Assembly (NCBI GenBank): GCA_964497255.1
Contig: CAZCCI010000001.1
Span: 69,751-133,750 of the forward strand
DNA length: 64,000 bases
DNA from: an uncultured Staphylococcus sp.
GTDB lineage: Bacteria; Bacteroidota; Bacteroidia; Bacteroidales; Muribaculaceae
Direction of reading: 5' to 3'
Shown here: one piece after another, positions 1 to 64,000 of the stretch
Layout: each line of letters begins with the position of its first letter
How positions within the stretch are numbered: the first letter of the stretch is position 1
The notes under the pieces: generated by a model
What the model saw: the letters and a program-made list of their open reading frames with translations, nothing else
What the model was told of the DNA's origin: nothing
Database searches by the model: none
Position numbers and translations under genes: made by a program

Positions 1-1760
1 TCATAGACTCAGCCAAAGGCTCGGTTATGGCCGTTGCAGAAGCGTTGACAAACATTGTTTCCACTCCGCTCTCAGATGGAATCAAAGGATTGTCGCTCAG
101 TGCAAACTGGATGTGGCCCTGCAAAAACCCCGGAGAAGATGCTGCTCTCTACCGTGCAGTTGAAGCCTGCTCGGATTTTGCTTGCAAACTCGGCGTAAAC
201 ATCCCGACCGGTAAAGACTCGCTCTCGATGACTCAAAAATACGGTGCAGACAAAGTATATGCACCCGGCACAGTCATCATTTCAGCCGCAGGCGAAGTTA
301 GCGACATTCGCAAGACACTCAGCCCGGTTCTTGGGAAACGCAATTCAACGCTCTACTACATCGACTTCTCAGCCGACTCACTCAAACTCGGCGGCTCAGC
401 CCTCGCTCAAACCCAAGGCAAACTCGGATCGGAAGCCCCGACCGTCACCGACCCCGAAATGTTTGTCAAGACGTTTGAAACCGTCCAGAAGCTCGTCAAG
501 CAAGGCAAATTCATGGCTGCTCACGACGTTTCAGCCGGAGGTCTCGTCACCACACTCCTTGAAATGGCATTTGCCAACACTGATGGAGGTATCGAATTTG
601 ACGCAGCCGGCTTTGAAGCCCTCGGAGAGACAGACATTGTCAAAATCCTCTTTGCTGAAAACCCTGCACTCGTCGCACAAGTCGAAAACTCCAAAGTTGC
701 ATCTGTCGACGAAATTCTTGCCAAAGCAGGCATTCGCTTCTGCCACATCGGAGCTCCGACAACCGAACGCACACTCATCATCAACCACGCAGGCACTCAA
801 CGTCTGCTCGGCATCGATTATCTGCGCGACGTTTGGTTCCACACCAGCTACCTCATGGATGCAATCCAAAGCGGAGAAAAATGCGCTCGCAGCCGTTTTG
901 AAAACTACAAGAAGCAACCGATTCGCTACCGTTTCCCCGCAAACTACAACGGCAAACTCGAATCTCGCGGCATCAGCCTTCGTCGCGACGGACACGGCGA
1001 TCGCGTCAAAGCCGCAATCATCCGTGAAAAGGGCGTCAACGGCGACCGTGAAATGGCATACTCACTCTATCTCGCCGGGTTCGATGTGAAAGATGTCCAC
1101 ATGACCGACCTCATGAGCGGACGTGAAAACCTCGAAGATGTCAACATGATTGTCTTCTGCGGCGGCTTCTCCAACTCCGACGTTCTCGGTTCAGCCAAAG
1201 GCTGGGCATCAGGCTTCCTTTGGAATGAAAACGCAATGCGTGCGCTCAAAAACTTCTATGCTCGCGAGGACACCCTTTCGCTCGGCATTTGCAACGGTTG
1301 CCAACTTATGATCGAGCTCAACCTCATTAACCCCGAGCACCCGAAGAAAACTCGTATGCTCCACAACGACAGCCACAAATTCGAGTCGCAGTTCCTCGGC
1401 GTCACCATCCCGGAAAATAAATCCGTGATGTTCGGCTCGCTCTCCGGATGCAAACTCGGCATTTGGGTTGCTCACGGCGAAGGCAAATTCAACCTCCCGA
1501 TGTCGATGAGCGACTACAATGTCGTTGCAAAATACAATTACAGTTCATATCCCGGCAACCCGAACGGCTCTCGTGCATCTGTCGCAGGTATCTGCTCAGC
1601 CGACGGACGTCATCTTGCAATGATGCCCCACCTCGAACGTGCCATCTTCCCGTGGCAGTGTGGCTACTATCCCTCGACTCGCCGTGCCGATCAGGTTACT
1701 CCGTGGATCGACGCCTTTATCAACGCCCGCAAATGGGTCGAAGAGAAGGTCAACAAATAA
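1..1760 (+). CDS. purL: Phosphoribosylformylglycinamidine synthase, C-terminal part (starts before window)
   Basis: GKDSLSM and HDVSAGG AIRS motifs, glutaminase domain CGGFSNSDVLGSAKGW, LGICNGCQL, AHGEG, MMPHLER; frame open to window start. Confidence 0.97.
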   Translation, partial: IDSAKGSVMAVAEALTNIVSTPLSDGIKGLSLSANWMWPCKNPGEDAALYRAVEACSDFACKLGVNIPTGKDSLSMTQKYGADKVYAPGTVIISAAGEVSDIRKTLSPVLGKRNSTLYYIDFSADSLKLGGSALAQTQGKLGSEAPTVTDPEMFVKTFETVQKLVKQGKFMAAHDVSAGGLVTTLLEMAFANTDGGIEFDAAGFEALGETDIVKILFAENPALVAQVENSKVASVDEILAKAGIRFCHIGAPTTERTLIINHAGTQRLLGIDYLRDVWFHTSYLMDAIQSGEKCARSRFENYKKQPIRYRFPANYNGKLESRGISLRRDGHGDRVKAAIIREKGVNGDREMAYSLYLAGFDVKDVHMTDLMSGRENLEDVNMIVFCGGFSNSDVLGSAKGWASGFLWNENAMRALKNFYAREDTLSLGICNGCQLMIELNLINPEHPKKTRMLHNDSHKFESQFLGVTIPENKSVMFGSLSGCKLGIWVAHGEGKFNLPMSMSDYNVVAKYNYSSYPGNPNGSRASVAGICSADGRHLAMMPHLERAIFPWQCGYYPSTRRADQVTPWIDAFINARKWVEEKVNK

Positions 1761-1862
1761 TCCCCCCATCTGAAACACAATCGGAAGTTGTATTGAAACT
1801 CTATTGAATTTCAATACAACTTCCCAAACCACAATCTAATAAACCAAGTAACAACCCCGATT

Positions 1863-2735
1863 ATGAATCTCAACATCATCGTGCTCGCAAAGCAGGTGCC
1901 CGACACCCGCAACGTGGGCAAGGATGCAATGAAAGAGGACGGCACAATCAACCGCGCAGCGTTGCCTGCCATCTTCAATCCGGAAGATCTCAACGCCCTC
2001 GAACAAGCTCTTCGCTTAAAGGACAATCATCCCGGATCGACTGTCACTCTTCTCACTATGGGACTTCCCCGCGCATCTGAAATCATACGCGAAGCCATCT
2101 ACCGCGGCGCCGACAAAGGCATTGTTCTCACAGACCGTGCACTCGGCGGAGCCGACACCCTCGCGACATCCTATTCTCTCGCTCAGGCAGTAAAAAAAAT
2201 CGGCAACTACGACATCATTCTCGGCGGTCGCCAAGCAATCGACGGCGACACCGCTCAAGTCGGCCCGCAGATAGCCGAAAAGCTCGGTATTCCGCAAGTC
2301 ACCTACGCCGAAGAAATCATCGAACTCTCCGACGGACACGTCACTGTCAAACGCCGTCTTGAAAACGGAGTCGAAACCGTCAAAGCTCCGCTTCCATGCG
2401 TGGTTACGGTCAATGGTTCTGCCGCATACTGCCGTCCTCGCAACGCCATGCGCATTCAAAAATATAAATATGCCGCATCGCCGAGCGAAGCTGCCAAACT
2501 CAGCGACGATCGCAAAGCCCTCCTTGAAAAACGCCCCTATCTCAACATTGAAGAATGGAGCGCAGCATTTGTCGAAGCCGATCCCGAACAAATCGGCCTC
2601 CCCGGCTCGCCGACAAAGGTAAAAGCCATCGAAAATGTAGTCTTCACAGCCAAAGATTGCCGAGTTCTGACCGACAACGACGCTGAAATTGAAGAACTCG
2701 TAAAGGAACTCATCACTAACCACACAATCGGATAA
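1863..2735 (+). CDS. etfB: Electron transfer flavoprotein beta subunit
   Basis: KQVPDT, NPEDLNALE, GADTLATS, GRQAIDGDTAQVGPQ motifs. Confidence 0.96.
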   Translation: MNLNIIVLAKQVPDTRNVGKDAMKEDGTINRAALPAIFNPEDLNALEQALRLKDNHPGSTVTLLTMGLPRASEIIREAIYRGADKGIVLTDRALGGADTLATSYSLAQAVKKIGNYDIILGGRQAIDGDTAQVGPQIAEKLGIPQVTYAEEIIELSDGHVTVKRRLENGVETVKAPLPCVVTVNGSAAYCRPRNAMRIQKYKYAASPSEAAKLSDDRKALLEKRPYLNIEEWSAAFVEADPEQIGLPGSPTKVKAIENVVFTAKDCRVLTDNDAEIEELVKELITNHTIG

Positions 2736-2743
2736 AGCGCACT

Positions 2744-3769
2744 ATGGACCAGAATAACTTAATCGTATATCTCGAATTTGAGGACGGTCGCGTAGCCGAC
2801 GTCAGCCTTGAACTCTTGACAAAAGGCCGAGTGCTCGCATCCAAACTCGGTGTAAAACTTGAAGCAATCGTCGTAGGCGACAACCTTGCCGACATCGAAA
2901 ATCAAGTGTTCCCCTACGGCGTCGACCGTCTTTACAAGGTTGCCGACAAACGCTTGTACCCCTACACTTCAAATCCTCATGCAGCCGTTCTCATCAACCT
3001 CTTCCGCGAAATCAAGCCTCAGGCATGTCTCATGGGAGCAACCTGCATCGGACGAGACCTCGGCCCTCGTGTCAGCTCTTGTCTCCACAGCGGTCTGACT
3101 GCCGACTGTACATCTCTCGAAATTGGCGACCACACAGATCCCAAAACCGGCAAAGAATATAAAAATCTCCTTCTTCAAATCCGTCCGGCATTCGGCGGCA
3201 ACATTGTTGCCACGATTGTCAACCCGGAATGTCGTCCGCAGATGGCAACCGTCCGTGAAGGCGTGATGAAGAAAGAAATTTTCGACCCCGCATACAAAGG
3301 AGAAGTCATCGAACTTGATGCCAAGAAATATGTATCAGACTCCGATTTCGTAGTTGAGATCATCGATCGTCACATTGAAAAATCGAAAATCAACATCAAG
3401 AACGCATCGATCATCGTTGCCGGTGGCTACGGCGTAGGTTCGAAAGAAAACTTCCGTCTTCTCCACGAACTTGCCGACACCCTTGGTGCTGAAGTAGGCG
3501 CATCGCGTGCAGCCGTCGACGCCGGCTTCACCGAACATGCTCGTCAAATCGGTCAAACCGGTGTCACCGTCCGTCCGAAACTCTACATCGCTTGCGGAAT
3601 CTCCGGTCAGATACAACATATCGCAGGTATGCAGGACAGCTCTATCATTATCTCAATAAATAATGACCCCTCTGCTCCGATCAACACCATTGCCGACTAT
3701 GTCATCACCGGCAATCTTGAAGAAGTAGTTCCCAAACTAATCAAATACTACAAGAAAAATTCTAAATAA
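2744..3769 (+). CDS. etfA: Electron transfer flavoprotein alpha subunit
   Basis: GLTADCT, RPAFGGN, GASRAAVDAG, QIGQTG, YIACGISGQIQH motifs. Confidence 0.96.
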   Translation: MDQNNLIVYLEFEDGRVADVSLELLTKGRVLASKLGVKLEAIVVGDNLADIENQVFPYGVDRLYKVADKRLYPYTSNPHAAVLINLFREIKPQACLMGATCIGRDLGPRVSSCLHSGLTADCTSLEIGDHTDPKTGKEYKNLLLQIRPAFGGNIVATIVNPECRPQMATVREGVMKKEIFDPAYKGEVIELDAKKYVSDSDFVVEIIDRHIEKSKINIKNASIIVAGGYGVGSKENFRLLHELADTLGAEVGASRAAVDAGFTEHARQIGQTGVTVRPKLYIACGISGQIQHIAGMQDSSIIISINNDPSAPINTIADYVITGNLEEVVPKLIKYYKKNSK

Positions 3770-3778
3770 CCTGAGATA

Positions 3779-5485
3779 ATGGCAAATTTCTATACAGACA
3801 ATCCCGATCTTAAACACCATCTGACCCATCCTTTGATGGAAAAGATCGTGGCATTGAAAGAACGCAACTATACCGATGCCGAAAAGTTTGACTATGCACC
3901 TCTTGACTATGAGGATGCACAGGACAGCTACGACAAAGTACTTGAAATCGTAGGTGAAATCTGTGGAGAAGTCATCGCTCCCAACGCCGAAGACGTCGAC
4001 CACCAAGGGCCGCGCGTTGAAAACGGACGTGTCATCTATGCCGACAAGACCAAAGAAAATCTCGATGCCTGCCGCAAAGCAGGTTTGATGGGCATGGCCA
4101 TGCCTCGTCGCTACGGAGGTCTTAACTTCCCTATCACACCTTATATTATGGCAGCCGACATCGTCAGCCGTGCCGACACCGGGTTTGAAAACCTTTGGGG
4201 GCTCCAAGATTGCGCTGAAACAATCTATGAGTTTGCCGACGAAGAGCAAAAAGCCCAATTCATTCCTCGCGTCTGCAACGGCGAAACAATGTCAATGGAC
4301 CTTACCGAGCCGGATGCCGGATCCGACCTCCAAAGCGTGATGCTCAAAGCAACCGAACAACCCGATGGAACATGGCGACTCAACGGTGTCAAACGCTTCA
4401 TCACCAACGGCGACAGTGACATTCACCTCGTGCTCGCTCGTTCGGAAGCCGGCACAAAAGACGGTCGCGGTCTCTCGATGTTCATCTATGACAAGCGTGA
4501 CGGAGGAGTCAATGTCCGTCGCATCGAAAACAAGATGGGCATCAAAGGCTCTCCCACTTGCGAGCTCACCTACAAGAATGCAAAAGCAGTCCTCTGCGGC
4601 TCTCGCCGTCTCGGCCTTATTAAATATGTGATGGCACTCATGAACGGAGCACGTCTCGGCATCGCAGCTCAAAGTGTCGGTGTCAGCGAGCTCGCCTATC
4701 GCGAAGCCCTTGCATACGCCAAAGACCGCAAACAATTCGGCAAAGCCATCATCGAATTCCCTGCCGTCTACGAAATGCTTTCGGTAATGAAAGCAAAACT
4801 CGACGCATCGCGTTCGTTGCTCTATGCGTGCTCTCGCTATGTCGACATCTACAAGATCTACGACGACATCGCAAAAGAGCGTACCCTCACGCCCGAAGAA
4901 CGCAAAGAGTCAAAGGTTTACAGCCGTCTTGCCGATGCCCTCACACCCCTTGCCAAAGGCATGGGCAGCGAATATTGCAACCAAAATGCCTACGACTGCA
5001 TCCAGATCCACGGCGGTTCGGGCTTCATGAAAGACTATGCTTGCGAACGCCTCTATCGCGACGCTCGCATCACGTCGATCTACGAAGGAACAACCCAGCT
5101 CCAAGTAGTGGCCGCAATCCGCCACGTCACCACCGGCACATATCTCAATCTTATCAAAGAATATGACGCCGAAGAGATCAAGCCCGAACTCATGGCGATC
5201 AAGGCTCGTCTCCAAGCCATGACCGAACGCTATATCCAAGCAGTTGAATCGGTTACGGCTATCAACGACTCGGCTTATGGCGATCTCATGGCTCGTCGAC
5301 TCGTCGAAATGGCAGGTGTCATCACCATGAGCTATCTCTTGCTTCTCGATGCAAACCGCAACGACAGCTTCAAGCGTTCGGCAGAAATATATACCAATCT
5401 TGCGCAAGCAGAAGTGACTAAACATGCCGATTTCATTGCTCGCTTCAATCCGGCAGAAGTTGAACTTTACAAAGTAGCCGAATAA
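3779..5485 (+). CDS. Acyl-CoA dehydrogenase (long Bacteroidales form)
   Basis: MDLTEPDAGSD, NGVKRFITNG, QIHGGSG, IYEGTTQLQ; operonic with ETF. Confidence 0.93.
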   Translation: MANFYTDNPDLKHHLTHPLMEKIVALKERNYTDAEKFDYAPLDYEDAQDSYDKVLEIVGEICGEVIAPNAEDVDHQGPRVENGRVIYADKTKENLDACRKAGLMGMAMPRRYGGLNFPITPYIMAADIVSRADTGFENLWGLQDCAETIYEFADEEQKAQFIPRVCNGETMSMDLTEPDAGSDLQSVMLKATEQPDGTWRLNGVKRFITNGDSDIHLVLARSEAGTKDGRGLSMFIYDKRDGGVNVRRIENKMGIKGSPTCELTYKNAKAVLCGSRRLGLIKYVMALMNGARLGIAAQSVGVSELAYREALAYAKDRKQFGKAIIEFPAVYEMLSVMKAKLDASRSLLYACSRYVDIYKIYDDIAKERTLTPEERKESKVYSRLADALTPLAKGMGSEYCNQNAYDCIQIHGGSGFMKDYACERLYRDARITSIYEGTTQLQVVAAIRHVTTGTYLNLIKEYDAEEIKPELMAIKARLQAMTERYIQAVESVTAINDSAYGDLMARRLVEMAGVITMSYLLLLDANRNDSFKRSAEIYTNLAQAEVTKHADFIARFNPAEVELYKVAE

Positions 5486-5508
5486 TAAAGTTAAATATTC
5501 TTAATTTT

Positions 5509-5552
5509 AGGTCTCCTAACCCCTATTTGAAGGCGTTAGGAGACCTTTTTTT
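5509..5552 (+). terminator. Rho-independent terminator
   Basis: 12-bp stem aggtctcctaac/gttaggagacct followed by T run. Confidence 0.85.
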
Positions 5553-5746
5553 AAAAAAATTTCATTGGCTTGACATTATCGCACCTTTTTGCCCCTATTC
5601 CAATATTATCTTTGCATCGTAATTCTTCAAATAACATTCAAAGCGGTCTCTGTTCGAGCAACCCCGACGATGAAAATTCCGGCTATGGAAATTTTTCTCT
5701 CGTAAATTTTTTTGATGCAAACTGTTGTTTTATATTCAAAATTGAT

Positions 5747-5754
5747 TACTTTTG
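5747..5754 (+). promoter_or_regulatory. Bacteroidetes sigma-A -7 element for gcv operon
   Basis: TACTTTTG fits TAnnTTTG; a second match TATCTTTG at 5607-5614. Confidence 0.55.
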
Positions 5755-5796
5755 CAAAGACTCGACCGACAAATCAATTTTATAATACCTTTGAAA

Positions 5797-6777
5797 ATGG
5801 ATTTAGTCATCTTAAACGAATCTCGCTCACGCCGGCTGACATTCTACCTCGCCGAGGAAGAATATCTCGCCCGAAATTTCACTGACCGTGATTTCTTCTT
5901 TGCGTGGCAAGTCGAACCGTCCGTTATCATTGGTCGAAACCAATTACTCGAAAGAGAAATCAATGTTGAGTTTTGCCGAGAAAACGGGGTCAATATAATC
6001 CGCCGAAAAAGTGGCGGAGGAGCGGTCGTGGCTGATATGAACAACATTATGTTTTCATACGTCACGTCGTCCGACGACGTTTGCTCCACATTCGAGTCAT
6101 ACACGTCGATGATTGCCCGTGCGCTTCAACAGCTTGGACTCGACGCATCAAACAACTCTCGCAACGACATTCTGATAGGCTCTCGCAAAGTTTCGGGAAA
6201 TGCCTACTATCATCTGCCCGGGCGCAGTATAGTCCACGGAACGATGCTCTACGATTACGACCCCGTGCTAATGGCTAACACCTTGCGACCGTCGAAATCC
6301 AAACTTTCATCTCATGGTGTTCAGTCGGCAAGGAGTCGGGTGACAACAATTCGCGAGCACCTGCCGTCGCTGTCAATCGAAGATTTTCTCGCCCACATAC
6401 TTAAATCCGTCGCAGCCGGCAACGAACCGATGGTTCTTACTGCCGATGACATCAAAGCCATCGAAGAAATCGAGCAGGACTACTACGTCCCGGGGTGGTT
6501 TGAAGGAAAGAACCCCAAAGGCACTGTCAATCACAGCGAAAGGCTTGACGGCATCGGAGAAATCGGGGTCTCGATCGAACTTGATAAAGGCTGCATATCG
6601 ACAGTCGAACTAACCGGTGATTTTCTTGAAAACACCGATACACAGGCAGCCCTATTGAAAACACTTAAAGGAGTCGCCTACGAACGCAAAGCCGTGACTG
6701 ACGCATTGAGCGAAATCAACCTCACGGCAATGATTCCCGGGCTGACATCCGAACAATTTATAAACCTTATATTTTAA
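5797..6777 (+). CDS. lplA: Lipoate-protein ligase
   Basis: IIGRNQ, RRKSGGGAV, RNDILIGSRKVSGNA, HGTMLYD; likely start MDLVIL. Confidence 0.9.
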   Translation: MDLVILNESRSRRLTFYLAEEEYLARNFTDRDFFFAWQVEPSVIIGRNQLLEREINVEFCRENGVNIIRRKSGGGAVVADMNNIMFSYVTSSDDVCSTFESYTSMIARALQQLGLDASNNSRNDILIGSRKVSGNAYYHLPGRSIVHGTMLYDYDPVLMANTLRPSKSKLSSHGVQSARSRVTTIREHLPSLSIEDFLAHILKSVAAGNEPMVLTADDIKAIEEIEQDYYVPGWFEGKNPKGTVNHSERLDGIGEIGVSIELDKGCISTVELTGDFLENTDTQAALLKTLKGVAYERKAVTDALSEINLTAMIPGLTSEQFINLIF

Positions 6778-6840
6778 CTCTCAAACACCACACATCTCTA
6801 AATTACTCAAAATTATCACCTTAAAAATACCGACATCCAA

Positions 6841-7938
6841 ATGGAAGAATTAAGAAAGACATGTCTTCACGACAAACACATTGCTCTCGGAGCGCAGATG
6901 AGTCCGTTCGGCGGATTCGATATGCCGATTCAATATGCAGGAATCGTTGAGGAACACAATGCCGTTCGCAACGCTTGCGGAGTTTTCGACGTCTCTCACA
7001 TGGGCGAAGTAATTATCACAGGCGCAGATGCTGAGAAATACGTCAACCACATATTTTCCAACGACATCTCCGGCCTTCACGATGGAGGAATCCTCTACGG
7101 AATGATGCTTAATCCCCAAGGTGGAGTCGTTGACGATCTGCTCGTCTATAAACGTGGCGACAATCATTTTCTGCTCGTCATCAATGCCTCGAACATTGCC
7201 AAAGACGTCGCTTGGATTGAAAATCATACCGAAGGCTTCAACGTCACTATAAATGACCTCAGTGACACTACCGGCGAAGTCGCCATTCAAGGGCCGGAAT
7301 CAGAAAGTGTAATCGAAACGACACTCGGGATTCCGTGCAAAGAGCTGACATTCTATACGTTTAAAGAATTGACTTACAACGGCAAGCCGCTCCTTATCAG
7401 TCGCACAGGCTACACCGGAGAAGACGGGTTTGAAATCTATGCCGATCACGAATCCATTCGCAATATTTGGGACAAGTTCATCGAGTCGGGCAAAGTTGCC
7501 CCCTGCGGACTCGGATGCCGCGACACATTGCGTTTTGAAGTCGGGCTGCCGCTTTACGGCGACGAACTTGACGAAGACATCACCCCCGTCGAAGCCTGCC
7601 TGTCGATGTTTGTCAAACTCGATAAACCGGAGTTCATCGGACGCGACGTCATCTCTCGTCAGAAAGCCGAAGGAGCACCGCGCAAACTCGTCGGGCTCGA
7701 ACTCCTCGACCGCGCCATCCCGCGCCACGGCTACGAAGTGCTCAATGCCGACGATGAAGTCATCGGATATGTGACCACCGGCTACCGTGGCATATCGGTT
7801 GACAAGAGTATCGCCGTCGCCCTCATTGCCACCCCCTACGCCGTCATCGACAGCGAGCTGAAAGTCCGCATCCGTCGCAAGACATTCCCGGCAAAAGTCG
7901 TGGCAAAACGCTTCTACAAAAAATCATACAAGAAATAA
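6841..7938 (+). CDS. gcvT: Glycine cleavage T protein (aminomethyltransferase)
   Basis: FDVSHMGE, SRTGYTGEDGFEI, GLGCRDTLRFEVGLPLYG. Confidence 0.97.
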   Translation: MEELRKTCLHDKHIALGAQMSPFGGFDMPIQYAGIVEEHNAVRNACGVFDVSHMGEVIITGADAEKYVNHIFSNDISGLHDGGILYGMMLNPQGGVVDDLLVYKRGDNHFLLVINASNIAKDVAWIENHTEGFNVTINDLSDTTGEVAIQGPESESVIETTLGIPCKELTFYTFKELTYNGKPLLISRTGYTGEDGFEIYADHESIRNIWDKFIESGKVAPCGLGCRDTLRFEVGLPLYGDELDEDITPVEACLSMFVKLDKPEFIGRDVISRQKAEGAPRKLVGLELLDRAIPRHGYEVLNADDEVIGYVTTGYRGISVDKSIAVALIATPYAVIDSELKVRIRRKTFPAKVVAKRFYKKSYKK

Positions 7939-7990
7939 AATATTCACCTCTAAAATACCATTAAAAATCACCCTTAAAAATTTCACGATT

Positions 7991-8368
7991 ATGAGCAAAA
8001 CATATTATTCAAAGACACACGAATACGTTACAGTTGACGGCAACTTCGGATTCATCGGCATCAGTGACTACGCACAAAACGCCCTCGGCAACGTTGTCTA
8101 TGTCGATATGCCGGAAGTTGACGACGAATTTGAAGCCGGCGAAGAGTTCGGCGCAGTCGAAAGCGTCAAAGCCGCCAGCGACCTCTTTATGCCCGTTGGT
8201 GGAACAGTGGTTGAAGTAAACGAAAATCTCGTCGACAATCCTCGTTTGATTAATGAAGATGCCATTGCCAACTGGATTATCAAAATCGAAATTGCCGATC
8301 CCGCTCAACTCGACGAACTGATGGACGAAGAGGCTTACCGCAGTCATTGCGAAGCCGAAAAGCACTAA
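7991..8368 (+). CDS. gcvH: Glycine cleavage H protein
   Basis: GISDYAQNALG, lipoyl site VESVKAASD. Confidence 0.97.
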   Translation: MSKTYYSKTHEYVTVDGNFGFIGISDYAQNALGNVVYVDMPEVDDEFEAGEEFGAVESVKAASDLFMPVGGTVVEVNENLVDNPRLINEDAIANWIIKIEIADPAQLDELMDEEAYRSHCEAEKH

Positions 8369-8484
8369 TCGGACAAAGTGCCGTCGTCGTTTTGCCATTC
8401 AACATTTGAATAGTCATGACGACGGCTCTTCCCCACCTTCCTATTTCTCGTAACCGGACTATCAACAATCTTTATTCTCAAAAC

Positions 8485-9858
8485 GTGATTCACAGATATT
8501 TTCCACATACAGCGGACGACATTGCCGCTATGCTCGAACGTTGTGGCATGATAAGCCTCGACGAATTGTATAGCGATGTCCCCGACAGCCTCAAATTGAA
8601 ACGCGACTACGACCTGCCGCCTCAAATGAGCGAAAAAGAAGTTCGCGACTATTTTGAAGAACTTGCCGTGCGCAACCAACCTCTGACCTGTTTCGCAGGA
8701 GCCGGATTCTATGACCACTACACGCCCGCTGTTGCCTCGTCAATAGCATCCCGTTCAGAATTTCTGACTGCCTACACCCCTTATCAGCCCGAAATCTCCC
8801 AAGGCACGCTTCAATACATCTTTGAATATCAATCAATGATGGCTGATCTGACCGGAATGGAAGTTTCAAATGCTTCTATGTATGACGGCACTACTGCTGT
8901 CGCCGAAGCCATGCTTATGGCTGTCAGCCATGCACGCAAAAAGAATCGGGTATTGGTATCCGCTACAATTAATCCGATTTATCGCGAAGTCATCGACACC
9001 TATGCCCACTATCACGGTGTAAACGTTGACACTATACCCGAAACCAACGGCATAACTGATCTTGAAACACTCCGCACAATGCTTGCCGACGGCGACGTTG
9101 CCGGTGTAATAGTCGCCACTCCGAACTTCTACGGCATTTTGGAAGACTACACAGGCCTTGCCGACATGGTTCACGACGCAAAGGCATTGCTGATCATGAC
9201 AGCTCCGGCTTCGACTCTCGGAGTGATTCGCACTCCCGGCGAATGGGGAGCGGACATTGCCGCCGGCGAAGCCCAATCGCTCGGAATGCCTCTAAATTTC
9301 GGGGGGCCGTATCTCGGCTACATCTGCTGCACTCGCCAACTCATCCGCAAACTTCCGGGACGCATCGTCGGCGCAACAACCGACGCCGACGGACAGAGAG
9401 TCTTTGTCCTCACCCTACAAGCTCGCGAGCAACACATTCGTCGCGACAAAGCCACATCAAACATTTGTTCCAATCAAGGTCTGATGGCTCTCTATGCCGC
9501 AGTCTATCTATCGCTGATGGGAGCAAAAGGATTGCGTGAAGTCAACGAACTGTCGGCCGCCGGAACCCACGAACTGGCATCGCGTTTGGTCGAAAGCGGC
9601 GCTTTCGAGATGAAATATCCCAACCGTCCGTTCCTCAACGAATTTGTGGTTCGATTCAAAGGCGAGGTCAAACTCGCTGATTTCGTTGAAGTTTGTCACT
9701 CTTGCGGATGTCTGCCCGGAGTTATGATTTCCGACAACGAGCTGCTCGTCTGTGTCACTGAAAACCGCACGAAAGAAGAAATCGACCGCTACGTTTGGCG
9801 AGCTGAAACATTTTCAAAAGCAACGCCCGCAGCCCCCAATGCAAATATGTCAAACTGA
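8485..9858 (+). CDS. gcvPA: Glycine dehydrogenase subunit 1
   Basis: FAGAGFYDH, TAYTPYQPEISQG, NASMYDG, REQHIRRDKATSNICSNQ; likely GTG start at 8485. Confidence 0.95.
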   Translation: MIHRYFPHTADDIAAMLERCGMISLDELYSDVPDSLKLKRDYDLPPQMSEKEVRDYFEELAVRNQPLTCFAGAGFYDHYTPAVASSIASRSEFLTAYTPYQPEISQGTLQYIFEYQSMMADLTGMEVSNASMYDGTTAVAEAMLMAVSHARKKNRVLVSATINPIYREVIDTYAHYHGVNVDTIPETNGITDLETLRTMLADGDVAGVIVATPNFYGILEDYTGLADMVHDAKALLIMTAPASTLGVIRTPGEWGADIAAGEAQSLGMPLNFGGPYLGYICCTRQLIRKLPGRIVGATTDADGQRVFVLTLQAREQHIRRDKATSNICSNQGLMALYAAVYLSLMGAKGLREVNELSAAGTHELASRLVESGAFEMKYPNRPFLNEFVVRFKGEVKLADFVEVCHSCGCLPGVMISDNELLVCVTENRTKEEIDRYVWRAETFSKATPAAPNANMSN

Positions 9859-9877
9859 TTAGATGTCCCTGAAAATT

Positions 9878-11371
9878 ATGAATAAAAAATATTACGGAAA
9901 AGTAATTTTTGAACTTTCGCGTCCGGGACGTCAAGGCTACAGTCTTCCGTCCAACGGTTGCAAAGACGCTCTGTCAACTATACCTGCCAGTCTGCTTCGC
10001 AGCAAAGCTCCGAATCTTCCGGAAGTCGACGAACTTACTGTGGTTCGCCACTACAACAATATGTCGACCAACAATTTCGGCGTTGATACCGGATTTTATC
10101 CGTTAGGCTCATGCACGATGAAATATAATCCGAAAATCAACGAGGAAATGGCTTCGCTTCCGGCATTTACATCGCTTCACCCCTTCCAACCCTCGGCAAC
10201 CGTCCAAGGTGCACTCGAAGCCTACCATACATTGCAGTCAATGCTGAGCGAAATCGGAGGCATGGCGGAGTTTACGCTCAATCCCTACGCCGGAGCTCAT
10301 GGCGAACTGACTGGTTTGATGGTTATTCGTGCATACCACGAAAGCCGTGGCGATCTGCAACGCACCAAAGTGATTGTCCCCGACTCCGCCCATGGCACAA
10401 ATCCCGCCTCGGCTGCCGTTGCCGGACTTAAAGTCATCGAAGTCAAAAGTCTCCCCGACGGAACAGTCGATGTAGAGGCTCTGCGGCCGTTGCTCGACGA
10501 CACGATTGCCGCCGTCATGATGACCAACCCCAACACCGTCGGAATTTTTGAACACAGCATTCCTGAAATTGCCGAGATGGTTCACGCCTGCGGAGCATTG
10601 CTCTACTACGATGGTGCAAACCTCAACCCGATGCTCGGCATAGCTCGTCCGGGCGACATGGGCTTTGATGTCATGCACATAAATCTCCACAAGACGTTTT
10701 CAACGCCACATGGTGGCGGTGGCCCCGGTTCCGGACCGGTCGGAGTGCGTGCCGGACTCGAAGAATTTCTCCCGAATCCTCGCGTAGTGAAACACGTCGG
10801 CGACAATGGCGACCCGCTTTTCCACCTCGATTTCGGAACGGAAAAAGCTCCTCATGCTCTCGGACGTATCTCGTCGTGGCTCGGTAACTTTGCAGTTGAA
10901 CTTCGAGCGTTGTCCTACATTCTTTCGCTCGGTCGTGACGGTCTCAAACTCGCCGGGACGCTCGCTACACTCAACGCAAACTATATCAAAGAATCGTTGC
11001 GCGACCTCTATGCGCTGCCGATTGACCGCGTGTGCAAACATGAGTTCGTTTTCGACGGTCTCGCCGACAAGTCGACAGGCGTGACAACACTCAACGTAGC
11101 CAAACGCTTGCTTGACCACGGATTCCATGCCCCGACTATATATTTCCCGTTGTTGTTCCATGAATCGCTTATGATCGAGCCGACCGAGACGGAAAGCAAA
11201 GAAACTCTCGACGAGTTCATAGACGTGATGCGCGACATTGCTCGCGAAGCTGCCGAGACCCCCGACACGGTTAAAAATGCGCCGTTGGAAACTCCGATAC
11301 GCAAACCTGATGACACCGCTGCGGCTCTGAATCCGGTTGTCACATTTGCTCAACTCGAATCTGCTTCATAA
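9878..11371 (+). CDS. gcvPB: Glycine dehydrogenase subunit 2
   Basis: PLGSCTMKYNP, SAHGTNPAS, PLP lysine HINLHKTFSTPHGGGGPG, MIEPTETES. Confidence 0.96.
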   Translation: MNKKYYGKVIFELSRPGRQGYSLPSNGCKDALSTIPASLLRSKAPNLPEVDELTVVRHYNNMSTNNFGVDTGFYPLGSCTMKYNPKINEEMASLPAFTSLHPFQPSATVQGALEAYHTLQSMLSEIGGMAEFTLNPYAGAHGELTGLMVIRAYHESRGDLQRTKVIVPDSAHGTNPASAAVAGLKVIEVKSLPDGTVDVEALRPLLDDTIAAVMMTNPNTVGIFEHSIPEIAEMVHACGALLYYDGANLNPMLGIARPGDMGFDVMHINLHKTFSTPHGGGGPGSGPVGVRAGLEEFLPNPRVVKHVGDNGDPLFHLDFGTEKAPHALGRISSWLGNFAVELRALSYILSLGRDGLKLAGTLATLNANYIKESLRDLYALPIDRVCKHEFVFDGLADKSTGVTTLNVAKRLLDHGFHAPTIYFPLLFHESLMIEPTETESKETLDEFIDVMRDIAREAAETPDTVKNAPLETPIRKPDDTAAALNPVVTFAQLESAS

Positions 11372-11381
11372 ACACATCTCT

Positions 11382-12722
11382 ATGGAACAAACGGATCTGA
11401 TAATCATAGGAGCCGGTCCGGGCGGATATGAGACAGCGATTGATGCCGTCAAACTCGGAAAAAGAGTTACGCTAATAGAACGCTCTGAACCGGGTGGCAC
11501 TTGCCTAAATCGAGGTTGCATCCCGACCAAAGCTCTATGCCGTTCGGCTGAAGTGGCGATGACTCTAACTTCGGCGACCGACCACGGTTTCGCTCCTGTC
11601 AACCCATCGGTTGATTTTACAGCAATTATGAATCGCAAAGACCGCATAGTCGGCGAATTGCGTGACGGTGTAACATCTCTACTTAAAGATGTGAACCTCG
11701 TCAACGGTGAAGCAAAATTCAAATCACAATCCGTCGTTGAAGTCAACGGAGTCGACTACACTGCGCCTGAAATCATTATTGCAACCGGTTCTCAACCGTC
11801 ACGATTGCCGATTGAAGGAGGAGAAACGGCTTTGACAAGCGACGAAATTCTTGCGCTTGACACGTTGCCGAAATCACTGTGTGTCATCGGTGGCGGAGTC
11901 ATCGGGATGGAGTTCGCCTCGATTTTTGCAGCCTTAGGCTCAACCGTAACTGTCATTGAATATTGTAAGGAAATCCTTCCGCCCTTCGACTCTGAAATTG
12001 CCAAACGTCTGCGAATGACGATGAAGCGACGCGGCATAGAAATCATCACCGGAGCTGAAGTCAAATCGATTGTCAATGGTTCAACTGTCAACTATATTGC
12101 AAAAGGCAAAGAAAAATTCATCGAAGCCGACGCGGTTCTTATGGCAGTCGGACGACGACCGGTAATCCCTGACGGACTTGCAGCTATCGGAGTGAAATTC
12201 AATCGAGGAGCAATCGCTGTCAACCCGACAGATATGACAGTCTTGTTAGACGATTCACACCAACAGGCAACCGACGGCTCAAAATTGTATGCAATCGGCG
12301 ATGTCAACGGTCTTTGTATGCTTGCCCACGCCGCGACAATGCACGGCAAAGTCGCATTAGGTTTGCGCTCGCTGACTGACGTAATCCCCTCGGCTGTCTT
12401 CACATCGCCCGAATGTGCAATGGTCGGTCTGACCGAAGAGGCTTGCATATCAGCGGAACGCAACATTAAAATCGGTAAGGCAACTTTCCGCTCCAATGGT
12501 AAGGCTCTCGCGATGGGCGAACCGGACGGTTTGGTCAAAATAATTGTCGATGCAGACTCTGAAAAGATTATCGGCTGCCACATCTGTGGCGCACACGCTG
12601 CTGATCTCGTCCAAGAGGTTGCAACCGTCATGCAAGCCGGGCTTCCCGTTTCAGCAATCTACGAAGCAGTCCATGCCCACCCCACCCTCGGAGAATCTGT
12701 TCTCGCTGCCATTCCGACATAA
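11382..12722 (+). CDS. lpdA: Dihydrolipoamide dehydrogenase (L protein)
   Basis: GAGPGG, GGTCLNRGCIPTK, GGGVIG, HAHPTLGE. Confidence 0.95.
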   Translation: MEQTDLIIIGAGPGGYETAIDAVKLGKRVTLIERSEPGGTCLNRGCIPTKALCRSAEVAMTLTSATDHGFAPVNPSVDFTAIMNRKDRIVGELRDGVTSLLKDVNLVNGEAKFKSQSVVEVNGVDYTAPEIIIATGSQPSRLPIEGGETALTSDEILALDTLPKSLCVIGGGVIGMEFASIFAALGSTVTVIEYCKEILPPFDSEIAKRLRMTMKRRGIEIITGAEVKSIVNGSTVNYIAKGKEKFIEADAVLMAVGRRPVIPDGLAAIGVKFNRGAIAVNPTDMTVLLDDSHQQATDGSKLYAIGDVNGLCMLAHAATMHGKVALGLRSLTDVIPSAVFTSPECAMVGLTEEACISAERNIKIGKATFRSNGKALAMGEPDGLVKIIVDADSEKIIGCHICGAHAADLVQEVATVMQAGLPVSAIYEAVHAHPTLGESVLAAIPT

Positions 12723-12761
12723 AATTACAATCGGATAGAACTCCCTCGTAACAATATGCGA

Positions 12762-12800
12762 CACACCGCCGATATGATCAACAGACCATTCGGCGGTGTG
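12762..12800. terminator. Hairpin between convergent genes (probable bidirectional terminator)
   Basis: cacaccgccga ... tcggcggtgtg stem. Confidence 0.6.
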
Positions 12801-12837
12801 GATAGCAATTCGATTATAATCTTTCCGTAAGGAGTTT

Positions 12838-13392
12838 TTAATCTTCATCATGAGGAAATAATTTGTCCTCGCAATCAAGATGATAGTCTTTTGACAGCAG
12901 TGCAATAAACTTTGAAATCTGTTTAATCGCATTTTGAGTTTCGGGTGTCACGTCCTTGCCTTGCAGACGCAACATCAACATTCCATAGAGGGCGTTGAAA
13001 CAAGTTTCAATCTCGCCCGGAGGATTTTCGCCGGCTTTGGCTCGAAGTTCGACAATGAAAGGCAAAACCTTGTAGAACTCAGCTCCATACTCCGGGAATC
13101 GACTGTCTTTCAATAATTCGATATGAAGATCGGTCAATTGAATAATGACGTTTTTATTGAGTTGGAGATGCCCGCTCTTTTCGACATTTTCTCGACGCAT
13201 CATGTCGATCAATGACTCATACCACTCCGTCATTTCTTTTTCATGAGCCGAATCAAGATTGAATTTTGCAATGACATTCTCTTTTATGCGTTCGATCTCA
13301 AGGTTGTTAGCTCGAATTATGTCCTCAACCTGCCACATATAAAGCAGATATTCCGCAATATTCTCCTTATGTTTCTGTGAAGCTATATACAT
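12838..13392 (-). CDS. DUF4924-like conserved Bacteroidales protein
   Basis: ENIAEYLLYMWQVEDIIRA N-terminus recognised from memory. Confidence 0.75.
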   Translation of the reverse strand: MYIASQKHKENIAEYLLYMWQVEDIIRANNLEIERIKENVIAKFNLDSAHEKEMTEWYESLIDMMRRENVEKSGHLQLNKNVIIQLTDLHIELLKDSRFPEYGAEFYKVLPFIVELRAKAGENPPGEIETCFNALYGMLMLRLQGKDVTPETQNAIKQISKFIALLSKDYHLDCEDKLFPHDED

Positions 13393-13560
13393 TGTTTAAC
13401 TTTTTAAACTTTTATCTTATTCATCCACAAATTTACGACAAAAACATCAGCTTTGCGTCACTCGAAGCAAATAAAATCGTCATATCGTCTGAAACATTGC
13501 TTTTAGACTTGTAAAATCAAATTCTTAGACGTGACGGCGTGAAAGTTCGTGAAAATTCAG

Positions 13561-13568
13561 TAATTTTG
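13561..13568 (+). promoter_or_regulatory. -7 promoter element for mnmE
   Basis: TAATTTTG immediately upstream of start codon. Confidence 0.5.
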
Positions 13569-13573
13569 CAACT

Positions 13574-15022
13574 ATGTATCAGCAACTCGATTCAGACACC
13601 ATTTGCGCCATTTCGACCCCGGCAGGAGTCGGAGGCATAGCCGTGGTTCGTGTCAGCGGACCAAATGCAATTCAAATTACAGACTCTGTGTGGAAAGGAC
13701 GTCGACTCGCAGATGTCTCTACGCATACCGCACACCTCGGTGACATTATTGATCCCGAGAATCCGACAGAACCGTTAGACACAGGTGTTGCTACCGTTTT
13801 TAAAGGGCCTCGCTCGTTTACCGGTGATGATGTGGTTGAAATTTCAATCCACGGTTCACGTTGGATTCAGCGTGAGCTCGTCAATCTGCTCATTAGACGC
13901 GGATGCCGTATGGCTGAACCCGGAGAGTTTACTCGTAGAGCATTCGCCAACGGCCGACTTGATCTCACTCAGGCCGAGGCTGTTGCCGATGTAATCGCGG
14001 CTTCTTCTCGAAGTGCTCACCGCTTGGCTGCGTCGCAAATGAGGGGCGAATTTTCAAAACATATCTCCGAACTTCGCGACAAACTTATTGAAATCGCATC
14101 ATTACTCGAACTGGAACTTGATTTTTCGGAAGAGGATGTGGAATTTGCATCGCGTCGTCAACTCGAATCGTTGGCGCAAACATTGCTGGCTAAAATTTCG
14201 TCGTTGGCATCGTCGTTTTCAACCGGTAGCGTGCTTAAAGACGGGGTCCCGGTGGCAATTGTCGGCGAGCCGAACGTTGGCAAATCGACCCTGCTTAATG
14301 CTCTCTTACGCGACAACCGTGCTATCGTCAGTGATATTCCCGGAACGACTCGCGACACGATTGAGGACACGATGGAAATCGACGGGATACTCTACCGCTT
14401 TATTGACACAGCCGGTATTCGACAAACGACAGACTCGATTGAAAATCTCGGTATCGAACGTTCGTATGCCGCAATTTCTCGTGCACGAATCGTTGTGTTG
14501 CTTCTTACACCCGATATTTCAGCCGAGAAATTTGAAGAAATCCGCTCAACCGTAGTCTCTCATCTGCCCGAAGATGCAGCTTTGATTACCGTCATTAACA
14601 AAATCGATACGCTTTCTTCTGACTCTTCTATCAATGACGGAAGCGTGGCTACCATTGGGGACATTAGTATTACATCTGACCAAGATTCTCAAAACAATAA
14701 TTCGTCAGCTTCTCCTCTACTGATTTCAGCGTCAAAGGGCCTGAACATCGACCAACTCATAAATCAGTTGAAACGACACTCAGGTGCAGATGACACAGAG
14801 GACGCAGGTATGATCGTCACCAATGCTCGCCACTATGAAGCTCTACTCCACGCACAGGCTTCGCTCATTCGTGTTATCGACGGTATCACTGCCAATATCT
14901 CCGGCGACTTCATAGCTCAAGATCTCCGTGAAACAATCCACCACCTCTCCGTAATCACAGGCTCAATCACCACGACAGATCTACTGTCATCTATATTTGA
15001 AAAATTTTGCATCGGGAAATAG
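13574..15022 (+). CDS. mnmE: tRNA modification GTPase MnmE/TrmE
   Basis: TICAISTP, SFTGDDVVEISIHGS, GEPNVGKSTL, DTAGIR, NKID, terminal FCIGK. Confidence 0.98.
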   Translation: MYQQLDSDTICAISTPAGVGGIAVVRVSGPNAIQITDSVWKGRRLADVSTHTAHLGDIIDPENPTEPLDTGVATVFKGPRSFTGDDVVEISIHGSRWIQRELVNLLIRRGCRMAEPGEFTRRAFANGRLDLTQAEAVADVIAASSRSAHRLAASQMRGEFSKHISELRDKLIEIASLLELELDFSEEDVEFASRRQLESLAQTLLAKISSLASSFSTGSVLKDGVPVAIVGEPNVGKSTLLNALLRDNRAIVSDIPGTTRDTIEDTMEIDGILYRFIDTAGIRQTTDSIENLGIERSYAAISRARIVVLLLTPDISAEKFEEIRSTVVSHLPEDAALITVINKIDTLSSDSSINDGSVATIGDISITSDQDSQNNNSSASPLLISASKGLNIDQLINQLKRHSGADDTEDAGMIVTNARHYEALLHAQASLIRVIDGITANISGDFIAQDLRETIHHLSVITGSITTTDLLSSIFEKFCIGK

Positions 15023-15062
15023 GTATAGTATTAAAACCGATTAAAATATATCACCAAATATC

Positions 15063-15094
15063 AGAAAGGCGCTCAAAATGAGTGCCTTTCTTTA
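15063..15094 (+). terminator. Rho-independent terminator after mnmE
   Basis: agaaaggcgctca-aaa-tgagtgcctttct then TTT. Confidence 0.75.
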
Positions 15095-15218
15095 TGACTG
15101 CTTGTCGGCGTTTTAATCGTTTGTGGTCGTTTTCAAGTTATTTTTTCCTCGTTTTTGTACCTCATTTGGCTCTCATCTTCATCGGTTGAAAACCACTCCA
15201 GCGAGATGATGGATGATG

Positions 15219-15254
15219 TTGACTGTAGTTGACTATGATTGACTATAGTTGACT
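15219..15254. repeat. 10-bp-period tandem repeat (TTGACTRTRG x3.6) upstream of xis-like gene
   Basis: ttgactgtag ttgactatga ttgactatag ttgact. Confidence 0.85.
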
Positions 15255-15300
15255 AAAATGGCGAAATGAGTGGAGAAATCATCGACCAAAAACGACGGAA

Positions 15301-16233
15301 ATGGCAACCAGTAAAATCAGAATTGTCAAAATCTGCGAAAGATGCGGAATGGAGTTCCTGGCGCAAAAACAAAGCACCAGATTCTGCTCTCATCAATGCA
15401 GTAGAATGGCTTACAAAGATGCCAAACGACTTGAGCGCAAAAGGAACACGGAAGCAAGAGTCAGAACACATGTACAGGAAATAGTTCAATCCGAAATCGG
15501 AGATAAAGAACTCCTGACATTTCGTGAGGCCGCAGCATTGCTCGGCATTACTAAACAGGCAATGTACGCCCTTGTTGCGAGAGGATCCATCATTGCGTAC
15601 AAAATTACAAGTCGATTGTCAAGAATCAGGAAAACGGATATTGACAAAATGCTTGAGAGCAATCCATATATATCCTCCCCTCTCAGGTCAAAAAAGCAGC
15701 GTGAGCCTATCACCGAGTTCTATACAACCAAAGAAGTTCTGGAGAAATTCTCCATAAGCAATTCGTGGCTTTTCACAGTTGCCAAACGGCAGAACATTCC
15801 CAAAGTAACTCAGCATGGCAAAACATACTGGAGCAAGAAACACTGCGACATGATATTCGGCAAAAAAGATACTTCTGTTGAAGAAATAACAGAATGGTAT
15901 TCTGTTGCTGAAATCCAGGAAATATTTGGCATGACCCTCCCGGCGATATATTGCCTTGTTTCAAAAGTTGGAATACCCAAGAAGAAGGAAGGTAAGGAAG
16001 TCCGCTATTCAAAGAAACATTTTGATGCGGCAAAAGGTATTGCCGAGCCTGTTGAACCGGAATGGTACAGCATTGCCGAGGCAACCGAGAAGTTCAACAT
16101 GTCACGCGACCAACTTTACCATTATATCAAGACCTACAAGGTCAAGAAGAAAATGGTCGGCAAATATTGCTATCTCGCAAAGGACGAAGTAGATGCGCTG
16201 TTCGAAAACATCTTCACTCCACCTTCAATCTAA
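15301..16233 (+). CDS. Multi-HTH excisionase-like DNA-binding protein with N-terminal Zn-finger
   Basis: CERC..FCSHQC, then HTH_17-like units LLTFREAAALLGIT, FYTTKEVLEKF, WYSVAEIQEIF, WYSIAEATEKF. Confidence 0.8.
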   Translation: MATSKIRIVKICERCGMEFLAQKQSTRFCSHQCSRMAYKDAKRLERKRNTEARVRTHVQEIVQSEIGDKELLTFREAAALLGITKQAMYALVARGSIIAYKITSRLSRIRKTDIDKMLESNPYISSPLRSKKQREPITEFYTTKEVLEKFSISNSWLFTVAKRQNIPKVTQHGKTYWSKKHCDMIFGKKDTSVEEITEWYSVAEIQEIFGMTLPAIYCLVSKVGIPKKKEGKEVRYSKKHFDAAKGIAEPVEPEWYSIAEATEKFNMSRDQLYHYIKTYKVKKKMVGKYCYLAKDEVDALFENIFTPPSI

Positions 16234-16319
16234 TCCGGTTGCAAGTTTTTCCAAAGTTGTACCTCAATAACTTACCAACCGGGGAATAACTCCACATATT
16301 TGCAGAAAAAAGAAAAACT

Positions 16320-17423
16320 ATGGCTACATGTGCTAAGGTATATCTGCGGCAGAAACCTATAACAAAAGGCCGCATGTCACTGTATCTGGATTACTGGCCC
16401 GCAGTCCGTAATCCCCATACAGGGCGTCTGTCTCGCCGGGAGTTTCTCGGCTTCTATATCTACGCCGAACCGAAGAATGACATAGAAAGAGATTATAATG
16501 AAGCAATGCTCACCCAAGGTGAACTCATCCGTTGCCGTCGTCAGGAGCAAGTAATCAACAAGCAGTTCGGATTCATGGACCGACATCAGGAGAAGGCAGA
16601 CTTCCTTGACTACTTCAAAAAGATGTGCAAAGGAAAACCCCAGAAATGGGAAATTGTCTATCGTCACTTCGAGATCTTCGTAAAAGGGAAATGTCTCTTT
16701 GAAGAGGTGACGGTGGAACTATGTACAAAGTTCCGTGAATACCTTCTGACAGCCAATAATCTGCGCCTGACGCATAGAAAACTTTCACAGAACTCTATTG
16801 CCGGTTATTTCTCGACTTTTAGAGGGCTACTGAAAGTAGCTTACAGGGATAAGCTCTTGAAAGAGAACATCAACGACTATCTCGACAAGATAGAATGGAA
16901 AGACGTTCAAAAAGAGTATCTCACTCAGGACGAACTCATAATACTCGCCAAAACGCCTTGTAAGATTGATGTCCTGAAAAGAGCGTCCCTATTCTCTTGC
17001 CTCACGGGGTTGCGTATCAGTGACATAGAGAATCTGACATGGAACAATCTCCGCATTGCTCCCGATAAAGGGCCATGTGTCAGAATCAGGACGCAGAAGA
17101 CCTCCACCGAGGCAATTCTACCGATAAGTTACGAGGCTCTTGAACTCTGTGGGGAACGAGGTGAAGGCAAGGTCTTCAAGGGACTGACACGTTCTATGAT
17201 CAATGTGCCGCTCAAGAACTGGATTGAGGCTTCCGGCATCAAGAAGCATATCACGTTCCACTGCTTCCGTCATACATACGCAACACTTCAGATTGCCGCA
17301 GGAACAGACATATACACGGTCTCAAAGATGCTGACTCACAAATCAGTCGTAACTACCCAGATATACGCGGATCTCGTGTCTTCCAAGAAGCGAGAAACCG
17401 TCGATAAGATAAAACTGAAATAG
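16320..17423 (+). CDS. Tyrosine site-specific integrase
   Basis: TGLRISD, KT, HCFRHTYAT, LTHKSVVTTQIYA catalytic residues; arm-binding and SAM-like N-terminus. Confidence 0.96.
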   Translation: MATCAKVYLRQKPITKGRMSLYLDYWPAVRNPHTGRLSRREFLGFYIYAEPKNDIERDYNEAMLTQGELIRCRRQEQVINKQFGFMDRHQEKADFLDYFKKMCKGKPQKWEIVYRHFEIFVKGKCLFEEVTVELCTKFREYLLTANNLRLTHRKLSQNSIAGYFSTFRGLLKVAYRDKLLKENINDYLDKIEWKDVQKEYLTQDELIILAKTPCKIDVLKRASLFSCLTGLRISDIENLTWNNLRIAPDKGPCVRIRTQKTSTEAILPISYEALELCGERGEGKVFKGLTRSMINVPLKNWIEASGIKKHITFHCFRHTYATLQIAAGTDIYTVSKMLTHKSVVTTQIYADLVSSKKRETVDKIKLK

Positions 17424-17445
17424 TCCTTATTTGTACCTCTTGTTG

Positions 17446-17471
17446 AAAGGATGCCCTTCGGGGTGTCCTTT
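17446..17471 (+). terminator. Terminator after integrase
   Basis: aaaggatgccc-ttcg-gggtgtccttt. Confidence 0.8.
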
Positions 17472-17734
17472 TGTGCGTTAAATATGCCTAATATATCTCA
17501 GTATTTGTAAATGTCAGAACTTGAAAGATTTCGGTTCAATAGAATTTCAGTCAAGGGCTCAATTCAATTTTTGAATTTCGCTCACGATGGATTTCCATTC
17601 AGCCGAAATGGATGGAAATATAAATTCTGACGCACTTTATAACAAATCATAACATTGATTTTCAGGGCATTTCTCATGCGTTATTCTATTAGAAAATAAC
17701 GAACTCATAATTGAATTTAATACATATCGTAAAG

Positions 17735-18421
17735 ATGAAAGCCCCTTATAAATCCCCTTGGACAAGAGCATATCTCACCGTTGTAACGATGTCGGCGCTT
17801 GGCATCGGTGTCTCCGATTATACAAGAATGATAACGGAAACCTCCGATATTTTCCTTGCTATCTTTCATACGATATTCATATTATCACTTGTATACGGCA
17901 CAGGATATCTGATATATCTCATATCTGCATACTATATTGTCCCCAAATTATACGTTGCACACATTTCCTGCAAATCAAGTGACGAGGAAAGCGACAGACA
18001 GCAAGCGGACTTCCTTATGGGGACTGATTCAAATACCGAATCCGGCATGATGGATGATATTCTTTCATATTCATCCCTCACATTCGAGAAACATCTGTCC
18101 AAGGCTCAGATTCAAACGCTCTGTAACAATATTCAGCAGCTTGCCAAAGGTAAAGATGTGTCAGATGATATTACAGTTAAATTGGATGGTGTGACCTCCA
18201 ATGACCTGTATCATTTCGGCTGGAATATCGGAAAACGTCTCAAAAGATCCAATATACAGATAGCCTGGTTCCTTAAGGATACCTTCAAGTTAATGTTTTC
18301 AGATGTTGCTGTTGACACCATACAGACAAAACTGGCTATCAAAGAAGGGTCTTTCACTCTCAAACTCATACCGCTTGACCAGCCCCTCATACCTCACATG
18401 TTCCCGGCGACTGGCTTCTAA
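17735..18421 (+). CDS. Hypothetical membrane protein of Bacteroidales integrative elements
   Basis: Two N-terminal hydrophobic segments; C-terminal NDLYHFGWNI motif. Confidence 0.65.
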   Translation: MKAPYKSPWTRAYLTVVTMSALGIGVSDYTRMITETSDIFLAIFHTIFILSLVYGTGYLIYLISAYYIVPKLYVAHISCKSSDEESDRQQADFLMGTDSNTESGMMDDILSYSSLTFEKHLSKAQIQTLCNNIQQLAKGKDVSDDITVKLDGVTSNDLYHFGWNIGKRLKRSNIQIAWFLKDTFKLMFSDVAVDTIQTKLAIKEGSFTLKLIPLDQPLIPHMFPATGF

Positions 18422-18470
18422 GAGAAACAGTAAATTCCAACCGCAATCAAGTCTGAAAATATAATAAAAT

Positions 18471-18845
18471 ATGGAGAATACGCCCTCATTCGATACTATG
18501 CCCAAAATGCTCGCAGAAATGATGGAACAGATGTCATACATGACCAAGGAACTCACAAGTATGTCCAAAAGACTCCAGAGTCAATCCAAAATGATTCCGG
18601 CCGAAGGCTTCATAGATCTTGAGACAGCCTGCGAAGTAGTCCATCTGAAGAAGCCGACTATCTACAAGTTGGCTCAGAAAGGTCTCATCCCCCATTATAA
18701 GCCGGCCAAAGAATTATTGTTCCGACGATCTGAACTCATTAAATGGGTTGAAGACAGTCGGCGGATAAGCAAGATGAGTCTGGAAGAAATAACCCAGATG
18801 ATGACAGGCTCAGTAAAACGAAAGCCTAAGAGATGGGATGGCTGA
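18471..18845 (+). CDS. HTH excisionase-family protein
   Basis: IDLETACEVVHLKKPTIYKLAQKGLIPHYK..ELLFRRSELIKW. Confidence 0.85.
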   Translation: MENTPSFDTMPKMLAEMMEQMSYMTKELTSMSKRLQSQSKMIPAEGFIDLETACEVVHLKKPTIYKLAQKGLIPHYKPAKELLFRRSELIKWVEDSRRISKMSLEEITQMMTGSVKRKPKRWDG

Positions 18846-18870
18846 AAACCATTCTTACTGTCTTTCATGG

Positions 18871-18897
18871 GTCTCAGAGTTTCTCTGAGACTTTTTT
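18871..18897 (+). terminator. Terminator after xis
   Basis: gtctcagag-ttt-ctctgagac then T6. Confidence 0.8.
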
Positions 18898-18903
18898 ATG
18901 TCC

Positions 18904-18970
18904 TTGCATCTCACCCTGCATTTGGGTCTGCATTTCATTCCGCATTTGACTTTGTATTTGATTTCGCAGC
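18904..18970. repeat. Imperfect 12-bp-period tandem repeat (six units)
   Basis: GCA/GTA at 18906, 18918, 18930, 18942, 18954, 18966; unit approx YYGCATTTSAYT. Confidence 0.65.
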
Positions 18971-19455
18971 CGGAACCACTTTTAAGATGACAAAGCATAT
19001 TGGAATGGTCTTAACATAAGGCTTGTCATTGGCATCGCCTGTTATAACAGCGTTTGATGTTGCTGCTCTCGCCATCAAAACTGCCGAAGACCGTCTATTA
19101 ATCCCGATGGGGGCAACCTATTGACTTCTTGTTTTCGTATGCGTCTGCTTCAGGCACTCCAAATGGAATTGTCTGACTTCTTAATCTCGAATGACCCACT
19201 TTTGCTGCCGGTATCCGTGTCCTCTTTTGATTGCTGGTCTGGTTGTGCTTCGCCATTGAGTACGGTCGATTGATTTTCTCTTTGCACCATTGAAGTTGGA
19301 GGACTGATTGCGCTCTCATGACGGCATGGTCAGGCTGCTTATATAAAGAGGCTGGCCCTCTGATGCTGTATCGGCGTATCCGAGACTGTCTGCGGACCGG
19401 AGAACAGGTGTCCCGATTTCTTTCCATGTCCAATTTTCCTGACGAAGCAAGAGCC

Positions 19456-19655
19456 AATCATTTTACTGCGCAAAGGTTGTATGCTGCGACATCTTGAAGA
19501 TGTCCTGTGGACGCTTCCGCAAGGTCGCTCTGCCAATGAACGTGTGAAAAATCTTCCTTTCCATAGGTTCGTGCCTCTCTTATGGCAAGAGTATTGTTTC
19601 ACTCAACCCCCGGCTGCCACTGAAGCCGCAAACCCTGAAATGCACATAAAATTAA
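19456..19655 (+). promoter_or_regulatory. Long imperfect hairpin, candidate ssDNA promoter (divergent copy E1)
   Basis: atttta/taaaat, tgcgca/tgcaca, aaggtt/aaccct pairing; CAAAGGTT at 19471; precedes ssb. Confidence 0.5.
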
Positions 19656-19682
19656 TTTACTCACTTCTAAAAATTTACAGAC

Positions 19683-20075
19683 ATGAAGAAAATCAGCAAC
19701 ACCTTCGAACTCTCCGGCTTCATCGCAAACGACGCCCAGATCCGCAACTTCGACACCGCATCGGTAGCCCGCTTCGCCATCTCGGTAAGCCGCGCCGAAA
19801 AGAACCAGGCCGGTGAGACATCATTCAAGTCTGCCCTCATCAACATCGAGGCATGGCGCAAGAACGAGAACCTCGACTCCTTCGACCGCCTCAAGAAAGG
19901 CGAGCACATCACCGTAACCGGCTACTTCAAGCCCGAGGAATGGACGGGTACCGACGGCAAGAAAAACCAGCGTGTCGTTCTCGTGGCAATGAAGTTCCAC
20001 CGTACTCCCGAAATGGAGGAACAGCCTGAGACTTCCGCCAAGAAATCATCCAAGAAGTCGAAGAAAGCCGCCTGA
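19683..20075 (+). CDS. ssb: Single-stranded DNA-binding protein (basic tail)
   Basis: OB fold LSGFIANDAQ..VARFAISV..INIEAW..KKGEHITVTGYFKPEEW. Confidence 0.85.
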   Translation: MKKISNTFELSGFIANDAQIRNFDTASVARFAISVSRAEKNQAGETSFKSALINIEAWRKNENLDSFDRLKKGEHITVTGYFKPEEWTGTDGKKNQRVVLVAMKFHRTPEMEEQPETSAKKSSKKSKKAA

Positions 20076-20179
20076 TACGGTTCTCCCTCATGAGATTTGC
20101 GGTCTCCGGACCGCTTTTCTTTTGCTCAGTCCGACCCTGTTATATTATTCCCTGACCTTTATAAGCCATTGCATGAATC

Positions 20180-20351
20180 CATCCGTAAGGAGTCGCGTGA
20201 TTTTATGTCGGCAAAGTTAAGGACACCTACGGATACGTCAAGGCCCGACGGCACCGTGCCACGGCATCACCCCTGCTGCTCTGGCAGCCTTGTCTTAATC
20301 CTTTCAGGTATCCTTTCTGAAGCCTGTAAAATTTCACGGCAACCCTCCCGG
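20180..20351 (+). promoter_or_regulatory. Long hairpin family A copy 1, candidate ssDNA promoter
   Basis: CAAAGTTA (20212-20219)-N19-CAA = inverted TTG-N19-TAACTTTG; caaggc/gccttg and gtgatttta/taaaatttcac stems. Confidence 0.7.
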
Positions 20352-20399
20352 AAATGAATTAAAAAAGAGGGGAATAACAACTTAAAAAACAATGTTATA

Positions 20400-20669
20400 A
20401 TGACAACAACCGAAATCACCTATCGTGATGAGACCTACACCTGCCGTGTGCTTTCAAGCAATGACGGAGAGCCGCTGATTATCGCCGGTCTTAAACTGCT
20501 TGACGCACTTATGCCGTATCCGATGACCGACAACTGCAACGGGTTTGCCGACAAAGAGGCGGAGAAAATTGATGAAGAGATTTTCTTTTATACCAATGAA
20601 TGTGATTTGAAACTGGATGATAAAAACCTTACTGAACTGATGAGGGCAAGCAATCCTGACTGGTTTTGA
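20400..20669 (+). CDS. Small acidic hypothetical protein
   Basis: ORF directly behind hairpin A1; IDEEIFFY motif shared with 23847 ORF. Confidence 0.75.
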   Translation: MTTTEITYRDETYTCRVLSSNDGEPLIIAGLKLLDALMPYPMTDNCNGFADKEAEKIDEEIFFYTNECDLKLDDKNLTELMRASNPDWF

Positions 20670-20688
20670 CAACTAAAAGAAAAAAGAT

Positions 20689-20985
20689 ATGACACGCAGA
20701 GAAGAAATAGAATCCGCCGCTAAAGATATATTCAAGGACAGCGAATATCCTGTCCCAAATATATGCTGCTTCATAAGAGGTGCTGAGTGGGCAGACAGAA
20801 ACCCATCTCCTGAATGGCATAAATTCACGGATTCCGACTGCAAACCGGAAAAAGAACAGGTAATAATCCTTGCAATAATCAACATGGAGTTCAAGATTGT
20901 TTCTTATCAATTAGTCCGCTACGACCCGATGATTCATTATTCTGGCAATGATAATGTCCGTTGGCTGGCTGTGCCCGAATTGTAG
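20689..20985 (+). CDS. Phage-like hypothetical protein
   Basis: FIRGAEWADRNP..W pattern typical of small Bacteroidetes phage/ICE proteins. Confidence 0.6.
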   Translation: MTRREEIESAAKDIFKDSEYPVPNICCFIRGAEWADRNPSPEWHKFTDSDCKPEKEQVIILAIINMEFKIVSYQLVRYDPMIHYSGNDNVRWLAVPEL

Positions 20986-21066
20986 TATTAGAATATGGGC
21001 GAATATATGAGAAAAACTTCCATAAATCTTATCTCGAAATAATTAATCAATTAATAACGCATATGT

Positions 21067-22128
21067 ATGTCAAAAATAACTTATACTAAAAAAACTCTGA
21101 TAACTCTTGAGAATGGAACATCAGCAGAAGCTCATGCTCCCATGATAATATCAGCAAGCCGAAGCACTGATATTCCAGCCTTTTATGCTGATTGGTTCTT
21201 TAATAGACTTGAGAAAGGATATTCAGTATGGACTAACCCATTTAATTCATTGAAATCCTATATCAGTTACAAAGATGTTAGATTCATTGTTTTCTGGTCA
21301 AAGAATCCTCGCCCTTTAATCCCTTATCTTGATATACTTGATAAAAGAAATATCGGATATTATATTCAGTTCACCATCAACGATTATGAAAAAGATGGAT
21401 TGGAATCCGGAGTGCCTCCACTCTCACAACGAATTGAGACATTCAAATATTTGGCTGAGAGACTCGGCAAAGGACGTGTAATATGGCGTTTCGACCCGCT
21501 TATCCTTACGGATAACATTGATATGGAATCTCTTTTAGGAAAAATATCCAAAATTGGAGAGCAAATTCATGATTATACAGAAAAACTTGTTTTCAGTTTT
21601 GCTGACATATCAATCTATAAAAAGGTCAAATCAAATATGGAAGCAGAGGGAATAAAATACAAGGAATGGAATAAAGATACTATGATTCTTCTTGCAAAAG
21701 AATTATCATCTCTAAATGGGAAATGGAGGTTAGAACTTTCCACCTGTGGTGAAAGTATAAATCTCACGAATTATGGCATTAATAAAAATCATTGTATAGA
21801 CGACCGATTAATTGTGCGTTTCGGACATCAGCATCCCGAACTTATGGAAGCTCTTGGCGTAAAAATCATTACTACCTCTTTATTTGAAGAAGATGATAGC
21901 CGTTATATAAGACTTGATGACGGGAGGTATGCCATAATAACTCAAGATAATCGGGATAGAGGACAACGTGAAGTGTGCGGGTGCATGAAAAGCAAAGATA
22001 TAGGACAGTACAATACTTGTCCGCATCTTTGCGAATATTGCTATGCCAATGCTTCAAAGGCACAAGCTCTCGCAAACTGGAGAACACATATTAATAATCC
22101 ACATGCAGAAACAATCACTGGGATATAG
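21067..22128 (+). CDS. DUF1848 family protein (Fe-S/SPL-like)
   Basis: IISASRSTDIPAFY, FWSKNP, WRFDP, CGCMKSKDIGQYNTCPHLCEYCYAN; AT-rich. Confidence 0.85.
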   Translation: MSKITYTKKTLITLENGTSAEAHAPMIISASRSTDIPAFYADWFFNRLEKGYSVWTNPFNSLKSYISYKDVRFIVFWSKNPRPLIPYLDILDKRNIGYYIQFTINDYEKDGLESGVPPLSQRIETFKYLAERLGKGRVIWRFDPLILTDNIDMESLLGKISKIGEQIHDYTEKLVFSFADISIYKKVKSNMEAEGIKYKEWNKDTMILLAKELSSLNGKWRLELSTCGESINLTNYGINKNHCIDDRLIVRFGHQHPELMEALGVKIITTSLFEEDDSRYIRLDDGRYAIITQDNRDRGQREVCGCMKSKDIGQYNTCPHLCEYCYANASKAQALANWRTHINNPHAETITGI

Positions 22129-22280
22129 CACAATATAATTCCGATTCTTGTTTCTATTCGACCATATGTACTCTAAACATCACATTAAAAGTTTCTCAAC
22201 ACAATTTTTAATGTGTTGTCTGCTTCATAACCCTGTCTCCTCTTATAAATATATTATACCCCTTTTATTGCTGTCCCCCG

Positions 22281-22425
22281 CCCCGGCATACACGCGGATT
22301 ACTTTGGACGAGAGTCTTTCACGGCAATGCTGTATTGCCAAGAAAGACACTCGTCTGTCAAAGCGGATGGCCGAAGAATATCGCTCAGACTCGCTTGCAG
22401 GAAAGCATAGGTTACGCTACTCTCC
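22281..22425. repeat. Structured repeat family D copy 1
   Basis: ctttg-gacgag-agtctttc-ggcaat/attgcc-gaaagac-ctcgtc-caaag hairpin; paralogue at 30496. Confidence 0.6.
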
Positions 22426-22613
22426 ACTTATGCTTATCCTTACAAGTTCCCTTGACCGACACTCTTCCTGACAGCCATCCTATAATCCGCACTGATATGC
22501 CTTCCCTCCCTTCCTTCCTTACTTTTTTATTCATAGTCAGCCTATTCTATACTGCGCCAGGTTTTCCATTATAATAACAGAGCCTTTTTTAGATCTGGGG
22601 GTATCAAGTGCCA

Positions 22614-22786
22614 TCCGAAAGGGAGCCGTCGATTTTTATGTCGGCGAAGTTAAGGCCGCTCGTGGATATGCCAAGGCCCGGCGGCACGTGCCACGGCATC
22701 ACATGTGGTGCTGTGGCAGCCTTGTCTCAATCCACCGTTTCACGTCCTTTGAGATTTGCCGAAAAAATTGATTCGGCCCCTTACGG
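22614..22786 (+). promoter_or_regulatory. Long hairpin family A copy 2, candidate ssDNA promoter
   Basis: CGAAGTTA (22645-22652)-N19-CAA; arms pair caaggc/gccttg, gtggat/atccac, tcggcgaa/tttgccga. Confidence 0.7.
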
Positions 22787-22862
22787 AAACGGACTTTGAA
22801 GAAAGGGAAAAAATCAATCGCTTCACAGAAAACATAACATTAATCTTTTAGCATCAACGAAA

Positions 22863-23273
22863 ATGGAAGCTAACAACACCAACGCCAACAATGGCAAGAA
22901 GAACATCATCAACTCAACCGTAGTCAGTGGCTTCGTAGCCACCGAGCCGAAAATCACCACCTGCACCGAGGCAAGCGTTATCCGCTTCGCTCTCGCAGTC
23001 AGCAACCGGGTTACCAACAAGGCGACAGGAGAGGTTACACGCCAGTCCTCACTTATCACAGTCGAAAAGTGGGCAAAGAATACCAACCTCTCATCATTCG
23101 ACGCTATCTGAAAGGGCATCCTCGTTGAAGTCAAAGGCTACCTCAAACCTAACGAATGGAAAAACGCCGAGGGCGAAAGCCGACACCGTATTGTTCTCGC
23201 TGCAAGAAGCGTGAAGCACATTGCGAAGCCGGCATCAATGATGGAACCGCAACCTGAAGCAATCGCTTCCTAA
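22863..23273 (+). pseudogene. ssb: Second SSB paralogue with in-frame TGA at 23109-23111
   Basis: Reads ...SFDAI*KGILVEVKGYLKPNEW..., aligning to SFDRLKKGEHITVTGYFKPEEW of 19683. Confidence 0.8.
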
Positions 23274-23333
23274 TCCGAAGTCTCACATTGCCCGAGGCTC
23301 ACTCTCCGAGCCTCGGGTAAACATTAAAGCGAC

Positions 23334-23504
23334 ATGGAAGATTTTGAGGACAGTGTAATCGGATGCTTCTGCACTCTGCTTGACAGTTGGCGAGACCATG
23401 ATTGCGGAGAAATCGTTGAGGACTCCGGGAATCAATATGTAGTGCGACTGACATCAGGACAACAAATTACCTTGAGCCATGATGATGTGGTAATCTGTGA
23501 CTGA
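23334..23504 (+). CDS. 56-aa acidic protein (below ORF-track cutoff)
   Basis: MEDFEDSVIGCFCTLLDSWRDHDCGEIVEDSGNQYVVRLTSGQQITLSHDDVVICD; paralogous to 36487 ORF. Confidence 0.7.
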   Translation: MEDFEDSVIGCFCTLLDSWRDHDCGEIVEDSGNQYVVRLTSGQQITLSHDDVVICD

Positions 23505-23656
23505 CTAAAAACAATAATCGACAATCCGACCTTACTGCGCCGGATTGCCGGTATTTAACGTAGCAAGGTTCCTGTTATACTTTCTTCTTCCCCCTTTTTA
23601 ATGATGTAAGTGCCGCGCTTTTGTAATAAAACGACGGAAGGTCATTTGTAAAATTT

Positions 23657-23826
23657 TCCGATGGCCCGGGAGGGCTGCCGGTGATTCTGCGGCAAAGTTG
23701 GAGGCCGGGGTAAATGTCAAATCGGGGCCGGAGGTCACGGCTTCGCTGTGAATTTGACTCATTGCCCCTTGCGCCTCCCCTGTAATGCCTGAAATCTTAA
23801 GACAGCCCTCCGGCGGACCAAACGGA
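23657..23826 (+). promoter_or_regulatory. Long hairpin family B copy 1, candidate ssDNA promoter
   Basis: CAAAGTTG (23693-23700)-N17-CAAA; gtcaaat/atttgac, gggg/cccc, ggaggc/gcctcc, ggagggctg/cagccctcc. Confidence 0.7.
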
Positions 23827-23846
23827 TCTAACGGGAGGGATAAAAA

Positions 23847-24293
23847 ATGAACTATATGAAAGTAATATGTACTCAATGCGGAGGAATAAACGTAGCGTGT
23901 GAAGCTATGATTAATCCCAATGACAAGAAATTCCGTAATTATACGGATGACGCGTTTCTTTACGGATGGTGTGAGGACTGCGGGAACGGAGTTGTCCTCT
24001 CCAATGTCGATGAAGTGAAAACGGACATAGATAACCTCTATGCTGATTATCGTGCCGAACATGATACAGAACCTCTTTATGCGCAATGTGAAATCGTATG
24101 GAAAAAGGACGATGATTATTATGCTTATCCCAAACCGATGACCATAAAACTATCTTCCGACATTGACGATGCCACCGATGAAAAAATATTCTTCTATTGC
24201 AACGGCATCGAGGCACTTAAATCACTCGTTGAATTTGGTCGTGAGGATTTTATGCTTACTGAGTGCCTCCACTTAACAAGAGAACTGAAATAA
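23847..24293 (+). CDS. Zn-ribbon acidic hypothetical protein
   Basis: CTQC..CEDC; C-terminal TDEKIFFY motif. Confidence 0.75.
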   Translation: MNYMKVICTQCGGINVACEAMINPNDKKFRNYTDDAFLYGWCEDCGNGVVLSNVDEVKTDIDNLYADYRAEHDTEPLYAQCEIVWKKDDDYYAYPKPMTIKLSSDIDDATDEKIFFYCNGIEALKSLVEFGREDFMLTECLHLTRELK

Positions 24294-24313
24294 TATCATT
24301 AAAAATCAAAATC

Positions 24314-24796
24314 ATGCACTCTTCAGTTTATCAAATAACAACCGAAAAGGTTGAAGAAGGTGGATTACTTGATGAAGACACCTTACACCAGGGAGACTGT
24401 TCGGGACTTGACTATTGCTCGAATATTGACAACGAGGAACGCAGGGAGCGTATAGAAATCCTCGTGAACAGGATACTGCCCGAAGGAATGTTCACGCTCA
24501 TTGATGAAAACACAATCCGTTACAACGGCGGCGTGTAAATCTGGCAGGAGGAATGGGTCAAGCTGATAAAAGAAAAATGCTCGCTTGTGACTGCAGACAA
24601 TATACAGAAATGGGAAACGCTTTATTACCTTCAGGAAGCGATAGAAAATCCGCTTGATGCAGGAAGCAGGTTCTACGATGACAACTGCGGATATTCTTCC
24701 TATTCGGAGAAATCGGGAGAGTTCATGAAAAGTCTGAATAACCTTGAGGCAGGAACACTGCTTTATATAGGCGGTGTGGTTGACTATCATTATTAA
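24314..24796 (+). pseudogene. Acidic hypothetical gene split by in-frame TAA at 24536-24538
   Basis: ORFs 24263-24538 and 24587-24796 share a frame; intervening codons IWQEEWVKLIKEKCSL are open. Confidence 0.65.
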
Positions 24797-25104
24797 GCTA
24801 TGAGTCGGATAGTTTATCCGGCATGACGGACAGGCGGGATTTTGCCCTGCCTGCCCCTTCAGTGGATATGGCACAAACATCTGAGACCATATCCTTTTAT
24901 ATCAGAGAGTTCTCCTTTAAGCGCACCCGCTTTCCTCTTATATTTTCTCGTTCTTGCTCTTTTTTATATTCCTGCGCATGACAGGACTAACATTTATGTT
25001 CATAATTACTTGTCCCCCTATAGGTTTTGTCAATATCGTCAAGCCGCTACTCTTATAAATCTCCTTTTATAAAGCCATATCCCATTTTTAGGAGAATCCT
25101 TTTC

Positions 25105-25300
25105 TGTCCGGAACCGTCACTGCCGGTGGTTATCGGCGCGAAGGTCAGCATCCGGGCTTATCAGCCAAGGTTGCACGGAGTTTCTGCGAGATTTTACATC
25201 CATACTGTAAAATCATCTTGAAAACCTTGTCCCTAAAGCCTCTCGGATGCTCCTGTGTTGCGCAGATAATCACCTCATGGACGGCTCCTGAAGGAGCAGG
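25105..25300 (+). promoter_or_regulatory. Long hairpin family C copy 1, candidate ssDNA promoter
   Basis: CGAAGGTC (25139-25146)-N19-CAA; shared core AAAATCATCTTGAAAACCTTGTC. Confidence 0.65.
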
Positions 25301-25327
25301 AAAGTGAGGGAAAGAAAAATCAGATAT

Positions 25328-28300
25328 ATGGCATACAACAAACACAAATCATTTGAGGATAATGTCAAAGCGATAGAAACCGCACTGACCGTCCTCTCGC
25401 AGAAGCGAAAGGCTACCGAGCCGAAGAAAGAAACAATGTCGCTCTATTCGGGCTTCGGAGGTATCAAAGAGGTGCTGAACATCGGCACTGAAAAGCCAAT
25501 CCCTCAAAGCATGGAGGAAACGGCAAACCGACTGTTGACAGTCCTCGGCAGTTTCCCAACCGACAAAACCCATTGGTGCGACACAACCATTGAAAGCATC
25601 AAGACATCGGTACTGACCGCATTTTACACCCCTGCATTTATAATAAACGCAGTGGCACGGCAGATACAGTCCACGTTCAAGACACACGGACTTACGATGC
25701 GCACGTTCCTTGAGCCGAGCGCAGGCATCGGCGGCTTCCTGCCTGTTGCCATGAACAACACCAAGTCATACGCTTTTGAAAAGGACACGCTGACAGGCAT
25801 AATCCTCTCCCTGCTCAACGACGATACCGAAACCTATACGGCAGGTTTTGAGAGCATCGGGGAACAACGGTTTGAGCATACATCTTTTGACGTAATCGCC
25901 TCAAACATACCATTCGGCAATTTCCGTGTGTTCGATGCAGACCTGTGGAAGAAAGGCGGCATACATGAACAGTCCACCAAGACCATACACAACTACTTTT
26001 TCGTAAAGGCAATGGAACTGCTCAACGAGGGCGGACTGCTTGCTTTCGTTACATCGAGGGGCATAGCCGACACTCCCGGCAACAAGTTTGTGCGTGAATA
26101 CCTTGTGAACAACGCCAACCTCATAAGCGCAGTCCGTCTCCCCGACAACATCTTCATGCAGACAGGCGGCATTGAGGTCGGGAGCGACCTGCTCATATTC
26201 CAAAAGGACACAGCCAAATCCGGCCCCACATCAAGGGAGGCGATGTTTCTCCAGACCTCAAAGGAAAAGCACGGCGAGGAAAATACGGAACCATCAAACC
26301 GTCTTTTCACCATGCCGAAAACAACACTGTCAACCGACAGCCGCATTGTGAAAAACCAATACGGCAAGCTGACACGCAGATATTCATGGTCGGGCGGCGA
26401 GGCTTCAATGGCTGACTATCTCGCAGCCATACTGAAATACGATTTTGAACGCAATTACAGGCCAGGGCTTTTCTCCAATCCGGGAATTGGCAGACAGGCG
26501 CAGATGTCGCTTTTCGGAGATTTGGACATCGCGTCGGCAAAAGGACGGCGTGGCTATACCGGGGAAATGCCCGAATGGTTCAAAGAGGGCGCACTGGTAG
26601 TTTTCGAGGGTCAGGTGGGAACGCTTGAATACCGCAAGTCAACCCATTATGAAGATATTGCCGTCGATTTCGTGCCTGTTGACAACGGAAGCGTGAACAT
26701 CGAGAGGGCAAACGACTATATGCCGTTGAGGGGTGTCTATTTTGAACTTTCCAACAAGGAGAGGGAGGAAAAGACCGAGCAACCCGAATTAAGGGAGCGA
26801 CTGAACAGCCTTTATGACGCTTTCACCGCCAAATGGGGCTTCTTCCACGATAACGACAACAAGGAATTTATCTCTCTTGACAGCCTCGGAAACGAGGTGC
26901 TGACACTTGAAATGGCTGTCGGAAGGGAGATTTACAAATCCGACATCATGCGTGAGCCGGTGGCTTTCAAAAAGACGGACACATCGGTGAGGCTTCTCCC
27001 CATGGAAGCACTCGCAAGTTCTCTGAACTATCACGGTCAGGTCAACATCGACTATATGTGCAAGACCGCAGCAATGACCGAGGACGAAATCACCGGAGCA
27101 CTCAAGAACGAGATTTTCTACAACCCAATTACAGACTGTTGGGAGCATAAAGGCCGTTTCATCGGCGGCGACATCGTTACCAAACTGCGAGATGTTTCCG
27201 AACTGCTTCCGTTCCTTGACGAGCGCAAGAGGTCTTTTGCCGAAATTTCTGCAAAGGCACTTTCCGATACGTTGCCCGAACCTGTGCCGTATGAGGAACT
27301 TGACATAAACATGGGCGAAAGGTGGATTGACCCGAAACTATACGCCTCTTTTGCGTCATATCTTTTCGGGGTGGATGCCGAGCTGATGTACTTTGACATA
27401 AACGACACCTACCTGCTCCGGCTCACGGGATATTCAGCCGTCGCCTACAACACTTATTCCGTAAGGAACTGCAATGGCGAGGATATGTTTGTCTATGCGC
27501 TACAGGACACCGTACCCGAATTTACAAAAGAGGTGTATATCAACGGCGAAAAGACCCGTGTAGCCGATGAAGATGCCATACAGGAGGCAGCCGCCAAGAT
27601 ACAGGAGATACGTTCCACGTTCCGTGACTGGCTCGACCGTCAGCCCCTGCCTGTCCGTGACCGGCTTGTAGCCGAATACAACAGCCGCTTCAACTGCTAT
27701 GTGCGCCCGTCCTACGACGGATCGGCTCAGACTTTTCCCGGCCTCACATTGGAACATTTTCCATACGACAGCCTATATCCATCCCAAAAGGATGCCGTGT
27801 GGATGATAAAGCAGAACGACGGAGGCATCTGCTGGCATGAGGTCGGTGCCGGAAAGACAATGATAATGTGCGTGGCGGCTTATGAAATGAAGCGTCTCGG
27901 CATCGTCAACAAGCCTATGATTATCGGGCTCAAGTCCAACGGGCATGAGATAGCAGACACTTTCCGCAAGGCATATCCCATGGCTAAGATACTCTATCCC
28001 GGACGCGAGGATTTCACGCCTGCAAACCGCAAGGAGATTTTCTCGCAGATAAAGAACAACAACTGGGATTGCGTGATACTGACCCACGACCAGTTTTCAA
28101 AGATACCCCAGTCACAGGAAACTATGGCTGCAATCTTCCGGGAGGAACTTGCCGATGTCGAGCGTTGCCTTGAGGTTCTCGAGAACTCCACCATGCGCTA
28201 CCGCAGCTCTAAGATGCAGACAGGGCTTGAGAAACGGCAGGAGAACCTGTCCGCCAAACTCGCCGAATTGCGTCACGACATAGACCAACGCAAAGACAAC

Positions 28301-30316
28301 ACACAGGATTTCAACACTATGGGAATAGACCATATTTTTGTAGATGAATGTCATGCGTTCAAAAATTTAATGCTGCAGACACGCCATACAAGGGTTGCGG
28401 GCATCGGAAACACCAAAGGCTCACAAAGGGCGATGAACCTGCTTATCGCAATCCGTGACATTCAGAGGCGCACAGGCCGTGACCTCGGAGCCACATTCCT
28501 GTCAGGCACGGTTGTTGTCAACGCTCTTACCGAGCTGTATGTGATGTTCAAGTATATGCGTCCGCAGGAACTCAAAAAACAGCGGATAAGCTGCTTCGAT
28601 GCGTGGGCGGCAATATACACCGAGAAAAAGGCGGATTACGAGCTTGATGTCACCGGCAATATCAAGCGCAAAGAGCGTTTCCGTTCATATATAAAGGTGC
28701 CTGAACTTGCCTCATTCCTCCGTGAGATAACGGATTACCGCACAACGGACATGATTAACCTCGATGTTCCCGAAAAGAACGTGCGCTTCCTCTCCAATCC
28801 CCCGACTATCGAGCAGGAAGAAATGGCTGGGAGGCTTGTATCATTCGCCAAATCCGGAGAATGGGCTGACCTCGGACTTGATATGCCCGAACCCGACAAT
28901 CTCGACAAGGCTAAAATGCTTATAGCTACAAATGTAGCGAGGAAAATGGCTCTTGACATGAGACTTCTCGGCGATAAGTTCAGCGACGACCCTGGCAACA
29001 AGGCTTCGATATGCGCAAGGACAGTCTATGACTACTATGTGCGCTCAAACGCCAACCGTGGCACACAGTTCGTTTTCAGCGACCTTTCCACCTATAAACC
29101 CGGCGAGTGGAATATCTATCAGGACATCAAGGACAAACTTGTGGCTCTCGGAATACCCTCGGAAGAAATACAGTTTATCCAGTGCGCCAAGACCGAAAGG
29201 GCGAGGAAGAAACTGTTCGCCGACATGAACAGCGGCAGAGTGCGTGTGCTTTTCGGCTCCACAACCATGTTAGGCACAGGCGTTAACGCCCAGGAACGTG
29301 CCGTGGCGGTGCATCATCTTGAGATACCGTGGCGGCCGGCCGACATGGAGCAGCGTAACGGCAGGGCTGTCCGCAAGGGAAACACCGTGAAACTATGGGG
29401 TGGAAACACCGTTGACATCGTTATTTACGGAACGGAGAAAACTCTTGATGCCTATAAGTTCAATCTTCTGAAGAACAAGCAGATGTTCATAAATCAGATT
29501 AATAACGGCACGATTGCCGTGCGACGCATCGACGAGGACGGCATGGACGAGGAAAACGGCATGAACTTTGCCGAGTTCGTGGCAATCCTTTCCGGCAACA
29601 CCGACCTTTTGAAAAAGGCGAAGCTCGACAACAGGATTATGCAGCTTGAAAAGGAACAGGCCATATTCAAGAAAGAAAAAGGCCGTGCGGAGCGCAAGAT
29701 GTCGGACAATCAGAAAGCCATTGCAACAGCAGAGGATATGATTGCCAAAATGAATATGGACTACCGCTGTTTTGTTTCACGGAAAGATGATGCGTCAGTA
29801 ACCCTCGTATCCGGCACTTTTGCCACACCGCAGGAAATCGGGCGAGAACTTCACCGCATATCAAAGTCTTACCGGGGAACAGAACACAAAGCCGTCGGTT
29901 CTTATATGGGTTTACCCATGACGGTAAGGAGCGAGTTTAATATTGCCGAAATGTTCGAGCGCAACATCTTCTTCATCGAGGGAGCAAGCGGACTCAAGTA
30001 CCGATGCTCCCAATCGGGATCGTTGTCACTCTCATTCGTGGAAGCCGCCGCATATCCCTACGCTGTCATGGAACGTATGCCTGCCCGGATAGCTGAAAAA
30101 GAAAAGGATATAGCGAGACTGCGGGAAGAAATTCCGGTGTTGGAGGAAATCATAGGCCGCAGATGGCCTAAAGCCCCGGAGCTTGAAACTCTCAAGGCTC
30201 AATGCCGGGAGTTGCAGCAGAAGATTGAGGAAGACCTCAAAAATGCCGAAAAAGGCATATCGCTGTCCGATGGTATCTCGCCTGACAAGCCGACAATTAC
30301 CGAGGAAGCAGCCTGA
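25328..30316 (+). CDS. N6-DNA methylase / SNF2-like helicase fusion (DarB-like)
   Basis: LEPSAGIG and SNIPFG MTase motifs; HEVGAGKT, FVDECH, FLSGT, WRPADMEQRNGRAVR helicase motifs. Confidence 0.9.
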   Translation: MAYNKHKSFEDNVKAIETALTVLSQKRKATEPKKETMSLYSGFGGIKEVLNIGTEKPIPQSMEETANRLLTVLGSFPTDKTHWCDTTIESIKTSVLTAFYTPAFIINAVARQIQSTFKTHGLTMRTFLEPSAGIGGFLPVAMNNTKSYAFEKDTLTGIILSLLNDDTETYTAGFESIGEQRFEHTSFDVIASNIPFGNFRVFDADLWKKGGIHEQSTKTIHNYFFVKAMELLNEGGLLAFVTSRGIADTPGNKFVREYLVNNANLISAVRLPDNIFMQTGGIEVGSDLLIFQKDTAKSGPTSREAMFLQTSKEKHGEENTEPSNRLFTMPKTTLSTDSRIVKNQYGKLTRRYSWSGGEASMADYLAAILKYDFERNYRPGLFSNPGIGRQAQMSLFGDLDIASAKGRRGYTGEMPEWFKEGALVVFEGQVGTLEYRKSTHYEDIAVDFVPVDNGSVNIERANDYMPLRGVYFELSNKEREEKTEQPELRERLNSLYDAFTAKWGFFHDNDNKEFISLDSLGNEVLTLEMAVGREIYKSDIMREPVAFKKTDTSVRLLPMEALASSLNYHGQVNIDYMCKTAAMTEDEITGALKNEIFYNPITDCWEHKGRFIGGDIVTKLRDVSELLPFLDERKRSFAEISAKALSDTLPEPVPYEELDINMGERWIDPKLYASFASYLFGVDAELMYFDINDTYLLRLTGYSAVAYNTYSVRNCNGEDMFVYALQDTVPEFTKEVYINGEKTRVADEDAIQEAAAKIQEIRSTFRDWLDRQPLPVRDRLVAEYNSRFNCYVRPSYDGSAQTFPGLTLEHFPYDSLYPSQKDAVWMIKQNDGGICWHEVGAGKTMIMCVAAYEMKRLGIVNKPMIIGLKSNGHEIADTFRKAYPMAKILYPGREDFTPANRKEIFSQIKNNNWDCVILTHDQFSKIPQSQETMAAIFREELADVERCLEVLENSTMRYRSSKMQTGLEKRQENLSAKLAELRHDIDQRKDNTQDFNTMGIDHIFVDECHAFKNLMLQTRHTRVAGIGNTKGSQRAMNLLIAIRDIQRRTGRDLGATFLSGTVVVNALTELYVMFKYMRPQELKKQRISCFDAWAAIYTEKKADYELDVTGNIKRKERFRSYIKVPELASFLREITDYRTTDMINLDVPEKNVRFLSNPPTIEQEEMAGRLVSFAKSGEWADLGLDMPEPDNLDKAKMLIATNVARKMALDMRLLGDKFSDDPGNKASICARTVYDYYVRSNANRGTQFVFSDLSTYKPGEWNIYQDIKDKLVALGIPSEEIQFIQCAKTERARKKLFADMNSGRVRVLFGSTTMLGTGVNAQERAVAVHHLEIPWRPADMEQRNGRAVRKGNTVKLWGGNTVDIVIYGTEKTLDAYKFNLLKNKQMFINQINNGTIAVRRIDEDGMDEENGMNFAEFVAILSGNTDLLKKAKLDNRIMQLEKEQAIFKKEKGRAERKMSDNQKAIATAEDMIAKMNMDYRCFVSRKDDASVTLVSGTFATPQEIGRELHRISKSYRGTEHKAVGSYMGLPMTVRSEFNIAEMFERNIFFIEGASGLKYRCSQSGSLSLSFVEAAAYPYAVMERMPARIAEKEKDIARLREEIPVLEEIIGRRWPKAPELETLKAQCRELQQKIEEDLKNAEKGISLSDGISPDKPTITEEAA

Positions 30317-30495
30317 CATCACCATATATCTGACTTTTATTCCCTGTCCGGTTGTGAAACCAGGCAGGGATTTATTTTGTCATTATGGCATTGAACTGCG
30401 GTGGCGCAACTGCCTCTTTTAACACATAGCCTTTTCAAAAAATGCTTTATCCCCTTTGTTGCCTTCTTGCTCTCTTTTATACCGCTGCGCCCCGA

Positions 30496-30650
30496 CCCGG
30501 CATCCGCGTGGCTGACTTTGAGCGAGAGACGGCCTCGGCAATATTCCATGTTGCCCGGCCCGACACTCGCTTTCACAGCGGTAATCCGAAAAATGCCTGT
30601 CGGCCTCGAAGTCAGTACAGGCATAGGTTCCGTTTCCCTCCACTTACGCC
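30496..30650. repeat. Structured repeat family D copy 2
   Basis: agcgag/ctcgct, ggcc/ggcc, ggcaata/tgttgcc stems; shared tail GCATAGGTT.CG.T.C.CTCCACTTA. Confidence 0.6.
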
Positions 30651-30867
30651 CGTACTTCCATATCTTCGTTGACCGGCAATTTCCCTGATGGCTTACCTCT
30701 CATCCACACATGGATGCCTCCCGCCCTTCTTCCCCTTCTATTAACATGCTCCTTTTATATCGCGGATCAACTCCCTGAGCACCTGTTTCAGATATGCCGG
30801 GACATGCCAGTACACTTATATCCATCTCCGGGAACAGTTATATCCTGTACGGCTTTACAGATACCGT

Positions 30868-31035
30868 CCGTGACGGTTGCCGTGATTTTTGAATCGGCGA
30901 AGTTAAGGCCGCTCGTGGATATGCCAAGGCCCGGCGGCAGCGTGACGGGGCTTCGCCCTGTCAGCCTTGTCGTAATCCACCTGTGCAGCGACCTTCCTGA
31001 CTTGCCGAAAAAATCAGTCCGACAACCCTCCCGGA
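30868..31035 (+). promoter_or_regulatory. Long hairpin family A copy 3, candidate ssDNA promoter
   Basis: CGAAGTTA (30898-30905)-N19-CAA; left arm nearly identical to A2. Confidence 0.7.
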
Positions 31036-31096
31036 AGGAACTGATAAAAGTAAGGAAGAAAAAACAATATTTATCAACATCTTAAAAGTCAAGATT

Positions 31097-32794
31097 ATGG
31101 AGACCAAAGCAGTCAGAAAAGAAAACGTATCACTCGCCCTCATTCAGCCGAGCGCATTCAACCCTCGCAAGACCTTTGACGAGGCAGCCCTCAAGGAACT
31201 CTCCGACAGCATCGCCTCGCAGGGTGTCCTTCAGCAAATCGGCCTACGCCCCATTGCGGACACCGACCGCTACGAGATTATCTTCGGGGAGCGAAGATAC
31301 CGTGCGTCCGTCATGGCAGGGCTTGAGACTATCCCTGCCGACATATACGATGTTACCGATGATGAAGCGGTTGAAATCGCCGTCACCGAGAACCTTCAAC
31401 GTGAGGATGTCTCACCGATTGAGGAAGCAAACGCATACCAGAGCCTCATGGACAGCGGAAGATACGATGTGCAGTCATTGGCTGTGCAGTTCGGCAAGTC
31501 CGAGGCATACATACGCACACGACTGAAATTCACATCACTTATCCCCGAAATAGCGCAACTGCTGGAGGCTGACACTATCACAATGAGCGTGGCTTCCGAG
31601 ATATGCAGATACGGAACTGACATACAGAAAGAGGTTTACGAAAAACACCTCTGCGAAAATTCTTATGGCTACGGCTCATGGCGTGGGCTGAAAGCCTCCG
31701 AGGTCGCAAGGCGCATAGAGCAGAATTTCACAACCGACCTTGAGCGTTACTCATTTGACAAGGGAATGTGTGCCTCATGCCCCCATAACACCAAGAACCT
31801 ACTGCTTTTCTGCGAGGGAACTTGTGGAAAATGCACCAACCGCAAATGCCTTGAGGATATGAACACATCGTATCTCGTTGACAAGGCGGTGGATATGATA
31901 GCCCTATATCCTGCCTACCCTTTGCGACAAGGGCGATTTGGCACAAACGAGGCGGCGGTTGAGCGTCTTTCGGCTATGGGACATGAGATTGAAACTCCGA
32001 ACACATACATTCAGCCGTACCCTGCAATGCCGCAGGAACCGACTGCGGAGGAATACGAAACTGCCGAAGACTTCGCCGAGGCTCATTCGGAGTATGAACA
32101 AGACCTTTCCGAGTATAACGATGCCGTGGAGGATGTCAATGCCAGGGCAGAGAACGGAGAAATCATTGTCTATATTGTCATTGAAAAAAATGACATAAGC
32201 ATAGGATATGCGATGAAGCCGTCCGAGGCTTCCATGGACGGCACTGCTGACAACAAGGCGGACGACCCCATAGTGAAACTCGAGAAACAGGACATGCGCA
32301 ACAAGGAAATCGCCGTGGAGAAAACCGTGGCAGACACCAAGAAGCAAATCCTTGAGGCCGACATGACCGAGACCAAGTTCGGGCAGGACGAGGAAAGAAT
32401 GGTGTATTATTTCATGCTTTCATCGCTCCGAAAGGAACATTTCTCGGCTGTGGGGCTTACCGAGAAGCAGGCAGGCTGTCTTTCCGATGATGAAAAAATG
32501 GAGATAGTCAGCAATCTCAACGCCAGGACAAAGGCTGTAATCCGCAGGGATTATCTTATAGCCAATTTCAAGGAGGCATTCGGGAACAACACAGTTGCAA
32601 AACTGCTGCTCGGCTTCGCAAAGAAACACATGCCCGAACAGCTTGCCGAGATTGAGAAAGGCTATAACGAGGTCTATGAGAAACGGCATCAGCGCATAGA
32701 GGAAAGAAAAGCGGCTCTCATGCCGAAAAACGAAGAGCCGACTACGGAGGCAAACGAAACCTCCGAAGATGAAGCCAACGAGGAAGCGGCTTAA
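31097..32794 (+). CDS. parB: ParB/RepB/Spo0J family protein
   Basis: FNPRKTFDE, GVLQQIGLR, IIFGERRYRAS, ENLQREDVSPIEEA, HTH. Confidence 0.88.
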   Translation: METKAVRKENVSLALIQPSAFNPRKTFDEAALKELSDSIASQGVLQQIGLRPIADTDRYEIIFGERRYRASVMAGLETIPADIYDVTDDEAVEIAVTENLQREDVSPIEEANAYQSLMDSGRYDVQSLAVQFGKSEAYIRTRLKFTSLIPEIAQLLEADTITMSVASEICRYGTDIQKEVYEKHLCENSYGYGSWRGLKASEVARRIEQNFTTDLERYSFDKGMCASCPHNTKNLLLFCEGTCGKCTNRKCLEDMNTSYLVDKAVDMIALYPAYPLRQGRFGTNEAAVERLSAMGHEIETPNTYIQPYPAMPQEPTAEEYETAEDFAEAHSEYEQDLSEYNDAVEDVNARAENGEIIVYIVIEKNDISIGYAMKPSEASMDGTADNKADDPIVKLEKQDMRNKEIAVEKTVADTKKQILEADMTETKFGQDEERMVYYFMLSSLRKEHFSAVGLTEKQAGCLSDDEKMEIVSNLNARTKAVIRRDYLIANFKEAFGNNTVAKLLLGFAKKHMPEQLAEIEKGYNEVYEKRHQRIEERKAALMPKNEEPTTEANETSEDEANEEAA

Positions 32795-33034
32795 TATCCA
32801 TAATCATAAGACGATTGCAGGGGCTGTCATACGGCCTCTGCTTTCTTTATTCTGACTACACCGGTATATCCATTTATGACGGTGCCTCCATTCCGGGCCG
32901 CTCAAGCCTCTTATACTGTTTATGCCATTTCAATTACTCTTTTAATCAACGGGGGCACTGTTGATGAATCTGATTTAACGTCTGTCAGCCTTTTATAAAT
33001 TGCGGTTATTCCACTTTTAATCCTGCGCCTGTGA

Positions 33035-33190
33035 TCCGGGAGATGCCGTCCGTCGATTGTCACGGCAAAGTTGGAGGCCGGGCCAAATGTCAAATCATAG
33101 TCGGAGATCACGGCTGTCACCGTGAATTTGCCTTATTGACCCTTTTCGCCTCCCCTGAAAATGCCTGAAATCGGTCAGACAGCCCTCCGA
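33035..33190 (+). promoter_or_regulatory. Long hairpin family B copy 2, candidate ssDNA promoter
   Basis: CAAAGTTG (33066-33073)-N17-CAAA; homologous to B1. Confidence 0.7.
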
Positions 33191-33232
33191 CAGACCAAAA
33201 GGTCTGAAAAAGAGGGATAAAAATGTAAATTT

Positions 33233-33799
33233 ATGGCGAAAACGATAGACATTGAGCTTCAAAAGCAGTTGGATAAACCGCAGACATGGTTCTGCAAATA
33301 TTTTCCTGCACGCATACGCAACGTAGGAGAACGGGAGATAGCCGACCGTCAGTTGGTTTTTGATTTCAAGGACGGACGGGCATACGAGGAAGTCGCACGG
33401 CGCACGGCGACCGCCATGACTGAGCGTTACGGAGCAACGTGCGCCGACATTGTGTTTTCTCCCGTTCCGGCATCTACAAGAGAGAAGAACGAGATACGCT
33501 ACAAGGCTTTCAGCCAAATGGTGTGTGAACTCACCGGTGCAATAAACGGTTACGACCATGTATCGGTTTGTGGCGATAGAATGACCGTTCACGAGAACCG
33601 CAAGGCAGAGAGGGATGTCCGCAATGCTGTTGTCATTGAGTTTGACCCGACTTTTTTCAGCGGTAAAATGGTTGTGGTATTTGATGATGTGATAACGAAA
33701 GGTTTGAGTTATGCCATATATGCCAACCGCCTTGAAAGCCTCGGAGCCAATGTGCTCGGAGGTGTTTTCCTCGCAAGAACCCATTACAAAGTGAGATAA
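33233..33799 (+). CDS. Phosphoribosyltransferase-fold (ComF-like) protein
   Basis: FSPVPAS, PRPP loop VVVFDDVITKG. Confidence 0.8.
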   Translation: MAKTIDIELQKQLDKPQTWFCKYFPARIRNVGEREIADRQLVFDFKDGRAYEEVARRTATAMTERYGATCADIVFSPVPASTREKNEIRYKAFSQMVCELTGAINGYDHVSVCGDRMTVHENRKAERDVRNAVVIEFDPTFFSGKMVVVFDDVITKGLSYAIYANRLESLGANVLGGVFLARTHYKVR

Positions 33800-33800
33800 T

Positions 33801-34301
33801 ATGGTTCAATCAAAATATGATAAGTCTGTATCCGCTTGCTTCAGCGGACACCGCATCGTCCCATACTTTCATTTGAGACGACTTGAACGGCAATTAAGGA
33901 CAACGATAATCTCGGCATACGCTGACGGCTGTCGAAATTTCTTCTGCGGCATGGCTATGGGCTATGATTTGCTGGCAGCGGAAGCCGTCCTTTCTCTACA
34001 GTCTGAATTGCCGGATTTACGGCTCATTGCCGTTATTCCGTATCGTGGACAGACCGAGAGGTGGAGAGATGCCATGAAATCCCGGCATAATGACATTCTG
34101 CGTAATGCAAATGATACTGTGATTCTGAGCGAACACTACTATCAAGGCTGTCTGCTACGGCGCAATGACTATATGGTAGTCCGCAGCTCACGACTTATTG
34201 CATGGTATAACGGAAATCCTAAAGGAGGTACGTTTTACACCTGCCGTATAGCTAAGGCTAATGGATTAACGGTTATAAACCTGTATGACAGCCGTAATTA
34301 A
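33801..34301 (+). CDS. SLOG family (YspA/DUF1273-like) protein
   Basis: CFSGHR, GMAMGYDLLAAE, LRRNDYMV, GGTFYT. Confidence 0.85.
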   Translation: MVQSKYDKSVSACFSGHRIVPYFHLRRLERQLRTTIISAYADGCRNFFCGMAMGYDLLAAEAVLSLQSELPDLRLIAVIPYRGQTERWRDAMKSRHNDILRNANDTVILSEHYYQGCLLRRNDYMVVRSSRLIAWYNGNPKGGTFYTCRIAKANGLTVINLYDSRN

Positions 34302-34381
34302 TCGGCTGTTGTAATTTGCATCAATATCTCATATTTACTTTGATTAGGTAAAGATGCAATTTTGTGGCAAAATGGTGTCTT

Positions 34382-34996
34382 TTATAATTCGTTATAAATC
34401 CTGTCGAAAATCCGGCGCAGCCGGGGTTCGTCCTTTATAATCTCACGGAGTGAATTGAGCCTTTCTACGTTGGGCGACTCAGGGAACCAAAGTTTCAGAT
34501 AGCCTCCCTCGGCATATTTCTCATGCAGATGGCCAAGCGTGCGCTGCCAGTGGCCCTCTTTGTCAAGTTCGGGATAATGGTCGAGTCCGTATTGTACCGT
34601 CCTTTCGATTATCTTCTCCGGTTCGATGTAGCGATCTCCTTCTGCGACAATCTTGCCGTATATGCTTCGAGGTTCATGGTCGGACGATGCCCGGTGGTCT
34701 TCTACCGCCTGTGCCATTGTCTCTATTTCCTCTTGTGTGAACCACTCATGCAATCGTGGATCTTCCCGTACTATCCGCCCAGATTCAAGATGATGTGTCT
34801 TCCTGTCGATGGCAAGCCCTAAATCATGGAACGCTGCTATGGTATATACCATTTCCATGTTGAGGGCGTAATGCCGTGCAATGTCAAGGCTCTGCGCTAT
34901 GACCGTGCGGGCATGATCCTCCCGATGGGCCTTGTCGAATCCGTTGTACCTGGGCAGTATCTCCCTTTCTATATATAATGTCAGCCCTGTATTCAT
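34382..34996 (-). CDS. HD-domain phosphohydrolase
   Basis: HREDH, AFHDLG, EDHRAS, AEGDR. Confidence 0.85.
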   Translation of the reverse strand: MNTGLTLYIEREILPRYNGFDKAHREDHARTVIAQSLDIARHYALNMEMVYTIAAFHDLGLAIDRKTHHLESGRIVREDPRLHEWFTQEEIETMAQAVEDHRASSDHEPRSIYGKIVAEGDRYIEPEKIIERTVQYGLDHYPELDKEGHWQRTLGHLHEKYAEGGYLKLWFPESPNVERLNSLREIIKDEPRLRRIFDRIYNEL

Positions 34997-35048
34997 TGAA
35001 ATTATACGTTTCTATTCCAATCCTCTTATTAATGGATTTTGATTTTGT

Positions 35049-35081
35049 AATATCGGTAATTCTTGCAAAATTACCGATATT
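35049..35081 (-). promoter_or_regulatory. Palindrome overlapping a -7 element for the HD gene
   Basis: aatatcggtaat...attaccgatatt; CAAAATTA at 35066-35073 = TAATTTTG on - strand. Confidence 0.5.
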
Positions 35082-35194
35082 TTCTCTATTCATTCATTTG
35101 TTAGGTATAATTATTTAAAGTGAGAAAAACTGCTTAGACGGCAACTATAAAACAACCCCTAATAATGGAATTTGTGATGCTTTTGCACATATTA

Positions 35195-35413
35195 TTCTTT
35201 CTCCGGAACCTGTCCGGTCGGGTTTATAGGCGCGAAGTTTGGCATTGGGGAGCATAGCCAAGGTCGTGCCGAAGTTTCCGCGCCATTTTGCCGGTATCCG
35301 GAAAAATCGTCTTGAAAACCTTGTCACTTGCTCCTTTGAAAGATGCCCTTGTGATGCGCAGATAAACCCCTCGCGGACGGCTCCGAAAGGAGCAATAAAC
35401 GGGAGGGGAAGAA
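35195..35413 (+). promoter_or_regulatory. Long hairpin family C copy 2, candidate ssDNA promoter
   Basis: CGAAGTTT (35233-35240)-N18-CAA; gggtttat/ataaaccc, ggcat/atgcc, caaggt/accttg. Confidence 0.7.
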
Positions 35414-35435
35414 TAAACATTCAAACAATACAGAT

Positions 35436-35630
35436 ATGCAGACAAAAAAAATGACAGTCGAACAAGGAAAGCGTTGCAACATAAGCCGTTTTCCGAACTT
35501 TCACCGTTCCGGCTCTATCAAGGGTATGAAAAAATTGTACTACGGCAAAGATGCTTTGCTTGTACGTTGCGGACAATACATCTACAACGTGACTTCAGAA
35601 CCAAGCATATATAATCAGGCAACAATCTAA
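35436..35630 (+). CDS. Small basic hypothetical protein
   Basis: FPNFHRSGSIKGMKKLYYG..LVRCGQYIYNV; first ORF after hairpin C2. Confidence 0.7.
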   Translation: MQTKKMTVEQGKRCNISRFPNFHRSGSIKGMKKLYYGKDALLVRCGQYIYNVTSEPSIYNQATI

Positions 35631-35642
35631 TACGATACGGCT

Positions 35643-36176
35643 ATGAAGAAACTGATAATCTGGACAAGCGATACCTATCTTGACGATGACGCAAGAGAGG
35701 AATATCAGCAATGTAAACGAGAAGCCATTGATGATGATGACTACTGCGTTACTGACCGTGAGTGGGCAGAAGTGGTAAACGACTATCTCAATGACGAGCG
35801 CGGAAACCTTAACAAAGATGTTGAAGGCGTGATAATTGCTTTTGCTGATGTCGGCAGGTGGGACGGCAGACGGCAGGGCTACAAGATACTTGGTAGCACC
35901 ATAAATGATATTTTCAATATCTCGGAAGATAACAACGAATGGTACTCTGACGGCAACAACATCCGTGCTATACTGTCCCACCATGACGCATCGCACTATG
36001 TGCTCTACCGGGTGGCGAAAGACCGTGAGACAGCGGAGCGTATCGCCAAGCAAATATACAACCGCGAGATAGACGAGGCAGGCTTCCGCAAGCGCACTCG
36101 CTCCCTGCACCCCTATGTCGCAGAGATTTACGGCTGGAAAGCCGGTCGTTTCAATAAAGCCCGGAAAGCGGTATGA
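35643..36176 (+). CDS. Hypothetical protein
   Basis: Coupled ORF; ADVGRWDGRRQGYK, HHDASH. Confidence 0.75.
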   Translation: MKKLIIWTSDTYLDDDAREEYQQCKREAIDDDDYCVTDREWAEVVNDYLNDERGNLNKDVEGVIIAFADVGRWDGRRQGYKILGSTINDIFNISEDNNEWYSDGNNIRAILSHHDASHYVLYRVAKDRETAERIAKQIYNREIDEAGFRKRTRSLHPYVAEIYGWKAGRFNKARKAV

Positions 36177-36490
36177 AAAGATATAAATACATCAAACATA
36201 TTGTTGACAGGCTGACCAGTTCGGACAGCAACAATGAGGAATTTACTCTCTACAACCATCTTGTAGGAAAACAAAGCGGCATGGGAGGTTTCTTCGCCGC
36301 CACCATATATTCAGGCACTGACCGATATTCGGGAGAGGTCGCCGACTTCAGTTATGACTATTGGACACACAGTCTTTATATCGAGGATGCTGAAAGCAGA
36401 CATGCGGCCGATGCCATAATCAGTGCTTTCAAATCAATCTATCCATGCTGTCTGAAAATCATAGATGACACACAAAAAGAAGATATATGA
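36173..36490 (+). CDS. Hypothetical protein
   Basis: ATGA overlap with both neighbours. Confidence 0.7.
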   Translation: MKRYKYIKHIVDRLTSSDSNNEEFTLYNHLVGKQSGMGGFFAATIYSGTDRYSGEVADFSYDYWTHSLYIEDAESRHAADAIISAFKSIYPCCLKIIDDTQKEDI

Positions 36491-36699
36491 TGATGTTTCC
36501 CGATTTCAATGACCCTGCCTGTTCGGAGCAGGGTCATTGCACCGACTTTCCCGAATATGGAAAGCAGTGCGACCTTATTGAGCCGTGGCGCGGTTATCGC
36601 CGTGGTACCATTGTGGCACAGACTCCGAAAGGCTTTGTCATACAGTTAAGTTCCGGAGCCGAGATAGATGTCTATCCCGATGAAATAGAGATTGACTGA
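36487..36699 (+). CDS. Small acidic protein, paralogue of 23334 ORF
   Basis: C.L...WR....G.IV.......V..L.SG..I....D pattern shared. Confidence 0.7.
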   Translation: MMMFPDFNDPACSEQGHCTDFPEYGKQCDLIEPWRGYRRGTIVAQTPKGFVIQLSSGAEIDVYPDEIEID

Positions 36700-36800
36700 T
36701 GCAACAGACCGCTGACTATATAGGCACGGTTTTGCCGTCCCTATGCGCGGCGGCTGCGCCCATAACCTCTTATATAAACCAATGGATTTCTTCGATATTT

Positions 36801-36852
36801 AACTATATAACGGCAAAATATTTGGATTTTTGCCGTTGTATAGTTAACTTTG
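36801..36852 (+). promoter_or_regulatory. Operator-like inverted repeat and -7 element of AbiE operon
   Basis: aactatataacggcaaaa-N9-ttttgccgttgtatagtt abutting TAACTTTG (36845-36852). Confidence 0.75.
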
Positions 36853-36873
36853 CAGCTGCAAAAATGAACTCTC

Positions 36874-37605
36874 ATGATTGAGACAAGAGCCGCGATATTA
36901 ACTTACGCAAAAAGCCGGGAATCATTCCGGTTCACTGAGTTATTGTCATATTTGAACAGTTTGTTCGAGATCTCCAAAGTGACGCTGTCATGGCATCTGA
37001 GAGAACTGGTTAAGGATAACAGCTTATTCAAACTTGGAAGAGGAATATACACTTTGCAAAATGTTCAGACACGCAAATATGTCCCGCAGCTTGGGGACAA
37101 AATAATAAAAGTCGGGAAGGAATTATCCGCCTCATTCCCCTTTATAACGATAAGTGTTTTTGACGGAAATGTTCTTGAAGGTTTTCAGCATCATTTGTCA
37201 TTGAACAACCTACATTACATAGAAGTTGAACGGGATGCGATGGAACCGGTTTTTCATTTTCTCCAGAAACAGGGATATGTAGCATATCTTAATCCAAATA
37301 AAGATTTTGTATATAACTATATTTCTATGTCGGATGAAGCATTTATTGTTAAGCCTCTTATCTCAGAGTCTCCGTTGATAGATTTCCGAGGCGTAAAGAC
37401 CCCCAGCTTAGAAAAAATACTTGTAGATGTCATTTGTGACAGTGATATGGATTATCTTCATGGGAGCGAGTGGTATAGGATGGTTGATAATGCACATTCC
37501 ATGTATGCCATAAACCGAACCTCGATGCTTCGTTATGCCTCTCGTCGCAATGCAAAACAAACTATTGAAAAGGCTATTGAAAATTTAGGAACGAATTATG
37601 ATTAA
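36874..37605 (+). CDS. AbiEi-like antitoxin (wHTH, DUF6577-like)
   Basis: N-terminal wHTH LVKDNSLFKLGRGIY; TPSLEKILVD; upstream of AbiEii-like gene. Confidence 0.75.
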   Translation: MIETRAAILTYAKSRESFRFTELLSYLNSLFEISKVTLSWHLRELVKDNSLFKLGRGIYTLQNVQTRKYVPQLGDKIIKVGKELSASFPFITISVFDGNVLEGFQHHLSLNNLHYIEVERDAMEPVFHFLQKQGYVAYLNPNKDFVYNYISMSDEAFIVKPLISESPLIDFRGVKTPSLEKILVDVICDSDMDYLHGSEWYRMVDNAHSMYAINRTSMLRYASRRNAKQTIEKAIENLGTNYD

Positions 37606-38659
37606 GGAACATTGTTTCGGCAAAGACTGGTTCCAGGCCATGTCGAAGAAATACAAATATAATGACCTTGGAATTATTGAGAAAGTAATCAGGGCATACG
37701 CATTGTTGGACTTGCTGGCTCGTTCCGGATGTCCGTATATTTTTAAGGGAGGCACATGTACGGGTCTCATCCTCGGAGACAGAACCAGACGGCTCTCAAT
37801 AGACATTGACATAATCTGTCCGCCAGGAACCAATATCGAGGAATATCTCGGCAAAATCAAGGAGTTCGGGTTTACCCGAACAGAATTGATTGAACGACGG
37901 CAGGCAGGTAAAGATATTCCTAAAAGCCACTCCAAGTTCTTTTATCAAATAGCCTATACCGACAGAGCAAATCAGGAGTCATATATTCTTCTTGATGTTC
38001 TATACGAGGATACTCATTATTATAAGGTTAACCAGACAGAGGTTATCAACCAGTTCATAGAACTTGACTCAGAACCTTCTATTGTCAAGGTACCTTCAAT
38101 AGGAGACATTCTTGGAGACAAACTGACAGCTTTTGCTCCGAATACTACCGGTATCCCTTACTATAAAAACGGGAACTCGCGCTCCACCGAGATTATGAAA
38201 CAGGTATATGACATAGGCAGGTTGTTTGATGCAGTCAAAGATCTTAAAATAACGACATACTCGTTTAAGCGAATTGCGCAAGTTGAGCTTGGATATCGAA
38301 ATCTGGGCTCAGATTTAACATTAATATTCGAAGATATTCGCCTGACGGCTATGCTGCTTGCCACAAGAGGTCTCGAGGGTGAAGGTGATTTTCCCTTGTT
38401 GCAGGACGGCATCAAACGTCTCAGCTCATTCATATATGAGAACAAATATTTTATCGAGGATGCTATTGTCGATTCTACAAAGGCGGCATATGCTTCGACC
38501 TGTATTGAGAAAGGAGTCACCGGCATTCGCAAGTTTTCGCCTTCAGACCTAACTGCAGACATGACTATTTCAAAGGCACTCCCGGGTAGGCTCAACAAAC
38601 TAAAAAAGTCAAACGCAGAAGCATTCTACTATTGGTATCTTATAGACAATATGTTGTAG
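37598..38659 (+). CDS. AbiEii-like nucleotidyltransferase toxin
   Basis: IFKGGTC, RRLSIDIDI, ILGDKLTAF, KQVYDI. Confidence 0.88.
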   Translation: MIKEHCFGKDWFQAMSKKYKYNDLGIIEKVIRAYALLDLLARSGCPYIFKGGTCTGLILGDRTRRLSIDIDIICPPGTNIEEYLGKIKEFGFTRTELIERRQAGKDIPKSHSKFFYQIAYTDRANQESYILLDVLYEDTHYYKVNQTEVINQFIELDSEPSIVKVPSIGDILGDKLTAFAPNTTGIPYYKNGNSRSTEIMKQVYDIGRLFDAVKDLKITTYSFKRIAQVELGYRNLGSDLTLIFEDIRLTAMLLATRGLEGEGDFPLLQDGIKRLSSFIYENKYFIEDAIVDSTKAAYASTCIEKGVTGIRKFSPSDLTADMTISKALPGRLNKLKKSNAEAFYYWYLIDNML

Positions 38660-38676
38660 TCTATATTAGACTGATT

Positions 38677-38719
38677 ACTATACAGCGGCAAAATTGAATA
38701 TAATTTGCCGTTATATAGT
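38677..38719. repeat. Second copy of the AbiE palindrome, downstream of toxin
   Basis: actatacagcggcaaa-N11-tttgccgttatatagt. Confidence 0.75.
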
Positions 38720-38982
38720 GCGAGAATAATTGTTTTAGAATCAACGCTCAATATATCGTTCATGCAGTTGACTGAAACGACAACATAGACCAATAATCCA
38801 CATGTGATAGGGTTAATACTTTGCCGTCTGAATTGCACATCAGGCGGCTTTTCCCATATTATAATCTCACTTTCAATCACCTTTGTAAATTGGGGGACAA
38901 GTACCATTCTTTTGCCTTCCATTACAAGTTTGGCATAGTGAATGGAATTTTATACACTGGTTGCCTCTTATATGATTGCAGT

Positions 38983-39194
38983 TTCTATTCTCCCCGGGAG
39001 CAGTCTCAGTGGTTTATGGCGCAAAGTTCGGCATCCGGGAGCGACGGCCAAGGTCAGGCGTTGTTTCGGCGAGATTTTGCAGTTACCTAAAAAATCATCT
39101 TGAAAACCTTGTCTTTCGCCCCTTGTCGATGCCCCTGTGATGCGCAAATAAACCCCTCACGACAGCTCCATCGGAGCAAGAATGAGAGGGAGAA
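38983..39194 (+). promoter_or_regulatory. Long hairpin family C copy 3, candidate ssDNA promoter
   Basis: CAAAGTTC (39022-39029)-N19-CAA; ggtttat/ataaacc, gcgca/tgcgc, ggcatc/gatgcc, caaggt/accttg, gatttt/aaaatc. Confidence 0.72.
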
Positions 39195-39222
39195 AAAACA
39201 TTCACTCCAAATATCGTAACAG

Positions 39223-39480
39223 ATGAACGAAAAAGAACTCGCACAGGCGATTGAGACCGCAGTCAACAACTACTCTTTCGACCCGAAGAAAGTAGCCTCG
39301 CAAGTACCCATGATGCACCGTACTCTCCAGCAGAGCGTCTATCGGCTCTGCAAGGCTATCATCGAGGTTATCGGGGCTGACGACTATGCCACCGACCCTC
39401 GAAACCAAGCCTCTCACAACGAGGCGAAGGCAATGCTCAACTACCTCAAGGAGCATGGACGCTCTATCCCCATGATTTGA
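39223..39480 (+). CDS. Hypothetical protein
   Basis: MHRTLQQSVYRL..DPRNQAS; first ORF after hairpin C3. Confidence 0.75.
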   Translation: MNEKELAQAIETAVNNYSFDPKKVASQVPMMHRTLQQSVYRLCKAIIEVIGADDYATDPRNQASHNEAKAMLNYLKEHGRSIPMI

Positions 39481-39503
39481 CAACCCATTAAAACCATACG
39501 AAT

Positions 39504-39755
39504 ATGAATAAGAAATTCTACCTTGTAACAATGCTGATTGAATGTTCAGCAGAATGTATAACCGACACTCACGCCCTTTATGGAAACTATGAAAAGGCTA
39601 AGGAAGCGATGGCTGTCGAAATCGAGGAAGCTGCAGAGAACTTTGACGGACGAGAGGGAGAAACTCTTGTGGATGCCGAGACCTGCCGTGAATGGCGCAC
39701 CGAAGATGGTTACGGCTATACCGTAGGCATCGAAGAACTCACTCCGATAGAATGA
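39504..39755 (+). CDS. Small strongly acidic protein
   Basis: Glu-rich 83-aa ORF in operon. Confidence 0.7.
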   Translation: MNKKFYLVTMLIECSAECITDTHALYGNYEKAKEAMAVEIEEAAENFDGREGETLVDAETCREWRTEDGYGYTVGIEELTPIE

Positions 39756-39997
39756 AGACCATGGAAACCAGAGTAGAAAAAGTTCCCACTTACGCCCTGT
39801 GTTATCTGGTTAACGACGATGCTACCGGCCTCACAGAGCAGGAAGTCAACGAGATTGACCGCCTGCTCCGTGAGCAATCCGTGGAAATCGTCTGTCCGCC
39901 TTCAGATGAAGAATGGCAACCATATTTCAGCAACTCTCCGTGGTTCGGGATGCCATGTGAGGTGATTGATTGCGACATAGTATATCGTGTAACCTGA
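39752..39997 (+). CDS. Small acidic protein
   Basis: ATGA overlap; KVPTYALCYLVNDDATGL..PYFSNSPWFG. Confidence 0.7.
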   Translation: MKTMETRVEKVPTYALCYLVNDDATGLTEQEVNEIDRLLREQSVEIVCPPSDEEWQPYFSNSPWFGMPCEVIDCDIVYRVT

Positions 39998-40010
39998 TTA
40001 TTCCTGCGAT

Positions 40011-40283
40011 ATGAAGAAATTGTTATTGATACTCTTCCTCTATCTCTTGGTGGAGGGAGATAACGTGATAGGTGACGGACTGTATGTCTATCACCGTGGC
40101 AAACACGCCGTTGATGAACTGAAAACCAAAGTCGATGAATACTATCCGAGGATTGAAGCCGTGGATTCGGTTCTGATGAAAACCTTATCGGCGGAGAGCC
40201 TGCCTGCAACTGACGGCGAAATCGACACCATACCTCCGGAACGTGAGACTGTCAGAAGAAACAGAAAGGTCATTCACAGGTAG
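40011..40283 (+). CDS. Hypothetical protein with hydrophobic N-terminus
   Basis: MKKLLLILFLYLLV signal/anchor. Confidence 0.55.
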   Translation: MKKLLLILFLYLLVEGDNVIGDGLYVYHRGKHAVDELKTKVDEYYPRIEAVDSVLMKTLSAESLPATDGEIDTIPPERETVRRNRKVIHR

Positions 40284-40857
40284 GACGTTTCTTGCCGAGC
40301 CTCTCTGTCGGTATGCCATGCTTCCGCAGTACACGGAACAGCGTGGTCTTGCTGATGTTGTTGAGCCTTAATATCTCCCCGGTATTAAGGCCGGTGAGGT
40401 ACATGCTTATGACCCGACTGTCGCGTTGTGTCCTCCGTTCCTTGGCCGACGTTTGAACCGGGGACTGCGTTTGTAGCGGCTTTTCGCCGTTTCCTTTTTT
40501 AATGTCGGCCACATCTGATGCCAGTGTCTTTAACGCCGACACTATGTTCCTGTCCGATTCGCCGTCATAGAGTATGCCGGCGGTGTCAATCCTGTCCCCG
40601 ATTGAGACTAGCCTGATATTGCGGACTTCACAATATTCCAGCAGCACAGCCAGATTGGAGCAGCCATTGACAATGTGGCATAGCCGGGGTACAATTATCT
40701 CGTCATTGTTCCCGATCTGCCTGAGAAGGGTTCTTCTCTCCGGTCTTGTCTGAGTGTCGTATCTGCTTTCCATGAATATCCGGCAACATTCCGATTCTTC
40801 AATATTCCTGACTGTTGCATCATCTGCCGAATGTAATATGTATCCGTATCTTGCCAT
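40270..40857 (-). CDS. Resolvase-like protein with C-terminal HTH, catalytic motif apparently lost
   Basis: RPERRTLL..NDEIIVPRLCHI..IRLVSIGDRIDT resolvase body; ISKTTLFRVL HTH; no YxRVS. Confidence 0.7.
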   Translation of the reverse strand: MARYGYILHSADDATVRNIEESECCRIFMESRYDTQTRPERRTLLRQIGNNDEIIVPRLCHIVNGCSNLAVLLEYCEVRNIRLVSIGDRIDTAGILYDGESDRNIVSALKTLASDVADIKKGNGEKPLQTQSPVQTSAKERRTQRDSRVISMYLTGLNTGEILRLNNISKTTLFRVLRKHGIPTERLGKKRPTCE

Positions 40858-41111
40858 CTGTAATGCGCTATTATCTTTATTTCATGCAAAGATAACACAT
40901 ATAGATAATATTATCATCTGGGCTACAGCTTTTTAACTATATAAATATAATCTCCTTTTGTAAATAATGTTAGCAAAAGTAGTCGATATTTATATACGTT
41001 TCCGTGCATCTTTCTTAGTATCTGCGACATAACCCGATTATAAATAACAGCCCCATTCATAAAGAAGATTAAAGCCTTGAACACAGGCTTTTACGGAATG
41101 TTTTACGGACT

Positions 41112-41119
41112 TATCTTTG
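41112..41119 (+). promoter_or_regulatory. Conventional -7 element for 41138 operon
   Basis: TATCTTTG 19 nt upstream of start codon. Confidence 0.55.
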
Positions 41120-41137
41120 CACCCGGATTAACCAATC

Positions 41138-41605
41138 ATGCTATTTTTAATGACAAACGGAACCATAGAAAGATTTTTAGAGTCGGGCGCGTTGAAGCTC
41201 CCGGCCATCATCAGACCGAGACTCGAAAACAGGACAGCCCGTGAGGTATATGATGATTACGCACTGCTTGACTTCTCTCTTCCTGAAGCTCTGGCTTTCG
41301 AGGATTTCTGCAATGAACTGGGCGAGTCTTACGGCACCATCGAGCTTTACCGTCACTGGCGCTCGGAAGACACCGATTACGGCCAGTCGGTGTGTGCCTT
41401 TCAGGAACCCGGCACCGGCGTGATGTTTCAGATTTGCGCCACTTCAAATTCCTGCGGGAAAATCACCGGGGTTGATGTGAAGCTGTACTTCTCTCTCGAA
41501 AGGATGCTTGCAGAGCTGCGAGAGACGCTACGCAGAGCCGCCGTGCAATCCGGCAAGTTCGCATACCGCATATCGGAAGAGGAACTGCTGAGTTATTTCC
41601 TCTGA
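41138..41605 (+). CDS. Hypothetical protein
   Basis: Long ORF with promoter; coupled to next gene. Confidence 0.7.
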   Translation: MLFLMTNGTIERFLESGALKLPAIIRPRLENRTAREVYDDYALLDFSLPEALAFEDFCNELGESYGTIELYRHWRSEDTDYGQSVCAFQEPGTGVMFQICATSNSCGKITGVDVKLYFSLERMLAELRETLRRAAVQSGKFAYRISEEELLSYFL

Positions 41606-41958
41606 TGACGGACGCCCTTGCCAACCACCTGATAGATGTCATCGACTGGCACAGGACATGGATAAAGGCTGTTGATTTCGGTTCATTCCGTAACGGAGTG
41701 GCCGTAAATGATGCGTCGATAATGAAAGTCACATCAAAGGTCTTTCGCCTTGAAGTCAGGATAGGTCTTTACGGATACAGGCGCGGAACGATAATATCAA
41801 TTCCGGAAGACCGGATTGACAAGGCTATATCCGATTGTTCCGGCCATGACAGTTCGATGATTGCACGGATCAGCACTCTTTCCCTGACATTCAATGATGT
41901 CAATATGATTTTCTCCAAAGCCTCGTGGGAAACACTCGAATTAGAACTTGAGGCATAA
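41605..41958 (+). CDS. Hypothetical protein
   Basis: TGATG overlap with upstream gene. Confidence 0.65.
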   Translation: MTDALANHLIDVIDWHRTWIKAVDFGSFRNGVAVNDASIMKVTSKVFRLEVRIGLYGYRRGTIISIPEDRIDKAISDCSGHDSSMIARISTLSLTFNDVNMIFSKASWETLELELEA

Positions 41959-41977
41959 CAAGACAAAGATTACCAAT

Positions 41978-42472
41978 ATGCAAATGTTCCTTCATTTTTA
42001 TCCGGCAATAGTCACCATGCTGTCGATGTTCTTCTATCGCCGTGATACGCCGGGGATGCAGAAGTTCTATCGCCGGATGACGTTCAGCCTGTCGGCACGC
42101 AAACTTTTCGTATCGCTCCTTATGCTGCTGATGCTCTCCTTCAACTTCTGCTATCTGCAGAGTTACGGAGTGAACTGGGCCCTTGGAGTGGGTACGGTCC
42201 TATGCCTGTCGATGTTCTCTTTCCGCATAACTGAACGCAGCATCTTCTGGCTGCAGACCCGCCTCGGCATTGGACTTGGATTCATAGCCATGCTGACCTG
42301 CGTCATCGAACCGGCGATATGGCCTCTTTCAATGAATCTATACATATTCTCTATCGGTTCGGTCTTCTATCCGTCGGAAGAACTGATGCGGCAACTGAAG
42401 TCGCCGGAGAATTTTTCCCGATATACCGCTTGTGCGGACAGCACTCTTATATCAGGATACTATTCGCGTTGA
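41978..42472 (+). CDS. Hypothetical multi-pass membrane protein
   Basis: Several hydrophobic segments. Confidence 0.7.
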   Translation: MQMFLHFYPAIVTMLSMFFYRRDTPGMQKFYRRMTFSLSARKLFVSLLMLLMLSFNFCYLQSYGVNWALGVGTVLCLSMFSFRITERSIFWLQTRLGIGLGFIAMLTCVIEPAIWPLSMNLYIFSIGSVFYPSEELMRQLKSPENFSRYTACADSTLISGYYSR

Positions 42473-42605
42473 CTCCGGGAGGGTTGTCGTTCTGCAAAGT
42501 TAATCGCCGCATCCGGTTACTCTCCAAAACGGGCCGCCGGTCTCGCTGAGATTTTGGTTCGTAAGATACGGCAACTTGTATGGCAGAAAACAACCCGTTT
42601 CCCGA
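42473..42605 (+). promoter_or_regulatory. Long hairpin F1, candidate ssDNA promoter nearest oriT
   Basis: CAAAGTTA (42495-42502)-N22-CAAA; gggttgt/acaaccc, ttctgc/gcagaa, gccg/cggc, ccaaaa/ttttgg. Confidence 0.65.
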
Positions 42606-42656
42606 AGCCAATGAGAATGGTTCTCGAAGGTGAGGGAAACAATAAATCCCAGCACT

Positions 42657-43034
42657 ATGGATAAAGAATATGTAATGCAGATTGCGGACACTATCCGCCA
42701 ACAGTTGCTCGCAACCACACCCATGAACGTAATCTGTTCGTGGGGCGCACTCCACGGCTTCTTCGCCACCGTACACAAGGGTATGGCAACCCTTATGTTC
42801 AAAGTGAACGGCAGGCTTTTCAAGGGAAACGTGCTAATCTCCTACAACGAGATGGACTATTACGAAATCTATCTCAAGGACGCAAACGGCATCCGGCTTG
42901 CTCACCCGGAGGTGTATTTCGACCAGCTCGGAGACATCATAGACGAGACCATTGAGCGCGGAACCGATGCCGCAGAATACAACGCTTTCTGCGAGGCTGA
43001 GAAAGTAAAGCTGATGCGCGGAGAGATTGGCTGA
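42657..43034 (+). CDS. Hypothetical protein
   Basis: IADTIRQQL..VICSWG..FKVNGRLFKG..VYFDQLGDIIDETIERG. Confidence 0.75.
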   Translation: MDKEYVMQIADTIRQQLLATTPMNVICSWGALHGFFATVHKGMATLMFKVNGRLFKGNVLISYNEMDYYEIYLKDANGIRLAHPEVYFDQLGDIIDETIERGTDAAEYNAFCEAEKVKLMRGEIG

Positions 43035-43191
43035 ACTCGATGCGGAGGCACAGGATGCCACCGACCGGCTACGGCACGGGGCATCCAGGCTCTCTGCTTC
43101 TGACAGCGGCAGTCCATTTTTATCCCTTCCATTAAGACATTTACCTCTTATTATTTGATAATAAACCTCTATTCAATTACCACATCCCTCA

Positions 43192-44034
43192 ATGACCAAA
43201 ACCAAGTATAACCGCCAGACGCCCCACAGCCGCTTATGGAGTGTGAGGCTCACCCCGGAGATTATGGACTACCTTGCCGCGCCTACCAAGTTCGGTGCTT
43301 CGAGGCTCACTGCCTATCTCTACCTTCTGCACAATGTCGCGGAAACAAAGACCCCTTATAAGCCTGCCTATGGACAGACATTCAATCTGGAAACCGGCCA
43401 GCTCGTAATCTCGATTACAGACCTTGCCGACCGTTGGAACTGGGCACGCGAGACAGTGCGCAAGTTCTTCGACCAGCTTGAGGTTTTCGGACTTCTGTCG
43501 AAGACACCTCTTGACCGCTGTTCTCTCGTTACCATGACGATGGACTGGCCGGATATCGCATACGCCCCTGCCTTCATTATGCCGCAGGTACCGTTCAAGG
43601 TGCCGGAACCGCTTGCCGACAAGATGGACGAATGGCTTGACGGCAATATAACCGATTCCGAACTTGTAGAGACAATCGTAGAAACGCTCGAATCCTTTGA
43701 CAAGGAAGACGATGTTGCTTATTCGCACAAGATATCCTCCTTACAGTATTCACTGATTCGGCAGATGATTGGGAAATGGCACAACCGCCCGGCAGAGCTT
43801 CCCGAGACGGCAGACTCTTATAGCAACGAGTGCCTTGGACGCATCTTCAATGTGTGTCTATCCGGCAACTGGTCGGACTGGCTCCGTCTCCTTAAGGGTT
43901 GCAGTCCCGGTCTTGACCATGAGACATCCGTTATCAAAGCGGTCAAAGAATCATCCTCTATTACGGACGCCCGGTCTGCGCTCGACGGATTCTTCAACCA
44001 TTTGAAAGTCGATTTCATCAAGGACAGCCTCTAA
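43192..44034 (+). CDS. wHTH DNA-binding protein next to oriT (Rep/auxiliary-like)
   Basis: GQLVISITDLADRWNWARETVRKFFDQLEVFGLL resembles replication-initiator wHTH. Confidence 0.6.
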   Translation: MTKTKYNRQTPHSRLWSVRLTPEIMDYLAAPTKFGASRLTAYLYLLHNVAETKTPYKPAYGQTFNLETGQLVISITDLADRWNWARETVRKFFDQLEVFGLLSKTPLDRCSLVTMTMDWPDIAYAPAFIMPQVPFKVPEPLADKMDEWLDGNITDSELVETIVETLESFDKEDDVAYSHKISSLQYSLIRQMIGKWHNRPAELPETADSYSNECLGRIFNVCLSGNWSDWLRLLKGCSPGLDHETSVIKAVKESSSITDARSALDGFFNHLKVDFIKDSL

Positions 44035-44169
44035 AACGTGCCTTGCTTGCTTCCGGTAATAGCGGGTACACGACGGTTGCAGGAGGCCATTCCGAGCCTC
44101 TCTGATGTGCGCTGTGCGCCTATCCGGGTATATGCCTGACCGATTCCCGTGGTCATCGTCCAGGTTGGC

Positions 44170-44300
44170 TTATAGACAACGCGCTTGCGCGAAGTTGCCG
44201 GATTGTGAACCACCCGGGTAGCCTAATACCCCCTTCGGATTGAAAATCCTCTGGGAGTTGCCGTATCCGGCAGGCTGTTACGAGCAAGCTCGGCCTTTTT
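44170..44300. other. Candidate oriT
   Basis: Intergenic region just upstream of the relaxase with short inverted repeats (cgagc-aa-gctcg) and CCTCTGGGAGTTG (44248-44260), a motif I recall upstream of Bacteroidetes mobV genes. Confidence 0.5.
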
Positions 44301-44333
44301 AGAACTGTGTTTAACGCTCTAATTTACACTTAT

Positions 44334-45797
44334 ATGGCTAAACAGGCAATTGACTTCCATGCCTCGGCAGGAATGTCAACCAATCAGTCCAACGAGCATC
44401 AACGGCGTTGGTCTGACAGAAGCTGGAATGTTGCCGTCAAGGGCGGCAACTATGACCGCACCCGGGCGCATCTCAATTTTGAGGTGACCCGGGGAGGTGT
44501 AGTACAACCGATAGATCATACAAAGAGTATTCCCCGGCGCATCAAGGAGACGCTTGCGGAACGGGGAATAATCGACCCTAATGAGGAAATGAAGCGTAAA
44601 GGAAAGGAGCCTAATCGCCGAACCGTTGTCAATATCATCTTCGGAGGAAGCCGGGACCGGATGCACCGTCTGGCTTTCGGCAATCAGACAGTTGATTTGG
44701 AACATGGTGCGGACAATTCATCCATCACCAGATGTAAAGACATCGAAAATTGGGCGAAAGACATTTACAGATTCGCATGTGACAAATGGGGCGAAGAGAA
44801 TATCGTTGGTTTCTACGTTCACCTGGACGAAAAGAATCCGCACATTCATTGCACCGTGTTGCCAATCACGCCTCGTAATAAATTTTCGTTCAAGGAATTG
44901 TTTGCGGGAAAAGATAAAATCGAGTTCAAAGAACGCACTCTCCGGCTTCATAATGAGCTTGCCGCAGTTAACGAGCGATGGGGACTTGGTCGTGGTCAAA
45001 GCATCATGGAGACAGGGGCCCGTCATCGGACTTCCGAGAAATATCGCAGGGAACTACGTCAGGAGTGTAACGACCTGGAAGTTCAGATAAGCGACAGACA
45101 TGAGACATTGAAGGAGCTATATACGGATATCCGTAAGGCAGAGAAACGCTGCAAGGGTCTCAATACGATGATCGGAAATCTTGAGACACGCGAGGCAGAC
45201 CTCAATGACCAGATTGACCGACTGGAGTCTGACCTCGAATCAGGGAACGGCGATGCCGAAGAATTGCGTCAGCGAATCTCCGGCCTTGAGGATGAACTTC
45301 GTGTCACCGAATCATCACTTGAAGACAAACGCCAAAAACTCAAGACCGCCGACCGGCAGCTCGCACAGCTTCAGGATGAATTGAAGTCTGCCAACGAGAA
45401 ACGCTCCAATGCGATGAGAGAATACCACAATTTCACGGAGAAGAACCAGGAGCAGATGCGCATGAGACTGACGGATGCCGTGTTCGGAAGGTCTGTTGTC
45501 GATATGCGCTCTCTGCTGGCGGCAATGACGCCGGAACAGAAAGCCGGCTTCGACGGGGAATTTCTCATGGCAATGGCAGAGAAGCCCAACGAGATCCTGA
45601 AATGCGCGATGTATCTGTTCGCCGGATATCTCGACGGGGCAATTCAGTTCGCCAAGGGAAGCGGCGGCGGTGGCTCTGCGTCCGACCTTCCGTGGGGCCG
45701 CGATCCGAATGAGGATGACCGTCGCTTTGCCTACCGTTGCATGATGCAGGCGCACAAGATGCTCCGTCCGGCGCCCAAGCAGGTAAAACGACATTGA
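44334..45797 (+). CDS. mobV: MOBV (Mob/Pre) relaxase
   Basis: NEHQRR motif I, DRTRAHLN, VHLDEKNPHIHCT motif III, long coiled coil. Confidence 0.9.
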   Translation: MAKQAIDFHASAGMSTNQSNEHQRRWSDRSWNVAVKGGNYDRTRAHLNFEVTRGGVVQPIDHTKSIPRRIKETLAERGIIDPNEEMKRKGKEPNRRTVVNIIFGGSRDRMHRLAFGNQTVDLEHGADNSSITRCKDIENWAKDIYRFACDKWGEENIVGFYVHLDEKNPHIHCTVLPITPRNKFSFKELFAGKDKIEFKERTLRLHNELAAVNERWGLGRGQSIMETGARHRTSEKYRRELRQECNDLEVQISDRHETLKELYTDIRKAEKRCKGLNTMIGNLETREADLNDQIDRLESDLESGNGDAEELRQRISGLEDELRVTESSLEDKRQKLKTADRQLAQLQDELKSANEKRSNAMREYHNFTEKNQEQMRMRLTDAVFGRSVVDMRSLLAAMTPEQKAGFDGEFLMAMAEKPNEILKCAMYLFAGYLDGAIQFAKGSGGGGSASDLPWGRDPNEDDRRFAYRCMMQAHKMLRPAPKQVKRH

Positions 45798-45935
45798 CAA
45801 TGAATGAGTGCCGGAAAGTAGTGTCGATTTCATGATACTTATAAAGCGACTTAAATAATCGGCTGATTCATAGAGTATATTTCGCTATCGCATCTTTTAT
45901 GTTTTCCTTTGCACTCAAATTTCAAAACCAATCAG

Positions 45936-47438
45936 ATGAAACACAAAACATACATACTCGCAGCAGCACTGATGGCAAGTGCCGTCAGTTCAGACGCTTT
46001 CGCTTACGCCCAAACATCCCGGACACATCCCGGTGATGTCATGGAGCTTATCTACAAACCGTCAGTCTCATATAACAAAGATGTTGTCGAGTCTCCCGGA
46101 TGGAAAGGCAACTGGTTCATCGGAGCCGACGGCGGCATCAATGCTTTCCTTGGCACCCCTATGGGATGCAATGACCTCGGCGGCCGCATCAAAGGACAGT
46201 TCGGCATCAACGCCGGCAAGTGGTTCACCCCGACTGTAGGCAGCCGGCTGTCATTTAACGGTTACTGGCTCTCAAGTCCCGAAAGTAAAACCCAAACCGG
46301 ATGGAGCGTATCCTCCGAAATCCTATTGAATCTCACGAACTCCCTGTATGGCAACCATGACAAGACACGCTTCGGACTGATTCCGTATCTCGGTGTGGGG
46401 ATGCTCCACAACAGACAGGCACAGACAAATCCTTTTGCCCTCAGCTATGGTGTCATTGCCCAATACGGACTTACTTCCAGACTGAAGTTGAATCTCGAAT
46501 TAGGTTGCAAGACCACATTCTCAGACTTCGACGGATTCGGAACTGCAAACCGCTTCGGTGGTGACAACATATTGTCTCTGTCTGCCGGAGTATCTTTCAC
46601 ACTGGGCAGTCCGGGATTCCGCAAGGTCGTTGATGCCAGACCTGTGATGCTGGATAACTCGCGTATGCGGGAACTTTGCCTTTCACTCTCGGATGAGAAT
46701 GGCCGGTTGTCGCGTAAATCTTCCAACGATGACCGTATTGTTGCCGAATTGAAGAAGATTCTGGAGATTGAAGGTTTGCTTACCCGATACGGTAATATCT
46801 TCAATAAGGAATATGACAATGACGATACCGTCAGTCATTACCCGGTCAATGATTATTCCGGTCTTAACAGTCTTCGCGCAAGGCTCAAGGGTGCTAAGAA
46901 TGATTACAGTTCCAAGATGCTCATGGACATTGAAGATCTTGATGGAATTGATGATGAGACTGACTACATCGACAGCCTGATCAATGGTGAGCCTACCGAT
47001 TCAATAGCCGGATTAGGATTTGCCGGTAATGGCAGTGCCTCCTCGGATTCAGTTGACGTATTGAATAATGACTATTATCTGACACTCATTCAGTCCGGGA
47101 AGAAGTGCATCGGCAGTCCGATATTCTTCTTCTTTGACCTCGGAACAACTAATCTGACCGATAAGTCTCAGCTTGTAAATCTCGATGAGATTGCCCGTGT
47201 CGCCAAACAGTATGGGCTTATTCTGCGAGTGACCGGAGCTGCAGACAGCGAAACCGGAACCGGTGAAATCAATCACCGACTCGGCAACGACCGTGCCGAT
47301 TATATCATCAGTCAGCTTCGGCAACTAGGCATCAGCACCTCCCTCATAACAAAAATCAACCAAGGCGGCATCGACCGCTTCAATCCCGGCGAAGTCAACC
47401 GCCACTGCAAGATAGAACTATTTCTTACTGCCAAATAA
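45936..47438 (+). CDS. OmpA-family outer membrane protein
   Basis: Signal peptide, beta-barrel GNWFIG..GKWFTPTVGSR, C-terminal VTGAADSETG..RLGNDRADYI. Confidence 0.8.
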   Translation: MKHKTYILAAALMASAVSSDAFAYAQTSRTHPGDVMELIYKPSVSYNKDVVESPGWKGNWFIGADGGINAFLGTPMGCNDLGGRIKGQFGINAGKWFTPTVGSRLSFNGYWLSSPESKTQTGWSVSSEILLNLTNSLYGNHDKTRFGLIPYLGVGMLHNRQAQTNPFALSYGVIAQYGLTSRLKLNLELGCKTTFSDFDGFGTANRFGGDNILSLSAGVSFTLGSPGFRKVVDARPVMLDNSRMRELCLSLSDENGRLSRKSSNDDRIVAELKKILEIEGLLTRYGNIFNKEYDNDDTVSHYPVNDYSGLNSLRARLKGAKNDYSSKMLMDIEDLDGIDDETDYIDSLINGEPTDSIAGLGFAGNGSASSDSVDVLNNDYYLTLIQSGKKCIGSPIFFFFDLGTTNLTDKSQLVNLDEIARVAKQYGLILRVTGAADSETGTGEINHRLGNDRADYIISQLRQLGISTSLITKINQGGIDRFNPGEVNRHCKIELFLTAK

Positions 47439-47449
47439 AACTACTTTTT

Positions 47450-47515
47450 CATAGTTGGGTTAACTAACTTTCCATAATGCGAAGCAGCTCGACCGTGAGG
47501 CCGGGCTGCGTTGTT
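47450..47515 (+). ncRNA. CCGTGAGG-loop hairpin with AT-rich leader (Bacteroidales-1-like motif or terminator)
   Basis: gcagctcg-accgtgaggc-cgggctgc preceded by atagttgggttaactaac. Confidence 0.35.
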
Positions 47516-47542
47516 TCATTATACTTTGTTGGTTGACACTGT

Positions 47543-47890
47543 CTATCGCTTGATTGGTGTGTAGTCTATAGTAGCTTCTTCGTCGGTGGCTTCGAGCTTG
47601 AAAATCACAGGGCGCAATCCATCATTGCAAGAACAAATGGCCACTCCGGGTTTTCTTATCCAATCACCATAGTAAAATAATTCATTACCTGCACCGTGAG
47701 CCAACGCAAACGCATATTGGTATATCGCTTTCCATGCCTCGTCACAGAAACCTTCCGGTTTGGCATAGTCGCAATAGTATACTTCTCCCTCTTTGTGCAT
47801 CGGGCATCGGTTCAAGCCCTCTGCTCCATATTCTTTGGCGAGATCTTCATTTAGCATGGTTCGCAGAACCGTAATCTTCACTTTTTTCAT
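47543..47890 (-). CDS. TIGR04076-like protein
   Basis: KVKITVLR..CPMHKEG..KPEGFCDEAW..CNDGLRPVIFKLE. Confidence 0.8.
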   Translation of the reverse strand: MKKVKITVLRTMLNEDLAKEYGAEGLNRCPMHKEGEVYYCDYAKPEGFCDEAWKAIYQYAFALAHGAGNELFYYGDWIRKPGVAICSCNDGLRPVIFKLEATDEEATIDYTPIKR

Positions 47891-48050
47891 AATCAATCCC
47901 AGTCGTTAAGAGATTCTATATATCTATCAACATCAAGCACAGCAATATAGTTCCTGCGCTTCTCCTGACATTCAGCACAATTGCAGGTGTTTGATTGTAT
48001 ATGGATGGTTTCGACGTTGGACTTTTCCTCTTCGATTTCTTCTTCCATAA

Positions 48051-48326
48051 TCACTTGGCAACTTCCTCTTTGAAAGTATTGGCCGGTTTGAACGCCGGGA
48101 TGTTATGTGCCGGAATGACAAGTGTGGTGTTCTTGCTGATGTTGCGGGCTGTCTTCTCAGCTCTCTGCTTTACGATGAATGAACCGAAGCCACGGAGATA
48201 CACGTTCTCACCATGAGCGAGGCTGTCCTTAACCACAGTCATGAGCTGCTCAACGACAGCGAGCACGGCGGCTTTGTCGATGCCGGTTGTCTTAGCTATT
48301 TCGCTAACTATATCTGCTTTAGTCAT
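48051..48326 (-). CDS. hup: HU/IHF-family DNA-binding protein
   Basis: MTKADIV..VYLRGFGSF..ARNISKNTTLVIPAHNIPAFKP. Confidence 0.95.
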   Translation of the reverse strand: MTKADIVSEIAKTTGIDKAAVLAVVEQLMTVVKDSLAHGENVYLRGFGSFIVKQRAEKTARNISKNTTLVIPAHNIPAFKPANTFKEEVAK

Positions 48327-48535
48327 GTTGTCTTGAATTTGATAAACTTAATGAACACAAAATTACTAAAAAACATTCATTAACGCTAATAATTGTTTTC
48401 TGAGATTTAGAGGACCGCTATCTTTAGGAAATTTAATCAGCCTCATCAATCAAGAAACAATTTTTCGTCTTGGAGAAATTTTGCTAATTTTACAATACGA
48501 ATGTGTTTCAAGCATAATTAATCGGAATCTTAGCA

Positions 48536-49954
48536 ATGACAATCGACAACATCAGTAAAGAAATAAATAACATCCGAGGGAAAAGGAATGGTTCTCTATC
48601 AGTTGATGATATAGAAAGGCTGATATGGCTTTCCCGTGAACGAAATCGAATAGAAGGCCGAGGTGTTACCTATCACTATGCTAACGATATGACAATAGGG
48701 GAAATACAATTAGCTGCAAAAGTTATTTCTGCACAACTGACTGAAAGCCCTTATAGAAATAATTTTAGTTGCCTTCAATGTCCTGCCCCTATAGAATGTA
48801 ACGGTGATTGGTCATTATTTACGTTACCAGCAGATGATAGCAGTTACACCCATATGTTTTTTATTGAAACGCCTAATTATGGGAAGATTTGTTATTATCT
48901 CCATGGATTTCCCGCACTTTTAGGACTTGAATCGAGTTTGTTTTTGGAAGATGCTCAAAATACTTTCAAATTGCTGTATAACAGTGAGGATGAGTGTGGC
49001 ATAAAAGAGGCAGATAGTCTTGTAAATTCTTTTATATGTATAAATTCATCTATTACAAACTATTTCATTAAAGCAGCACAAGAATCCGAATTATTCTCTT
49101 GGAATGCAAAATATAATCCTTGTTTCTTTGATAGGGAAAGGATTTTAAATTTCAGAGGATGGATGATGATGGATATGCGTGAGGAATTTGGTGTAACACA
49201 ACCTATGGTTGGCAAACGTTATCTCATGAGAGATTTTGCAATGCAGCTCAAGTATCTTACTTTTTGGGTTGCCTTGATGGATACGTTCACCTTTCCTAGA
49301 TTGGAAGAGTCCTTTAGAGAGATATATGCAGACCTCATTGCTTATCTCTTGAAGAATTACGCTAATATTTATATCTATGATATCGTAGCAGAATCTAATT
49401 TGGTGGAGGATTCAGCCAATACTAAAGTTCGAGGTTCAAATAGCAATACAACTAGATTGAAAATTTTCTTTACAACATCCGATGATATACCTCGTCTGAT
49501 GAGACTCGATTTACCACATATTGACTGTCCTTATGTTCATATTAATATAGAAAATAGAGAAACAGGCGAAAATATACATCAGAAAATTTCTCAACCAGAA
49601 AGATTTCCAGGAGAATATGATTCAGTATTTGAATCTCTCATAAGCATGCTTCAAACATATAATTTTTATTCAATTACTACGAGACATTCACCAGTAAGTG
49701 ATGATAGAGCAGTTTTCCGAGAAATGAAATATTGGACTGCAATGTATGATTTCGCAATCCCAGCAATGGGCTTTCTCATATTTGGCAGTAATGATAATAT
49801 AAATCATTTTGAAGTTGTTCAACAGTCTCGAAATGTCCTATTATTGTTGCTCCAGGAGGGCGGGATTTCTGTTGAAGATTCTGAATCTCTCAACGACTAC
49901 GAATTATTTGAGCTTGCAGATCTAATTATTAGGAAAAACGCACTCATTCCATAA
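48536..49954 (+). CDS. AT-rich 472-aa hypothetical protein
   Basis: Long ORF, no recognised family, opposite strand to neighbours. Confidence 0.75.
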   Translation: MTIDNISKEINNIRGKRNGSLSVDDIERLIWLSRERNRIEGRGVTYHYANDMTIGEIQLAAKVISAQLTESPYRNNFSCLQCPAPIECNGDWSLFTLPADDSSYTHMFFIETPNYGKICYYLHGFPALLGLESSLFLEDAQNTFKLLYNSEDECGIKEADSLVNSFICINSSITNYFIKAAQESELFSWNAKYNPCFFDRERILNFRGWMMMDMREEFGVTQPMVGKRYLMRDFAMQLKYLTFWVALMDTFTFPRLEESFREIYADLIAYLLKNYANIYIYDIVAESNLVEDSANTKVRGSNSNTTRLKIFFTTSDDIPRLMRLDLPHIDCPYVHINIENRETGENIHQKISQPERFPGEYDSVFESLISMLQTYNFYSITTRHSPVSDDRAVFREMKYWTAMYDFAIPAMGFLIFGSNDNINHFEVVQQSRNVLLLLLQEGGISVEDSESLNDYELFELADLIIRKNALIP

Positions 49955-50082
49955 CTATTTTAATGGATGAGTGCGTCAGAACAAAGAGATTAATACTATA
50001 GTTACTTTATACCTAAGACTTTGGGAACAGACAAGAAATCAATAAAATAGCACAATCTCAAAACATATTTGGAGGCTCAAAT

Positions 50083-50580
50083 TTATTGGCGATAAAACAG
50101 TTCCAGTTCCATCCAGCGGCGACGGTAAAGACCGGGATGCCGACGACTTTTGTATTTCGAGAAGGAGGTATATTCATAGTGGATGTCTCGGTTTCCGGAT
50201 TTCAGCTTTTTTAGGAGTGAGCTGTTCTGGATGCGGCCGCTGCCGACATTGTAGGCGAGGCACGCAAGGAGCAAACTGTCAGCACCATATCCACGATAGT
50301 AGGCGCAGAGCCGGGACAAATCTTTTCGCAGAATACGGTCGGCTTCAGCATGGGAATATTGCCGTTTCCTGTACTTCTCGCCCTTTTGAACTACATGACC
50401 GTAGGCTATTGTAGGCCAATGTTTAGGTTCATGGAGCGTTTCGTAATGCCGAATCAGAACGCAGGCCCGTTCAAAAGGTGGCAACGCCATCAGTTTGGCT
50501 TTGCGGGAATCAGAAATAGTGGTGGCGTTGGCCGGCATTGCTGACAGCAACACCACCATAGTAATAAGCCATTTCTTCAT
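50083..50580 (-). CDS. Lysozyme-like (GH24-type) hydrolase
   Basis: IRHYE..PTIAYGH..LAYNVG..GLYRRRWME; signal peptide. Confidence 0.8.
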   Translation of the reverse strand: MKKWLITMVVLLSAMPANATTISDSRKAKLMALPPFERACVLIRHYETLHEPKHWPTIAYGHVVQKGEKYRKRQYSHAEADRILRKDLSRLCAYYRGYGADSLLLACLAYNVGSGRIQNSSLLKKLKSGNRDIHYEYTSFSKYKSRRHPGLYRRRWMELELFYRQ

Positions 50581-51803
50581 CGGCGGAAACCTTTTGACTG
50601 AATCTCATCCTCAGGTTGCACCTCGGATTTCTTGGGAGGAAGCCCCATTGCTGCGATTTCCTCCTTTTCATCCACCTCAACCTTCGAGGTTCCCTTAAAC
50701 GGAACTTCCTCCGGAACCAAAGTCGGATCGAATACAGCCTGTTCCTCAGAATAAGGCTGCACGGTCTGTCCGTTTTCAAGTTGTTGGCTGACATCCTGCA
50801 TCCGGTAGTTGATTACAGCCGTCGCTTTCTTGACATCAGACATGACGGTGCGGATAAAATCCGGAGATTCCTCAAGGCTTTCCAGCCATGATTTGAGATA
50901 GGCGGCGGAATCTCCCTTGACGTGCTTTTGGATGCCGTTCTGCTGACATATAAGTGCCGAGCCAAGTTCTGCCACCAGTTCCTCTCTTGAATAGTTCTCA
51001 TCCCCGAAGGTGCAGGCTTTCAGGCGACCGAGGCGCGACTCGGAACCGGTTGAATGAGTCATCTCATGTAGAAGTGTTCCGTAGAAACTCTCGCCGTCGA
51101 TAAACTGCTCCTTAGTAGGAACGACGATATGATCCTTTGATACGGAGTAGTAAGCCCTGTCCTGATTCTCGGGAATGATGGGACAAACCCAGGCATTGTT
51201 GGTTATCATCGCATCAATAACCGGAAAAGAGAAAACCTCTCCTTTCTGTTCAGGCAGTTTCACCGCACACTGCTCTTCCAGCTTTGCATATAGTTCCGGG
51301 CGTACTTCCTGCAGGTTGGTCTGCGCCACATTGAACACGTTAAAGACCTGATTCTTGGGATAGACATTATACTGTTTCTTCTCCTCATTGGAGAGTTTCT
51401 TGTAATCCTCCCAGGGAATCTTTTCCTTCGAGTCCTTGTCAATGACAGTGAACGTGGTGAGAAAAACCGGGAACGATTTCTCACCTTTCAGAACATGGAC
51501 GGCCTCACGTTCCTCTGCTCCTTTCTGCTGTGGATTCAGGTCACGCTGGATGCTGTTGAAGGTACACCATACCGGTAGCTTGTAGCCCTCTTTCTCGGCA
51601 TGGAGCATCAGCATAAGGGCGTTACCTCCGTTGTATCGGCGACCGTGCAGATTGCGGGGCCACACAAGCGCACCCTCGGTGAACCAGGGCTTCTGCCAGT
51701 CATGGTCGATGGACTTGATCTTGTCAATCATCAGCTCCGTGAACCGGTCGAGTGCCCTGTCTTCCGCCGAAGGAGTATTAGCGTTTTTTGAGTATCTCGC
51801 CAT
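50577..51803 (-). CDS. ardC: ArdC-like antirestriction protein (ssDNA-binding N domain + zincin)
   Basis: WQKPW..RRYNGGN, DRAYYS..DHIVVP, LLHEMTHSTG, YSREELVAELGSA. Confidence 0.9.
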   Translation of the reverse strand: MARYSKNANTPSAEDRALDRFTELMIDKIKSIDHDWQKPWFTEGALVWPRNLHGRRYNGGNALMLMLHAEKEGYKLPVWCTFNSIQRDLNPQQKGAEEREAVHVLKGEKSFPVFLTTFTVIDKDSKEKIPWEDYKKLSNEEKKQYNVYPKNQVFNVFNVAQTNLQEVRPELYAKLEEQCAVKLPEQKGEVFSFPVIDAMITNNAWVCPIIPENQDRAYYSVSKDHIVVPTKEQFIDGESFYGTLLHEMTHSTGSESRLGRLKACTFGDENYSREELVAELGSALICQQNGIQKHVKGDSAAYLKSWLESLEESPDFIRTVMSDVKKATAVINYRMQDVSQQLENGQTVQPYSEEQAVFDPTLVPEEVPFKGTSKVEVDEKEEIAAMGLPPKKSEVQPEDEIQSKGFRR

Positions 51804-52396
51804 TAAAACGGAGTCTTGACATATTCCTTCAGCTCGACAGCCTTGCAGTTAAAGTCAAGGTTGCCGTTGAATGTCGATATGCGCAGCTCTCCCTTTGCCT
51901 CGATCTTGGCCTTGGGAACGACGAATGTCGGGATTGCCTCGTTGAACGACACAAAGCGCACGAATACAGAGAAGAACTCTTCGCCCACCTTGTCGGTCGA
52001 ATACGCCGAGAATCGCAGATATCTGTTCCCTTTCTTGTCGGTAGGTGTCTTTATGTCCTTGCATACGACTCCACGGAACTCCATTTCTCCGGCGATTCCG
52101 GATTCCGCCACGGGGTCGATTTCGATGTTATCGGCCGATAGATTGAAGTATGTTTTCTTTTCAGCCGCGCCTTTGATTTTGAGGACGCCCTCTATTGAGA
52201 CACGCCGCCCCTGCGTGAGAGCCGTGACCTCGGCGTTTTCGGCTGCCACGCTGATATTGACCGGCACGGCATCGCCTTTGGTAGATGGCACGTCCACCGA
52301 CAGCCCGAAAGCCACGAAGCTCTTGCCGTCAGCGGTCTGTTTCACACTTGCAGTACGGTTGATGATACCGCATACTTTTACATTGCATTTGATCAT
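51803..52396 (-). CDS. Tandem OB-fold SSB-like protein
   Basis: Two SSB-like halves (CGIINRTASVK..GRRVSIEGVL; RGVVCKDIKT..KAKIEAKGEL); ends in PF. Confidence 0.65.
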   Translation of the reverse strand: MIKCNVKVCGIINRTASVKQTADGKSFVAFGLSVDVPSTKGDAVPVNISVAAENAEVTALTQGRRVSIEGVLKIKGAAEKKTYFNLSADNIEIDPVAESGIAGEMEFRGVVCKDIKTPTDKKGNRYLRFSAYSTDKVGEEFFSVFVRFVSFNEAIPTFVVPKAKIEAKGELRISTFNGNLDFNCKAVELKEYVKTPF

Positions 52397-52437
52397 ATAC
52401 TTGATGATTGGTTAGTTGGTTATGAATTAGTTTACAG

Positions 52438-52614
52438 TCAGTCCCGTGTAATGAGTCTGACATAGAAGATGCAGGCGATTGAAGTCTTCACGGTCTCAAA
52501 TACCGAGAATGCAATAGTCCACAAAAGACCCAGATGAGAGTAAATCACGAGGGTGATATAGCACAATATCAGCAGAATCACCACAAGCGCGGTGTAAAGG
52601 ACAATGCTTCTCAT
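52438..52614 (-). CDS. 58-aa hydrophobic membrane protein (below ORF-track cutoff)
   Basis: MRSIVLYTALVVILLILCYITLVIYSHLGLLWTIAFSVFETVKTSIACIFYVRLITRD; ATGA overlap with hydrolase stop. Confidence 0.55.
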   Translation of the reverse strand: MRSIVLYTALVVILLILCYITLVIYSHLGLLWTIAFSVFETVKTSIACIFYVRLITRD

Positions 52615-54173
52615 CGCTGCAGTCCCTGATTCTGCTCGTTGCCCATCTGTCGGTCGAAGTTCTGCGACATCTGATTGGCGACAACGATGTTGTTGATGAT
52701 ACCGGCTATGCGTCCCTGTTTTGCCTCGTTGCCAAGATTTGCGTCGTTCAGTGCCGCTGAAAGCCTTGTCATCTCGGCATTGGTCAGCTCATGCTTGAAT
52801 GAGCCTCTGTCATCGGTGATTGACAGAATGGGGTTCTGTCCCTCACGGATAGTCAGAGAGCAGGCCTTCAGACCGGGCGTCAGGGAACTGAGGTCAATCT
52901 GACGGTTAACGGCTGCATCGGAGGCGAGAGCCATAGCTTCCTCCCTGTCCTTTCCGTCAATCTGCACGGCAAGAGCCATAAGGGAAGTGAACATGGTAAT
53001 TGCCATTTCCATTACCGGGTCATTGGACGGGAGATTCACGCCGCTATCCTCTGAAGAAAGGAGTTTCTTCATCCAGCCGTCAGGTGTCATTTCCTCTTGA
53101 GGAGTATCATCGACCGCCATGTCCTCTCCGGGAGTATCATGTTGCGGAATCTGGTCGGCATATTTGGCGAGCAGATCTTTTCCATTGTGCATTGCCGTGA
53201 CTTTGATATTCCCTTTGGCGGCTATCTCTGCGAGATAGGCAGCCGGGTCAATATCACGAGCTGTTCCGTCAACACCTATCATCTTTACACCGAAGTGAAG
53301 ATGCTCACCGGTAGTTCTCGTCCCCGTATTGCCGGAGACACCGATTTTGGTTCCGGCGTTTACGGTATCACCGACCTTAACAGCTATCTCCGACAAGTGC
53401 ATATAGGTTGTCTGATACTTGGAACCATCGGGTCGGTCATACTCCAGGGTCACGCTCTTGCCTCCGCCGGTATTGACATTGTGACTGACACTGACAACGC
53501 GGCCGTTATCTTCAGTGGCAAGAAGTCTATCACCCTTACACTGAATATCCACACCCTTATGAAACTGCGTCTGACCCGGATTCATAGGGTCTTTGCGTTT
53601 GCCATAAGGAGAAGTTACAAGCATGAACTCGTCTCGCTTGACCGGGAACGAATAATGGCTTGACTGTTCGGCAGGTGTCTGCATATCAGATGTCGGTGTA
53701 AGCGGGCCACGCTCCACAGCCATGCGGTCATATTTTGTCAAGTCCATTCTCTCGATTACGGAGATAAGGCTTGAGGCATACTGTTTGGACGATGCGTAAC
53801 CTGCTTTTTGCAAACTGTTGCACCACCCTCGGTAATCATCCTGAGCAAGAGCGAAACATGCCGAATATCGGCTGTTGTTCTTGAGAATCAGCGAATGATG
53901 CTCGTAACTGTCGCCGACGGTCGCATACTTGCAGAATTTCTCGTTGGGTCTGTCATCGGTATAGAGTCCGTACTGGCCACCTGCGTCAAGCCATGATTTC
54001 CCGGCCTTGATACCGAAATGGTTGTTGCACTCACGCGACAACTGACTGCGCCCGTTGGCACTCTCAAGAATACCCTGGGCGAGCGTCACCGATGCCGGGA
54101 CACCATATTTGCGCTGCTGCTCGATGGCATACTCGGCATACTGCTCTACATATTGCTGTGATACGCTTGCCAT
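52611..54173 (-). CDS. Glucosaminidase (GH73) + M23 peptidase peptidoglycan hydrolase
   Basis: AQGILESANG..NNHFGIK, AGYAS; HKGVDI, YMHL, TGEHLHFGV. Confidence 0.9.
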   Translation of the reverse strand: MASVSQQYVEQYAEYAIEQQRKYGVPASVTLAQGILESANGRSQLSRECNNHFGIKAGKSWLDAGGQYGLYTDDRPNEKFCKYATVGDSYEHHSLILKNNSRYSACFALAQDDYRGWCNSLQKAGYASSKQYASSLISVIERMDLTKYDRMAVERGPLTPTSDMQTPAEQSSHYSFPVKRDEFMLVTSPYGKRKDPMNPGQTQFHKGVDIQCKGDRLLATEDNGRVVSVSHNVNTGGGKSVTLEYDRPDGSKYQTTYMHLSEIAVKVGDTVNAGTKIGVSGNTGTRTTGEHLHFGVKMIGVDGTARDIDPAAYLAEIAAKGNIKVTAMHNGKDLLAKYADQIPQHDTPGEDMAVDDTPQEEMTPDGWMKKLLSSEDSGVNLPSNDPVMEMAITMFTSLMALAVQIDGKDREEAMALASDAAVNRQIDLSSLTPGLKACSLTIREGQNPILSITDDRGSFKHELTNAEMTRLSAALNDANLGNEAKQGRIAGIINNIVVANQMSQNFDRQMGNEQNQGLQR

Positions 54174-54175
54174 AG

Positions 54176-56539
54176 TTATCTCCCTCTGTGAACGGTTTGC
54201 GTTTCTTCCACTTCCTCGGTTCTTTCGACCTCGACGCTCTCGACTTCCGGCTCAGGCTTGACAACCTCGGATGCCGCAGCCTCGCTTCTTGAAACTTTTG
54301 CTCCAAGAATATCAGCGAACACCTTTGCCGCAAGAGAGGTCTTGTACTCAGCCATATCCTCGGCAACGAACATCCTGTTCCACTGGTCGCGACTGATCTC
54401 ACGGGGCTTCACATTGTCCGCACCCTCTATCTTGGGGGCACACATAATCTTGTCCTCCTTGGTCTTATATACGTTCACACGGGTGATACGGGAGACATCA
54501 ACTCCTTCGGGAATGTCATTGAAGATATTGAAACGGAGGGAAGGATTAGTTCTGACAAGCTCATAGTATTTCTGTCCGAGTTCCATGCGGAGCCGGTCAG
54601 CTTCCGACTGATGGCCCTGACGGAGCGTTGAGAAAAAGCGGTTTACATCCTCCTTTTCGGGATAGATGCAGAACGATTCGCCGTCTTTCGGTTTGATGTA
54701 GAAAGCCCAGCGTGCATTATCGTCCTTGAGCATCTGTACCCGGTCGAACAGAACATTGTTGGCCGCATCGACAGCCCCGGACACATCAATCCGGGCAACC
54801 TCGTTGAGCTTGCCGCCTTTATAGGACATCTCATGGACGGTTCTCCCTTCATAAAAGCCGTCATCAGCACTGAGCGACAGCCGACCGTCATTGTTATAGA
54901 ACCTGACATAAGTGGCACCATCTTTTTTCAACGCTGCCTCTATACGGGCCAGAGGAAACCCTTTGAGCGCGAAGTTCGTAAGTGTCGCGTTGGCATCGGC
55001 ACGTTCCTTCGGAGTCATTACTTCGTCAGGTGTTACACGGAACAGCTTGCGTTCTCCTTCAGGCAGGTTTACATATCCTCCGGCCATTGCGCCTCCGGGA
55101 AGCATCACGTCATAGACACCACGGGGACCTTTTACAACCACCATAGAACGGTCGGCCTCGTTTGGAATCCGGCGTATCATGTCATTGATAAGGTAATGAT
55201 TTGACTTGGAGTTCCACACTCCCGGCAGATATTCCATGCAGAGGCGGTTGATTGAATCGGCGTTTTTAAGAGCCTCGCCGTAGGCCAGTTCCACCTGCTC
55301 CTTATCATCGGAACCTGTCAGGGCCATTGCTTCCTCCAGCTCCTTGTTATAATAAGTCAGGTCAAATTTTTCAAGAAACTCTCGTTTTTCCTCCGGCGAA
55401 GTGAAGTTGCGGTCGTCAATCTTCATGCCGCCGTGACGGAGTATGTCACAGAGGATGACGGCCTCGTGGCTGTCAACCTGCGGCTTCTGTTTCTGCTGGA
55501 GTTCGTCAATCCGCGCCTGAGTACGGAACCGGGCATATTCGATTTTCTCACCCTGTTCTGCCTTACGTATTACATCAAGGGCATTGTTGACATCCGCTTC
55601 CAGAGCGTCAATCATGCAGGGATTCTCCTGAAGCTCCCGTGTCCAGCTCTCTATCAGGGAGATATTCTGAGGGCTGACCTTTGCCGGAAGTCCGAGTTCA
55701 TTCATCTTTATGGCGGAAGCCACTTCCACCACAAGTCGCTCGTAGCGGTCGGCGTAGTCACCCGGGGCATGACCGCCCTTCATCACCATTCCCTCGCGGG
55801 CGAGACGCTGCTGATGTCCTGTGGATGATACAATCTGCCGCATGAGTTCCTGCACATATTCGGGATATTCGGCATATTTTTTCTGATCCGGCATATATAC
55901 GGCATCTTTTTCGGTGTCGTAATGAGCCGATTCGGAAGCCTCCCGGCGTATGGGTACCAGATAATCCTTCATCTGCTTGATAAAGCTGTTGACGGATGCC
56001 CGGAGCTGGCGTTCCTCAGCTTTGAGGTTGCCGCGCTCGTTGGCGGAGCCGAATCGGTCGAGCACCGAACGGTACTTGTCCTCGTCAGCATGAGGCATCA
56101 CTGTCTGGTCAAGGTTGAAAAGCATACGGATCTGCCGCTGCTGCACTCCTTTGTATTCCGACTGCTGTTCCTGTGTGAGCTTCTTATAGTCGCCGGCACT
56201 TATCACATCCTTCGGGTCGTGCTTGTTGACATAGAGATCCCATGCATACCAGTTGAACGGCGTGCCTTTCTCCTTGCCTATGACCGGGATTCCTGCGGCT
56301 TTTGCCGTGTGGAAGAACACATATTGCGAGGAAGGATAGTTCTCGCGGTCTGCCGTGAGCTGGAGCACAAGCGAGTTGAAGGGACTCACTGTCGGGCCTT
56401 TCGGATAGATACGAGGAGCCATCATGCCTGCATGGTTGAGCCATTGACCGCCGTTGCCCTTTGCGTTGGTGAGGGCTTCGTTGATTAACCGTACCTGGCG
56501 GATTGCCGCCTTCTCCTCCTGTGGGGATTTTTCTTTCAT
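54176..56539 (-). CDS. Large ArdC-N / degenerate zincin fusion protein
   Basis: ArdC-N-like SPFNSLVL..KEKGTPF, AHYDTEKDAVYMP, ERLVVEVASA but no HExxH. Confidence 0.75.
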   Translation of the reverse strand: MKEKSPQEEKAAIRQVRLINEALTNAKGNGGQWLNHAGMMAPRIYPKGPTVSPFNSLVLQLTADRENYPSSQYVFFHTAKAAGIPVIGKEKGTPFNWYAWDLYVNKHDPKDVISAGDYKKLTQEQQSEYKGVQQRQIRMLFNLDQTVMPHADEDKYRSVLDRFGSANERGNLKAEERQLRASVNSFIKQMKDYLVPIRREASESAHYDTEKDAVYMPDQKKYAEYPEYVQELMRQIVSSTGHQQRLAREGMVMKGGHAPGDYADRYERLVVEVASAIKMNELGLPAKVSPQNISLIESWTRELQENPCMIDALEADVNNALDVIRKAEQGEKIEYARFRTQARIDELQQKQKPQVDSHEAVILCDILRHGGMKIDDRNFTSPEEKREFLEKFDLTYYNKELEEAMALTGSDDKEQVELAYGEALKNADSINRLCMEYLPGVWNSKSNHYLINDMIRRIPNEADRSMVVVKGPRGVYDVMLPGGAMAGGYVNLPEGERKLFRVTPDEVMTPKERADANATLTNFALKGFPLARIEAALKKDGATYVRFYNNDGRLSLSADDGFYEGRTVHEMSYKGGKLNEVARIDVSGAVDAANNVLFDRVQMLKDDNARWAFYIKPKDGESFCIYPEKEDVNRFFSTLRQGHQSEADRLRMELGQKYYELVRTNPSLRFNIFNDIPEGVDVSRITRVNVYKTKEDKIMCAPKIEGADNVKPREISRDQWNRMFVAEDMAEYKTSLAAKVFADILGAKVSRSEAAASEVVKPEPEVESVEVERTEEVEETQTVHRGR

Positions 56540-56557
56540 ATTATTCTGTTTCGATTA

Positions 56558-58339
56558 TTATCTGATTTGTCTGGTCTGTGATTGATTCTCCTGAGTGACG
56601 GCACGGTAGTTCTCCTGTGCGAGCTGGCGGTTGGCGTCATGTCTTGCAAGGACTGTGTTGGCAAGAGTGTTCAACGGCAAAGCTCCTGACTGATATGCAG
56701 CCACCACGTTGTCGGGAAGCATTATCGAGCATGGAGTGCGGTCGATATTGGCGACAAGGCAGTTGCCGTTGATGACGGGACCGGTTATCCTCGGATTGAG
56801 TTCCTGGTCTTCATACTGCTTGAATCGCGGCCCATTCGGATTATTATGCCGTTCTATGCTTTCATGTCCGGCCTTGTTGACGAGGTTCAGTCCTCCCATA
56901 CCGATGAGAACCATCTTCAGAATGGGATTCTTTATAAAGAATCCGGCGACCACGGATGCCATAGGTATCAGATTATTACGGAGATGCAGGCTCTGCGTCT
57001 TGCCGGTCATCATGCCGACAAGAATGTCAGGCATCATGGCTATGACATAACCAAGGTTGTGGCCGATGTCCCCAAGGCCGTTGAAACCGAGGTCTGCCAT
57101 AAGAGAACCCCATCCGGCTTGGTTGGCTTCCTGCTCCTGACGAATATTGCCATCTTCATCAGTCGCATCACTCACTTGTGGATTCTGCTCCATCTGTTGT
57201 TCTGTTTGAGGGTTGCCTGAGCGTGCCGCCAACTGAGCTTCTGCAGCTCTTGAAGGCGTGGTATTGTTAGCAATCGGGGTTTCTTGATTCTTAGGTGCTT
57301 GGGCTGCATTTTGCACCGCTTCCTCAAAAGATTTCTTGACATTTCCAACGGCTGTAATAATGGGAGAAGCAAATGCTTTGGCCCCACGGCTTATGAAGCC
57401 ACCTAACGAAAATGTTCCTACCGGCCTTTTGAGGTTGCCGTTGATTCTTGTGACACCTTCGCACCTCTCGGCATCAAGGCATCCGGCCTGTGCCTTGATA
57501 GAGTCAAACACATTCTCGTTTTCACCGGAACCGAAAACTCCTTGACTGATACACTGCTCTATGGTTATGCTGTTGTCTTTGTCCTTGGAATCCATATAGG
57601 CTTCCACTCCGGCAAAAACGACTTCCACCCCGGCAAGCTTCGCAAGGTTGGACCACGAGCCGCAGCCCATTGTCGCCACTGTGTCAATGGCGAATGAGGC
57701 GGCTTTTGCACCTCCCCATTCCCAGCCGTTTGCCTTGTATCTGTCTTCGGCTTCCTTGGCTATCTGTGCCTCAAGCGGAGACCTGTTCAGCGTATATGGA
57801 AGCCCGAACAGGCTTTCTCCGGCGGCCTTCCTGATTATGTATTCGGCTGTCGATTTTGGCGTTTCCTTGTCTATGAGCCGGTCAACCATCGTCTGTTGCA
57901 GTCGGTAATCCATATATGCGGCGGCAAGGTCACAGCCGATTTGCTGAGAGGCTTTGTCGTAGCGTTCACGGCCGATTGATGCCACCATCGCATTGCGCCA
58001 TGATATAGTAAGGGCGACAATATCGTGGGAAAGCTCCTTGTCATTGACCACGGCTTCCTTGCACATCACAAGATAGTCTTCGGTGGTCTTGCTGTTCCAT
58101 TCGCCGGTGGCTTTCAGTATTTGTGAAGAAGTGTCGATACCGGGGGCACAGCGTCCGGCATCAGCGAGTGAAGACAGAATCCCGCCAAAGCTCGTGTTCC
58201 ATTCCGCACGCTCCTGACCCTGCTTCTTTATGAGGTCACGGCGCACTTCGTCCATCACTTCAGCTACATTTGCATCAAGATACCGGCCGAGGCAGTATTC
58301 CACCTCGACAAGTGCATCCATATTCTTAGGTTCGGCCAT
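56558..58339 (-). CDS. Hypothetical membrane-associated protein
   Basis: 593-aa ORF with hydrophobic Gly/Ala segments. Confidence 0.75.
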   Translation of the reverse strand: MAEPKNMDALVEVEYCLGRYLDANVAEVMDEVRRDLIKKQGQERAEWNTSFGGILSSLADAGRCAPGIDTSSQILKATGEWNSKTTEDYLVMCKEAVVNDKELSHDIVALTISWRNAMVASIGRERYDKASQQIGCDLAAAYMDYRLQQTMVDRLIDKETPKSTAEYIIRKAAGESLFGLPYTLNRSPLEAQIAKEAEDRYKANGWEWGGAKAASFAIDTVATMGCGSWSNLAKLAGVEVVFAGVEAYMDSKDKDNSITIEQCISQGVFGSGENENVFDSIKAQAGCLDAERCEGVTRINGNLKRPVGTFSLGGFISRGAKAFASPIITAVGNVKKSFEEAVQNAAQAPKNQETPIANNTTPSRAAEAQLAARSGNPQTEQQMEQNPQVSDATDEDGNIRQEQEANQAGWGSLMADLGFNGLGDIGHNLGYVIAMMPDILVGMMTGKTQSLHLRNNLIPMASVVAGFFIKNPILKMVLIGMGGLNLVNKAGHESIERHNNPNGPRFKQYEDQELNPRITGPVINGNCLVANIDRTPCSIMLPDNVVAAYQSGALPLNTLANTVLARHDANRQLAQENYRAVTQENQSQTRQIR

Positions 58340-58340
58340 G

Positions 58341-59453
58341 TTATACGCTCTGTTTCAAAAGTTGTTCTCTGGTCTGGTTGATTGCATTGTGATAGGCCTC
58401 CATCTGAGACGGGAAGTATTCCTCAAGCCACTCATCCTTGCCGATTAGGTCACGGATAAAATTGACGGCTATCTGACGCTCTATCTCGATGGCTGCCTCG
58501 CCACTTTCGGAATTGTTGAACCATGCTTTGGTAAACCACCGTATCCCGAAACGGTCGGGATAGACGCTCACCATCCTCGGGATGTCGAAACTCTGTATGT
58601 CTATATCCCAGTCGGCAAGCGGGTCTATCGTCCCCTGGCTTAGTACGGCTGACTCATGGACTTTTTTTTTTAAGCCGTCGGCCAATGTCGAGAGATAGAT
58701 CTGCTGGCGGATTGCGAGATAGTTCAGAAAGTCGCCGATGAGCAGGTTCTGCGCCTTGCAAGCCAATGGAACCGAGGATTCGTCAAGGCCTCCGGGATTA
58801 CCGAGATGCGGAATGGTGCGGAAAAAGAACTGTCTGACAGCCGCCCAGGAGAATATATTCCTCAATGACATTTCCGTCTGAGAGGGCAACAGATAGTCAC
58901 CGTTGGCGAGGTCGGCAAGATATGACGGATACCACCGGAGCATGAGTCTCTCTATTTCCTCACGGTCTTCGTCATAATTTGTCGGCACATCCATGTCGAT
59001 GGTCTCGAACTCGGGTGTGGCGATCTTTCCGGTCTGGAGAAGCATCTTGATGTTGCCGTAGATCATTGTCAGGAACTCCATCGGATTTATCTCCTCGTCT
59101 TGATATTTCACTTCTATGTGAAGCGAGTCACCGGCCATTCCTACGACTGTCCCTGCTTTGACTTTCTGGTCAACCTGCGCGAAGCGGGTCTTGAGGCAGA
59201 AGTAGGTCACAAGGTAGTCGCCATGCCGGAGCATCAGCGTGGCACCGCTGCGGTCGTTCATCGCGCCGCATACCTGTCCGTCTGCTACTGCGGCAATCAG
59301 GAAGTTGCGAGTCTTGAAGTCAACACCGTGGTTGAATATGCCTTCGGGATTCTCTCCGTATGGCTTGATTATTTCCACTCTTCCCTTCTTTTCCTCAAAG
59401 GGCATGGAGTATCCTGATTTGGAACACAGGTTTGAGTTTTGGTTATAGTTCAT
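58341..59453 (-). CDS. M23-like peptidase domain protein (possibly inactive)
   Basis: FNHGVDF, AAVADGQV, but TYFCL and SLHIE in place of YxHL and HLH. Confidence 0.7.
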   Translation of the reverse strand: MNYNQNSNLCSKSGYSMPFEEKKGRVEIIKPYGENPEGIFNHGVDFKTRNFLIAAVADGQVCGAMNDRSGATLMLRHGDYLVTYFCLKTRFAQVDQKVKAGTVVGMAGDSLHIEVKYQDEEINPMEFLTMIYGNIKMLLQTGKIATPEFETIDMDVPTNYDEDREEIERLMLRWYPSYLADLANGDYLLPSQTEMSLRNIFSWAAVRQFFFRTIPHLGNPGGLDESSVPLACKAQNLLIGDFLNYLAIRQQIYLSTLADGLKKKVHESAVLSQGTIDPLADWDIDIQSFDIPRMVSVYPDRFGIRWFTKAWFNNSESGEAAIEIERQIAVNFIRDLIGKDEWLEEYFPSQMEAYHNAINQTREQLLKQSV

Positions 59454-59463
59454 TTTCGATAGT

Positions 59464-60111
59464 TTATCTTCTGATTACAGGTCTTTGTGGCTGTTCTTGC
59501 TGCGGTTGCTCCTTTTGGGCTTCGGGAGCGTCCTGCCTCCAGTCGTTTTGTCTCTGCGGTTGCTGTTGCACCACTCGGGAGTTGTTGCCTATAAGCAGCA
59601 TACCGAGCAATGCGCCGGCAATCTTGCCGAGCCAACCGAAGCGTCCGAATATCAGCAGTGCCGAGGCAACAAGGCCGAGCATGGACATCATAGACACCTT
59701 TCCGTTGAAAATGTTGCTGAACAGGTTGCCGAACATGTTGGCTCCGTTGCCTGAGTTGAGATTGCTGAAGAACTGGCCTATGCCTCCCCACGATGAAGCG
59801 GTGTTGTTGACATTGTTGACGGCATCAGTCACTCCTCCAATGGCGTCTCTGGCAGCCCCGATGGTATCGCCGACGGCACCCACGGTGCCATGAACCGTGT
59901 CCTTTACGGCTGCATTGGTTTCCTCGCCGAGAACCGTCTCGCCGACAGTCTGCATCACAGGCTTGTCGTTTATGAGTGCCTCCCAACCGACATAGCCCAC
60001 ACCGGCTCCGACAGTTGCGGTCTTGATAGCCCTGCCAGTCCCAGCGAGAGTGCGTTGGGGATGCACTATGGGTGCGGACACCCATTTCAATACTGAACTC
60101 CATTTACCCAT
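59464..60111 (-). CDS. Gly-rich membrane protein
   Basis: MLGLVASALLIFGRFGWLGKIAGALLGMLLIG. Confidence 0.75.
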   Translation of the reverse strand: MGKWSSVLKWVSAPIVHPQRTLAGTGRAIKTATVGAGVGYVGWEALINDKPVMQTVGETVLGEETNAAVKDTVHGTVGAVGDTIGAARDAIGGVTDAVNNVNNTASSWGGIGQFFSNLNSGNGANMFGNLFSNIFNGKVSMMSMLGLVASALLIFGRFGWLGKIAGALLGMLLIGNNSRVVQQQPQRQNDWRQDAPEAQKEQPQQEQPQRPVIRR

Positions 60112-60113
60112 TG

Positions 60114-60965
60114 TTATCTGGTTTTCTTTGGTTTGACTGTAATAATTGTTGAGTCTCTTAACGCCGGCTCAAACGGTTCTATCGGTTTCACTATCAGTGA
60201 GTCCTTTATCCACGGCTTCGGAGGTCGTATCCACGGGCCAATAATCCACTGGTTATTGCCGTTACCGGAACCGCTGCCTCCGCTTCCCGGATTGATGTTG
60301 ACCCTGCCGTTCTGTCGCCACCGGCGGAAGGCGGCATCCGTGATGCTCCCTTTGTCAATAGGGTCGCGGGCCCTGTTGTCAAGTTCAAGCCACACATCGT
60401 TGAGCGAAGTGTATTTTACGGCTCGTGCCAGACGGGATAGCTTCCGGTTCATCACTTTCAGCTTTGGCCGGATTCCAAATACTATTTCCACACGCTGCTT
60501 CTCGGTCATTTTTATATCGGAGAGGCATACCTGCCGGATGTCGTTGACTATATCCACCGATGTCATGATCAGTTCCCGGTATATGGTGTTCCTCTTTGGA
60601 GTGAGTGCCACGGCCAGCGCATTTGTCGGCGACTGTCTCAACTGCCGGGTCAACTGCCCGAAGTTCTCTGTCAGCCGACCGACTTCATGATAGAATCCGT
60701 ATATCTGGGCCGCATACACGATGATGTCGTTGAAGCGATCGAGATACTCGTTGTATTTCCGTTGCAGGTCGGTGGTCGCTTCCACTTCCTCCTTTGTCCA
60801 GATATGGCCTGTGGTCATCAGCAGCATCGCCGATTCCTGACTTTTAAGGGCTTTCTTCGCCTTGTCGTCATAGAGAAGTATCATCCCGGCGAGTGTCGGG
60901 TCAATCTGTGCCGAAGCCTTGAAAACCGATAGGATTATAAGTGCGAAAAGAAGTATTTTTTTCAT
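60114..60965 (-). CDS. Secreted helical protein, possible conjugation (VirB5/TrbJ-like) component
   Basis: Signal peptide ending SAQIDP; paralogous to next ORF. Confidence 0.55.
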   Translation of the reverse strand: MKKILLFALIILSVFKASAQIDPTLAGMILLYDDKAKKALKSQESAMLLMTTGHIWTKEEVEATTDLQRKYNEYLDRFNDIIVYAAQIYGFYHEVGRLTENFGQLTRQLRQSPTNALAVALTPKRNTIYRELIMTSVDIVNDIRQVCLSDIKMTEKQRVEIVFGIRPKLKVMNRKLSRLARAVKYTSLNDVWLELDNRARDPIDKGSITDAAFRRWRQNGRVNINPGSGGSGSGNGNNQWIIGPWIRPPKPWIKDSLIVKPIEPFEPALRDSTIITVKPKKTR

Positions 60966-61660
60966 GGATGTATCGACTGTGCCACTCGTTTCCAGCGGGC
61001 TTTTGCCTGTCGCGCTATAGTCGCGTTGTCACGGTCAATCATTCCGGCTGTGGCGTTGGCCCATACATCGTTGAAGGTGTAATACCGTATGCTCAGGGTG
61101 AGCCGCTGCAGTTTCTTGTGGAAGCTGTGCAGTCTGTCGTTCAATGCCCAGAGTGTCTGGCTCCTTTCCTCGCCGGTCAGCATATTCTTCAAGCCACCTT
61201 CTGCAACGGCATTCTTGAGCAATGTATATACCGACACCATTTCGGTTGCTGTCTCTATATAGAGATTGTTCATGCTCATGGACGCCACGATGCCTTGCGG
61301 GTTGTCTCCGATTGCCTTTTTCAGTTTCGTGAGGGAAATGAAGATGCGCACCCCTTCGTTGTATAGGGATGTGGACGCTTTGAGGCTCGATGCGTAGCCG
61401 TCAACTTTCTGAAGGTAGTTGCTGTACTGTTTCTCCCATTCATGAATCTTGGTGAACTCTGCGGCGATGGTGTTCTGCAAGGCGGCTGTCGATAGCTGGT
61501 TCTCGGTCTCTTTCTTGACCTGACCGTTGATTGCCTCGTTGCCCTCTGCCAGCGCTGCCCACTCCAAAGGGTTGGCGACAACGATGCTCTGGGCACCTCC
61601 CTCAAACGAGGCAAGACCCAGCGCGATTGCGAGTATGGATTTAGCGATTGGTAATCTCAT
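60962..61660 (-). CDS. Secreted helical protein, possible conjugation (VirB5/TrbJ-like) component
   Basis: AQSIVVANPLEWAALAEGN; C-terminus similar to 60114 ORF. Confidence 0.55.
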   Translation of the reverse strand: MRLPIAKSILAIALGLASFEGGAQSIVVANPLEWAALAEGNEAINGQVKKETENQLSTAALQNTIAAEFTKIHEWEKQYSNYLQKVDGYASSLKASTSLYNEGVRIFISLTKLKKAIGDNPQGIVASMSMNNLYIETATEMVSVYTLLKNAVAEGGLKNMLTGEERSQTLWALNDRLHSFHKKLQRLTLSIRYYTFNDVWANATAGMIDRDNATIARQAKARWKRVAQSIHP

Positions 61661-62126
61661 AAATTCCTTTTCTTCGTTTGTTGTATTCAACTCTTTCTCT
61701 AAGTGTTTGCACAAGGGGATAGCCCAATGATATGCCCGGTATTCTCAGCCGGGGTGTTGTCCTGTCACCGGAATGGACTGTCACGGTCTTTATGTCAAGG
61801 AGATTCTGGATGAAGCTGACATCTTCATGGAAGTCGATGACACGGTAAAGCTCGATGAACTCAACTTTCCGGTTGAAGACTCCGTGATGATATATTATCT
61901 GCTCATCTGTGATAGTGAACTTCATCAGCCTCAGATACAGAAGCATATAAAACAGATGCAGTGTCATGGCTATCATCAGCACAAGAATGACCGGCGGTAG
62001 CTCTGAATCAAAGTAGAGACAGTAACCGATGATGTTGACGGCTATCCATCCGAATTTATCTGTCACCCATTGCAGGAAAGATGGTCGGAGGGTTATCGTT
62101 CCGAAAGTTGAAGCTGGTAAGCTCAT
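61641..62126 (-). CDS. Bacterial PH-domain membrane protein
   Basis: Two TM segments then FTITDEQIIYHHGVFNRKVEFIELYRVID. Confidence 0.75.
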   Translation of the reverse strand: MSLPASTFGTITLRPSFLQWVTDKFGWIAVNIIGYCLYFDSELPPVILVLMIAMTLHLFYMLLYLRLMKFTITDEQIIYHHGVFNRKVEFIELYRVIDFHEDVSFIQNLLDIKTVTVHSGDRTTPRLRIPGISLGYPLVQTLRERVEYNKRRKGIYEITNR

Positions 62127-63574
62127 CGTTTCAGCCCTCCTTGCCTTTCTTCTTTAATTTCAGCAGATTCTTCTTGTTTGGGTATATCTCGCAACTGATC
62201 GTTCCAGTCCTTGTAACGTGGGTCACATGGCTCATATATAATTTTACGCTCCACAGTTGGCCAGACAGGGAATACTTTCTTCATCTCAGCTAAATATTTC
62301 TGTTTCGCGTCGCGTAGCTGTTCCCTCAGCTCATCAAGTTCTTCTTTACAAACAAGACCTGACTGCCTTGATGAATAACATTCCTCACTCAGAGATTCAT
62401 ACTTGTCATATGCTTTTCCGGCTTCTCCGACAAGTAATACGGCTTCTCCTGACAGAACATCATCCGCATGCATTATCGAATCAACATATGGTTGCCATTC
62501 GGAAGGATACGGAGCAGCTTCTTCAATACCAAGCTCTTTGGCTATTGCATCAAAATTAAAGTCGTCCATGCGAAACTCATAACTGTCTTTCATATCCGAA
62601 ATTTTCAATATGCCATCGTCTGTTATTACAGTTGTAAAATTGTTCCTGCTTTTGGTAAGGGCGAAGTTTACGGCAAATAACTGCCCGGCCCGGTCCCTGT
62701 CAAAACAAAGATGATGTTCGGCCTGAGGAGCTTCTCTGAATACTCCCTGAAACTGTTCTTTACTCGGAGAACCTGAGGTAGATATGAATGTTGCGTCATC
62801 GAGACTGCCATTACGGGAATTGAGCTGATAATAGGACATCGCATCGTAGGCACTTTCAAACCAGTAAATAGAGCGTACTGCGTTAAGTGACCTCCCGGAT
62901 GGATTGGCAATCCATAGTCCGTGTGTGGCATCAGAACCTGTTGCCATCCCTTTGAAGGTGGTCTTGCCCTCCTTGTTGGGGAAGCCTCTCAGCTCCATCC
63001 CGACAACCGTCTTGCTGCCCGGGATAGTGAGAGGGAACGACAAGTTGCCGAACTGCTTGCCGTCATCACGTTTTTTATATGACACTTTCATGTACGGTTC
63101 AAATGCTTCCTGCGTCGATTTGCCGATACCTCTTGCTATCAGGAATTTTGCAATGAGGTAAGGATGACAGCTGAACTCGTAGTCCATGAGGGTGAACGGC
63201 TTACGCTCCCTGACGGGGTCAAGGATGCGTGTCTGCCTCTCTTCCAAAGGTTGGTTGAGAAGCCTGTGGCAGACCACGTTCACAAGACGGTCAAGAGACA
63301 TACCCGGCCGGTAGTCGGCGAAGAAATGCGGATGTTCCTTGATGAAGGATATGATGTTGTAATTCTTGCGCTCCGGCGGCTGAAAGCAGCACATTCCGTT
63401 TGCCGACACTATGAACTTGTCACCGCTGACCCTGCGTCCGTCGCTGCCCAGACGGACATACGAGGGATAGCGCAGGCCATCCCTGCGGTTCAGATGATAG
63501 CCGGCGTCCTGCAGGACTTCCTGGATTGAAAGTCTTGCCTTAAAATCCTCGTATGTCAGTTTAGGTAATGCCAT
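62123..63574 (-). CDS. Toprim-domain DNA primase-like protein
   Basis: WFESAYDAMSY, STSG, LCFDRDRAG, YKDWNDQL. Confidence 0.85.
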   Translation of the reverse strand: MALPKLTYEDFKARLSIQEVLQDAGYHLNRRDGLRYPSYVRLGSDGRRVSGDKFIVSANGMCCFQPPERKNYNIISFIKEHPHFFADYRPGMSLDRLVNVVCHRLLNQPLEERQTRILDPVRERKPFTLMDYEFSCHPYLIAKFLIARGIGKSTQEAFEPYMKVSYKKRDDGKQFGNLSFPLTIPGSKTVVGMELRGFPNKEGKTTFKGMATGSDATHGLWIANPSGRSLNAVRSIYWFESAYDAMSYYQLNSRNGSLDDATFISTSGSPSKEQFQGVFREAPQAEHHLCFDRDRAGQLFAVNFALTKSRNNFTTVITDDGILKISDMKDSYEFRMDDFNFDAIAKELGIEEAAPYPSEWQPYVDSIMHADDVLSGEAVLLVGEAGKAYDKYESLSEECYSSRQSGLVCKEELDELREQLRDAKQKYLAEMKKVFPVWPTVERKIIYEPCDPRYKDWNDQLRDIPKQEESAEIKEERQGGLKR

Positions 63575-63589
63575 AGATAAGAGTCATGG

Positions 63590-64000
63590 TTAAAAGCCTT
63601 GACCGCGATGGGGTTCCTGCGGCCGTGGCTGGTTGATTATTGCGTCGAAGTTCCTTGCGGCGACATCCTCGGGAGTATCCACGCCCGGCTTGAAGTAAGG
63701 TCTGGGGCTGGGGCCTCCGCCGTAAAACTCGGGACGCGGACGCGATGCCGCCCCGAGCACTACGGCTCCGACTGTCAGTGCCGTGAGTATGCCGGCACCA
63801 ATCTTGGCACCGTTATTGGTGGACTGGATATCCTTCATATCCACTTCGGAGAAGATTTTGGAGAACATCTTCATTCGCTGGAGGTCGTTGACGGCAAGGA
63901 ACTTGTTGTAGTCCTTCTGCGATATCTCATGCGTTATCACCTCGCCGTTGATTACCGCTGTCATGGAATACTTCATTTCCGAAGAGCCTTTGTCCTTTCC
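63590..64000 (-). CDS. C-terminal part of a hypothetical protein (starts beyond window)
   Basis: Frame is open to window edge; RPYFKPGV motif. Confidence 0.6.
   Translation of the reverse strand, partial: GKDKGSSEMKYSMTAVINGEVITHEISQKDYNKFLAVNDLQRMKMFSKIFSEVDMKDIQSTNNGAKIGAGILTALTVGAVVLGAASRPRPEFYGGGPSPRPYFKPGVDTPEDVAARNFDAIINQPRPQEPHRGQGF

Follow-up and report, generated by a model that had tools for sequence, protein, structure and literature searches.

The closest described systems are the entry promoters of E. coli plasmids that act in single-stranded DNA (ssDNA), namely Frpo1/Frpo2 (ssp1a/b), ssp2 and ssp3 of F, and ssi1-3 with the class 2 and class 3 elements of ColIb-P9/pESBL (IncI1). 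Enterobacterial ssDNA promoters are reportedly inactive as duplex. By analogy, pESBL is the nearest parallel to the locus described here; six of its ssDNA promoters, which fall into three unrelated classes, have been validated by 5′-RACE, and each precedes an operon of the leading region, in one case encoding a methylase (PMC12672017). Samuel et al. 2024 reported Frpo-like candidates in leading-region anti-defence islands. Since similarity to known Frpo/ssi elements or to E. coli −35/−10/UP sequences was required, that survey could not find the elements presented below, and Bacteroidota are not mentioned in the paper. The RNA polymerase (RNAP)-dependent single-strand origins ssoA/ssoU of the pMV158 family and sso1 of ICEBs1 are tied to MobV/MobT relaxase modules, and the strand on which they work is the transferred or the displaced one (PMC4595007; PMC5737340; PMC5090054). 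No literature report of ssDNA promoters of the Frpo/ssp type in Bacteroidota was found.

The window, that is, the whole stretch of 64,000 nt that was analysed, holds a chromosomally integrated mobile element of a gut Bacteroidales, with a Bacteroidota-type T4SS, a tyrosine integrase (16320..17423, + strand) at its left end beside mnmE (13574-15022), and a relaxase gene (44307..45797, + strand). Nine imperfect hairpins of 143-247 nt each lie in the gaps between its + strand operons. With a probability of about 0.6, these are ssDNA promoters of the Frpo/ssi/ssp type built on the Bacteroidota σA consensus; judged by their sequence, they look like the Bacteroidota counterpart, not described so far, of the E. 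coli plasmid entry promoters. The observations behind this reading concern structure, motif, strand bias, covariation, where the hairpins lie with respect to genes and relaxase, and the absence of any other promoters. The initial annotation had placed a relaxase and a candidate oriT to the right of the array, and both were recovered there: the relaxase belongs to the MobV family (it scores 166 bits where the cut-off is 100), and immediately upstream of its gene a conserved oriT-like cluster of five small hairpins in a run (44150..44300) covaries between relaxase lineages, with an invariant GCCTAATA in the loop of GGGTA/TACCC.

All nine hairpins carry their promoter boxes on the − strand. The family A hairpins have a spacer of 19 and lie at 20176..20360 (−7 box TAACTTTG at 20212-20219, −33 TTG at 20239-20241), preceding an ORF at 20400-20669 and then DUF1848 at 21067; at 22606..22796 (TAACTTCG, 22645-22652; TTG, 22672-22674), preceding an SSB-like ORF at 22863; and at 30864..31038 (TAACTTCG, 30898-30905; TTG, 30925-30927), preceding ParB (31097-32794). 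Family B, with a spacer of 17, is found at 23657..23826 (CAACTTTG, 23693-23700; TTTG ending at 23720) before an ORF at 23847-24293, and at 33030..33205 (CAACTTTG, 33066-33073; TTTG ending at 33093) before an ORF at 33233-33799 and a YpsA/SLOG gene at 33801-34301. The family C hairpin at 25079..25325 (GACCTTCG, 25139-25146; TTG, 25166-25168; spacer 19) leads an N6-methylase/SNF2-helicase gene of 1662-1670 aa that ends at 30316, and those at 35195..35420 (AAACTTCG, 35233-35240; TTG, 35259-35261; spacer 18) and 38976..39210 (GAACTTTG, 39022-39029; TTG, 39049-39051; spacer 19) lead small ORFs at 35436-36699 and 39223-40283, respectively. The hairpin closest to the relaxase, of family F (42469..42611; TAACTTTG, 42495-42502; TTTG ending at 42527; spacer 22), precedes ORFs at 42630-43034 and 43192-44034. 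Among the products of the hairpin-led operons are SSBs, a methylase-helicase, ParB and a SLOG protein, together with many small proteins.

The initial annotation had claimed ten such hairpins, each just upstream of a + strand operon, with promoter boxes in the left arm that read on the − strand. When folded with DNA parameters, nine sites gave long imperfect hairpins; these nine have the boxes in that arm, and their bases lie 16-67 nt before a + strand ATG. The spacers counted by hand (19/19/19, 17/17, 19/18/19 and 22) were exact on recount. The tenth claimed element, at 19456 (19440..19600, − strand), was rejected: its AACCTTTG box lacks a properly spaced TTG and is wholly paired within a branched long-range fold, and its fold z-score of −0.8 (rank 637 of 3191) is no outlier. 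A branched structured module of a further family, D (22270..22510, − strand), 100-150 nt to the left of a family A hairpin, is the strongest fold outlier in the window, and a second copy (30480..30730, − strand) lies to the left of the hairpin at 30868.

No + strand promoter motif was found in the gaps upstream of the nine operons, and intrinsic + strand terminators upstream of several hairpins separate several of these operons from one another. The sole conventional intergenic + strand promoter motif of the block (TTG-N20-TAACTTTG, 36822..36852) overlaps a palindrome at 36799-36847 and precedes a DUF6577/AbiEii cassette, an insertion that relatives lack.

The σA consensus of Bacteroidota consists of a −33 TTG and a −7 TAnnTTTG, in place of the −35/−10 elements of E. 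coli. This −33/−7 pattern, in the form TTG-N17-22-nAnnTTYG, occurs at 9/9 sites, where the − strand hairpin carries it in its 3′ arm; nine matches on one strand within 23 kb compare with ~0.4 expected from the genome-wide rate, and no other cluster of hairpins with the motif exists in the 2.48-Mb genome. Across 82 related loci, hairpin-embedded motifs were antisense in 62 cases and sense in one, and a reversed-motif control gave 2-3 matches. Several features not imposed by the search were also recovered: T at the first position of the −7 box in 10 of 20 families (background 26%), a spacer mode of 19, and an A-run 6-10 nt downstream of the −7 box. Against the ssDNA-promoter reading counts the −33 element, which is TTG rather than TTTG, the preceding T being present in just 5 of 20 families.

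A blind scan of the window for folds, in 200-nt segments, placed the nine hairpins 2nd to 119th among 3191 segments, five of them within approximately the ten top outliers; they are also richer in G+C than the flanking DNA. The −33 CCTTG is paired with CAAGG, and mismatches lie opposite the −7 box. Among 21 representatives, the −33 TTG has a pair probability of 0.92, positions 1-6 of the −7 box are mostly unpaired (0.28-0.53), and its last G and the two following bases are again paired (0.93-0.94). A bubble at the −7 box had been noted earlier for families A-C; it is present there, but that restriction was too narrow since the bubble is general across families. In family C, 94.6% of cells are paired and 10 pairs show double compensatory changes; the covariation score of 0.223 compares with 0.106 for shuffles (0/500 reach 0.223) and with 0.055 or less for slid controls. 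Among homologues picked by sequence alone, the − strand fold was the more stable in families A (9:2), B (8:1), C (16:7) and F (6:0), whereas the thermodynamic strand asymmetry across families was not significant (13 vs 10 families, p = 0.13), candidate selection here being biased against the hypothesis.

The same design was found in elements of Bacteroides, Phocaeicola, Parabacteroides, Paraprevotella, Odoribacter and Muribaculaceae, in ∼20 sequence families with no nucleotide similarity to one another, some of which precede orthologous ParB and methylase-helicase genes. At 23 relaxase-anchored loci, 17 hairpins lay upstream of the relaxase, one downstream and none on the sense strand. Together with the strand bias, the bubble at the −7 box and the operons without + strand promoters, this placement and the convergence of non-homologous families on one design strongly support the ssDNA-promoter reading. 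In distant elements, 20 of 30 hairpins had an ORF no more than 100 nt downstream, compared with 18% for random positions.

Were the − strand of the element to become single-stranded, which would most likely happen when it arrives in a new recipient as the transferred strand, each hairpin would fold back on itself. Its 3′ arm would then serve as the non-template strand, in which the −33 box is paired and the −7 box, largely unpaired, acts as a ready-made transcription bubble. RNAP would start a few bases beyond the −7 box, near the conserved A-run, copy the 5′ arm, leave through the hairpin base and enter the + strand operon 16-67 nt on. This strand geometry, proposed by the initial annotation, was re-derived with the same outcome, and the anatomy of the hairpins suits an ssDNA promoter well. 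Synthesis of the complementary strand would abolish the hairpin and leave the boxes facing away from the genes, so that expression would be transient; the transcripts may additionally prime complementary-strand synthesis, as those of Frpo do. In this model, transfer of the − strand, use of the sites by Bacteroidota RNAP and the timing of expression are inferred. If so, each hidden promoter would drive its gene only while one DNA strand is folded alone.

The main weakness of the ssDNA-promoter reading is transfer polarity. Two MobV relaxases have mapped nicks, MobM of pMV158 (PMC5737340) and MobSag of IMESag (PMC5090054), and because both nick upstream of their own gene on its coding strand, analogy would have the + strand transferred here with the relaxase gene entering first. 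The earlier argument that the geometry agrees with − strand entry is therefore not established: ORFs on either side of the relaxase face it, including two ArdC-type genes on the side opposite the hairpins, so gene content does not fix polarity, and the oriT-like core is palindromic and thus gives no clue to the strand. With + strand transfer, the − strand hairpins would never fold in the recipient. The boxes, near-consensus and complete on one strand, exist on the duplex too and could be ordinary leftward promoters with an antisense or insulator role, or they could fire in the donor on the non-transferred strand while it is transiently single; in F donors, too, ssDNA builds up while transfer proceeds (PMC9849209). 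We consider this unlikely, since a duplex promoter needs no opposite arm; it would leave unexplained the conserved covarying pairing, the bubble exactly at the −7 box in unrelated families and the fixed spacing from the ATG that follows. It would also leave nine operons without a promoter, and the side entering first would have no hairpin promoter on either strand and no sso-like structure. Similarly improbable is that the hairpins are sso-type origins, at which a folded promoter yields a short primer for the complementary strand and no gene expression. The physical design is identical, in that host RNAP recognises folded ssDNA as its promoter (PMC4595007), MobV belongs to the world of pMV158, in which the mob cassette has sso sites on its flanks (PMC5737340), and transcripts from Frpo serve in vivo as primers for DNA synthesis; yet priming alone explains neither nine copies 16-67 nt before an ATG, co-oriented with operons that have no other promoter, nor the proximity to ORFs in distant elements. 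Since a single-stranded − strand is needed equally in both cases, sso activity would be better seen as an additional role than as a competing explanation.

The position of the hairpins, and covarying stems around a conserved internal loop (CRAAGTTA on the + strand), would also be typical of structured 5′ leaders of the + strand mRNAs in which the loop binds a regulator or aids processing or stability. However, no Rfam match was obtained at gathering or permissive thresholds, the hairpins have terminators rather than + strand promoters just upstream, the better fold in sequence-selected homologues is that of the − strand, and in ∼20 unrelated families the conserved bases and their spacing match, on the opposite strand, the consensus of host promoters. 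All this makes an RNA element quite improbable. Several copies per family, a length of 140-250 nt and hairpin-forming ends recall MITE-like selfish or neutral repeats with long terminal inverted repeats and chance outward promoters. Such an origin is very improbable, given that 151 of 154 homologous matches share one orientation, that every copy occupies a gap that precedes an operon, that unrelated families have reached the same architecture, and that the cluster is confined to the element; by BLAST, family A was present inside the element only and in 0/40 relatives.

Taken together, the locus resembles F and IncI1 in having long imperfect hairpins of one strand whose stems rebuild both promoter boxes of the host sigma factor, present in several copies and several unrelated sequence classes per element. 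The hairpins are likewise G+C-richer than their surroundings, each lies upstream of an establishment/anti-defence operon (ssb, methylase, anti-restriction), and the genes are oriented towards oriT. Unlike F and IncI1, which are plasmids with MOBF/MOBP relaxases, the host is an integrated element with a tyrosine integrase, MobV and a Bacteroidota-type T4SS, and nine copies occur in 23 kb. The boxes here are near-consensus, making reverse duplex activity plausible. As with ssoA/ssoU and sso1, an orientation-specific folded ssDNA would be read by host RNAP; those sites, however, yield a short primer, number one or two per element and lie downstream of the relaxase on its sense strand, whereas the nine hairpins are upstream, on the antisense strand and directly before operons. 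The idea is that of Frpo′ and Frpo* (Samuel et al. 2024), namely hairpins that precede T-strand-oriented ssb, methylase and anti-defence genes. The families, mutually without detectable nucleotide similarity, are set apart from Frpo/ssi by phylum and by promoter grammar, with a Bacteroidota −33 TTG and −7 TAnnTTTG at a spacing of ∼19 instead of TTGACA-N17-TATAAT.

The left part of the window consists of chromosomal genes (a purL fragment, etf, acyl-CoA dehydrogenase, glycine-cleavage genes and mnmE at 13574-15022), beyond which a mobile element begins. In order, the element carries an HTH/excisionase-like gene (15301), a tyrosine integrase gene (16320-17423), a 25-kb block of + strand genes and a + strand MobV relaxase gene (44307-45797; NCBIfam MobV, 166 bits against a cut-off of 100) next to an OmpA-like gene. 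The + strand block encodes an SSB (19683), a DUF1848 protein, a second SSB-like ORF, a 1670-aa N6-methylase/SNF2-helicase, ParB, a YpsA/SLOG protein, a DUF6577/AbiEii cassette and many small ORFs. Right of the relaxase, a long - strand block encodes two ArdC-type proteins, M23/glucosaminidase hydrolases and a Toprim protein. With Pfam and NCBIfam, no T4SS components were identified on the right-hand side of the window or over the following 40 kb; a TraG/VirB4 gene of the Bacteroidota type (Bac_Flav_CT_G) lies on the - strand at the contig end, about 55 kb past the window (G000:C1:188082-189294, the window's own contig), in the orientation of the whole right-hand block. Since TraG/VirB4 is on the same contig, and since the right-hand and left blocks are syntenic in close relatives, the whole structure looks like one element of more than 100 kb. 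A MobV relaxase together with a Bacteroidota-type T4SS on an element of this size is an unusual pairing. Smaller relatives at three loci (L046, L048 and L049) have the same mnmE-adjacent integrase and orf280-MobV module with only ~4.8 kb in between; these seem to be a minimal form of the element, in which no more than one hairpin promoter is present (L048 4539-4776).

An array of ten hairpins had been described in the + strand block. Folding with DNA parameters was carried out on both strands, and all ten sites fold on each; nine form a single dominant long hairpin of 143-247 nt and carry promoter-like boxes, and for these the description holds. In a blind scan of the whole 64 kb in 200-nt windows, with energy regressed on G+C (n = 3191 windows), hairpins 30868, 25105, 42473, 35195 and 22614 (named by start position) ranked 2nd, 5th, 12th, 15th and 17th, and the other four confirmed hairpins 39th, 69th, 90th and 119th. 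The tenth site, 19456, was excluded from the set: it ranked 637th of 3191 (z = -0.8), and its AACCTTTG is present without a suitably spaced TTG and is completely paired within a branched long-range fold.

Read on the - strand, hairpins 20180, 22614 and 30868 (family A) carry the boxes TTG-N19-TAACTT(T/C)G; hairpins 23657 and 33035 (family B) carry TTTG-N17-CAACTTTG; hairpins 25105, 35195 and 38983 (family C) carry TTG-N19/18/19-(G/A)A(C/A)CTT(C/T)G; and hairpin 42473 (family F) carries TTTG-N22-TAACTTTG. The spacers counted by hand in the initial annotation were reproduced exactly when anchored on the -7-like core. The general form TTG-N17-22-nAnnTTYG was present in the 3′ arm of the - strand hairpin in all nine cases, with 26-39 nt from the -7 box to the hairpin base and 16-67 nt from the base to the next ATG. 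A repeat finder with default seeds recovered none of the ten hairpins, since they are too imperfect. With a loose detector (TTG-N16-23-nAnnTTYG, at least 60% of the motif region paired toward the 5′ side, energy <= -30 kcal/mol), the window's 2.48-Mb genome gave 92 matches, nine of them on one strand inside 22.3 kb of the element; the remaining matches were single and scattered, at a background of ~0.4 per strand per 23 kb. The nine-site observation is sound and far beyond chance.

The co-oriented genes behind the hairpins include those for SSB, the methylase-helicase, ParB and the SLOG protein. A search of the + strand with a relaxed promoter motif between 15 and 47.5 kb gave six occurrences and none upstream of the nine hairpin operons (0/9). 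One occurrence (36822-36852) fell in a gap upstream of a gene, before the AbiE cassette, where it overlaps a 20-nt palindrome; it is the only conventional promoter motif in an upstream gap of the block. Intrinsic + strand terminators were found upstream of hairpins at 18869, 20099, 30398, 32817 and 35049. Since + strand motifs are lacking and terminators lie between them, the nine operons are taken to be separate units.

Several features of this block were observed in passing. The DUF6577/AbiEii cassette (36776-38988) is missing in the close relatives L038, L052 and L053, in which synteny restarts exactly at the cassette edges; the hairpin block acquired it recently by insertion. An in-frame TGA (23109-23111) interrupts the second SSB-like ORF (22863-23275), which follows hairpin 22614 and is either a pseudogene or the source of two short products. 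Small ORFs of 56-177 aa directly follow hairpins at 20400-20985, 23334-24796, 35436-36699 and 39223-40283; those tested had no Pfam match, and they are natural candidates for early anti-defence proteins.

Since the genes lie on the + strand, their template is the - strand. The - strand hairpin consists, from 5′ to 3′, of the complement of the right arm, the loop and the complement of the left arm, and the boxes, located in the 3′ arm, run from the loop toward the base, which would make this arm the non-template strand. RNAP would copy the 5′ arm (3′ to 5′), exit at the hairpin base and continue on the - strand into the downstream + strand genes. When the DNA is duplex, these boxes instead face left and thus away from the downstream genes. 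The geometry derived here agrees with that of the initial annotation, and its logic matches that of the folded-hairpin promoter Frpo (PMC9849209).

The likeness of these boxes to promoters was assessed on 20 families, each represented by a single hairpin. In 10 of these the -7 box opens with T (background 26%), giving the full TAnnTTTG; the spacer is 17-19 nt in 14 families, with a mode of 19, and a C directly follows the -7 box in 14. Transcription could plausibly start in an A-run located 6-10 nt downstream of the box. At -33 the element is TTG rather than TTTG, the preceding T being found in just 5 of the 20. Base-pair probabilities averaged across 21 representatives, whose selection set no location for unpaired bases, showed the -33 TTG and the three preceding bases to be paired (0.89-0.94), followed by a small loop (0.34-0.45) and a spacer paired at ~0.8. 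Positions 1-6 of the -7 box are largely unpaired (0.28-0.53), and its last G and the following two bases are paired again (0.93-0.94). Since the A-run pairs well (0.8-0.94), AT-richness is ruled out as the cause of the bubble. The bubble had been noted for families A-C, where it is indeed seen; its restriction to those families falls away, the feature being general across the profile.

Relatives were gathered via the ParB and relaxase proteins, giving 82 loci. A sequence search of these with the ten elements returned 154 matches, 151 of them in the window orientation and all confined to 15 close loci. A sequence-independent detector requiring at least 70% pairing found 62 motifs antisense to the anchor gene and 1 sense; a reversed-motif control gave 3 and 2. 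Loci with ParB 55-63% identical have unrelated hairpins with the same motif and geometry, in Bacteroides, Phocaeicola, Parabacteroides, Paraprevotella, Odoribacter, Palleniella and Muribaculaceae, and several of these hairpins lie upstream of orthologous ParB or 1660-aa methylase-helicase genes. In all, ~20 sequence families share the hairpin design, and at the distant loci 20 of 30 hairpins are located within 100 nt upstream of a co-oriented ORF, compared with 18% for random positions. At three loci (L026, L027 and L036) ParB is followed on its own strand, 6-10 kb downstream, by a MobV gene (52-58% identical); thus the order of hairpin operons followed by MobV is conserved and the hairpin sequences are not. 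The L036 contig (JAMPEL010000040.1), with a Bacteroidales-type element, ParB, MobV and three hairpin promoters, is binned as a Roseburia MAG, which is probably a binning error.

Within 10 kb on each side of the relaxase at 23 loci, some of which overlap on the same contigs so that the counts are not fully independent, 17 hairpin promoters lay upstream and 1 downstream, with none on the sense strand. BLAST of a family A hairpin against 40 related genomes gave no match outside the window's own genome; the hairpins move with the element rather than with the host lineage. MITE-like repeats are very unlikely, as the hairpins cluster only within the element in the 2.48-Mb genome and 151 of the 154 homologous matches are co-oriented.

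Conservation of the fold was examined by covariation. The 13 family C copies, which are related to each other and supplied from the same alignment the structure that was scored, had 94.6% of cells paired, changes on both sides in 10 of 36 pairs (as high in 1 of 500 shuffles) and a covariation score of 0.223, compared with 0.106 for shuffles (reached by 0 of 500) and at most 0.055 with partners slid by 1-3 columns; one covarying helix lies within the promoter spacer. In family A, the boxes and the opposing GACAAGGCTG are invariant, and the spacer and lower stem vary between subfamilies with compensating changes; MAFFT and RNAalifold recovered the stem only in part because the lower stems of the subfamilies were misaligned. 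As to which strand folds, candidates selected on their - strand fold favored that strand by 61 to 19, a count biased by the selection, and those selected on their + strand fold gave 13 versus 10 families (p = 0.13, not significant). Among homologues chosen by sequence alone, the - strand fold was more stable by 9:2 in family A, 8:1 in B and 6:0 in F, and by 16:7, not significant, in C. This advantage is consistent and modest, and lends weak support to folding of the - strand.

A further family, D, comprises two branched modules (22270-22510 and 30480-30730) that stand out more than any other fold in the window (z = -5.1). Within the element and its relatives, family D always lies 100-150 nt left of a family A hairpin. 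The two window copies differ by compensating changes, and the - strand fold was the more stable in all nine homologues, by a mean of 8 kcal/mol. No promoter motif was found in these modules, which may serve for priming or, like F ssp2, as an obstacle to synthesis of the complementary strand.

A good candidate for oriT, on sequence grounds, is located at 44150-44300. When the sequences preceding the relaxase gene were aligned for the window and 19 related loci (20 in total), they revealed five small hairpins that covary between the close and the 52%-identity relaxase groups (identity range 52-97%). The sole invariant stretch is GCCTAATA, in the loop of a GGGTA/TACCC stem (GGTATA/TATACC in the far group), a hairpin whose shape resembles pMV158 IR3 (AAGTATA-GTGTGT-TATACTT). 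The region also has two mirror-image palindromes centred on GCTTGC/GCAAGC, and + strand GTGCGC motifs resembling the pMV158 nick site are kept only among close relatives. The core is palindromic and has an inverted repeat 5′ of it on both strands, and thus favors neither strand for the nick.

The polarity of transfer is where the proposal is weakest. From the orientation of the cargo genes, the initial annotation had argued that the - strand enters first; this does not follow, because the right-hand - strand block also faces the relaxase and carries ArdC genes. The MobV prototypes depart from the F paradigm: pMV158 MobM (PMC5737340) and IMESag MobSag (PMC5090054) cut at GTG(T/C)G/T, a site that precedes their own gene on its coding strand, and the module order oriT-mob-ssoA of these prototypes brings the mob gene first into the recipient, as the sense strand. 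By analogy with the prototypes, the + strand would be transferred here, which is a real prior against the ssDNA-promoter model; our literature search found nothing on the transfer polarity of Bacteroidales MobV elements. All hairpins lie on the same side of the MobV gene and the candidate oriT, and the side that + strand transfer would bring in first has no hairpin promoter on either strand and no sso-like intergenic structure. If the + strand were transferred, the nine operons would be left without a promoter and the hairpins without a role. The prototype prior still stands, but is outweighed by the coherence of the hairpin evidence. Single-strand origins of the ssoA/ssoU type were also rejected: one or two sites would be expected, downstream of rep/mob on the sense strand and with RSB/CS-6, and here there are nine, upstream and antisense; the relaxase is followed by no structured intergenic element. 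A known structured RNA family was excluded by Rfam 15, which gave no match at gathering score in the whole window and only chance-level miRNA and sRNA matches at E up to 5.

We therefore favor, with a probability of about 0.6, the reading that the nine hairpins are candidate ssDNA promoters fitted to Bacteroidota sigma-A, possibly also serving as primer sites. A more elaborate proposal is that they are widespread, independently evolved Bacteroidota fold-back promoters that fire one way or the other according to whether the DNA is single-stranded or duplex. While the incoming DNA is single-stranded, transcription would enter the establishment and anti-defence operons; after conversion to duplex, the near-consensus sigma-A boxes would fire the opposite way, and the antisense transcripts would help hold the operons silent in the integrated element. 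The family D modules would delay complementary-strand synthesis and so lengthen the single-stranded window, as F ssp2 does, and MobV here would therefore have to nick the template strand of its own gene, the reverse of the Firmicutes prototypes. That all of these components hold together is unlikely.

If the nine hairpins are indeed ssDNA promoters, a -33/-7 motif in a hairpin 3′ arm with a bubble at the -7 box would be a computable signature, and, in Bacteroidota elements, such hairpins would reveal which strand is transferred and where the leading region lies. Dozens of small uncharacterised proteins behind them would be flagged as candidate early anti-defence factors, and microbiome engineering would gain parts for transient expression coupled to delivery. 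Repeated origins of the design, in ~20 sequence families unrelated to each other and on another sigma factor consensus, would argue for ssDNA promoters as a solution of general use in conjugation. Among gut Bacteroidales, whose promoters follow a different grammar, large mobile elements are exchanged at a high rate. A mechanism under active study would thus be extended to the dominant gut phylum in a directly testable form.

We know of no experimental demonstration of ssDNA promoters other than those of enterobacterial IncF/IncI plasmids, where they set the timing of anti-defence gene expression and of the first minutes in which the plasmid establishes itself; the in vitro demonstration of Frpo reportedly dates from 1997. 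In vivo, early leading genes are driven by Frpo1 and Frpo2 (PMC9849209), and six operons of pESBL have 5′-RACE-confirmed ssDNA promoters, which fall into three classes (two without homology to Frpo) and reportedly show no activity in duplex form (PMC12672017). A further effect of F ssp2 is the stalling of complementary-strand synthesis (bioRxiv 10.64898/2026.01.09.698686), and RNAP-dependent sso sites are another relative of hairpin promoters (PMC4595007). The search of Samuel et al. 2024 for Frpo-like sites relied on similarity and on the E. coli consensus, and their paper makes no mention of Bacteroidota. In agreement with the initial annotation, no description of ssDNA promoters in Bacteroidota was found in the full-text literature searched, whose coverage omits most subscription journals. 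Since the box consensus differs and there is no Rfam match, homology to F Frpo or ColIb-P9 ssi, judged on these two grounds and not by sequence alignment, is unlikely. Nevertheless, the nine hairpins most likely work like Frpo/ssp, membership in this class being a matter of mechanism and not of sequence family. Like the members of the Frpo/ssi/ssp class, they form a long, stable, imperfect hairpin in one strand; the stem of the class rebuilds housekeeping-sigma boxes, which are predicted here with the -33 paired and the -7 bubbled; and, as in the class, they lie directly upstream of co-oriented establishment or anti-defence operons in which no duplex promoter motif was found.

Follow-up and report, generated by a model that had tools for sequence, protein, structure and literature searches.

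The three hairpins A1, A2 and A3 probably act, with a likelihood of roughly 70 %, as Frpo-like promoters on a transferred single DNA strand, fitted to the sigma factor of Bacteroidota. Six further hairpins (B1, B2, C1, C2, C3 and E) matched the same covariance model, and at least nine hairpins likely form a set of predicted single-stranded DNA promoters in an integrative mobile element of Muribaculaceae. No reports of single-strand promoters like these in Bacteroidota were found in the literature. The features are listed in Table 1; the window is the whole analysed stretch of 64,000 nucleotides.

Table 1. Hairpins, promoter boxes and genes of the window (boxes are read as reverse complements of the positions given; minus-strand fold z-scores refer to DNA)
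Feature	Position	Strand	Remarks
mnmE	13574-15022		element inserted after it
Tyrosine integrase	16320..17423	+	left element end; domains Arm-DNA-bind_5, SAM_5, Phage_integrase
Hairpin A1	20169..20387	-	covariance-model match 154 bits; minus-strand fold -34.3 kcal/mol; z -3.5 (minus), -1.45 (plus); promoter scan
A1 boxes	20212-20219 (-7), 20239-20242 (-33)		-7 TAACTTTG; -33 cTTG; spacer 19
89-aa acidic protein	20400..20669	+	behind A1; pI 4.1
Hairpin A2	22602..22823	-	covariance-model match 219 bits; folds, z -3.1 (minus), -5.5 (plus); promoter scan
A2 boxes	22645-22652 (-7), 22672-22675 (-33)		-7 TAACTTCG; -33 cTTG; spacer 19
SSB gene	22863..23273	+	behind A2; premature in-frame TGA at codon 83; ORF ends at 23111
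Hairpin B1	23653..23856	-	37 bits; TTTG-N17-cAACTTTG on left-arm reverse complement; -7 box in internal loop
Hairpin C1	25095..25326	-	34 bits; z -5.5; 5' of 1670-aa methylase-helicase gene
Hairpin A3	30855..31073	-	covariance-model match 201 bits; folds, z -4.9 (minus), -5.1 (plus); promoter scan
A3 boxes	30898-30905 (-7), 30925-30928 (-33)		-7 TAACTTCG; -33 cTTG; spacer 19
ParB-like protein, 565 aa	31097..32794	+	behind A3; domains ParB_N and HTH_ParB
Hairpin B2	33023..33232	-	38.5 bits
Hairpin C2	35191..35423	-	47 bits
Hairpin C3	38982..39207	-	40.7 bits; boxes cTTG-N19-gAACTTTG
Hairpin E	42450..42652	-	22.8 bits; z -4.4; perfect TTTG and TAACTTTG, 22-nt spacer; closest to relaxase
Candidate oriT	44035-44306		gap beside relaxase gene
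MobV-family relaxase	44307..45797	+	Mob_Pre; NF041497 166 bits (cut-off 100)
Toprim protein	62123-63574		

Structure and conservation of the hairpins

A1, A2 and A3 are each a long imperfect hairpin of about 180 nt located directly 5' of a plus-strand gene. An earlier note, made from the letters of this DNA, had placed three copies at 20180, 22614 and 30868; they are indeed present at these sites and are real paralogues, which the repeat finder grouped as families D2, D9 and D10. The identity announced between A2 and A3 was recovered by the repeat finder as an exact 46-mer, TCGGCGAAGTTAAGGCCGCTCGTGGATATGCCAAGGCCCGGCGGCA, at 22641-22686 and 30894-30939, and within the window their right arms diverged more than their left arms (similarity 0.67 versus 0.84). 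Among the pairings that had been listed, CAAGGC/GCCTTG and GATTTT/AAAATY were encountered in all three copies, while GTGGAT/ATCCAC was restricted to A2 and A3, A1 displaying CGGAT/ATCC instead.

All nine hairpins of the window displayed a long stem-loop on one DNA strand, with minus-strand z-scores of -2.5 to -5.5. Folding was more stable on the minus strand for 20 out of 25 hairpins (p 0.02, Wilcoxon), the gap between strands being small and A2 being more stable on the plus strand.

Homologues of family A were found at 21 loci in Muribaculaceae genomes and in 32 metagenome matches; the window's own genome contained no copies beyond A1-A3. Covariation was scored over 77 pairs in 51 distinct homologues. 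Pairing was found in 84.1 % of cells, against 34-45 % in slid controls. Compensatory double changes affected 31 of the 77 pairs, a value reached by none of 500 shuffles (21.4 +/- 2.1), and 65 of the 77 when families B and C were included (76 hairpins). The proposed selection on structure was thereby borne out, and orthologues separated by indels of one, two and ten nt agreed with the claim that the element is non-coding.

Nearly every helix covaried over the 76 hairpins, with the exception of the two promoter boxes. In this superfamily alignment, whose underlying model came from family A and which therefore favours matches keeping the family-A boxes, the -33 CAA/TTG was paired throughout and showed 100 % conservation on either arm; the -7 block GGCRAAGTT (reverse complement of the -7 box) was invariant on the left arm, R being only G or A, while its right-arm partners were conserved at only 52-92 %. 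When metagenomes were scanned with the right arm as sole anchor, 26 out of 32 sequences were perfect at 23 left-arm positions and five had one change, one of these changes yielding a perfect TAATTTTG. The left-arm boxes thus remained near-invariant in this unbiased sample. The selection on left-arm sequence suggested by the earlier note is supported for the promoter boxes, outside which the two arms were similarly conserved (left 0.68-0.70, right 0.69-0.71).

Promoter boxes, linked genes and the surrounding element

Bacteroidetes sigma-A promoters reportedly consist of a -33 TTTG and a -7 TAnnTTTG. The reverse complement of the left arm of A1-A3 reads cTTG-N19-TAACTT(T/C)G, which corresponds to this -33/-7 pattern, and it is on this strand that the 19-nt spacer and intact TA at -7 noticed earlier were confirmed by the promoter scan. 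Compared with TTG-N19-TAnnTTTG, the -7 box of A1 was perfect; those of A2 and A3 contained one mismatch (C at position 7), so that all three copies display the -7 box, the -33 TTG and the spacing of about 19 nt of sigma-A promoters with no deviation beyond this one. The stem rebuilds the boxes, invariant in the 76 hairpins, at the right spacing and on the arm which serves the downstream gene as non-template strand. The right-arm equivalents in A2 (22721-22724 and 22751-22758) are 26 nt apart, versus 19 on the left arm.

Most of the eight minus-strand folds placed the -7 box within an internal loop or next to one, A1 and A3 showing this the least. In 46 out of 51 sequences, the A at position 2 of this box corresponds to a T.G wobble on the plus strand, equivalent to an A.C mismatch on the minus strand. 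Factors of the sigma-70 family generally recognise the upstream box in double-stranded form and the downstream box as the unpaired non-template strand; the asymmetry in box conservation (-33 on both arms, -7 on the left arm only) fits this mode of recognition.

The pattern CRAAGKT-N17-24-CAAR was found nine times on the plus strand of the leading block versus once on the minus strand (36852, the AbiE promoter), and nine times versus none in the relative G457:C2. Ordinary promoter-like sites numbered four rightward versus 21 leftward in the promoter scan of these 25 kb of plus-strand genes. An ordinary promoter of the window is that of AbiE, TTTG-N20-TAACTTTG at 36845. In double-stranded DNA, the left-arm box of the hairpins is also a plausible leftward promoter.

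The genes behind A1, A2 and A3 were as the earlier note had it, namely that of a small acidic protein, an interrupted SSB gene and ParB. The acidic protein matched no Pfam family, and an A1-type hairpin precedes the same gene in four relatives (L011, L020, L022 and L025). The stop in the SSB gene is a single AGA>TGA change, intact versions of 133-142 aa being found in relatives. Complete copies of family A in genomes numbered 25, and each had the start of an ORF on the same strand 155-222 nt beyond its box; the downstream gene was constant for each hairpin subtype.

A1-A3 are located within a co-oriented block of about 25 kb bordered by the integrase at one side and the MobV relaxase at the other; the block lies upstream of the relaxase, in the same orientation, and its cargo includes SSB, ParB, a methylase-helicase and an AbiE cassette. 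Cassette content varies among relatives. The window and the 40 kb to its right contained no recognisable VirB4 or coupling protein; the element is possibly mobilisable and not self-transmissible. The layout of the block corresponds to that described for leading regions and for the six single-stranded DNA promoters of pESBL (PMC11541004, PMC12672017, PMC9849209).

Other recurrent features were noticed in the block. A2 and A3 have a conserved structured element, family D, on their left side at a distance of 140-370 nt, with the same placement in relatives; the boundary motif CYYTTATAW is strand-biased (17 occurrences on the plus strand versus one on the minus strand); and a small CCCTY...RAGGG stem is located just 5' of start codons. 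The family D hairpin and CYYTTATAW may belong to the same single-strand entry programme, e.g. with a role in priming or insulation.

Proposed function and alternatives

The position and orientation of the relaxase, along with the internal logic of such elements, predict that the minus strand is transferred, the segment from 44 kb to 15 kb entering first. This strand is presumably the functional one for A1-A3. During conjugation, the minus strand would be led into the recipient from an oriT beside the MobV relaxase gene, and each inverted repeat of about 180-220 nt would fold back on the incoming strand. The 3' arm of the fold, i.e. the reverse complement of the left arm, would then present a Bacteroidetes promoter as non-template strand, with the -33 TTG in a perfectly paired helix and the -7 TAACTTYG 19 nt downstream in a partly melted internal loop. 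Host RNA polymerase would start in the basal stem and proceed into the plus-strand gene with the transferred strand as template, the gene so expressed being ssb, parB, that of a small acidic protein or that of the methylase-helicase. Complementary-strand synthesis could in addition be primed by these short RNAs. Being carried by the strand opposite to the gene, the promoter would drive it only from a folded single strand. Synthesis of the complementary strand would abolish the hairpin; the duplex would offer on its plus strand just the box-poor right arm with its 26-nt spacing, and the genes would consequently be silenced.

A bolder version, which we favour slightly less than its negation, is that mobile elements of Bacteroidota independently evolved single-strand promoters in which the recognition steps of sigma-70-family factors are split over a hairpin. 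The -33 box would be kept as perfect duplex, invariant on both arms, and the -7 box on one arm only, partly pre-melted, with its key A in an A.C mismatch and a neighbouring base bulged. With a duplex -33 and a partly melted one-arm -7, the hairpin would act as a natural bubble or fork-junction promoter dispensing with the melting step.

Four other explanations were considered. The hairpins could be ssi/sso signals where RNA polymerase or the Toprim primase is recruited solely to prime the complementary strand, without gene expression. Frpo was originally defined as promoter and primer source alike (Masai & Arai 1997, cited in PMC9849209 and PMC12672017), an sso is present in ICEBs1 (PMC4595007), a Toprim protein is encoded on the element and nine signals occur on one strand. 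Pure priming, however, would require neither a fixed distance to a same-strand start codon nor the fidelity between subtype and gene, and the promoter scan found no ordinary promoter for these genes; priming and promoter functions are moreover compatible, which leaves priming alone an unlikely account.

It is quite improbable that the left-arm boxes are ordinary leftward promoters of double-stranded DNA, producing antisense or non-coding RNA (e.g. across the family D element), with the inverted repeat as a regulatory or terminator feature. The duplex box is near-consensus and points left, towards a conserved D element in the case of A2 and A3 and of their relatives, but A1, B, C and E are devoid of this element and minus-strand ORFs are absent to the left. 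Such a promoter would also leave unexplained the covarying hairpin of 180 nt, the mismatch-tolerant partner of the -7 box and the fixed distance to the plus-strand ATG.

Only a slim chance is given to RNA structures in long 5' leaders of plus-strand mRNAs, controlling stability or translation and transcribed from upstream promoters. The plus strand does fold as well, and the small stem ahead of start codons and the recurrent CYYTTATAW upstream would suit such leaders. Against them, the minus strand was slightly more stable, no consensus promoter was present upstream on the plus strand, and the invariant boxes make a promoter on the opposite strand only. Furthermore, G.T and A.C cells were about equally frequent (70 versus 82), with no excess of G.U, a count that argues against RNA structure and is neutral as to the folding strand. 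Rfam 15 gave no match in the window at gathering score, and at E <= 1 the sole match within 19000-44400 was a chance miRNA at 22307-22355.

Recombination sites of cassettes, attC-like and used as folded single strands, are highly improbable, as is a miniature mobile element with inverted repeats: the array of co-oriented hairpin-gene units, the strand-biased boundary motif and the differing cassette content of relatives recall them, but the integrase is of the Bacteroidetes Arm-DNA-bind_5/SAM_5 type with no IntI-like gene seen, the hairpins are linked to the downstream and not the upstream gene, the genome contains no copies elsewhere, and the R''/R' consensus was not found on direct reading. 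An integron attC site was ruled out on the integrase domains, the downstream-gene linkage and the absent core consensus (read directly).

Relation to known single-strand promoters

As promoters of the transferred strand, A1-A3 would resemble Frpo1 and Frpo2 of F and ssi1-3 of ColIb-P9, which are leading-region hairpins of the transferred strand (Masai & Arai 1997; PMC9849209). The likeness covers long imperfect hairpins with host promoter boxes rebuilt in the stem (here predicted), a location immediately 5' of early genes, ssb included, for which the transferred strand is the template (likewise predicted here), and a predicted inactivity once the DNA is double-stranded. In contrast, sequence similarity is lacking, as A2 gave no match to the 72,556 plasmids of PLSDB (blastn, distant mode) nor the hairpins to Rfam, which places them outside the Frpo sequence family. 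The boxes are Bacteroidetes -33 TTG and -7 TAnnTTTG instead of -35 TTGACA and -10 TATAAT, and host phylum, relaxase type (MobV) and element type (integrated) differ, activity being here a prediction.

The class 1-3 single-stranded DNA promoters of pESBL (PMC12672017) also comprise several non-homologous hairpin classes in one leading region, with one hairpin per operon (six in pESBL, at least nine here), and were likewise found by homology-independent hairpin mining and promoter-box search. Those of pESBL were confirmed experimentally in E. coli, with 5' RACE and early RNA-seq, whereas those described here are predictions; conversely, all classes are here covered by one covariance model with the same invariant boxes. 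Origins of the ssoA type and the sso of ICEBs1 (PMC4595007) share the recognition of folded single-stranded DNA by host RNA polymerase and a short RNA from a hairpin promoter, both predicted for A1-A3, but they serve priming only, once per replicon, in contrast to nine gene-tied copies. Ordinary Bacteroidetes sigma-A promoters have the same two boxes and a preferred spacing of about 19 nt; unlike them, the hairpin boxes are on the strand opposite to the served gene and form part of a hairpin with no -7 box and a 26-nt spacing on its other arm.

Plasmid NZ_CP072237.1 of B. uniformis displayed a non-homologous hairpin (z -9.45) whose corresponding arm carries a perfect TTTG-N21-TAGCTTTG, with its TTTG in a bulge absent from the other arm and the motif 195 nt 5' of a DUF2958 gene; P. 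distasonis NZ_OY725768.1 displayed ATTG-N20-TACCTTTG within a hairpin 5' of ssb. These Bacteroides and Parabacteroides plasmid hairpins with perfect same-arm boxes are unrelated, independent cases. If the proposed reading is true, A1-A3 would be a Bacteroidota counterpart of the single-strand promoters of E. coli plasmids.

Genetic setting of the hairpins

The window opened on chromosomal genes (purL, etfBA, acyl-CoA dehydrogenase, glycine-cleavage genes and mnmE), followed by the integrated element listed below with its hairpins. Proteins recognised at 50083-64000 and in the following 40 kb were limited to ArdC-like, M23, glucosaminidase and Toprim types; VirB4, coupling protein and CTnDOT-type Tra proteins were not recognised there with Pfam and NCBIfam, nor were T4SS genes in the minus-strand operon of the window or the 40 kb beyond. 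SrfB-like, Virul_Fac and CHAT genes were encountered further right.

Features of the element, in window coordinates
Feature	Position	Remark
mnmE	13574-15022	integrated mobile element begins after this gene
HTH protein		first listed gene of the element, ahead of the integrase
Tyrosine integrase	16320-17423	element gene, second in order
Excisionase-like HTH protein		after the integrase, before the ~25 kb gene block
Leading block (~25 kb, almost all + strand)		SSB, small proteins, DUF1848, truncated SSB, 1670-aa methylase-helicase, ParB, YpsA, DUF6577/AbiEii pair
MobV-family relaxase	44307-45797	NF041497, 166 bits versus cut-off of 100
Minus-strand genes after the relaxase		two ArdC-like proteins, M23 and glucosaminidase hydrolases, Toprim protein
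A1	20169-20387	family A hairpin
A2	22602-22823	family A hairpin
A3	30855-31073	family A hairpin
B1	23653	covariance-model match
C1	25095	covariance-model match
B2	33023	covariance-model match
C2	35191	covariance-model match
C3	38982	covariance-model match
E	42450	covariance-model match
CYYTTATAW (example sites)	20156, 22240, 25050, 30752, 32990, 36767, 38965, 42444	
Post-hairpin stem (sites)	20337-20375, 23805-23840, 33180-33215, 35375-35410	

The three family A copies announced by the earlier note (A1 to A3) aligned over ~220 nt, and each folded into a long imperfect hairpin; the 46-mer said to be identical in A2 and A3 was common to both. No further family A copies were found in the window's own genome. 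The genes expected behind them were all encountered: an acidic 89-aa protein (pI 4.1) behind A1, an SSB pseudogene behind A2 and a 565-aa ParB behind A3. One in-frame nonsense change (AGA>TGA, codon 83) had disabled the pseudogene (22863-23273), whose frame was otherwise intact (SSB of relatives measured 133-142 aa), and a second, intact SSB gene was located at 19683-20075.

The AbiEi/AbiEii-like cassette was flanked by twin palindromes and was the only unit of the leading block to display an ordinary, not a hairpin, promoter (perfect, rightward, TTTG-N20-TAACTTTG, 36845-36852). The block GCGAAGTT also occurred once (44180-44200) within the candidate oriT gap (44035-44306) upstream of the relaxase gene, but no -33 TTG was suitably spaced from it.

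Covariation and distribution of the hairpin family

From a plain MAFFT alignment, RNAalifold retrieved no more of the hairpin than its apical part, and it was replaced by a base-pair-probability consensus and a covariance model. The model was built from 25 copies, and 59 copies (51 distinct) were aligned to it. Among the 51 distinct family A copies, standard pairs occupied 84.1 % of cells (34-45 % with slid partners), 31 of 77 pairs displayed changes on both sides (21.4 +/- 2.1 in shuffles), and the covariation score was 0.153 (0.092 in shuffles); neither of the last two values was reached in 500 shuffles. The claimed selection on structure was thereby borne out. Covariation had been proposed as the test, with its absence or a failure to restore pairing counting as refutation; neither occurred, because pairing and double changes exceeded the controls. 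The claim that the hairpins are non-coding was also upheld: orthologues differed by indels of 1, 2 and 10 nt, and therefore the ORFs overlapping the hairpins are not coding.

The same model uncovered six further full-length hairpins in the window (23-47 bits), each also detected apart from the model, as a repeat or as a peak in folding, and all nine were situated upstream of + strand genes. In the model-fitted alignment of 76 distinct hairpins from families A, B and C, 65 of 77 pairs were changed on both sides, as were 651 cells (202 +/- 12 shuffled), covariation being much stronger than in family A alone.

Relatives were sampled in three ways. The left-arm pattern retrieved 24 copies in 21 loci from species-representative genomes, and the homologous loci all belonged to Muribaculaceae MAGs, including Duncaniella and Ca. 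Homeothermus. Blastn over 401 genomes of the family detected full-length copies in nine other genomes, all nine already present in the pattern set. A pattern restricted to the right arm, scanned over metagenomes, gave a cleanly bimodal result, with 32 true members and the remainder chance matches with at least nine mismatches; over 23 positions of the left arm, 26 of these members were perfect, five carried one change and one a 1-nt deletion. Among 400 genomes of the order outside Muribaculaceae, blastn returned a single 25-nt chance match and the covariance model nothing. Blastn detected no similarity to the hairpins in PLSDB plasmids. A known RNA family was rejected, as no Rfam entry matched the hairpins at gathering score or at E <= 1.

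Promoter boxes, strand and gene linkage

As the earlier note had indicated, a 19-nt spacer and a TA at -7 were present on the reverse complement of the left arm, where A1 displayed cTTG-N19-TAACTTTG and A2 and A3 cTTG-N19-TAACTTCG. In families A, B and C, nearly every helix covaried except at these two promoter boxes. The -33 CAA/TTG was 100 % conserved on both arms and paired without exception. The left-arm GGCRAAGTT, whose reverse complement AACTTYGCC holds the -7 box, was 99-100 % invariant (R being only G or A), while its right-arm partners were 52-92 % conserved and often mismatched. In 46 of 51 family A sequences, position 2 (A) of the -7 box formed a T.G wobble on the + strand, equivalent to an A.C mismatch on the minus strand; the next-but-one base was bulged. 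In most of the eight hairpins folded as minus strand, the -7 box lay inside an internal loop or next to one; its pairing was fuller in A1 and A3. In A2, the equivalent boxes on the right arm were 26 nt apart rather than 19. The claimed selection on left-arm sequence thus held for the two boxes, asymmetrically at -7, and failed for the arm as a whole: outside the boxes, the left arm was not more conserved than the right. Once narrowed in this way, the earlier inference was largely right.

Factors of the sigma-70 family recognise the upstream box in duplex form, and the downstream box as a single strand of non-template DNA. The conservation pattern would be that expected of a promoter used in the folded minus strand, where the complement of the left arm would act as non-template strand and that of the right arm as template. 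Only this geometry would direct transcription into the + strand genes; a folded + strand would offer an arm without the conserved -7 box and transcribe leftwards into ORF-free DNA.

Promoter-like sites at 19000-44300 were 4 rightward and 21 leftward, although almost all genes point right, and one of the four was the perfect AbiE promoter (36845). CRAAGKT-N17-24-CAAR occurred nine times on the + strand of the leading block and once on the minus strand, this single site (36852) being the AbiE promoter in reverse complement; between integrase and MobV of a related locus (G457:C2), the figures were nine and zero. An ORF on the same strand was found 155-222 nt past the box in all 25 complete family A copies. 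Subtypes remained linked to their genes (A1-type to the 89-aa protein, A2-type to SSB, A3-type to ParB), and a fourth family A subtype was linked to an 81-aa acidic protein.

The minus strand was the more stable in 20 of 25 hairpins (p 0.02), a modest preference; the energy difference was small, in family A alone too (p 0.08), and A2 was an exception, its + strand folding better. G.T and A.C cells were nearly equal (70 versus 82), which speaks against an RNA structure and does not name the folding DNA strand. Wobble counts and folding energy were both rejected as indicators of the strand; transfer polarity we infer from where the relaxase lies and from the hairpins' own internal logic.

Family D, a structured non-coding element of ~230 nt (22270-22500 and 30485-30705), lay directly upstream of A2 and A3 and not of A1, B, C or E. 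Its two copies were 81 % identical, with a compensatory central stem (GTCTTTC/GAAAGAC versus GACGGCC/GGCCCGAC), and were kept at the same positions in G457:C2 (86-96 %) and in a second relative's locus, G714:C9 (95 %). Its minus-strand fold at 22306 reached z -4.97; it may correspond to a priming signal or to a leftward RNA. The motif CYYTTATAW occurred 18 times in the window (2.9 expected), 17 times on the + strand and always inside the element (17743-49029), in many cases 30-90 nt ahead of a hairpin. The strand bias was shared by G457:C2 (18 versus 1), and the motif may mark module boundaries or be a single-strand signal. A small conserved stem, CCCTY...RAGGG (CGGCTCC-GAAA-GGAGC in family C), followed every hairpin and ended ~10-40 nt ahead of the start codon; the predicted transcript would carry it in its 5' leader.

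Probable single-stranded-DNA promoters in Bacteroidota

Judged from sequence, A1 to A3 are best explained, with a probability of about 0.7, as a predicted Bacteroidota-specific version of single-stranded-DNA promoters. MITEs, attC sites and terminators were rejected: the elements were confined to one genomic site, each hairpin kept to the gene downstream of it, and ordinary terminators are present separately (e.g. 20098-20125).

In plasmid F, ssb, psiB and further leading genes are expressed off the single strand from Frpo1 and Frpo2, which second-strand synthesis shuts off (PMC9849209). Six single-stranded-DNA promoters of three classes, validated by 5' RACE, were described in pESBL (PMC12672017). 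Leading regions across MOB types, including MOBV, are enriched in anti-defence genes oriented with the transferred strand as template (PMC11541004).

Two Bacteroidales plasmids with CTn-type traM and traN, reached via ParB homologues, provided independent examples of the arrangement. Bacteroides uniformis pBuniCL06T06-1 (NZ_CP072237.1) displayed at 9390-9640 a near-perfect hairpin of ~175 nt (z -9.45), unrelated in sequence, with a perfect TTTG-N21-TAGCTTTG on the corresponding, reverse-facing arm and the TTTG in a bulge that the other arm lacked. The motif lay 195 nt ahead of a DUF2958 gene, with an N-6 methylase gene also downstream. ParB of this plasmid displayed an ordinary promoter (TTTG-N20-TATATTTG, plasmid position 6649). 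The P. distasonis plasmid displayed a hairpin ahead of ssb with ATTG-N20-TACCTTTG.

A full-text literature search returned no relevant report of single-stranded-DNA promoters or Frpo in Bacteroid- taxa. To our knowledge, enterobacterial IncF and IncI plasmids are the sole systems in which 'zygotic' early expression off the incoming single strand has been demonstrated, and we know of no description of anti-defence or establishment genes expressed before second-strand synthesis in Bacteroidales elements. Bacteroidales are dominant in the gut and exchange elements intensively. The conservation pattern provides a sequence-level rule, -33 being constrained on both arms and -7 on one. A hairpin-borne, reverse-facing TTG-N19-TAnnTTTG some 200 nt before a gene is a possible annotation signature, by which the leading regions of Bacteroidota elements, their transfer polarity and their candidate anti-defence genes could be marked.

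Follow-up and report, generated by a model that had tools for sequence, protein, structure and literature searches.

Seven short, strongly acidic open reading frames in the 64,000-nucleotide stretch of DNA analysed here (the window) are real genes under purifying selection. Their products are small, soluble and acidic and fall into six families, which we call A, B/E, C, D, F and G, the last a member of DUF6926. The genes are carried by a gut Bacteroidales integrative conjugative or mobilisable element, in a part of it whose setting fits a leading region. A role in countering recipient defences is plausible for these proteins, although we judge it somewhat less than an even chance. The initial annotation had proposed such a role, and the leading-region-like setting, the conservation, the cassette behaviour and the sharing of genes with phages all speak for it. 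Nothing links the proteins to a known anti-defence family: none of the six families matched a known anti-defence protein in Pfam, NCBIfam, PHROGs or PDB profiles, and profile searches gave no significant PDB sequence match for any of them.

All seven open reading frames were found on the + strand with the starts first assigned to them (20400, 23334, 23847, 24314, 36487, 39504 and 39752), and the earlier hand counts of aspartate plus glutamate are exact (13 of 56 residues in 23334 and 20 of 83 in 39504). These two residues account for 19–24% of each protein, with a net charge of −8 to −14 (up to −0.2 per residue) and a pI of 4.05–4.38. Against relatives in 120 related loci, pairwise dN/dS is about 0.03–0.4 in every family, and families A, B, C and D have kept their acidity. 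A net charge of −0.10 per residue or lower occurs in only 0.7% of the 1644 long open reading frames of this genome, compared with 9% of the coding-like small ones outside the element; given this background, acidity alone is weak evidence for anti-defence. Measured against this ~9% background, 7 of the ~18 small genes in the block are equally acidic (binomial P ~ 6e-4), whereas crude automatic gene calling finds only 4 of 16 (P = 0.05), and in more distant element classes only 5–15% of conserved small + strand families reach this acidity. The enrichment is thus real but modest, about fourfold over the small-ORF background.

The block is bounded on the left by an integrase (16320) and on the right by a Mob_Pre (MOBV-type) relaxase (44307..45797, + strand; Pfam PF01076, 1.2e-12), which is followed by two ArdC-N/zincin proteins. 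Between integrase and relaxase, all genes lie on the + strand and include SSB, DUF1848, an MTase-SNF2 helicase, ParB, YpsA/SLOG and an AbiEi/AbiEii pair. The candidates, 4.5–24 kb to the left of the relaxase, are all transcribed towards the presumed oriT. If oriT lies just upstream of the relaxase, as we presume, 18–44 kb would be the leading region, and the − strand would be transferred 5′-first from ~44.2 kb, making the transferred strand the template of the candidates. Across the 120 related loci the genes are co-oriented with the MTase-helicase, with the exception of one DUF6926 copy (L099). The position on the presumed oriT side opposite the relaxase, the hairpins described below, and the SSB, MTase-helicase, ParB and AbiE neighbours all fit a leading region. 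In plasmids, such regions are enriched in anti-defence genes, which lie on the T-strand behind ssDNA promoters, and commonly hold toxin-antitoxin genes (PMC11541004).

Eight long imperfect hairpins, belonging to three repeat families, head operons in the block, and repeat-family searches and DNA folding place every acidic gene in a hairpin-headed operon, as had been supposed. In the first family, hairpin A1 (20170..20399) heads the operon of candidate A, gene 20689 and DUF1848, hairpin A2 (22600–22862) precedes a broken second SSB (SSB2) and candidate B, and hairpin A3 (30850–31096) precedes ParB. Hairpin B1 (23640..23855), whose sister B2 lies at 33010–33232, heads the cassette of candidates C and D. 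Hairpin C2 (35230..35420) heads the operon of genes 35643 and 36173 and candidate E; its sisters C1 (25100–25303) and C3 (39000–39222) precede the MTase-helicase and the genes 39223, F and G, respectively. DNA folds of the A hairpins reach z scores of −3.5 to −5.5 on the − strand, no Rfam family matches the hairpins, and distant elements carry equivalent hairpins (z −5 to −6) before B-like, F and G operons.

Among backbones with MTase-helicases at least 96% identical, small genes are present or absent and reshuffled, with junctions at hairpin ends; C–D, A, F and G all come and go in this way. Candidates C and D together with hairpin C1 form an inserted cassette, because in two relatives (L082 and L045) hairpin B1 runs straight into the MTase-helicase start. 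A more far-reaching possibility, which we consider doubtful, is that the hairpins may be more than ssDNA promoters and serve as the joints of exchangeable cassettes, each made up of a hairpin and between one and three small genes. Recombination at conserved GGGAGGGA..AAAAATG hairpin ends would move such units from one Bacteroidales conjugative element to another and would let their genes be shared with temperate Bacteroides phages; the whole would then be an integron-like, entry-timed arsenal, with A, B/E, C, D, F and G as new families of inhibitors of recipient immunity.

Two paralogue pairs had been reported among the seven genes, and one of them stands. Candidates B (23334..23504, + strand; 56 aa, pI 4.05, net −11) and E (36487..36699, + strand; 70 aa, pI 4.25) are paralogues (blastp 1e-7; merged by jackhmmer), E having a longer N-terminus that bears Cys and His. 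The second pair, 20400 and 23847, shares only a 12-residue (12-column) motif, ‘DExIFFY’, with an hhalign probability of 5–7%, and no other pair scored in pairwise comparison of the seven. Candidate B is under purifying selection (dN/dS 0.03–0.17). Its AlphaFold model (pLDDT 79) predicts an acidic N-terminal tail followed by a five-strand SH3/Tudor/KOW-like barrel, with the acidic residues concentrated in the tail, which is variable in sequence. Foldseek against the PDB matched this model only to generic barrels (KOW, Tudor, PWWP and myosin-N domains, TM ~0.7, among them SPT5 KOW5 and the 53BP1 Tudor), so that the predicted fold is that of a generic adaptor barrel. The nearest Pfam model, Myosin_N, agrees in fold class but scores 24.7 bits against B, below its gathering cut-off of 27, and 43 of 56 B/E family members give similar sub-threshold matches. 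Unlike the known barrels of this class, the B/E proteins are free-standing, 56–70 aa long, tailed with acidic residues and confined to Bacteroidales mobile elements, where distant members likewise lie among SSB, RadC, LPD28, ParB and YpsA, with a Mob_Pre relaxase downstream.

Candidate C (23847..24293, + strand; 148 aa, net −14) most likely starts at M4 (23856), as most relatives do, and would then be 145 aa long. An alignment of 26 relatives reveals an N-terminal four-Cys zinc ribbon (C8, C11, C42 and C45) and a C-terminal α/β domain with an IFFYCNG..LKSL..EDF motif. In the AlphaFold model (pLDDT 75) both parts are predicted, and Foldseek found no PDB match to the model; the best BFVD matches are uncharacterised Caudovirales proteins. 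The C-terminal domain also occurs in gp72 (E 4e-8) of BS-TP1, a temperate Bacteroides phage (PMC12694917), and a Phocaeicola element carries a C-family member together with SSB, DUF6926 and an MTase-helicase.

Candidate A (20400..20669, + strand; 89 aa, pI 4.11, net −11), the first gene after hairpin A1, belongs to a family of at least 131 clusters at 90% identity, every one unnamed, with a conserved C-terminal NP(E/D)WF(D), a dN/dS of 0.08–0.25 and no Pfam match. Like C, the A family recurs in BS-TP1-like temperate Bacteroides phages. One such phage encodes a 47%-identical A homologue within a series of small genes that all point the same way, and a Tad2-like protein (PF11195, 8.6e-19) is encoded two genes downstream of it; among the proteins scanned in the window, there is no Tad2-like gene.

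Candidates F (39504..39755, + strand; 83 aa, pI 4.26, net −13) and G (39752..39997, + strand; 81 aa, pI 4.10) are adjacent, the start of G overlapping the stop of F. The F family is an orphan: a set of 1.84 billion proteins contains only 49 clusters of it at 50% identity, and a 25-sequence profile still gave no Pfam or PDB match. It is under purifying selection (dN/dS 0.04–0.10), and its acidity is weaker in distant copies. Candidate G matches DUF6926 (PF21977) over its full length (7.4e-33; 113.1 bits against a cut-off of 27; profile positions 1–73 of 73), but since DUF6926 has no known function this membership explains nothing about G. The gene is rare, a sample of 301 genomes from across the phylum yielding one carrier, and distant DUF6926 copies do not share its acidity (net −3).

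We hypothesize that the small acidic proteins are cargo of the leading region of the element, encoded in operons that are each headed by a hairpin of ~150–200 nt and oriented with the transferred (−) strand as template. Given this arrangement, they would most likely be produced from single-stranded DNA within minutes after the element enters the recipient, together with SSB, MTase-helicase and ParB. Their most probable function would be stoichiometric inhibition: they would bind recipient proteins that endanger the incoming DNA and put them out of action, with restriction or other defence nucleases, signalling-based immunity and recombination or SOS functions as possible targets. The B/E proteins could act through their SH3/Tudor-like protein-binding barrel and acidic tail, and C through its zinc ribbon and phage-shared α/β domain. 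Against this reading stand the missing similarity to known anti-defence proteins in sequence, profile or (for B and C) fold, the generic barrel of B and unmatched fold of C, the modest enrichment in acidity, and the damage to D, SSB2 and E described below.

Leading-region proteins may also serve other ends, among them host reprogramming (YfjB, PMC13370423), SOS inhibition and replication priming. The candidates could accordingly serve the element's own establishment or housekeeping instead of inhibiting immunity: as early-transcription regulators, as aids to complementary-strand synthesis, recircularisation, integration or partition, as partners of SSB, ParB or the MTase-helicase, or as host reprogrammers. 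They share operons with SSB, ParB and DUF1848 and adjoin the MTase-helicase, SH3/Tudor/KOW-like barrels and zinc ribbons are frequent in nucleic-acid and transcription machinery, and YfjB provides a precedent for a non-defence role. Core functions should be universal, yet C–D, A, F and G vary among nearly identical backbones, and more distant elements with the same SSB/MTase-helicase core lack the families. Members of A and C are found, moreover, in phages, which do not conjugate. We regard this explanation as possible but less likely than not.

The initial annotation suggested DNA mimicry, in which rows of surface carboxylates resemble the DNA backbone and titrate away DNA-binding enzymes, the way Ocr, ArdA and some Acrs do. 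The pI values of 4.05–4.4, the high charge density and the conserved acidity of families A, B, C and D agree with this idea, and very short DNA-mimic anti-restriction proteins exist, with active mimics down to about a third the length of ArdA (PMC12548430). Several observations stand against it. First, no candidate matched the Pfam ArdA profile (PF07275) at E ≤ 0.1 or any other mimic, and none has PDB sequence relatives. Second, B is predicted to be a compact five-strand barrel with its acidic residues mostly in the variable tail, and C matches no solved mimic. Third, distant G copies are nearly neutral, and 9% of the small open reading frames of this genome match the candidates in acidity. 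The fold of Ocr is helical, and the models of B (a β-barrel) and C (zinc ribbon plus α/β) differ from both Ocr and the ArdA domains; neither Ocr nor ArdA appears among the listed fold-search matches of the two models, and Foldseek, the check originally proposed, gave for both no similarity to a known anti-defence or DNA-mimic fold. The candidates resemble ArdA/sArdA and Ocr in being small, very acidic, carried on mobile DNA and probably expressed early, but differ in having no Pfam ArdA or PDB sequence match. The mimicry claim is unsupported, and we consider strict DNA mimics improbable.

We assign a similarly low probability to antitoxin-like or immunity partners that would, during entry, moderate toxic or enzymatic activities encoded by the element, for example those of AbiEii, the MTase-helicase or the PRTase/SLOG pair. 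Typical antitoxins are small acidic proteins, toxin-antitoxin genes are frequent in leading regions (PMC11541004), and candidate E, whose start overlaps the stop of the preceding gene (ATGA), lies immediately upstream of AbiEi/AbiEii. The AbiE cassette, however, is an insertion that is missing from a relative in which E persists (L003), and the cognate antitoxin is already provided by AbiEi. Partners also vary, G adjoining F here and lying upstream of the MTase-helicase elsewhere, and no candidate matches a toxin-antitoxin family.

Some genes of the element are damaged. Candidate D (24314..24796, + strand) is a 160-aa acidic gene split by an in-frame TAA (24536–24538) that reads GAA in relatives. 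The 74-aa frame originally listed at 24314 is present and acidic, but represents only the N-terminal half (24314–24538), the C-terminal half lying at 24587–24796. The split form is recorded on three contigs, making an assembly slip unlikely, and in this copy D is a pseudogene; intact 160-aa relatives have a net charge of −12 to −20 and a dN/dS of 0.13–0.41. SSB2 also carries a nonsense mutation (23109–23111), E is frameshifted in two relatives (L001 and L052) and other genomes hold fragmentary B/E copies. Judging by the nonsense mutations here and the frameshifts of E, these genes are dispensable once the element has integrated. One might take such damage to mean that the candidates in general are decaying, functionless frames in a degenerating element. 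This is very improbable and, for the families as a whole, largely refuted: dN/dS is low in every family across many loci, and A, B/E and C each comprise from tens to more than a hundred clusters at 90% identity, uniform in length. Only for D and SSB2, in this copy, does it apply.

Gut Bacteroidales exchange DNA intensively, and how their conjugative elements evade recipient defences is largely unstudied; our literature search found no paper on the subject. From a hand-picked list, the present analysis has derived six defined families, with alignments, conserved genomic settings, phage relatives and two structural models, and it identifies one entry as a pseudogene. If the anti-defence reading is true for even one family, that family would be a new anti-defence family and could help DNA delivery into hard-to-transform gut commensals. 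If no family inhibits defence, the set would still point to a gene programme driven by hairpins and timed to entry.

Among known systems, Tad2 (Thoeris anti-defence 2) neighbourhoods in phages offer one parallel, by association only: in the phage, the genes of the A-family homologue and the Tad2-like domain protein are two genes apart, whereas candidate A has no similarity to Tad2 itself. A further parallel is with plasmid anti-defence islands (Samuel et al., 2024, PMC11541004). Unlike those islands, the present element is integrated, belongs to Bacteroidales and has a Mob_Pre/MOBV relaxase, and its small proteins fall in no known anti-defence family. The hairpins likewise differ from Frpo, having no sequence similarity to it and forming three local families. 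Shared with the islands are the block of a single orientation beside the presumed oriT and opposite the relaxase, the SSB, the methyltransferase, the toxin-antitoxin pair, the many small unknown genes and the hairpins upstream of operons.

Ordinary chromosomal genes (purine synthesis, glycine cleavage, mnmE) fill the leftmost 15 kb of the window, and an integrated mobile element begins at 15.3 kb with an HTH_17 protein, followed by a tyrosine integrase (16320–17423). From ~17.7 to 44 kb transcription is nearly all from the + strand, in a block that encodes an intact SSB (19683–20075), a DUF1848 protein (21067), a second SSB (SSB2, 22863), a 1670-aa N6-methylase/SNF2-helicase fusion (MTase-helicase, 25304), a 565-aa ParB-like protein (31097), a YpsA/SLOG protein (33801), and DUF6577/AbiEi and AbiEii proteins (36874 and 37598). 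To the right of this block lies a Mob_Pre (MOBV-type) relaxase (44307), beyond which the − strand encodes two ArdC-N/zincin proteins, M23 peptidases, and a Toprim primase. The source genome measures 2.48 Mb in 63 contigs, and the MTase-helicase has its closest relatives in assemblies of Muribaculaceae and other Bacteroidales. Bacterial SSBs bring in host partner proteins through an acidic tip; the tail of the intact SSB is basic (..KKSSKKSKKAA), with no acidic tip.

The initial annotation had singled out seven small ORFs of this block, starting at 20400 (A), 23334 (B), 23847 (C), 24314 (D), 36487 (E), 39504 (F), and 39752 (G), as acidic anti-defence candidates behind hairpins. All seven are present, with D+E contents of 19–24%, net charges of −8 to −14, and pI values of 4.05–4.38, and the D/E residues counted by hand were exact (13 of 56 in B, 20 of 83 in F). 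A net charge of −0.10 per residue or lower is found in 0.7% of the long proteins of the source genome and in 9% of its small coding-like ORFs. Within the block 7 of ~18 small genes are this acidic (binomial P near 6e-4), or 4 of 16 if a crude automatic gene caller is used instead (P = 0.05). Families A to D keep their acidity, and distant copies of F (−8) and G (−3, nearly lost) are less acidic. A general acidity of small leading-region proteins in Bacteroidota relatives was ruled out, since in element classes further removed only 5–15% of the small + strand families that are conserved reach this acidity. The acidity of the candidates is real and enriched, yet a weak discriminator.

Repeated non-coding elements of three families, imperfect hairpins of ~150–200 nt with z down to −5.5 under DNA parameters, lie directly upstream of eight operons: A–20689–DUF1848, SSB2–B, C–D, the MTase-helicase, ParB, 33233–YpsA, 35643–36173–E, and 39223–F–G. 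Genes within these operons are closely spaced, several junctions having an ATGA overlap or ~20 nt between genes, and every candidate therefore stands behind a hairpin, as had been claimed. No Rfam family matched in the window, and blastn detected no similarity between the hairpins and distant loci; the B-like, F, and G operons of distant elements are nevertheless preceded by hairpins of comparable stability. Neither these hairpins nor DUF6926, the family of G, is discussed in the searchable literature.

As an observation the initial annotation is largely right, apart from the extent of D, the start of C, and one of its paralogue pairs. Several gene models call for comment. First, the ORF at 24314 is half of gene D: it shares one 90% cluster with a GTG ORF at 24587, other members of which are 160 aa long, and the two halves lie in one frame, separated by a TAA (24536–24538) that is GAA in relatives. 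With split products recorded on three contigs, the nonsense mutation is probably genuine. Second, SSB2 (22863–23111) has an in-frame TGA at codon 83 (23109–23111) where relatives, which encode 136 aa, have AGA, bringing the nonsense mutations in leading-region genes of this element copy to at least two. Finally, C most likely starts three codons downstream, at 23856, the start used in most of its 43 relatives. D and SSB2 carry nonsense mutations in this copy, two relatives have a frameshift in E, and B/E fragments occur elsewhere: the candidate genes are dispensable once the element has integrated.

One of the two paralogue pairs proposed in the initial annotation holds: B and E are related (blastp 1e-7) and are merged by iterative searches. 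The pairing of A with C fails, as the two have in common a 12-column DExIFFY motif alone, with an hhalign probability of 5–7% for shallow and then enlarged profiles. Relatedness of F and G was likewise tested and rejected. In scans of all candidates against Pfam, NCBIfam, and PHROGs, G is a full-length DUF6926 protein and A–F gave no match; once the alignments of A, B/E, and F had been enlarged, scanning their members one by one with Pfam added nothing new, and none of the six family profiles matched PDB sequences significantly, matches to "Pizza" and S-layer entries being short repeat or compositional ones. The A family comprises at least 131 clusters at 90% identity, all unnamed and constant in length (~90 aa), with a conserved C-terminal NP(E/D)WF(D). 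The idea that this tail mimics an SSB tip was dropped because a search with the element's SSB did not find that of the host. The B/E family (56–70 aa) has at least 141 clusters and was detected in 29 of 301 genomes from the family to which the window belongs and in 2 of 301 across the order. Four of its members (P0139, P0213, P0229, and P0218) are named "ribonuclease P" or "glyoxalase" in public records, presumably annotation errors because neither name suits a free-standing SH3-like barrel. F belongs to an orphan family, for which 1.84 billion proteins yielded 49 clusters at 50% identity, and DUF6926, in a phylum-wide sample of 301 genomes, was found in the window's own genome alone.

The predicted structure of B is a confident five-strand barrel (pLDDT 79) that resembles SH3-like domains of the KOW, Tudor, PWWP, and myosin-N types (TM ~0.7), preceded by an N-terminal tail in which sequence varies and acidity persists; as modeled, B is a generic binding module. 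C has an invariant four-cysteine zinc ribbon, poorly defined in its model (pLDDT 75), followed by a conserved and well-defined α–β–β–α–β domain. Foldseek found no match to the C model in PDB, the best hit, a Y-family polymerase little-finger-like domain (E 0.6), being noise, and in BFVD it found uncharacterized Caudovirales proteins only (E 3e-3). The structural check proposed for the candidates, run for B and C, thus recovered no known inhibitor.

Two of the families extend into phages. The C-terminal domain of C occurs in gp72 of BS-TP1, an isolated temperate phage of Bacteroides salyersiae described previously (PMC12694917), with an E value of 4e-8, and is matched weakly in a crAss-like phage; both copies lie within arrays of small unknown genes. 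A BS-TP1-like phage region (L135/L136, 7001–8699) contains a homologue of A (47% identity); the reverse transcriptase of this region is 85% identical to that of BS-TP1. There the A-family gene is followed by two unknown small genes and then by a gene fusing crAss001_48 to a Tad2-like anti-Thoeris domain (8.6e-19), so placed that the A homologue is two genes upstream; the region is likely a phage anti-defence cluster. "Bacteriophage sp." virome scaffolds (MT83xxxx) were rejected as instances of phage carriage, their records being UNVERIFIED. The 82-kb scaffold MT835483.1 (62000–82219) carries the same relaxase (46% identity), an SSB, and several leading-region proteins, and is therefore a fragment of a conjugative or mobilizable element and not a phage.

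In related elements the candidates keep a conserved setting and behave like cassettes. Distant members of the B/E family are found at the borders of elements, with a Mob_Pre relaxase a few kb downstream, together with a 97-aa gene, RadC or LPD28, SSB, ParB, and YpsA, and a Phocaeicola member of the C family lies between integrases and SSB, DUF6926, DUF7688, and MTase-helicase genes. Among backbones with MTase-helicases at least 96% identical, C–D is present in about half and missing in the rest, and the presence of A, F, and G varies too; G, which adjoins F here, is upstream of the MTase-helicase in a 64%-identity class. Compared with two otherwise at least 98% similar elements (L082 and L045, ~9600–10030), the window (23640–25306) contains C, D, a spacer, and hairpin C1 as an insertion that exactly separates the 3′ end of hairpin B1 from the sequence preceding the methylase start; in those elements hairpin B1 leads directly into the MTase-helicase start. 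Both junctions share a hairpin-end motif, GGGAGGGA..AAAAAT(G), which suggests that hairpin ends may serve as cassette joints. These cassette-like junctions are the most unusual feature seen.

The AbiEi/AbiEii pair (36874–38659) is missing in three relatives; in two of them (L003 and L001) the 39223 homologue comes ~360 nt after E, and in the third (L053) a longer, different interval follows E, which indicates that the pair was inserted as a cassette between E and hairpin C3. F/G (39504–39997) differ from their counterparts in elements with a 98% identical MTase-helicase, such as L003 (22030–22523), by dS of ~0.5–1.7, with 80–89% amino acid identity, and therefore represent a divergent allele acquired by recombination at that end of the leading region. 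The 188-aa 33233 protein has a phosphoribosyltransferase-like motif (VVVFDDVITKG) and is translationally coupled to the YpsA/SLOG protein (33233–34301), a pair found again in distant elements (L123–L125). The pair resembles a nucleotide-centered conflict module and could be argued to be a stronger anti-defence candidate than some acidic ORFs are.

We tentatively favor the reading that the candidates act early, as stoichiometric inhibitors of proteins for defence or DNA surveillance in the recipient. Counter-defence or host-takeover genes are expected to vary in presence, to be exchanged as modules, and to be shared by phages and conjugative elements, as seen here; this evidence is circumstantial. 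The anti-defence interpretation is a fair hypothesis and not a finding, and no candidate is tied to a known inhibitor. Roles in establishment of the element are somewhat less probable, and leading-region proteins with functions other than anti-defence are on record (PMC13370423). Strict DNA mimicry, as first proposed, is improbable: composition aside nothing favors it, and neither the B and C models nor profile searches revealed likeness to Ocr, ArdA, solved anti-CRISPRs, or other inhibitors. Antitoxin-like roles seem similarly unlikely. Across 120 loci fetched around MTase-helicase relatives, every candidate family is under purifying selection (pairwise dN/dS 0.03–0.4) and all copies but one are co-oriented with the MTase-helicase, and it is very improbable that the families as a whole are junk.

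An oriT usually lies just upstream of the relaxase gene, which enters last (PMC11541004). If oriT is so placed here, the − strand would enter 5′-first from ~44.2 kb and would be the template of all the + strand candidate genes; this is the transfer polarity we infer. Plasmid leading-region cargo behind ssDNA-promoter-like hairpins is a known kind of system (PMC11541004), and the candidates would be new members of it, in a Bacteroidales element.

Follow-up and report, generated by a model that had tools for sequence, protein, structure and literature searches.

Hairpins resembling single-stranded DNA promoters, with Bacteroidota-type boxes, in the presumed leading region of an integrative conjugative element of Bacteroidales

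The 64,000-nt stretch of DNA analysed in this study (the window) contains three homologous elements of ~210 nt each, family C, all on the + strand. Our best explanation, to which we assign a probability of roughly one half, is that they are single-stranded DNA (ssDNA) promoter hairpins of a leading region and form one family among an array of about ten related hairpins, in which a segment X' would pair with one partner, X1, in ssDNA and with another, X2, in mRNA. The arrangement of their promoter-like boxes seems to follow the Frpo principle with boxes of the Bacteroidota type, although promoter activity is a prediction from sequence. The earlier note on this DNA had proposed that the element may be both an ssDNA promoter and an attenuator. 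The former proposal is supported, the element having the look of an ssDNA promoter hairpin, while the latter is not supported by our results.

The host of these hairpins is a Bacteroidales integrative conjugative element which adjoins mnmE and carries a tyrosine integrase and a MobV relaxase (44307..45797, + strand; NF041497, 166 bits against a cut-off of 100). Between 19 and 44 kb all + strand genes, including those led by hairpins, are directed towards the relaxase gene, and oriT is presumed to lie just upstream of this gene; folding of the relaxase-proximal region 44040-44310 gave no clear family C hairpin. The cargo is typical of a leading region, with a DarB-like protein, a ParB-N protein, and ArdC-like proteins. 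The gene after C1 (25328..30316, + strand), previously suspected to be DarB-like, indeed encodes a DarB-like methyltransferase-helicase of 1662 aa (phrog_10089, E = 1.6e-259). The first gene after C2 is a 64-aa ORF (MQTKKMTVEQ...; 35436..35630, + strand) which also follows C2-type copies elsewhere, and the first gene after C3 is an 85-aa ORF (MNEKELAQAIE...; 39223..39480, + strand) conserved after C3-type copies. The type of hairpin tracks the type of gene: C1 goes with the DarB-like gene, C2 and the subfamily C4 with the MQTKK/MRTKR ORF, and C3 with the MNEKEL ORF.

Each whole element consists of a 5' flank with X1, a core hairpin, and a 3' stem-loop. C1 occupies 25097..25309 (covariance model R1, 167 bits), C2 35190..35408, and C3 38985..39190, with core hairpins at 25124..25276 (all 153 covariance-model positions matched), 35218-35372, and 39007-39158, respectively, and the mean column identity is 79% over ~230 nt. 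Thus the three copies described in the earlier note are confirmed in place and strand, and so are the two blocks quoted there as common to them. The window holds AAAATCRTCTTGAAAACCTTGTC at 25209, 35303, and 39091 and nowhere else (chance expectation 0), and TGCGCARATAA is found at 25259, 35355, and 39141. In C1, the invariant block AAAATCATCTTGAAAACCTTGTC (25209..25231, + strand) lies in the 3' arm and has as its partner the arm with the -33-like box, and the conserved block TGCGCAGATAA (25259..25269, + strand) is the presumptive transcription start region, ~5 nt downstream of the -7-like box. A further 109 copies of family C, with 83 distinct cores, were found in other Bacteroidales genomes and gut metagenomes, where they reside in Bacteroidales conjugative elements. 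In the loci L012 and L014, a truncated C1-type copy is followed by a C4-type copy, and cassettes appear to have been shuffled at the hairpins. Rfam 15 gave no match in the whole window at the gathering threshold, and the sole match of a permissive search around C1 was a spurious CRISPR-DR (E = 2.5). Nothing similar to C2 was found by BLAST in a collection of 72,556 plasmids.

When folded, each of the three copies forms a single long imperfect hairpin, with DNA minimum free energies of -48, -39, and -33 kcal/mol and fold z-scores of -6.1, -3.1, and -1.5 for C1, C2, and C3, respectively. Across the family 94.5% of the stem cells are paired, as compared to 41-51% when the partners are slid, although such cell counts, like the Wilcoxon p-value, overstate the number of independent events in a set of related sequences. 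Compensatory changes on both sides are present in 16 core stem pairs, and none of 500 shuffles reached the observed values of pairing and compensation. The long hairpin is therefore strongly supported by covariation and is under selection, and the compensatory changes, taken with the unpaired motifs that never vary, show that purifying selection acts on structure and sequence alike. No strand preference of the core is seen by energy (mean DNA minimum free energy -30.4 for the + strand vs -30.3 for the minus strand), and the two strands of the full element are also equal in folding energy. Wobble counts in the core are uninformative since they follow the strand used to derive the structure, and for the same reason the whole hairpin may also fold at the RNA level.

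The promoter-like boxes are inverted, that is, they are read on the minus strand. In each copy, a -33-like CTTG is fully paired, and 18-19 nt later a -7-like nAACTTYG lies in an unpaired bubble. In C1, the -7-like box GACCTTCG (25139..25146, minus strand) is within an internal loop of the hairpin, and CTTG (25166..25169, minus strand) is located 19 nt upstream, fully paired. C2 has AAACTTCG (35233..35240, minus strand) with CTTG 18 nt upstream (35259-35262), and C3 has GAACTTTG (39022..39029, minus strand) with CTTG 19 nt upstream (39049-39052, minus strand). Bacteroidota sigma-A recognizes a -33 TTTG and a -7 TAnnTTTG as its consensus. The box of C3 matches this -7 consensus at 5/6 specified positions, and most family C boxes match at 4/6. 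Among the 83 distinct cores, the -7-like box is GAACTTCG in 49, AAACTTCG in 22, and GAACTTTG in three, and CTTG is found 18-19 nt upstream in 70. In the minus-strand ssDNA ensemble of 84 sequences, positions 1-7 of the -7-like box are 73-91% unpaired, whereas the -33-like box is only 2% unpaired. All ten hairpins of the window carry the inverted boxes on the minus-strand 3' arm, and the sister hairpins at 20219 and 42502 have the -7-like box TAACTTTG, which matches the consensus at 6/6 positions. The resemblance of the family C box to a promoter thus appears to come mainly through its homology with the better boxes of the sister families.

Other readings of promoter-like sequences were tried and rejected. 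A + strand sigma-70-type reading, TTGTCC followed by GATAAT 33 nt on, has the wrong spacing, and no sigma-70 box pair with 16-18 nt spacing was called inside the elements. Ordinary promoters of divergent genes were likewise rejected as a reading of the inverted boxes: in 41 of 70 contexts, a divergent ORF is lacking within 400 nt.

The least unlikely of the alternatives, though still improbable, is that the whole 200-nt hairpin acts as RNA, as a structured 5' UTR or a processing or stability element transcribed from an upstream duplex promoter, with the inverted boxes being coincidental. Such an RNA would be in keeping with the equal folding of the two strands, with the presence of G.U at several stem positions of the + strand (e.g. 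columns 31-128 and 47-113), and with the clear + strand preference of the 3' stem-loop. However, no conserved conventional + strand promoter exists upstream: any candidate at all was found in only 13 of 85 contexts, at no fixed position, and a terminator-like hairpin lies just upstream of C2 (35049-35081). Nor does a coincidence easily explain why nAACTTYGC is common to ten otherwise divergent hairpins, in the same arm, unpaired, and with a paired -33-like box at promoter spacing. The lack of any Rfam match also speaks against a known structured RNA family.

The 3' end of the element is a second conserved structure. The earlier note described it as GCTCC-N4-GGAGC, which is right for C1 (GCTCC-TGAA-GGAGC, 25284-25297) and C2 (GCTCC-GAAA-GGAGC, 35380-35393), but C3 has a loop of three nucleotides (GCTCC-ATC-GGAGC, 39165-39177). 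This mini-hairpin is the tip of a conserved ~40-nt stem-loop with compensatory changes, located at 25273..25309 in C1 (basal CCTCAT/GTGAGG), 35367..35408 in C2 (basal CCCCTC/GAGGGG), and 39153..39190 in C3 (basal CCCCTCA/TGAGAGGG), all on the + strand. Because of indels between subfamilies, it was analysed by anchored counting and a small covariance model in place of MAFFT/RNAalifold with flanks. Of the stem-loop cells, 94% are paired, as compared to 38-63% with partners slid, and 6 of 11 pairs changed on both sides; the stem is constant, and it is the loop that differs between copies, both in sequence and in length (GAAA, ATA, TGAA, GGAA, ACA, AGT). The mini-hairpin is not an intrinsic terminator since no T/U-run follows it, A-rich sequence such as AGGAAAGTGAGGGAAAG being found instead, and a terminator scan called nothing at any of the three mini-hairpins. 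The start-codon region is predicted to be 63-83% unpaired whichever fold is adopted. Thus, the stem-loop would serve neither to terminate transcription nor to switch translation. A Shine-Dalgarno reading of GAGGG was rejected because of its distance of 17-33 nt to the start codon.

The 5' half of the mini-hairpin (X') can pair either with the 5' end of the element (X1; GGAAC at 25110..25114 in C1 and at 35205-35209 in C2, GGAGC at 38997-39001 in C3, all on the + strand) or with the 3' half of the mini-hairpin (X2). That X' has two alternative partners had been noticed before and holds, both being kept in evolution, but each of the pairings quoted then contains one mismatch: A.C on the + strand in ggaaccgtc/gacggctcc, which becomes a T.G wobble on the minus strand, and A.A in gggagcagtc/gacagctcc. 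X1, X', and X2 co-vary, from GGARC/GCTCC/GGAGC to AAAGC/GCTTC/GAAG in subfamily C4, on the basis of ~2-3 events, and uncompensated single changes in X' or X2 (GCACC, GGATC, GGAAC) also occur. The X1-X' duplex formed with its own flank has a mean energy of -11.75 kcal/mol vs -7.9 +/- 2.0 kcal/mol for shuffled flanks. There is more than one stable fold computationally, as the ensembles populate both: P(mini) is 0.51 and P(long) 0.40 in full-length + strand RNA, and 0.32 and 0.57, respectively, in minus-strand ssDNA. The two pairings differ in strand. Of 75 flank pairs, 53 give a better X1-X' duplex on the minus strand (G.T 86 vs 41), whereas the stem-loop shows 41 G.T vs 6 A.C on the + strand; judged by its wobbles, X1-X' is thus suited to the minus strand and the stem-loop to the + strand. 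These opposite signatures point to two molecules, the transferred DNA strand and the mRNA, rather than one bistable leader, and we read them as a long hairpin in ssDNA and a leader stem-loop in mRNA.

Next in rank, and unlikely, is the view that a single molecule, either ssDNA or transcript, toggles between X1-X' and X'-X2 and so attenuates or licenses the downstream gene, which is close to the mutually exclusive folds proposed earlier as an on/off switch. In the full-length molecule the two pairings are both available and differ little in energy, the three segments co-vary, and the mini-hairpin side, which would enter first, could fold before X1 arrives. Against such a switch stand not only the opposite strand signatures but also the missing T-run and terminator at the mini-hairpin and a start codon which is equally accessible in either fold (0.63-0.83 unpaired). 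Furthermore, the predicted transcription start lies inside the 3' arm, so that the predicted mRNA lacks X1 and would be unable to switch. The on/off switch is therefore not retained, and setting the attenuator idea aside leaves a narrower hypothesis.

In the ssDNA promoter reading which we prefer, the minus strand would be the strand that is transferred, an assignment drawn from gene orientation and box polarity and hence partly circular. Upon its entry into the recipient, each element would fold into a hairpin of ~170-200 nt, the 3' arm of which would serve as the non-template strand, presenting the -33-like CTTG in perfect duplex and the -7-like nAACTTYG in a bubble 18-19 nt later. Host RNA polymerase would start ~5 nt past the -7-like box, presumably in the TGCGCARATAA block, and continue along the minus strand beyond the base of the hairpin to produce + sense mRNA for the DarB-like gene (C1) or for small unknown proteins (C2 and C3). 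X'-X1 pairing in ssDNA would lengthen the hairpin base by ~15-20 bp, and in the mRNA without X1, X'-X2 would form the tip of a 5'-proximal ~40-nt stem-loop, the likely role of which is leader stability or release of the transcript from the template.

A more far-reaching idea, which we consider doubtful, is that X1-X'-X2 forms a three-part module under selection, present in each of the hairpin families of the leading region. It might switch partners between two states, with X1 clamping the hairpin base on the incoming ssDNA and X2 in the nascent RNA snapping the 5' end of the transcript off the ssDNA template, so that the transcript is translated and does not remain as an RNA:DNA hybrid primer. 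Alternatively, the mini-hairpin side, entering first, might delay closure of the base and thereby time the firing of the promoter. If true, this would be a design rule for ssDNA transcription which is undescribed for Frpo-type promoters.

A further alternative, slightly less probable again than the single-molecule toggle, is that the hairpins serve mainly DNA metabolism, either by priming the complementary strand in an sso- or ssi-like manner or as roadblocks that delay duplex conversion. The ~15-20 bp of stem which X1-X' adds on the minus strand would be in line with this, and there is a precedent in F, where the complementary strand is primed by the ssp1/Frpo transcripts and its synthesis is held up at ssp2 (bioRxiv 10.64898/2026.01.09.698686). 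However, every copy is directly followed by a gene or operon on the appropriate strand and co-evolves with the gene family, and for priming the conserved + sense leader stem-loop would be of no use. This alternative is in any case compatible with promoter activity, as the two functions are not exclusive. Very improbable is that the hairpins are functionless MITE-like palindromic repeats or recombination scars: they are imperfect palindromes in several copies, with the apparent shuffling in L012 and L014, but the copies in this genome were found by whole-genome search solely inside the conjugative element, the family is present in only two of 401 genomes of the order, the orientation and position before specific genes are fixed, and the changes in the stem bear the marks of purifying selection.

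Bacteroidales conjugative elements rank among the main vehicles of gene flow in the gut. To our knowledge, ssDNA promoters have been documented only for proteobacterial plasmids with sigma-70-type boxes, and our literature search found no report of one for Bacteroidota. If the elements described here are active, anti-restriction genes such as the DarB-like gene would be switched on before the second DNA strand is made, and the ssDNA-promoter principle would extend to a phylum whose promoters follow a very different grammar. The design of family C, with a duplex -33-like box, a bubble -7-like box, and a dual-use leader stem-loop, gives concrete predictions.

Among known systems, intrinsic-terminator attenuators with an antiterminator pairing share with family C a small hairpin, rich in G+C, and a second pairing partner for its 5' half further upstream. 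Unlike attenuators, family C has no U-tract, leader peptide, or ligand domain, its start codon is not occluded, and the alternative partner X1 is probably outside the transcript. The FopS small RNAs of Bacteroides were also considered; the papers on them deal with the regulation of polysaccharide utilisation. The sso origins of rolling-circle replication yield a short primer ending at the conserved loop motif CS-6; TAGCG, the core of this motif, was not seen by eye in C1 or C2. As proposed for family C, the folded strand of ssoA and ssoU of rolling-circle plasmids and of sso1 of ICEBs1 offers promoter-like boxes, and host RNA polymerase acts on DNA delivered by conjugation (PMC4595007). However, sso origins do not stand before each operon, whereas each family C element is followed by a gene and has a leader stem-loop in + sense.

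We know of no description of a co-varying X1/X'/X2 module with a leader stem-loop for Frpo. Promoters of classes 1-3 in ssDNA are established for IncF and IncI1 plasmids (PMC11541004, PMC12672017). The class 2/3 promoters of pESBL and F (5' of klcA, ardA, and M.EcoGIX; ssp2) also represent distinct hairpin classes within one leading region, and they drive anti-restriction and methyltransferase genes (PMC12672017), as proposed for family C. In addition, ssp2 is a roadblock to conversion (bioRxiv 10.64898/2026.01.09.698686), and the stability of the hairpin base matters there, as it may in family C. The class 2/3 promoters nevertheless belong to another phylum, with another promoter logic and unrelated sequence, and their starts have been mapped by 5' RACE (PMC12672017), whereas those of family C are predicted. 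Frpo and ssi1-3 of class 1 (Masai and Arai 1997; PMC11541004; PMC12672017) are like family C in having a long imperfect hairpin before leading-region genes, several copies per leading region, and anti-defence or establishment genes downstream, and also, in our reading of family C, in having boxes which are readable only when the transferred strand is folded. They are probably unrelated to family C in sequence, and their boxes are TTGACA/TATAAT, whereas those of family C resemble the boxes of Bacteroidota sigma-A. Compared with Frpo, the putative promoters of family C appear to place the -7-like box in a designed bubble, and they are carried by an integrative element with a MobV relaxase.

The stretch carries three plus-strand copies of the family C hairpin, C1 (~25097-25309), C2 (35190-35408) and C3 (38985-39190), which confirms the observation made in the earlier note. 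Their mean column identity is 79%. The window holds exactly three occurrences of the 23-mer AAAATCRTCTTGAAAACCTTGTC that they share, against a chance expectation of none; TGCGCARATAA follows it after 29-31 nt in each copy. Each copy is predicted to fold into a single long imperfect hairpin and terminates in GCTCC-loop-GGAGC, with TGAA as the loop in C1, GAAA in C2, and ATC in C3, so the ending GCTCC-N4-GGAGC reported before holds for C1 and C2 and becomes N3 in C3.

All family C copies of this genome lie within an integrative conjugative element inserted beside mnmE. The element encodes an HTH_17 protein, a tyrosine integrase, a MobV relaxase (44307-45797), and ArdC-like genes. From 19 to 44 kb, plus-strand genes are oriented towards the relaxase gene, including those for a DarB-like methyltransferase-helicase (directly 3' of C1), a ParB-N protein, a YpsA/SLOG protein, and many small ORFs. 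On the minus strand, the genes at 50083-63574 form a compact operon (ArdC-like proteins, M23 and glucosaminidase hydrolases, and a Toprim protein) that has no intergenic hairpins and likewise faces the relaxase region; therefore the leading flank is not decidable from gene orientation alone. The motif GCGCGAAGTT, common to the hairpin families, occurs once more on the plus strand at 44182-44196, ~110 nt upstream of the MobV gene in the presumed oriT region; the surrounding 44040-44300 folds only moderately (z = -2.4) and is not matched by the family C covariance model. Between C2 and the divergent HD-domain gene (34382-34996, minus strand), a terminator-like hairpin (35049-35081; 13 bp, A+T-rich, then a T-run) would insulate C2 from upstream transcription.

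The family C model also matches the other hairpin families of the region on the same strand (34, 24, 24, 20, and 9 bits), so that family C belongs, as one branch, to a superfamily of ~10 elements. Family C is sparse: of 401 genomes in the order, 2 carry it. Scanning one genome per species with a sequence pattern gave 17 true loci, located in Muribaculaceae, Prevotella, Porphyromonadaceae, and other Bacteroidales, a metagenome scan gave 66 more, and the covariance model found 109 copies, 83 of them distinct, in the scanned loci. These form four subfamilies, each with its own downstream gene: the DarB-like gene for C1, a 64-aa ORF starting MQTKK for C2, an 85-aa ORF starting MNEKEL for C3, and a homologous ORF starting MRTKR for C4, which is absent from this window. 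C2 and C3 are separated by 3789 nt here (35218-39158), versus ~1615-1645 nt at the other loci compared (L003, L053, L083, L085, L030, L004, and L002). The additional ~2.15 kb matches a DUF6577/AbiEii toxin-antitoxin cassette (36874-38659), which thus looks inserted between two hairpin-led units. At two other loci, L012 (7289-7895) and L014 (6792-7336), C1-type copies end abruptly after GATAACCACC, their stem-loop and gene are lost, and 390-450 nt further on comes a C4-type element, an arrangement suggestive of cassette exchange or of recombination at the hairpin base.

The core hairpin is under selection: in the 83 distinct core sequences, standard pairs make up 94.5% of stem cells, compared with 41-51% for slid partners, and 16 of 39 pairs (184 cells) have changed on both sides; none of 500 shuffles reached these values. 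Downstream of TGCGCARATAA, all subfamilies have a ~40-nt stem-loop, composed of a basal helix (CCTCAC/GTGAGG), then an internal loop, and an apical mini-hairpin, so that the mini-hairpin is modelled as the tip of a larger structure. The basal helix has the compensatory variants CCTTAC/GTAAGG, CCCTCC/GGAGGG, and CCTTCACG/TGTGAGGG, and C4 adds a further helix, either GGAT/ATCC or GGAA/TTCC. In an alignment built with a second covariance model, the fit to which favours structure, 94% of stem-loop cells are paired, versus 38-63% when slid, and 6 of 11 pairs show changes on both sides (matched by 0 of 500 shuffles). At the apex, 56 of 84 sequences have the stem GCTCC/GGAGC, and C4 has CTTC/GAAG, around a loop that is free to vary in both sequence and length.

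The 5' half of the mini-hairpin (X') and neighbouring bases also pair with the 5' flank (X1), as had been noted, although each pairing quoted then contains one mismatch. The duplex with the own flank averages -11.75 kcal/mol, versus -7.9 +/- 2.0 for shuffled flanks, and own flanks pair better than those of other subfamilies in C1 and C4 but not in C2 and C3. X1, X', and the 3' half X2 vary together: GGA(A/G)C, GCTCC, and GGAGC in C1-C3; AAAGC, GCTTC, and GAAG in C4; and GGA-T, AATCC, and GGAGATT at locus L086. At L078 X1 alone tracks X' (TGAGCC with GGCTCA). This joint change amounts to ~2-3 independent events, and some single changes are uncompensated. Covariation of this kind indicates that the alternative X1-X' pairing is real and selected. 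The other hairpin families (20170-20385, 22600-22810, 23650-23845, 30860-31065, 33030-33232, and 42380-42640) have the same layout in three parts: CCCTCC on the 3' side is the partner of a 5' GGAG(G)-type segment, and further downstream another GGAGGG/GAGGG immediately precedes an A-rich leader. The design may therefore be general to the whole array.

On the minus strand, the 3' arm of each of the window's hairpins bears a TTTG-like box and, 17-22 nt later, a TAnnTTTG-like box, with perfect TAACTTTG boxes in the sister hairpins at 20219 and 42502. The -7-like box of family C (GAACTTCG in 49 cores, AAACTTCG in 22, and GAACTTTG in 3) is weaker than these and, taken alone, a weak match; CTTG lies 18-19 nt upstream of it in 70 of 83 cores. 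Ensemble predictions for 84 sequences as minus-strand single-stranded DNA leave positions 1-7 of the -7-like box 73-91% unpaired, against 2% for the -33-like box and 17% for the next 12 nt, a geometry of duplex -33 plus pre-melted -7. Polymerase would exit the hairpin base along the minus strand, the putative transferred strand, yielding plus-sense RNA from a start ~5 nt downstream of the -7-like box. A conserved conventional plus-strand promoter upstream was not found, any candidate being present in 13 of 85 contexts at variable positions. As promoters of divergent genes in general the boxes were rejected, 41 of 70 contexts having no divergent gene within 400 nt. The single-stranded-DNA promoter suggested in the earlier note is plausible and agrees with the wider hairpin array.

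The accompanying suggestion of an attenuator or on-off switch is not supported, since the sequence directly after the stem-loop is A-rich, a terminator scan there called none, and the start-codon region is predicted to be 63-83% unpaired whether the RNA begins at the hairpin 5' end or at the putative start; a two-level model takes its place. GAGGG as a Shine-Dalgarno sequence was also rejected, being too distant (17-33 nt) from the start codon. The two pairings carry opposite strand signatures. Of 75 distinct flank pairs, 53 form the more stable X1-X' duplex on the minus strand, where 86 G.T pairs occur versus 41 on the plus strand. In the stem-loop, the basal helix shows 41 G.T versus 6 A.C on the plus strand, an excess that persists when register choice is biased to A.C. 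All these counts come from related sequences and overstate independence. Predicted ensembles agree, with probabilities for X1-X' and the mini-hairpin of 0.57 and 0.32 in minus-strand single-stranded DNA and 0.40 and 0.51 in full-length plus RNA. Moreover, an mRNA starting ~5 nt past the -7-like box would lack X1 entirely. From these three points we infer two molecules rather than one switch: the X1-X' form would belong to the transferred DNA strand, and the stem-loop would be a 5'-proximal mRNA feature.

The core hairpin shows no strand preference. The whole hairpin may act at the RNA level. By analogy with F ssp1/ssp2, which have replicative roles in priming and as a roadblock, a mainly replicative role is also possible, and either would be compatible with promoter activity. 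No report of single-stranded-DNA promoters in Bacteroidota was found in the literature searched. The logic of the promoter proposed here is like that of Frpo and the class 1-3 single-stranded-DNA promoters (PMC11541004, PMC12672017), whereas the family C boxes are of Bacteroidota type.
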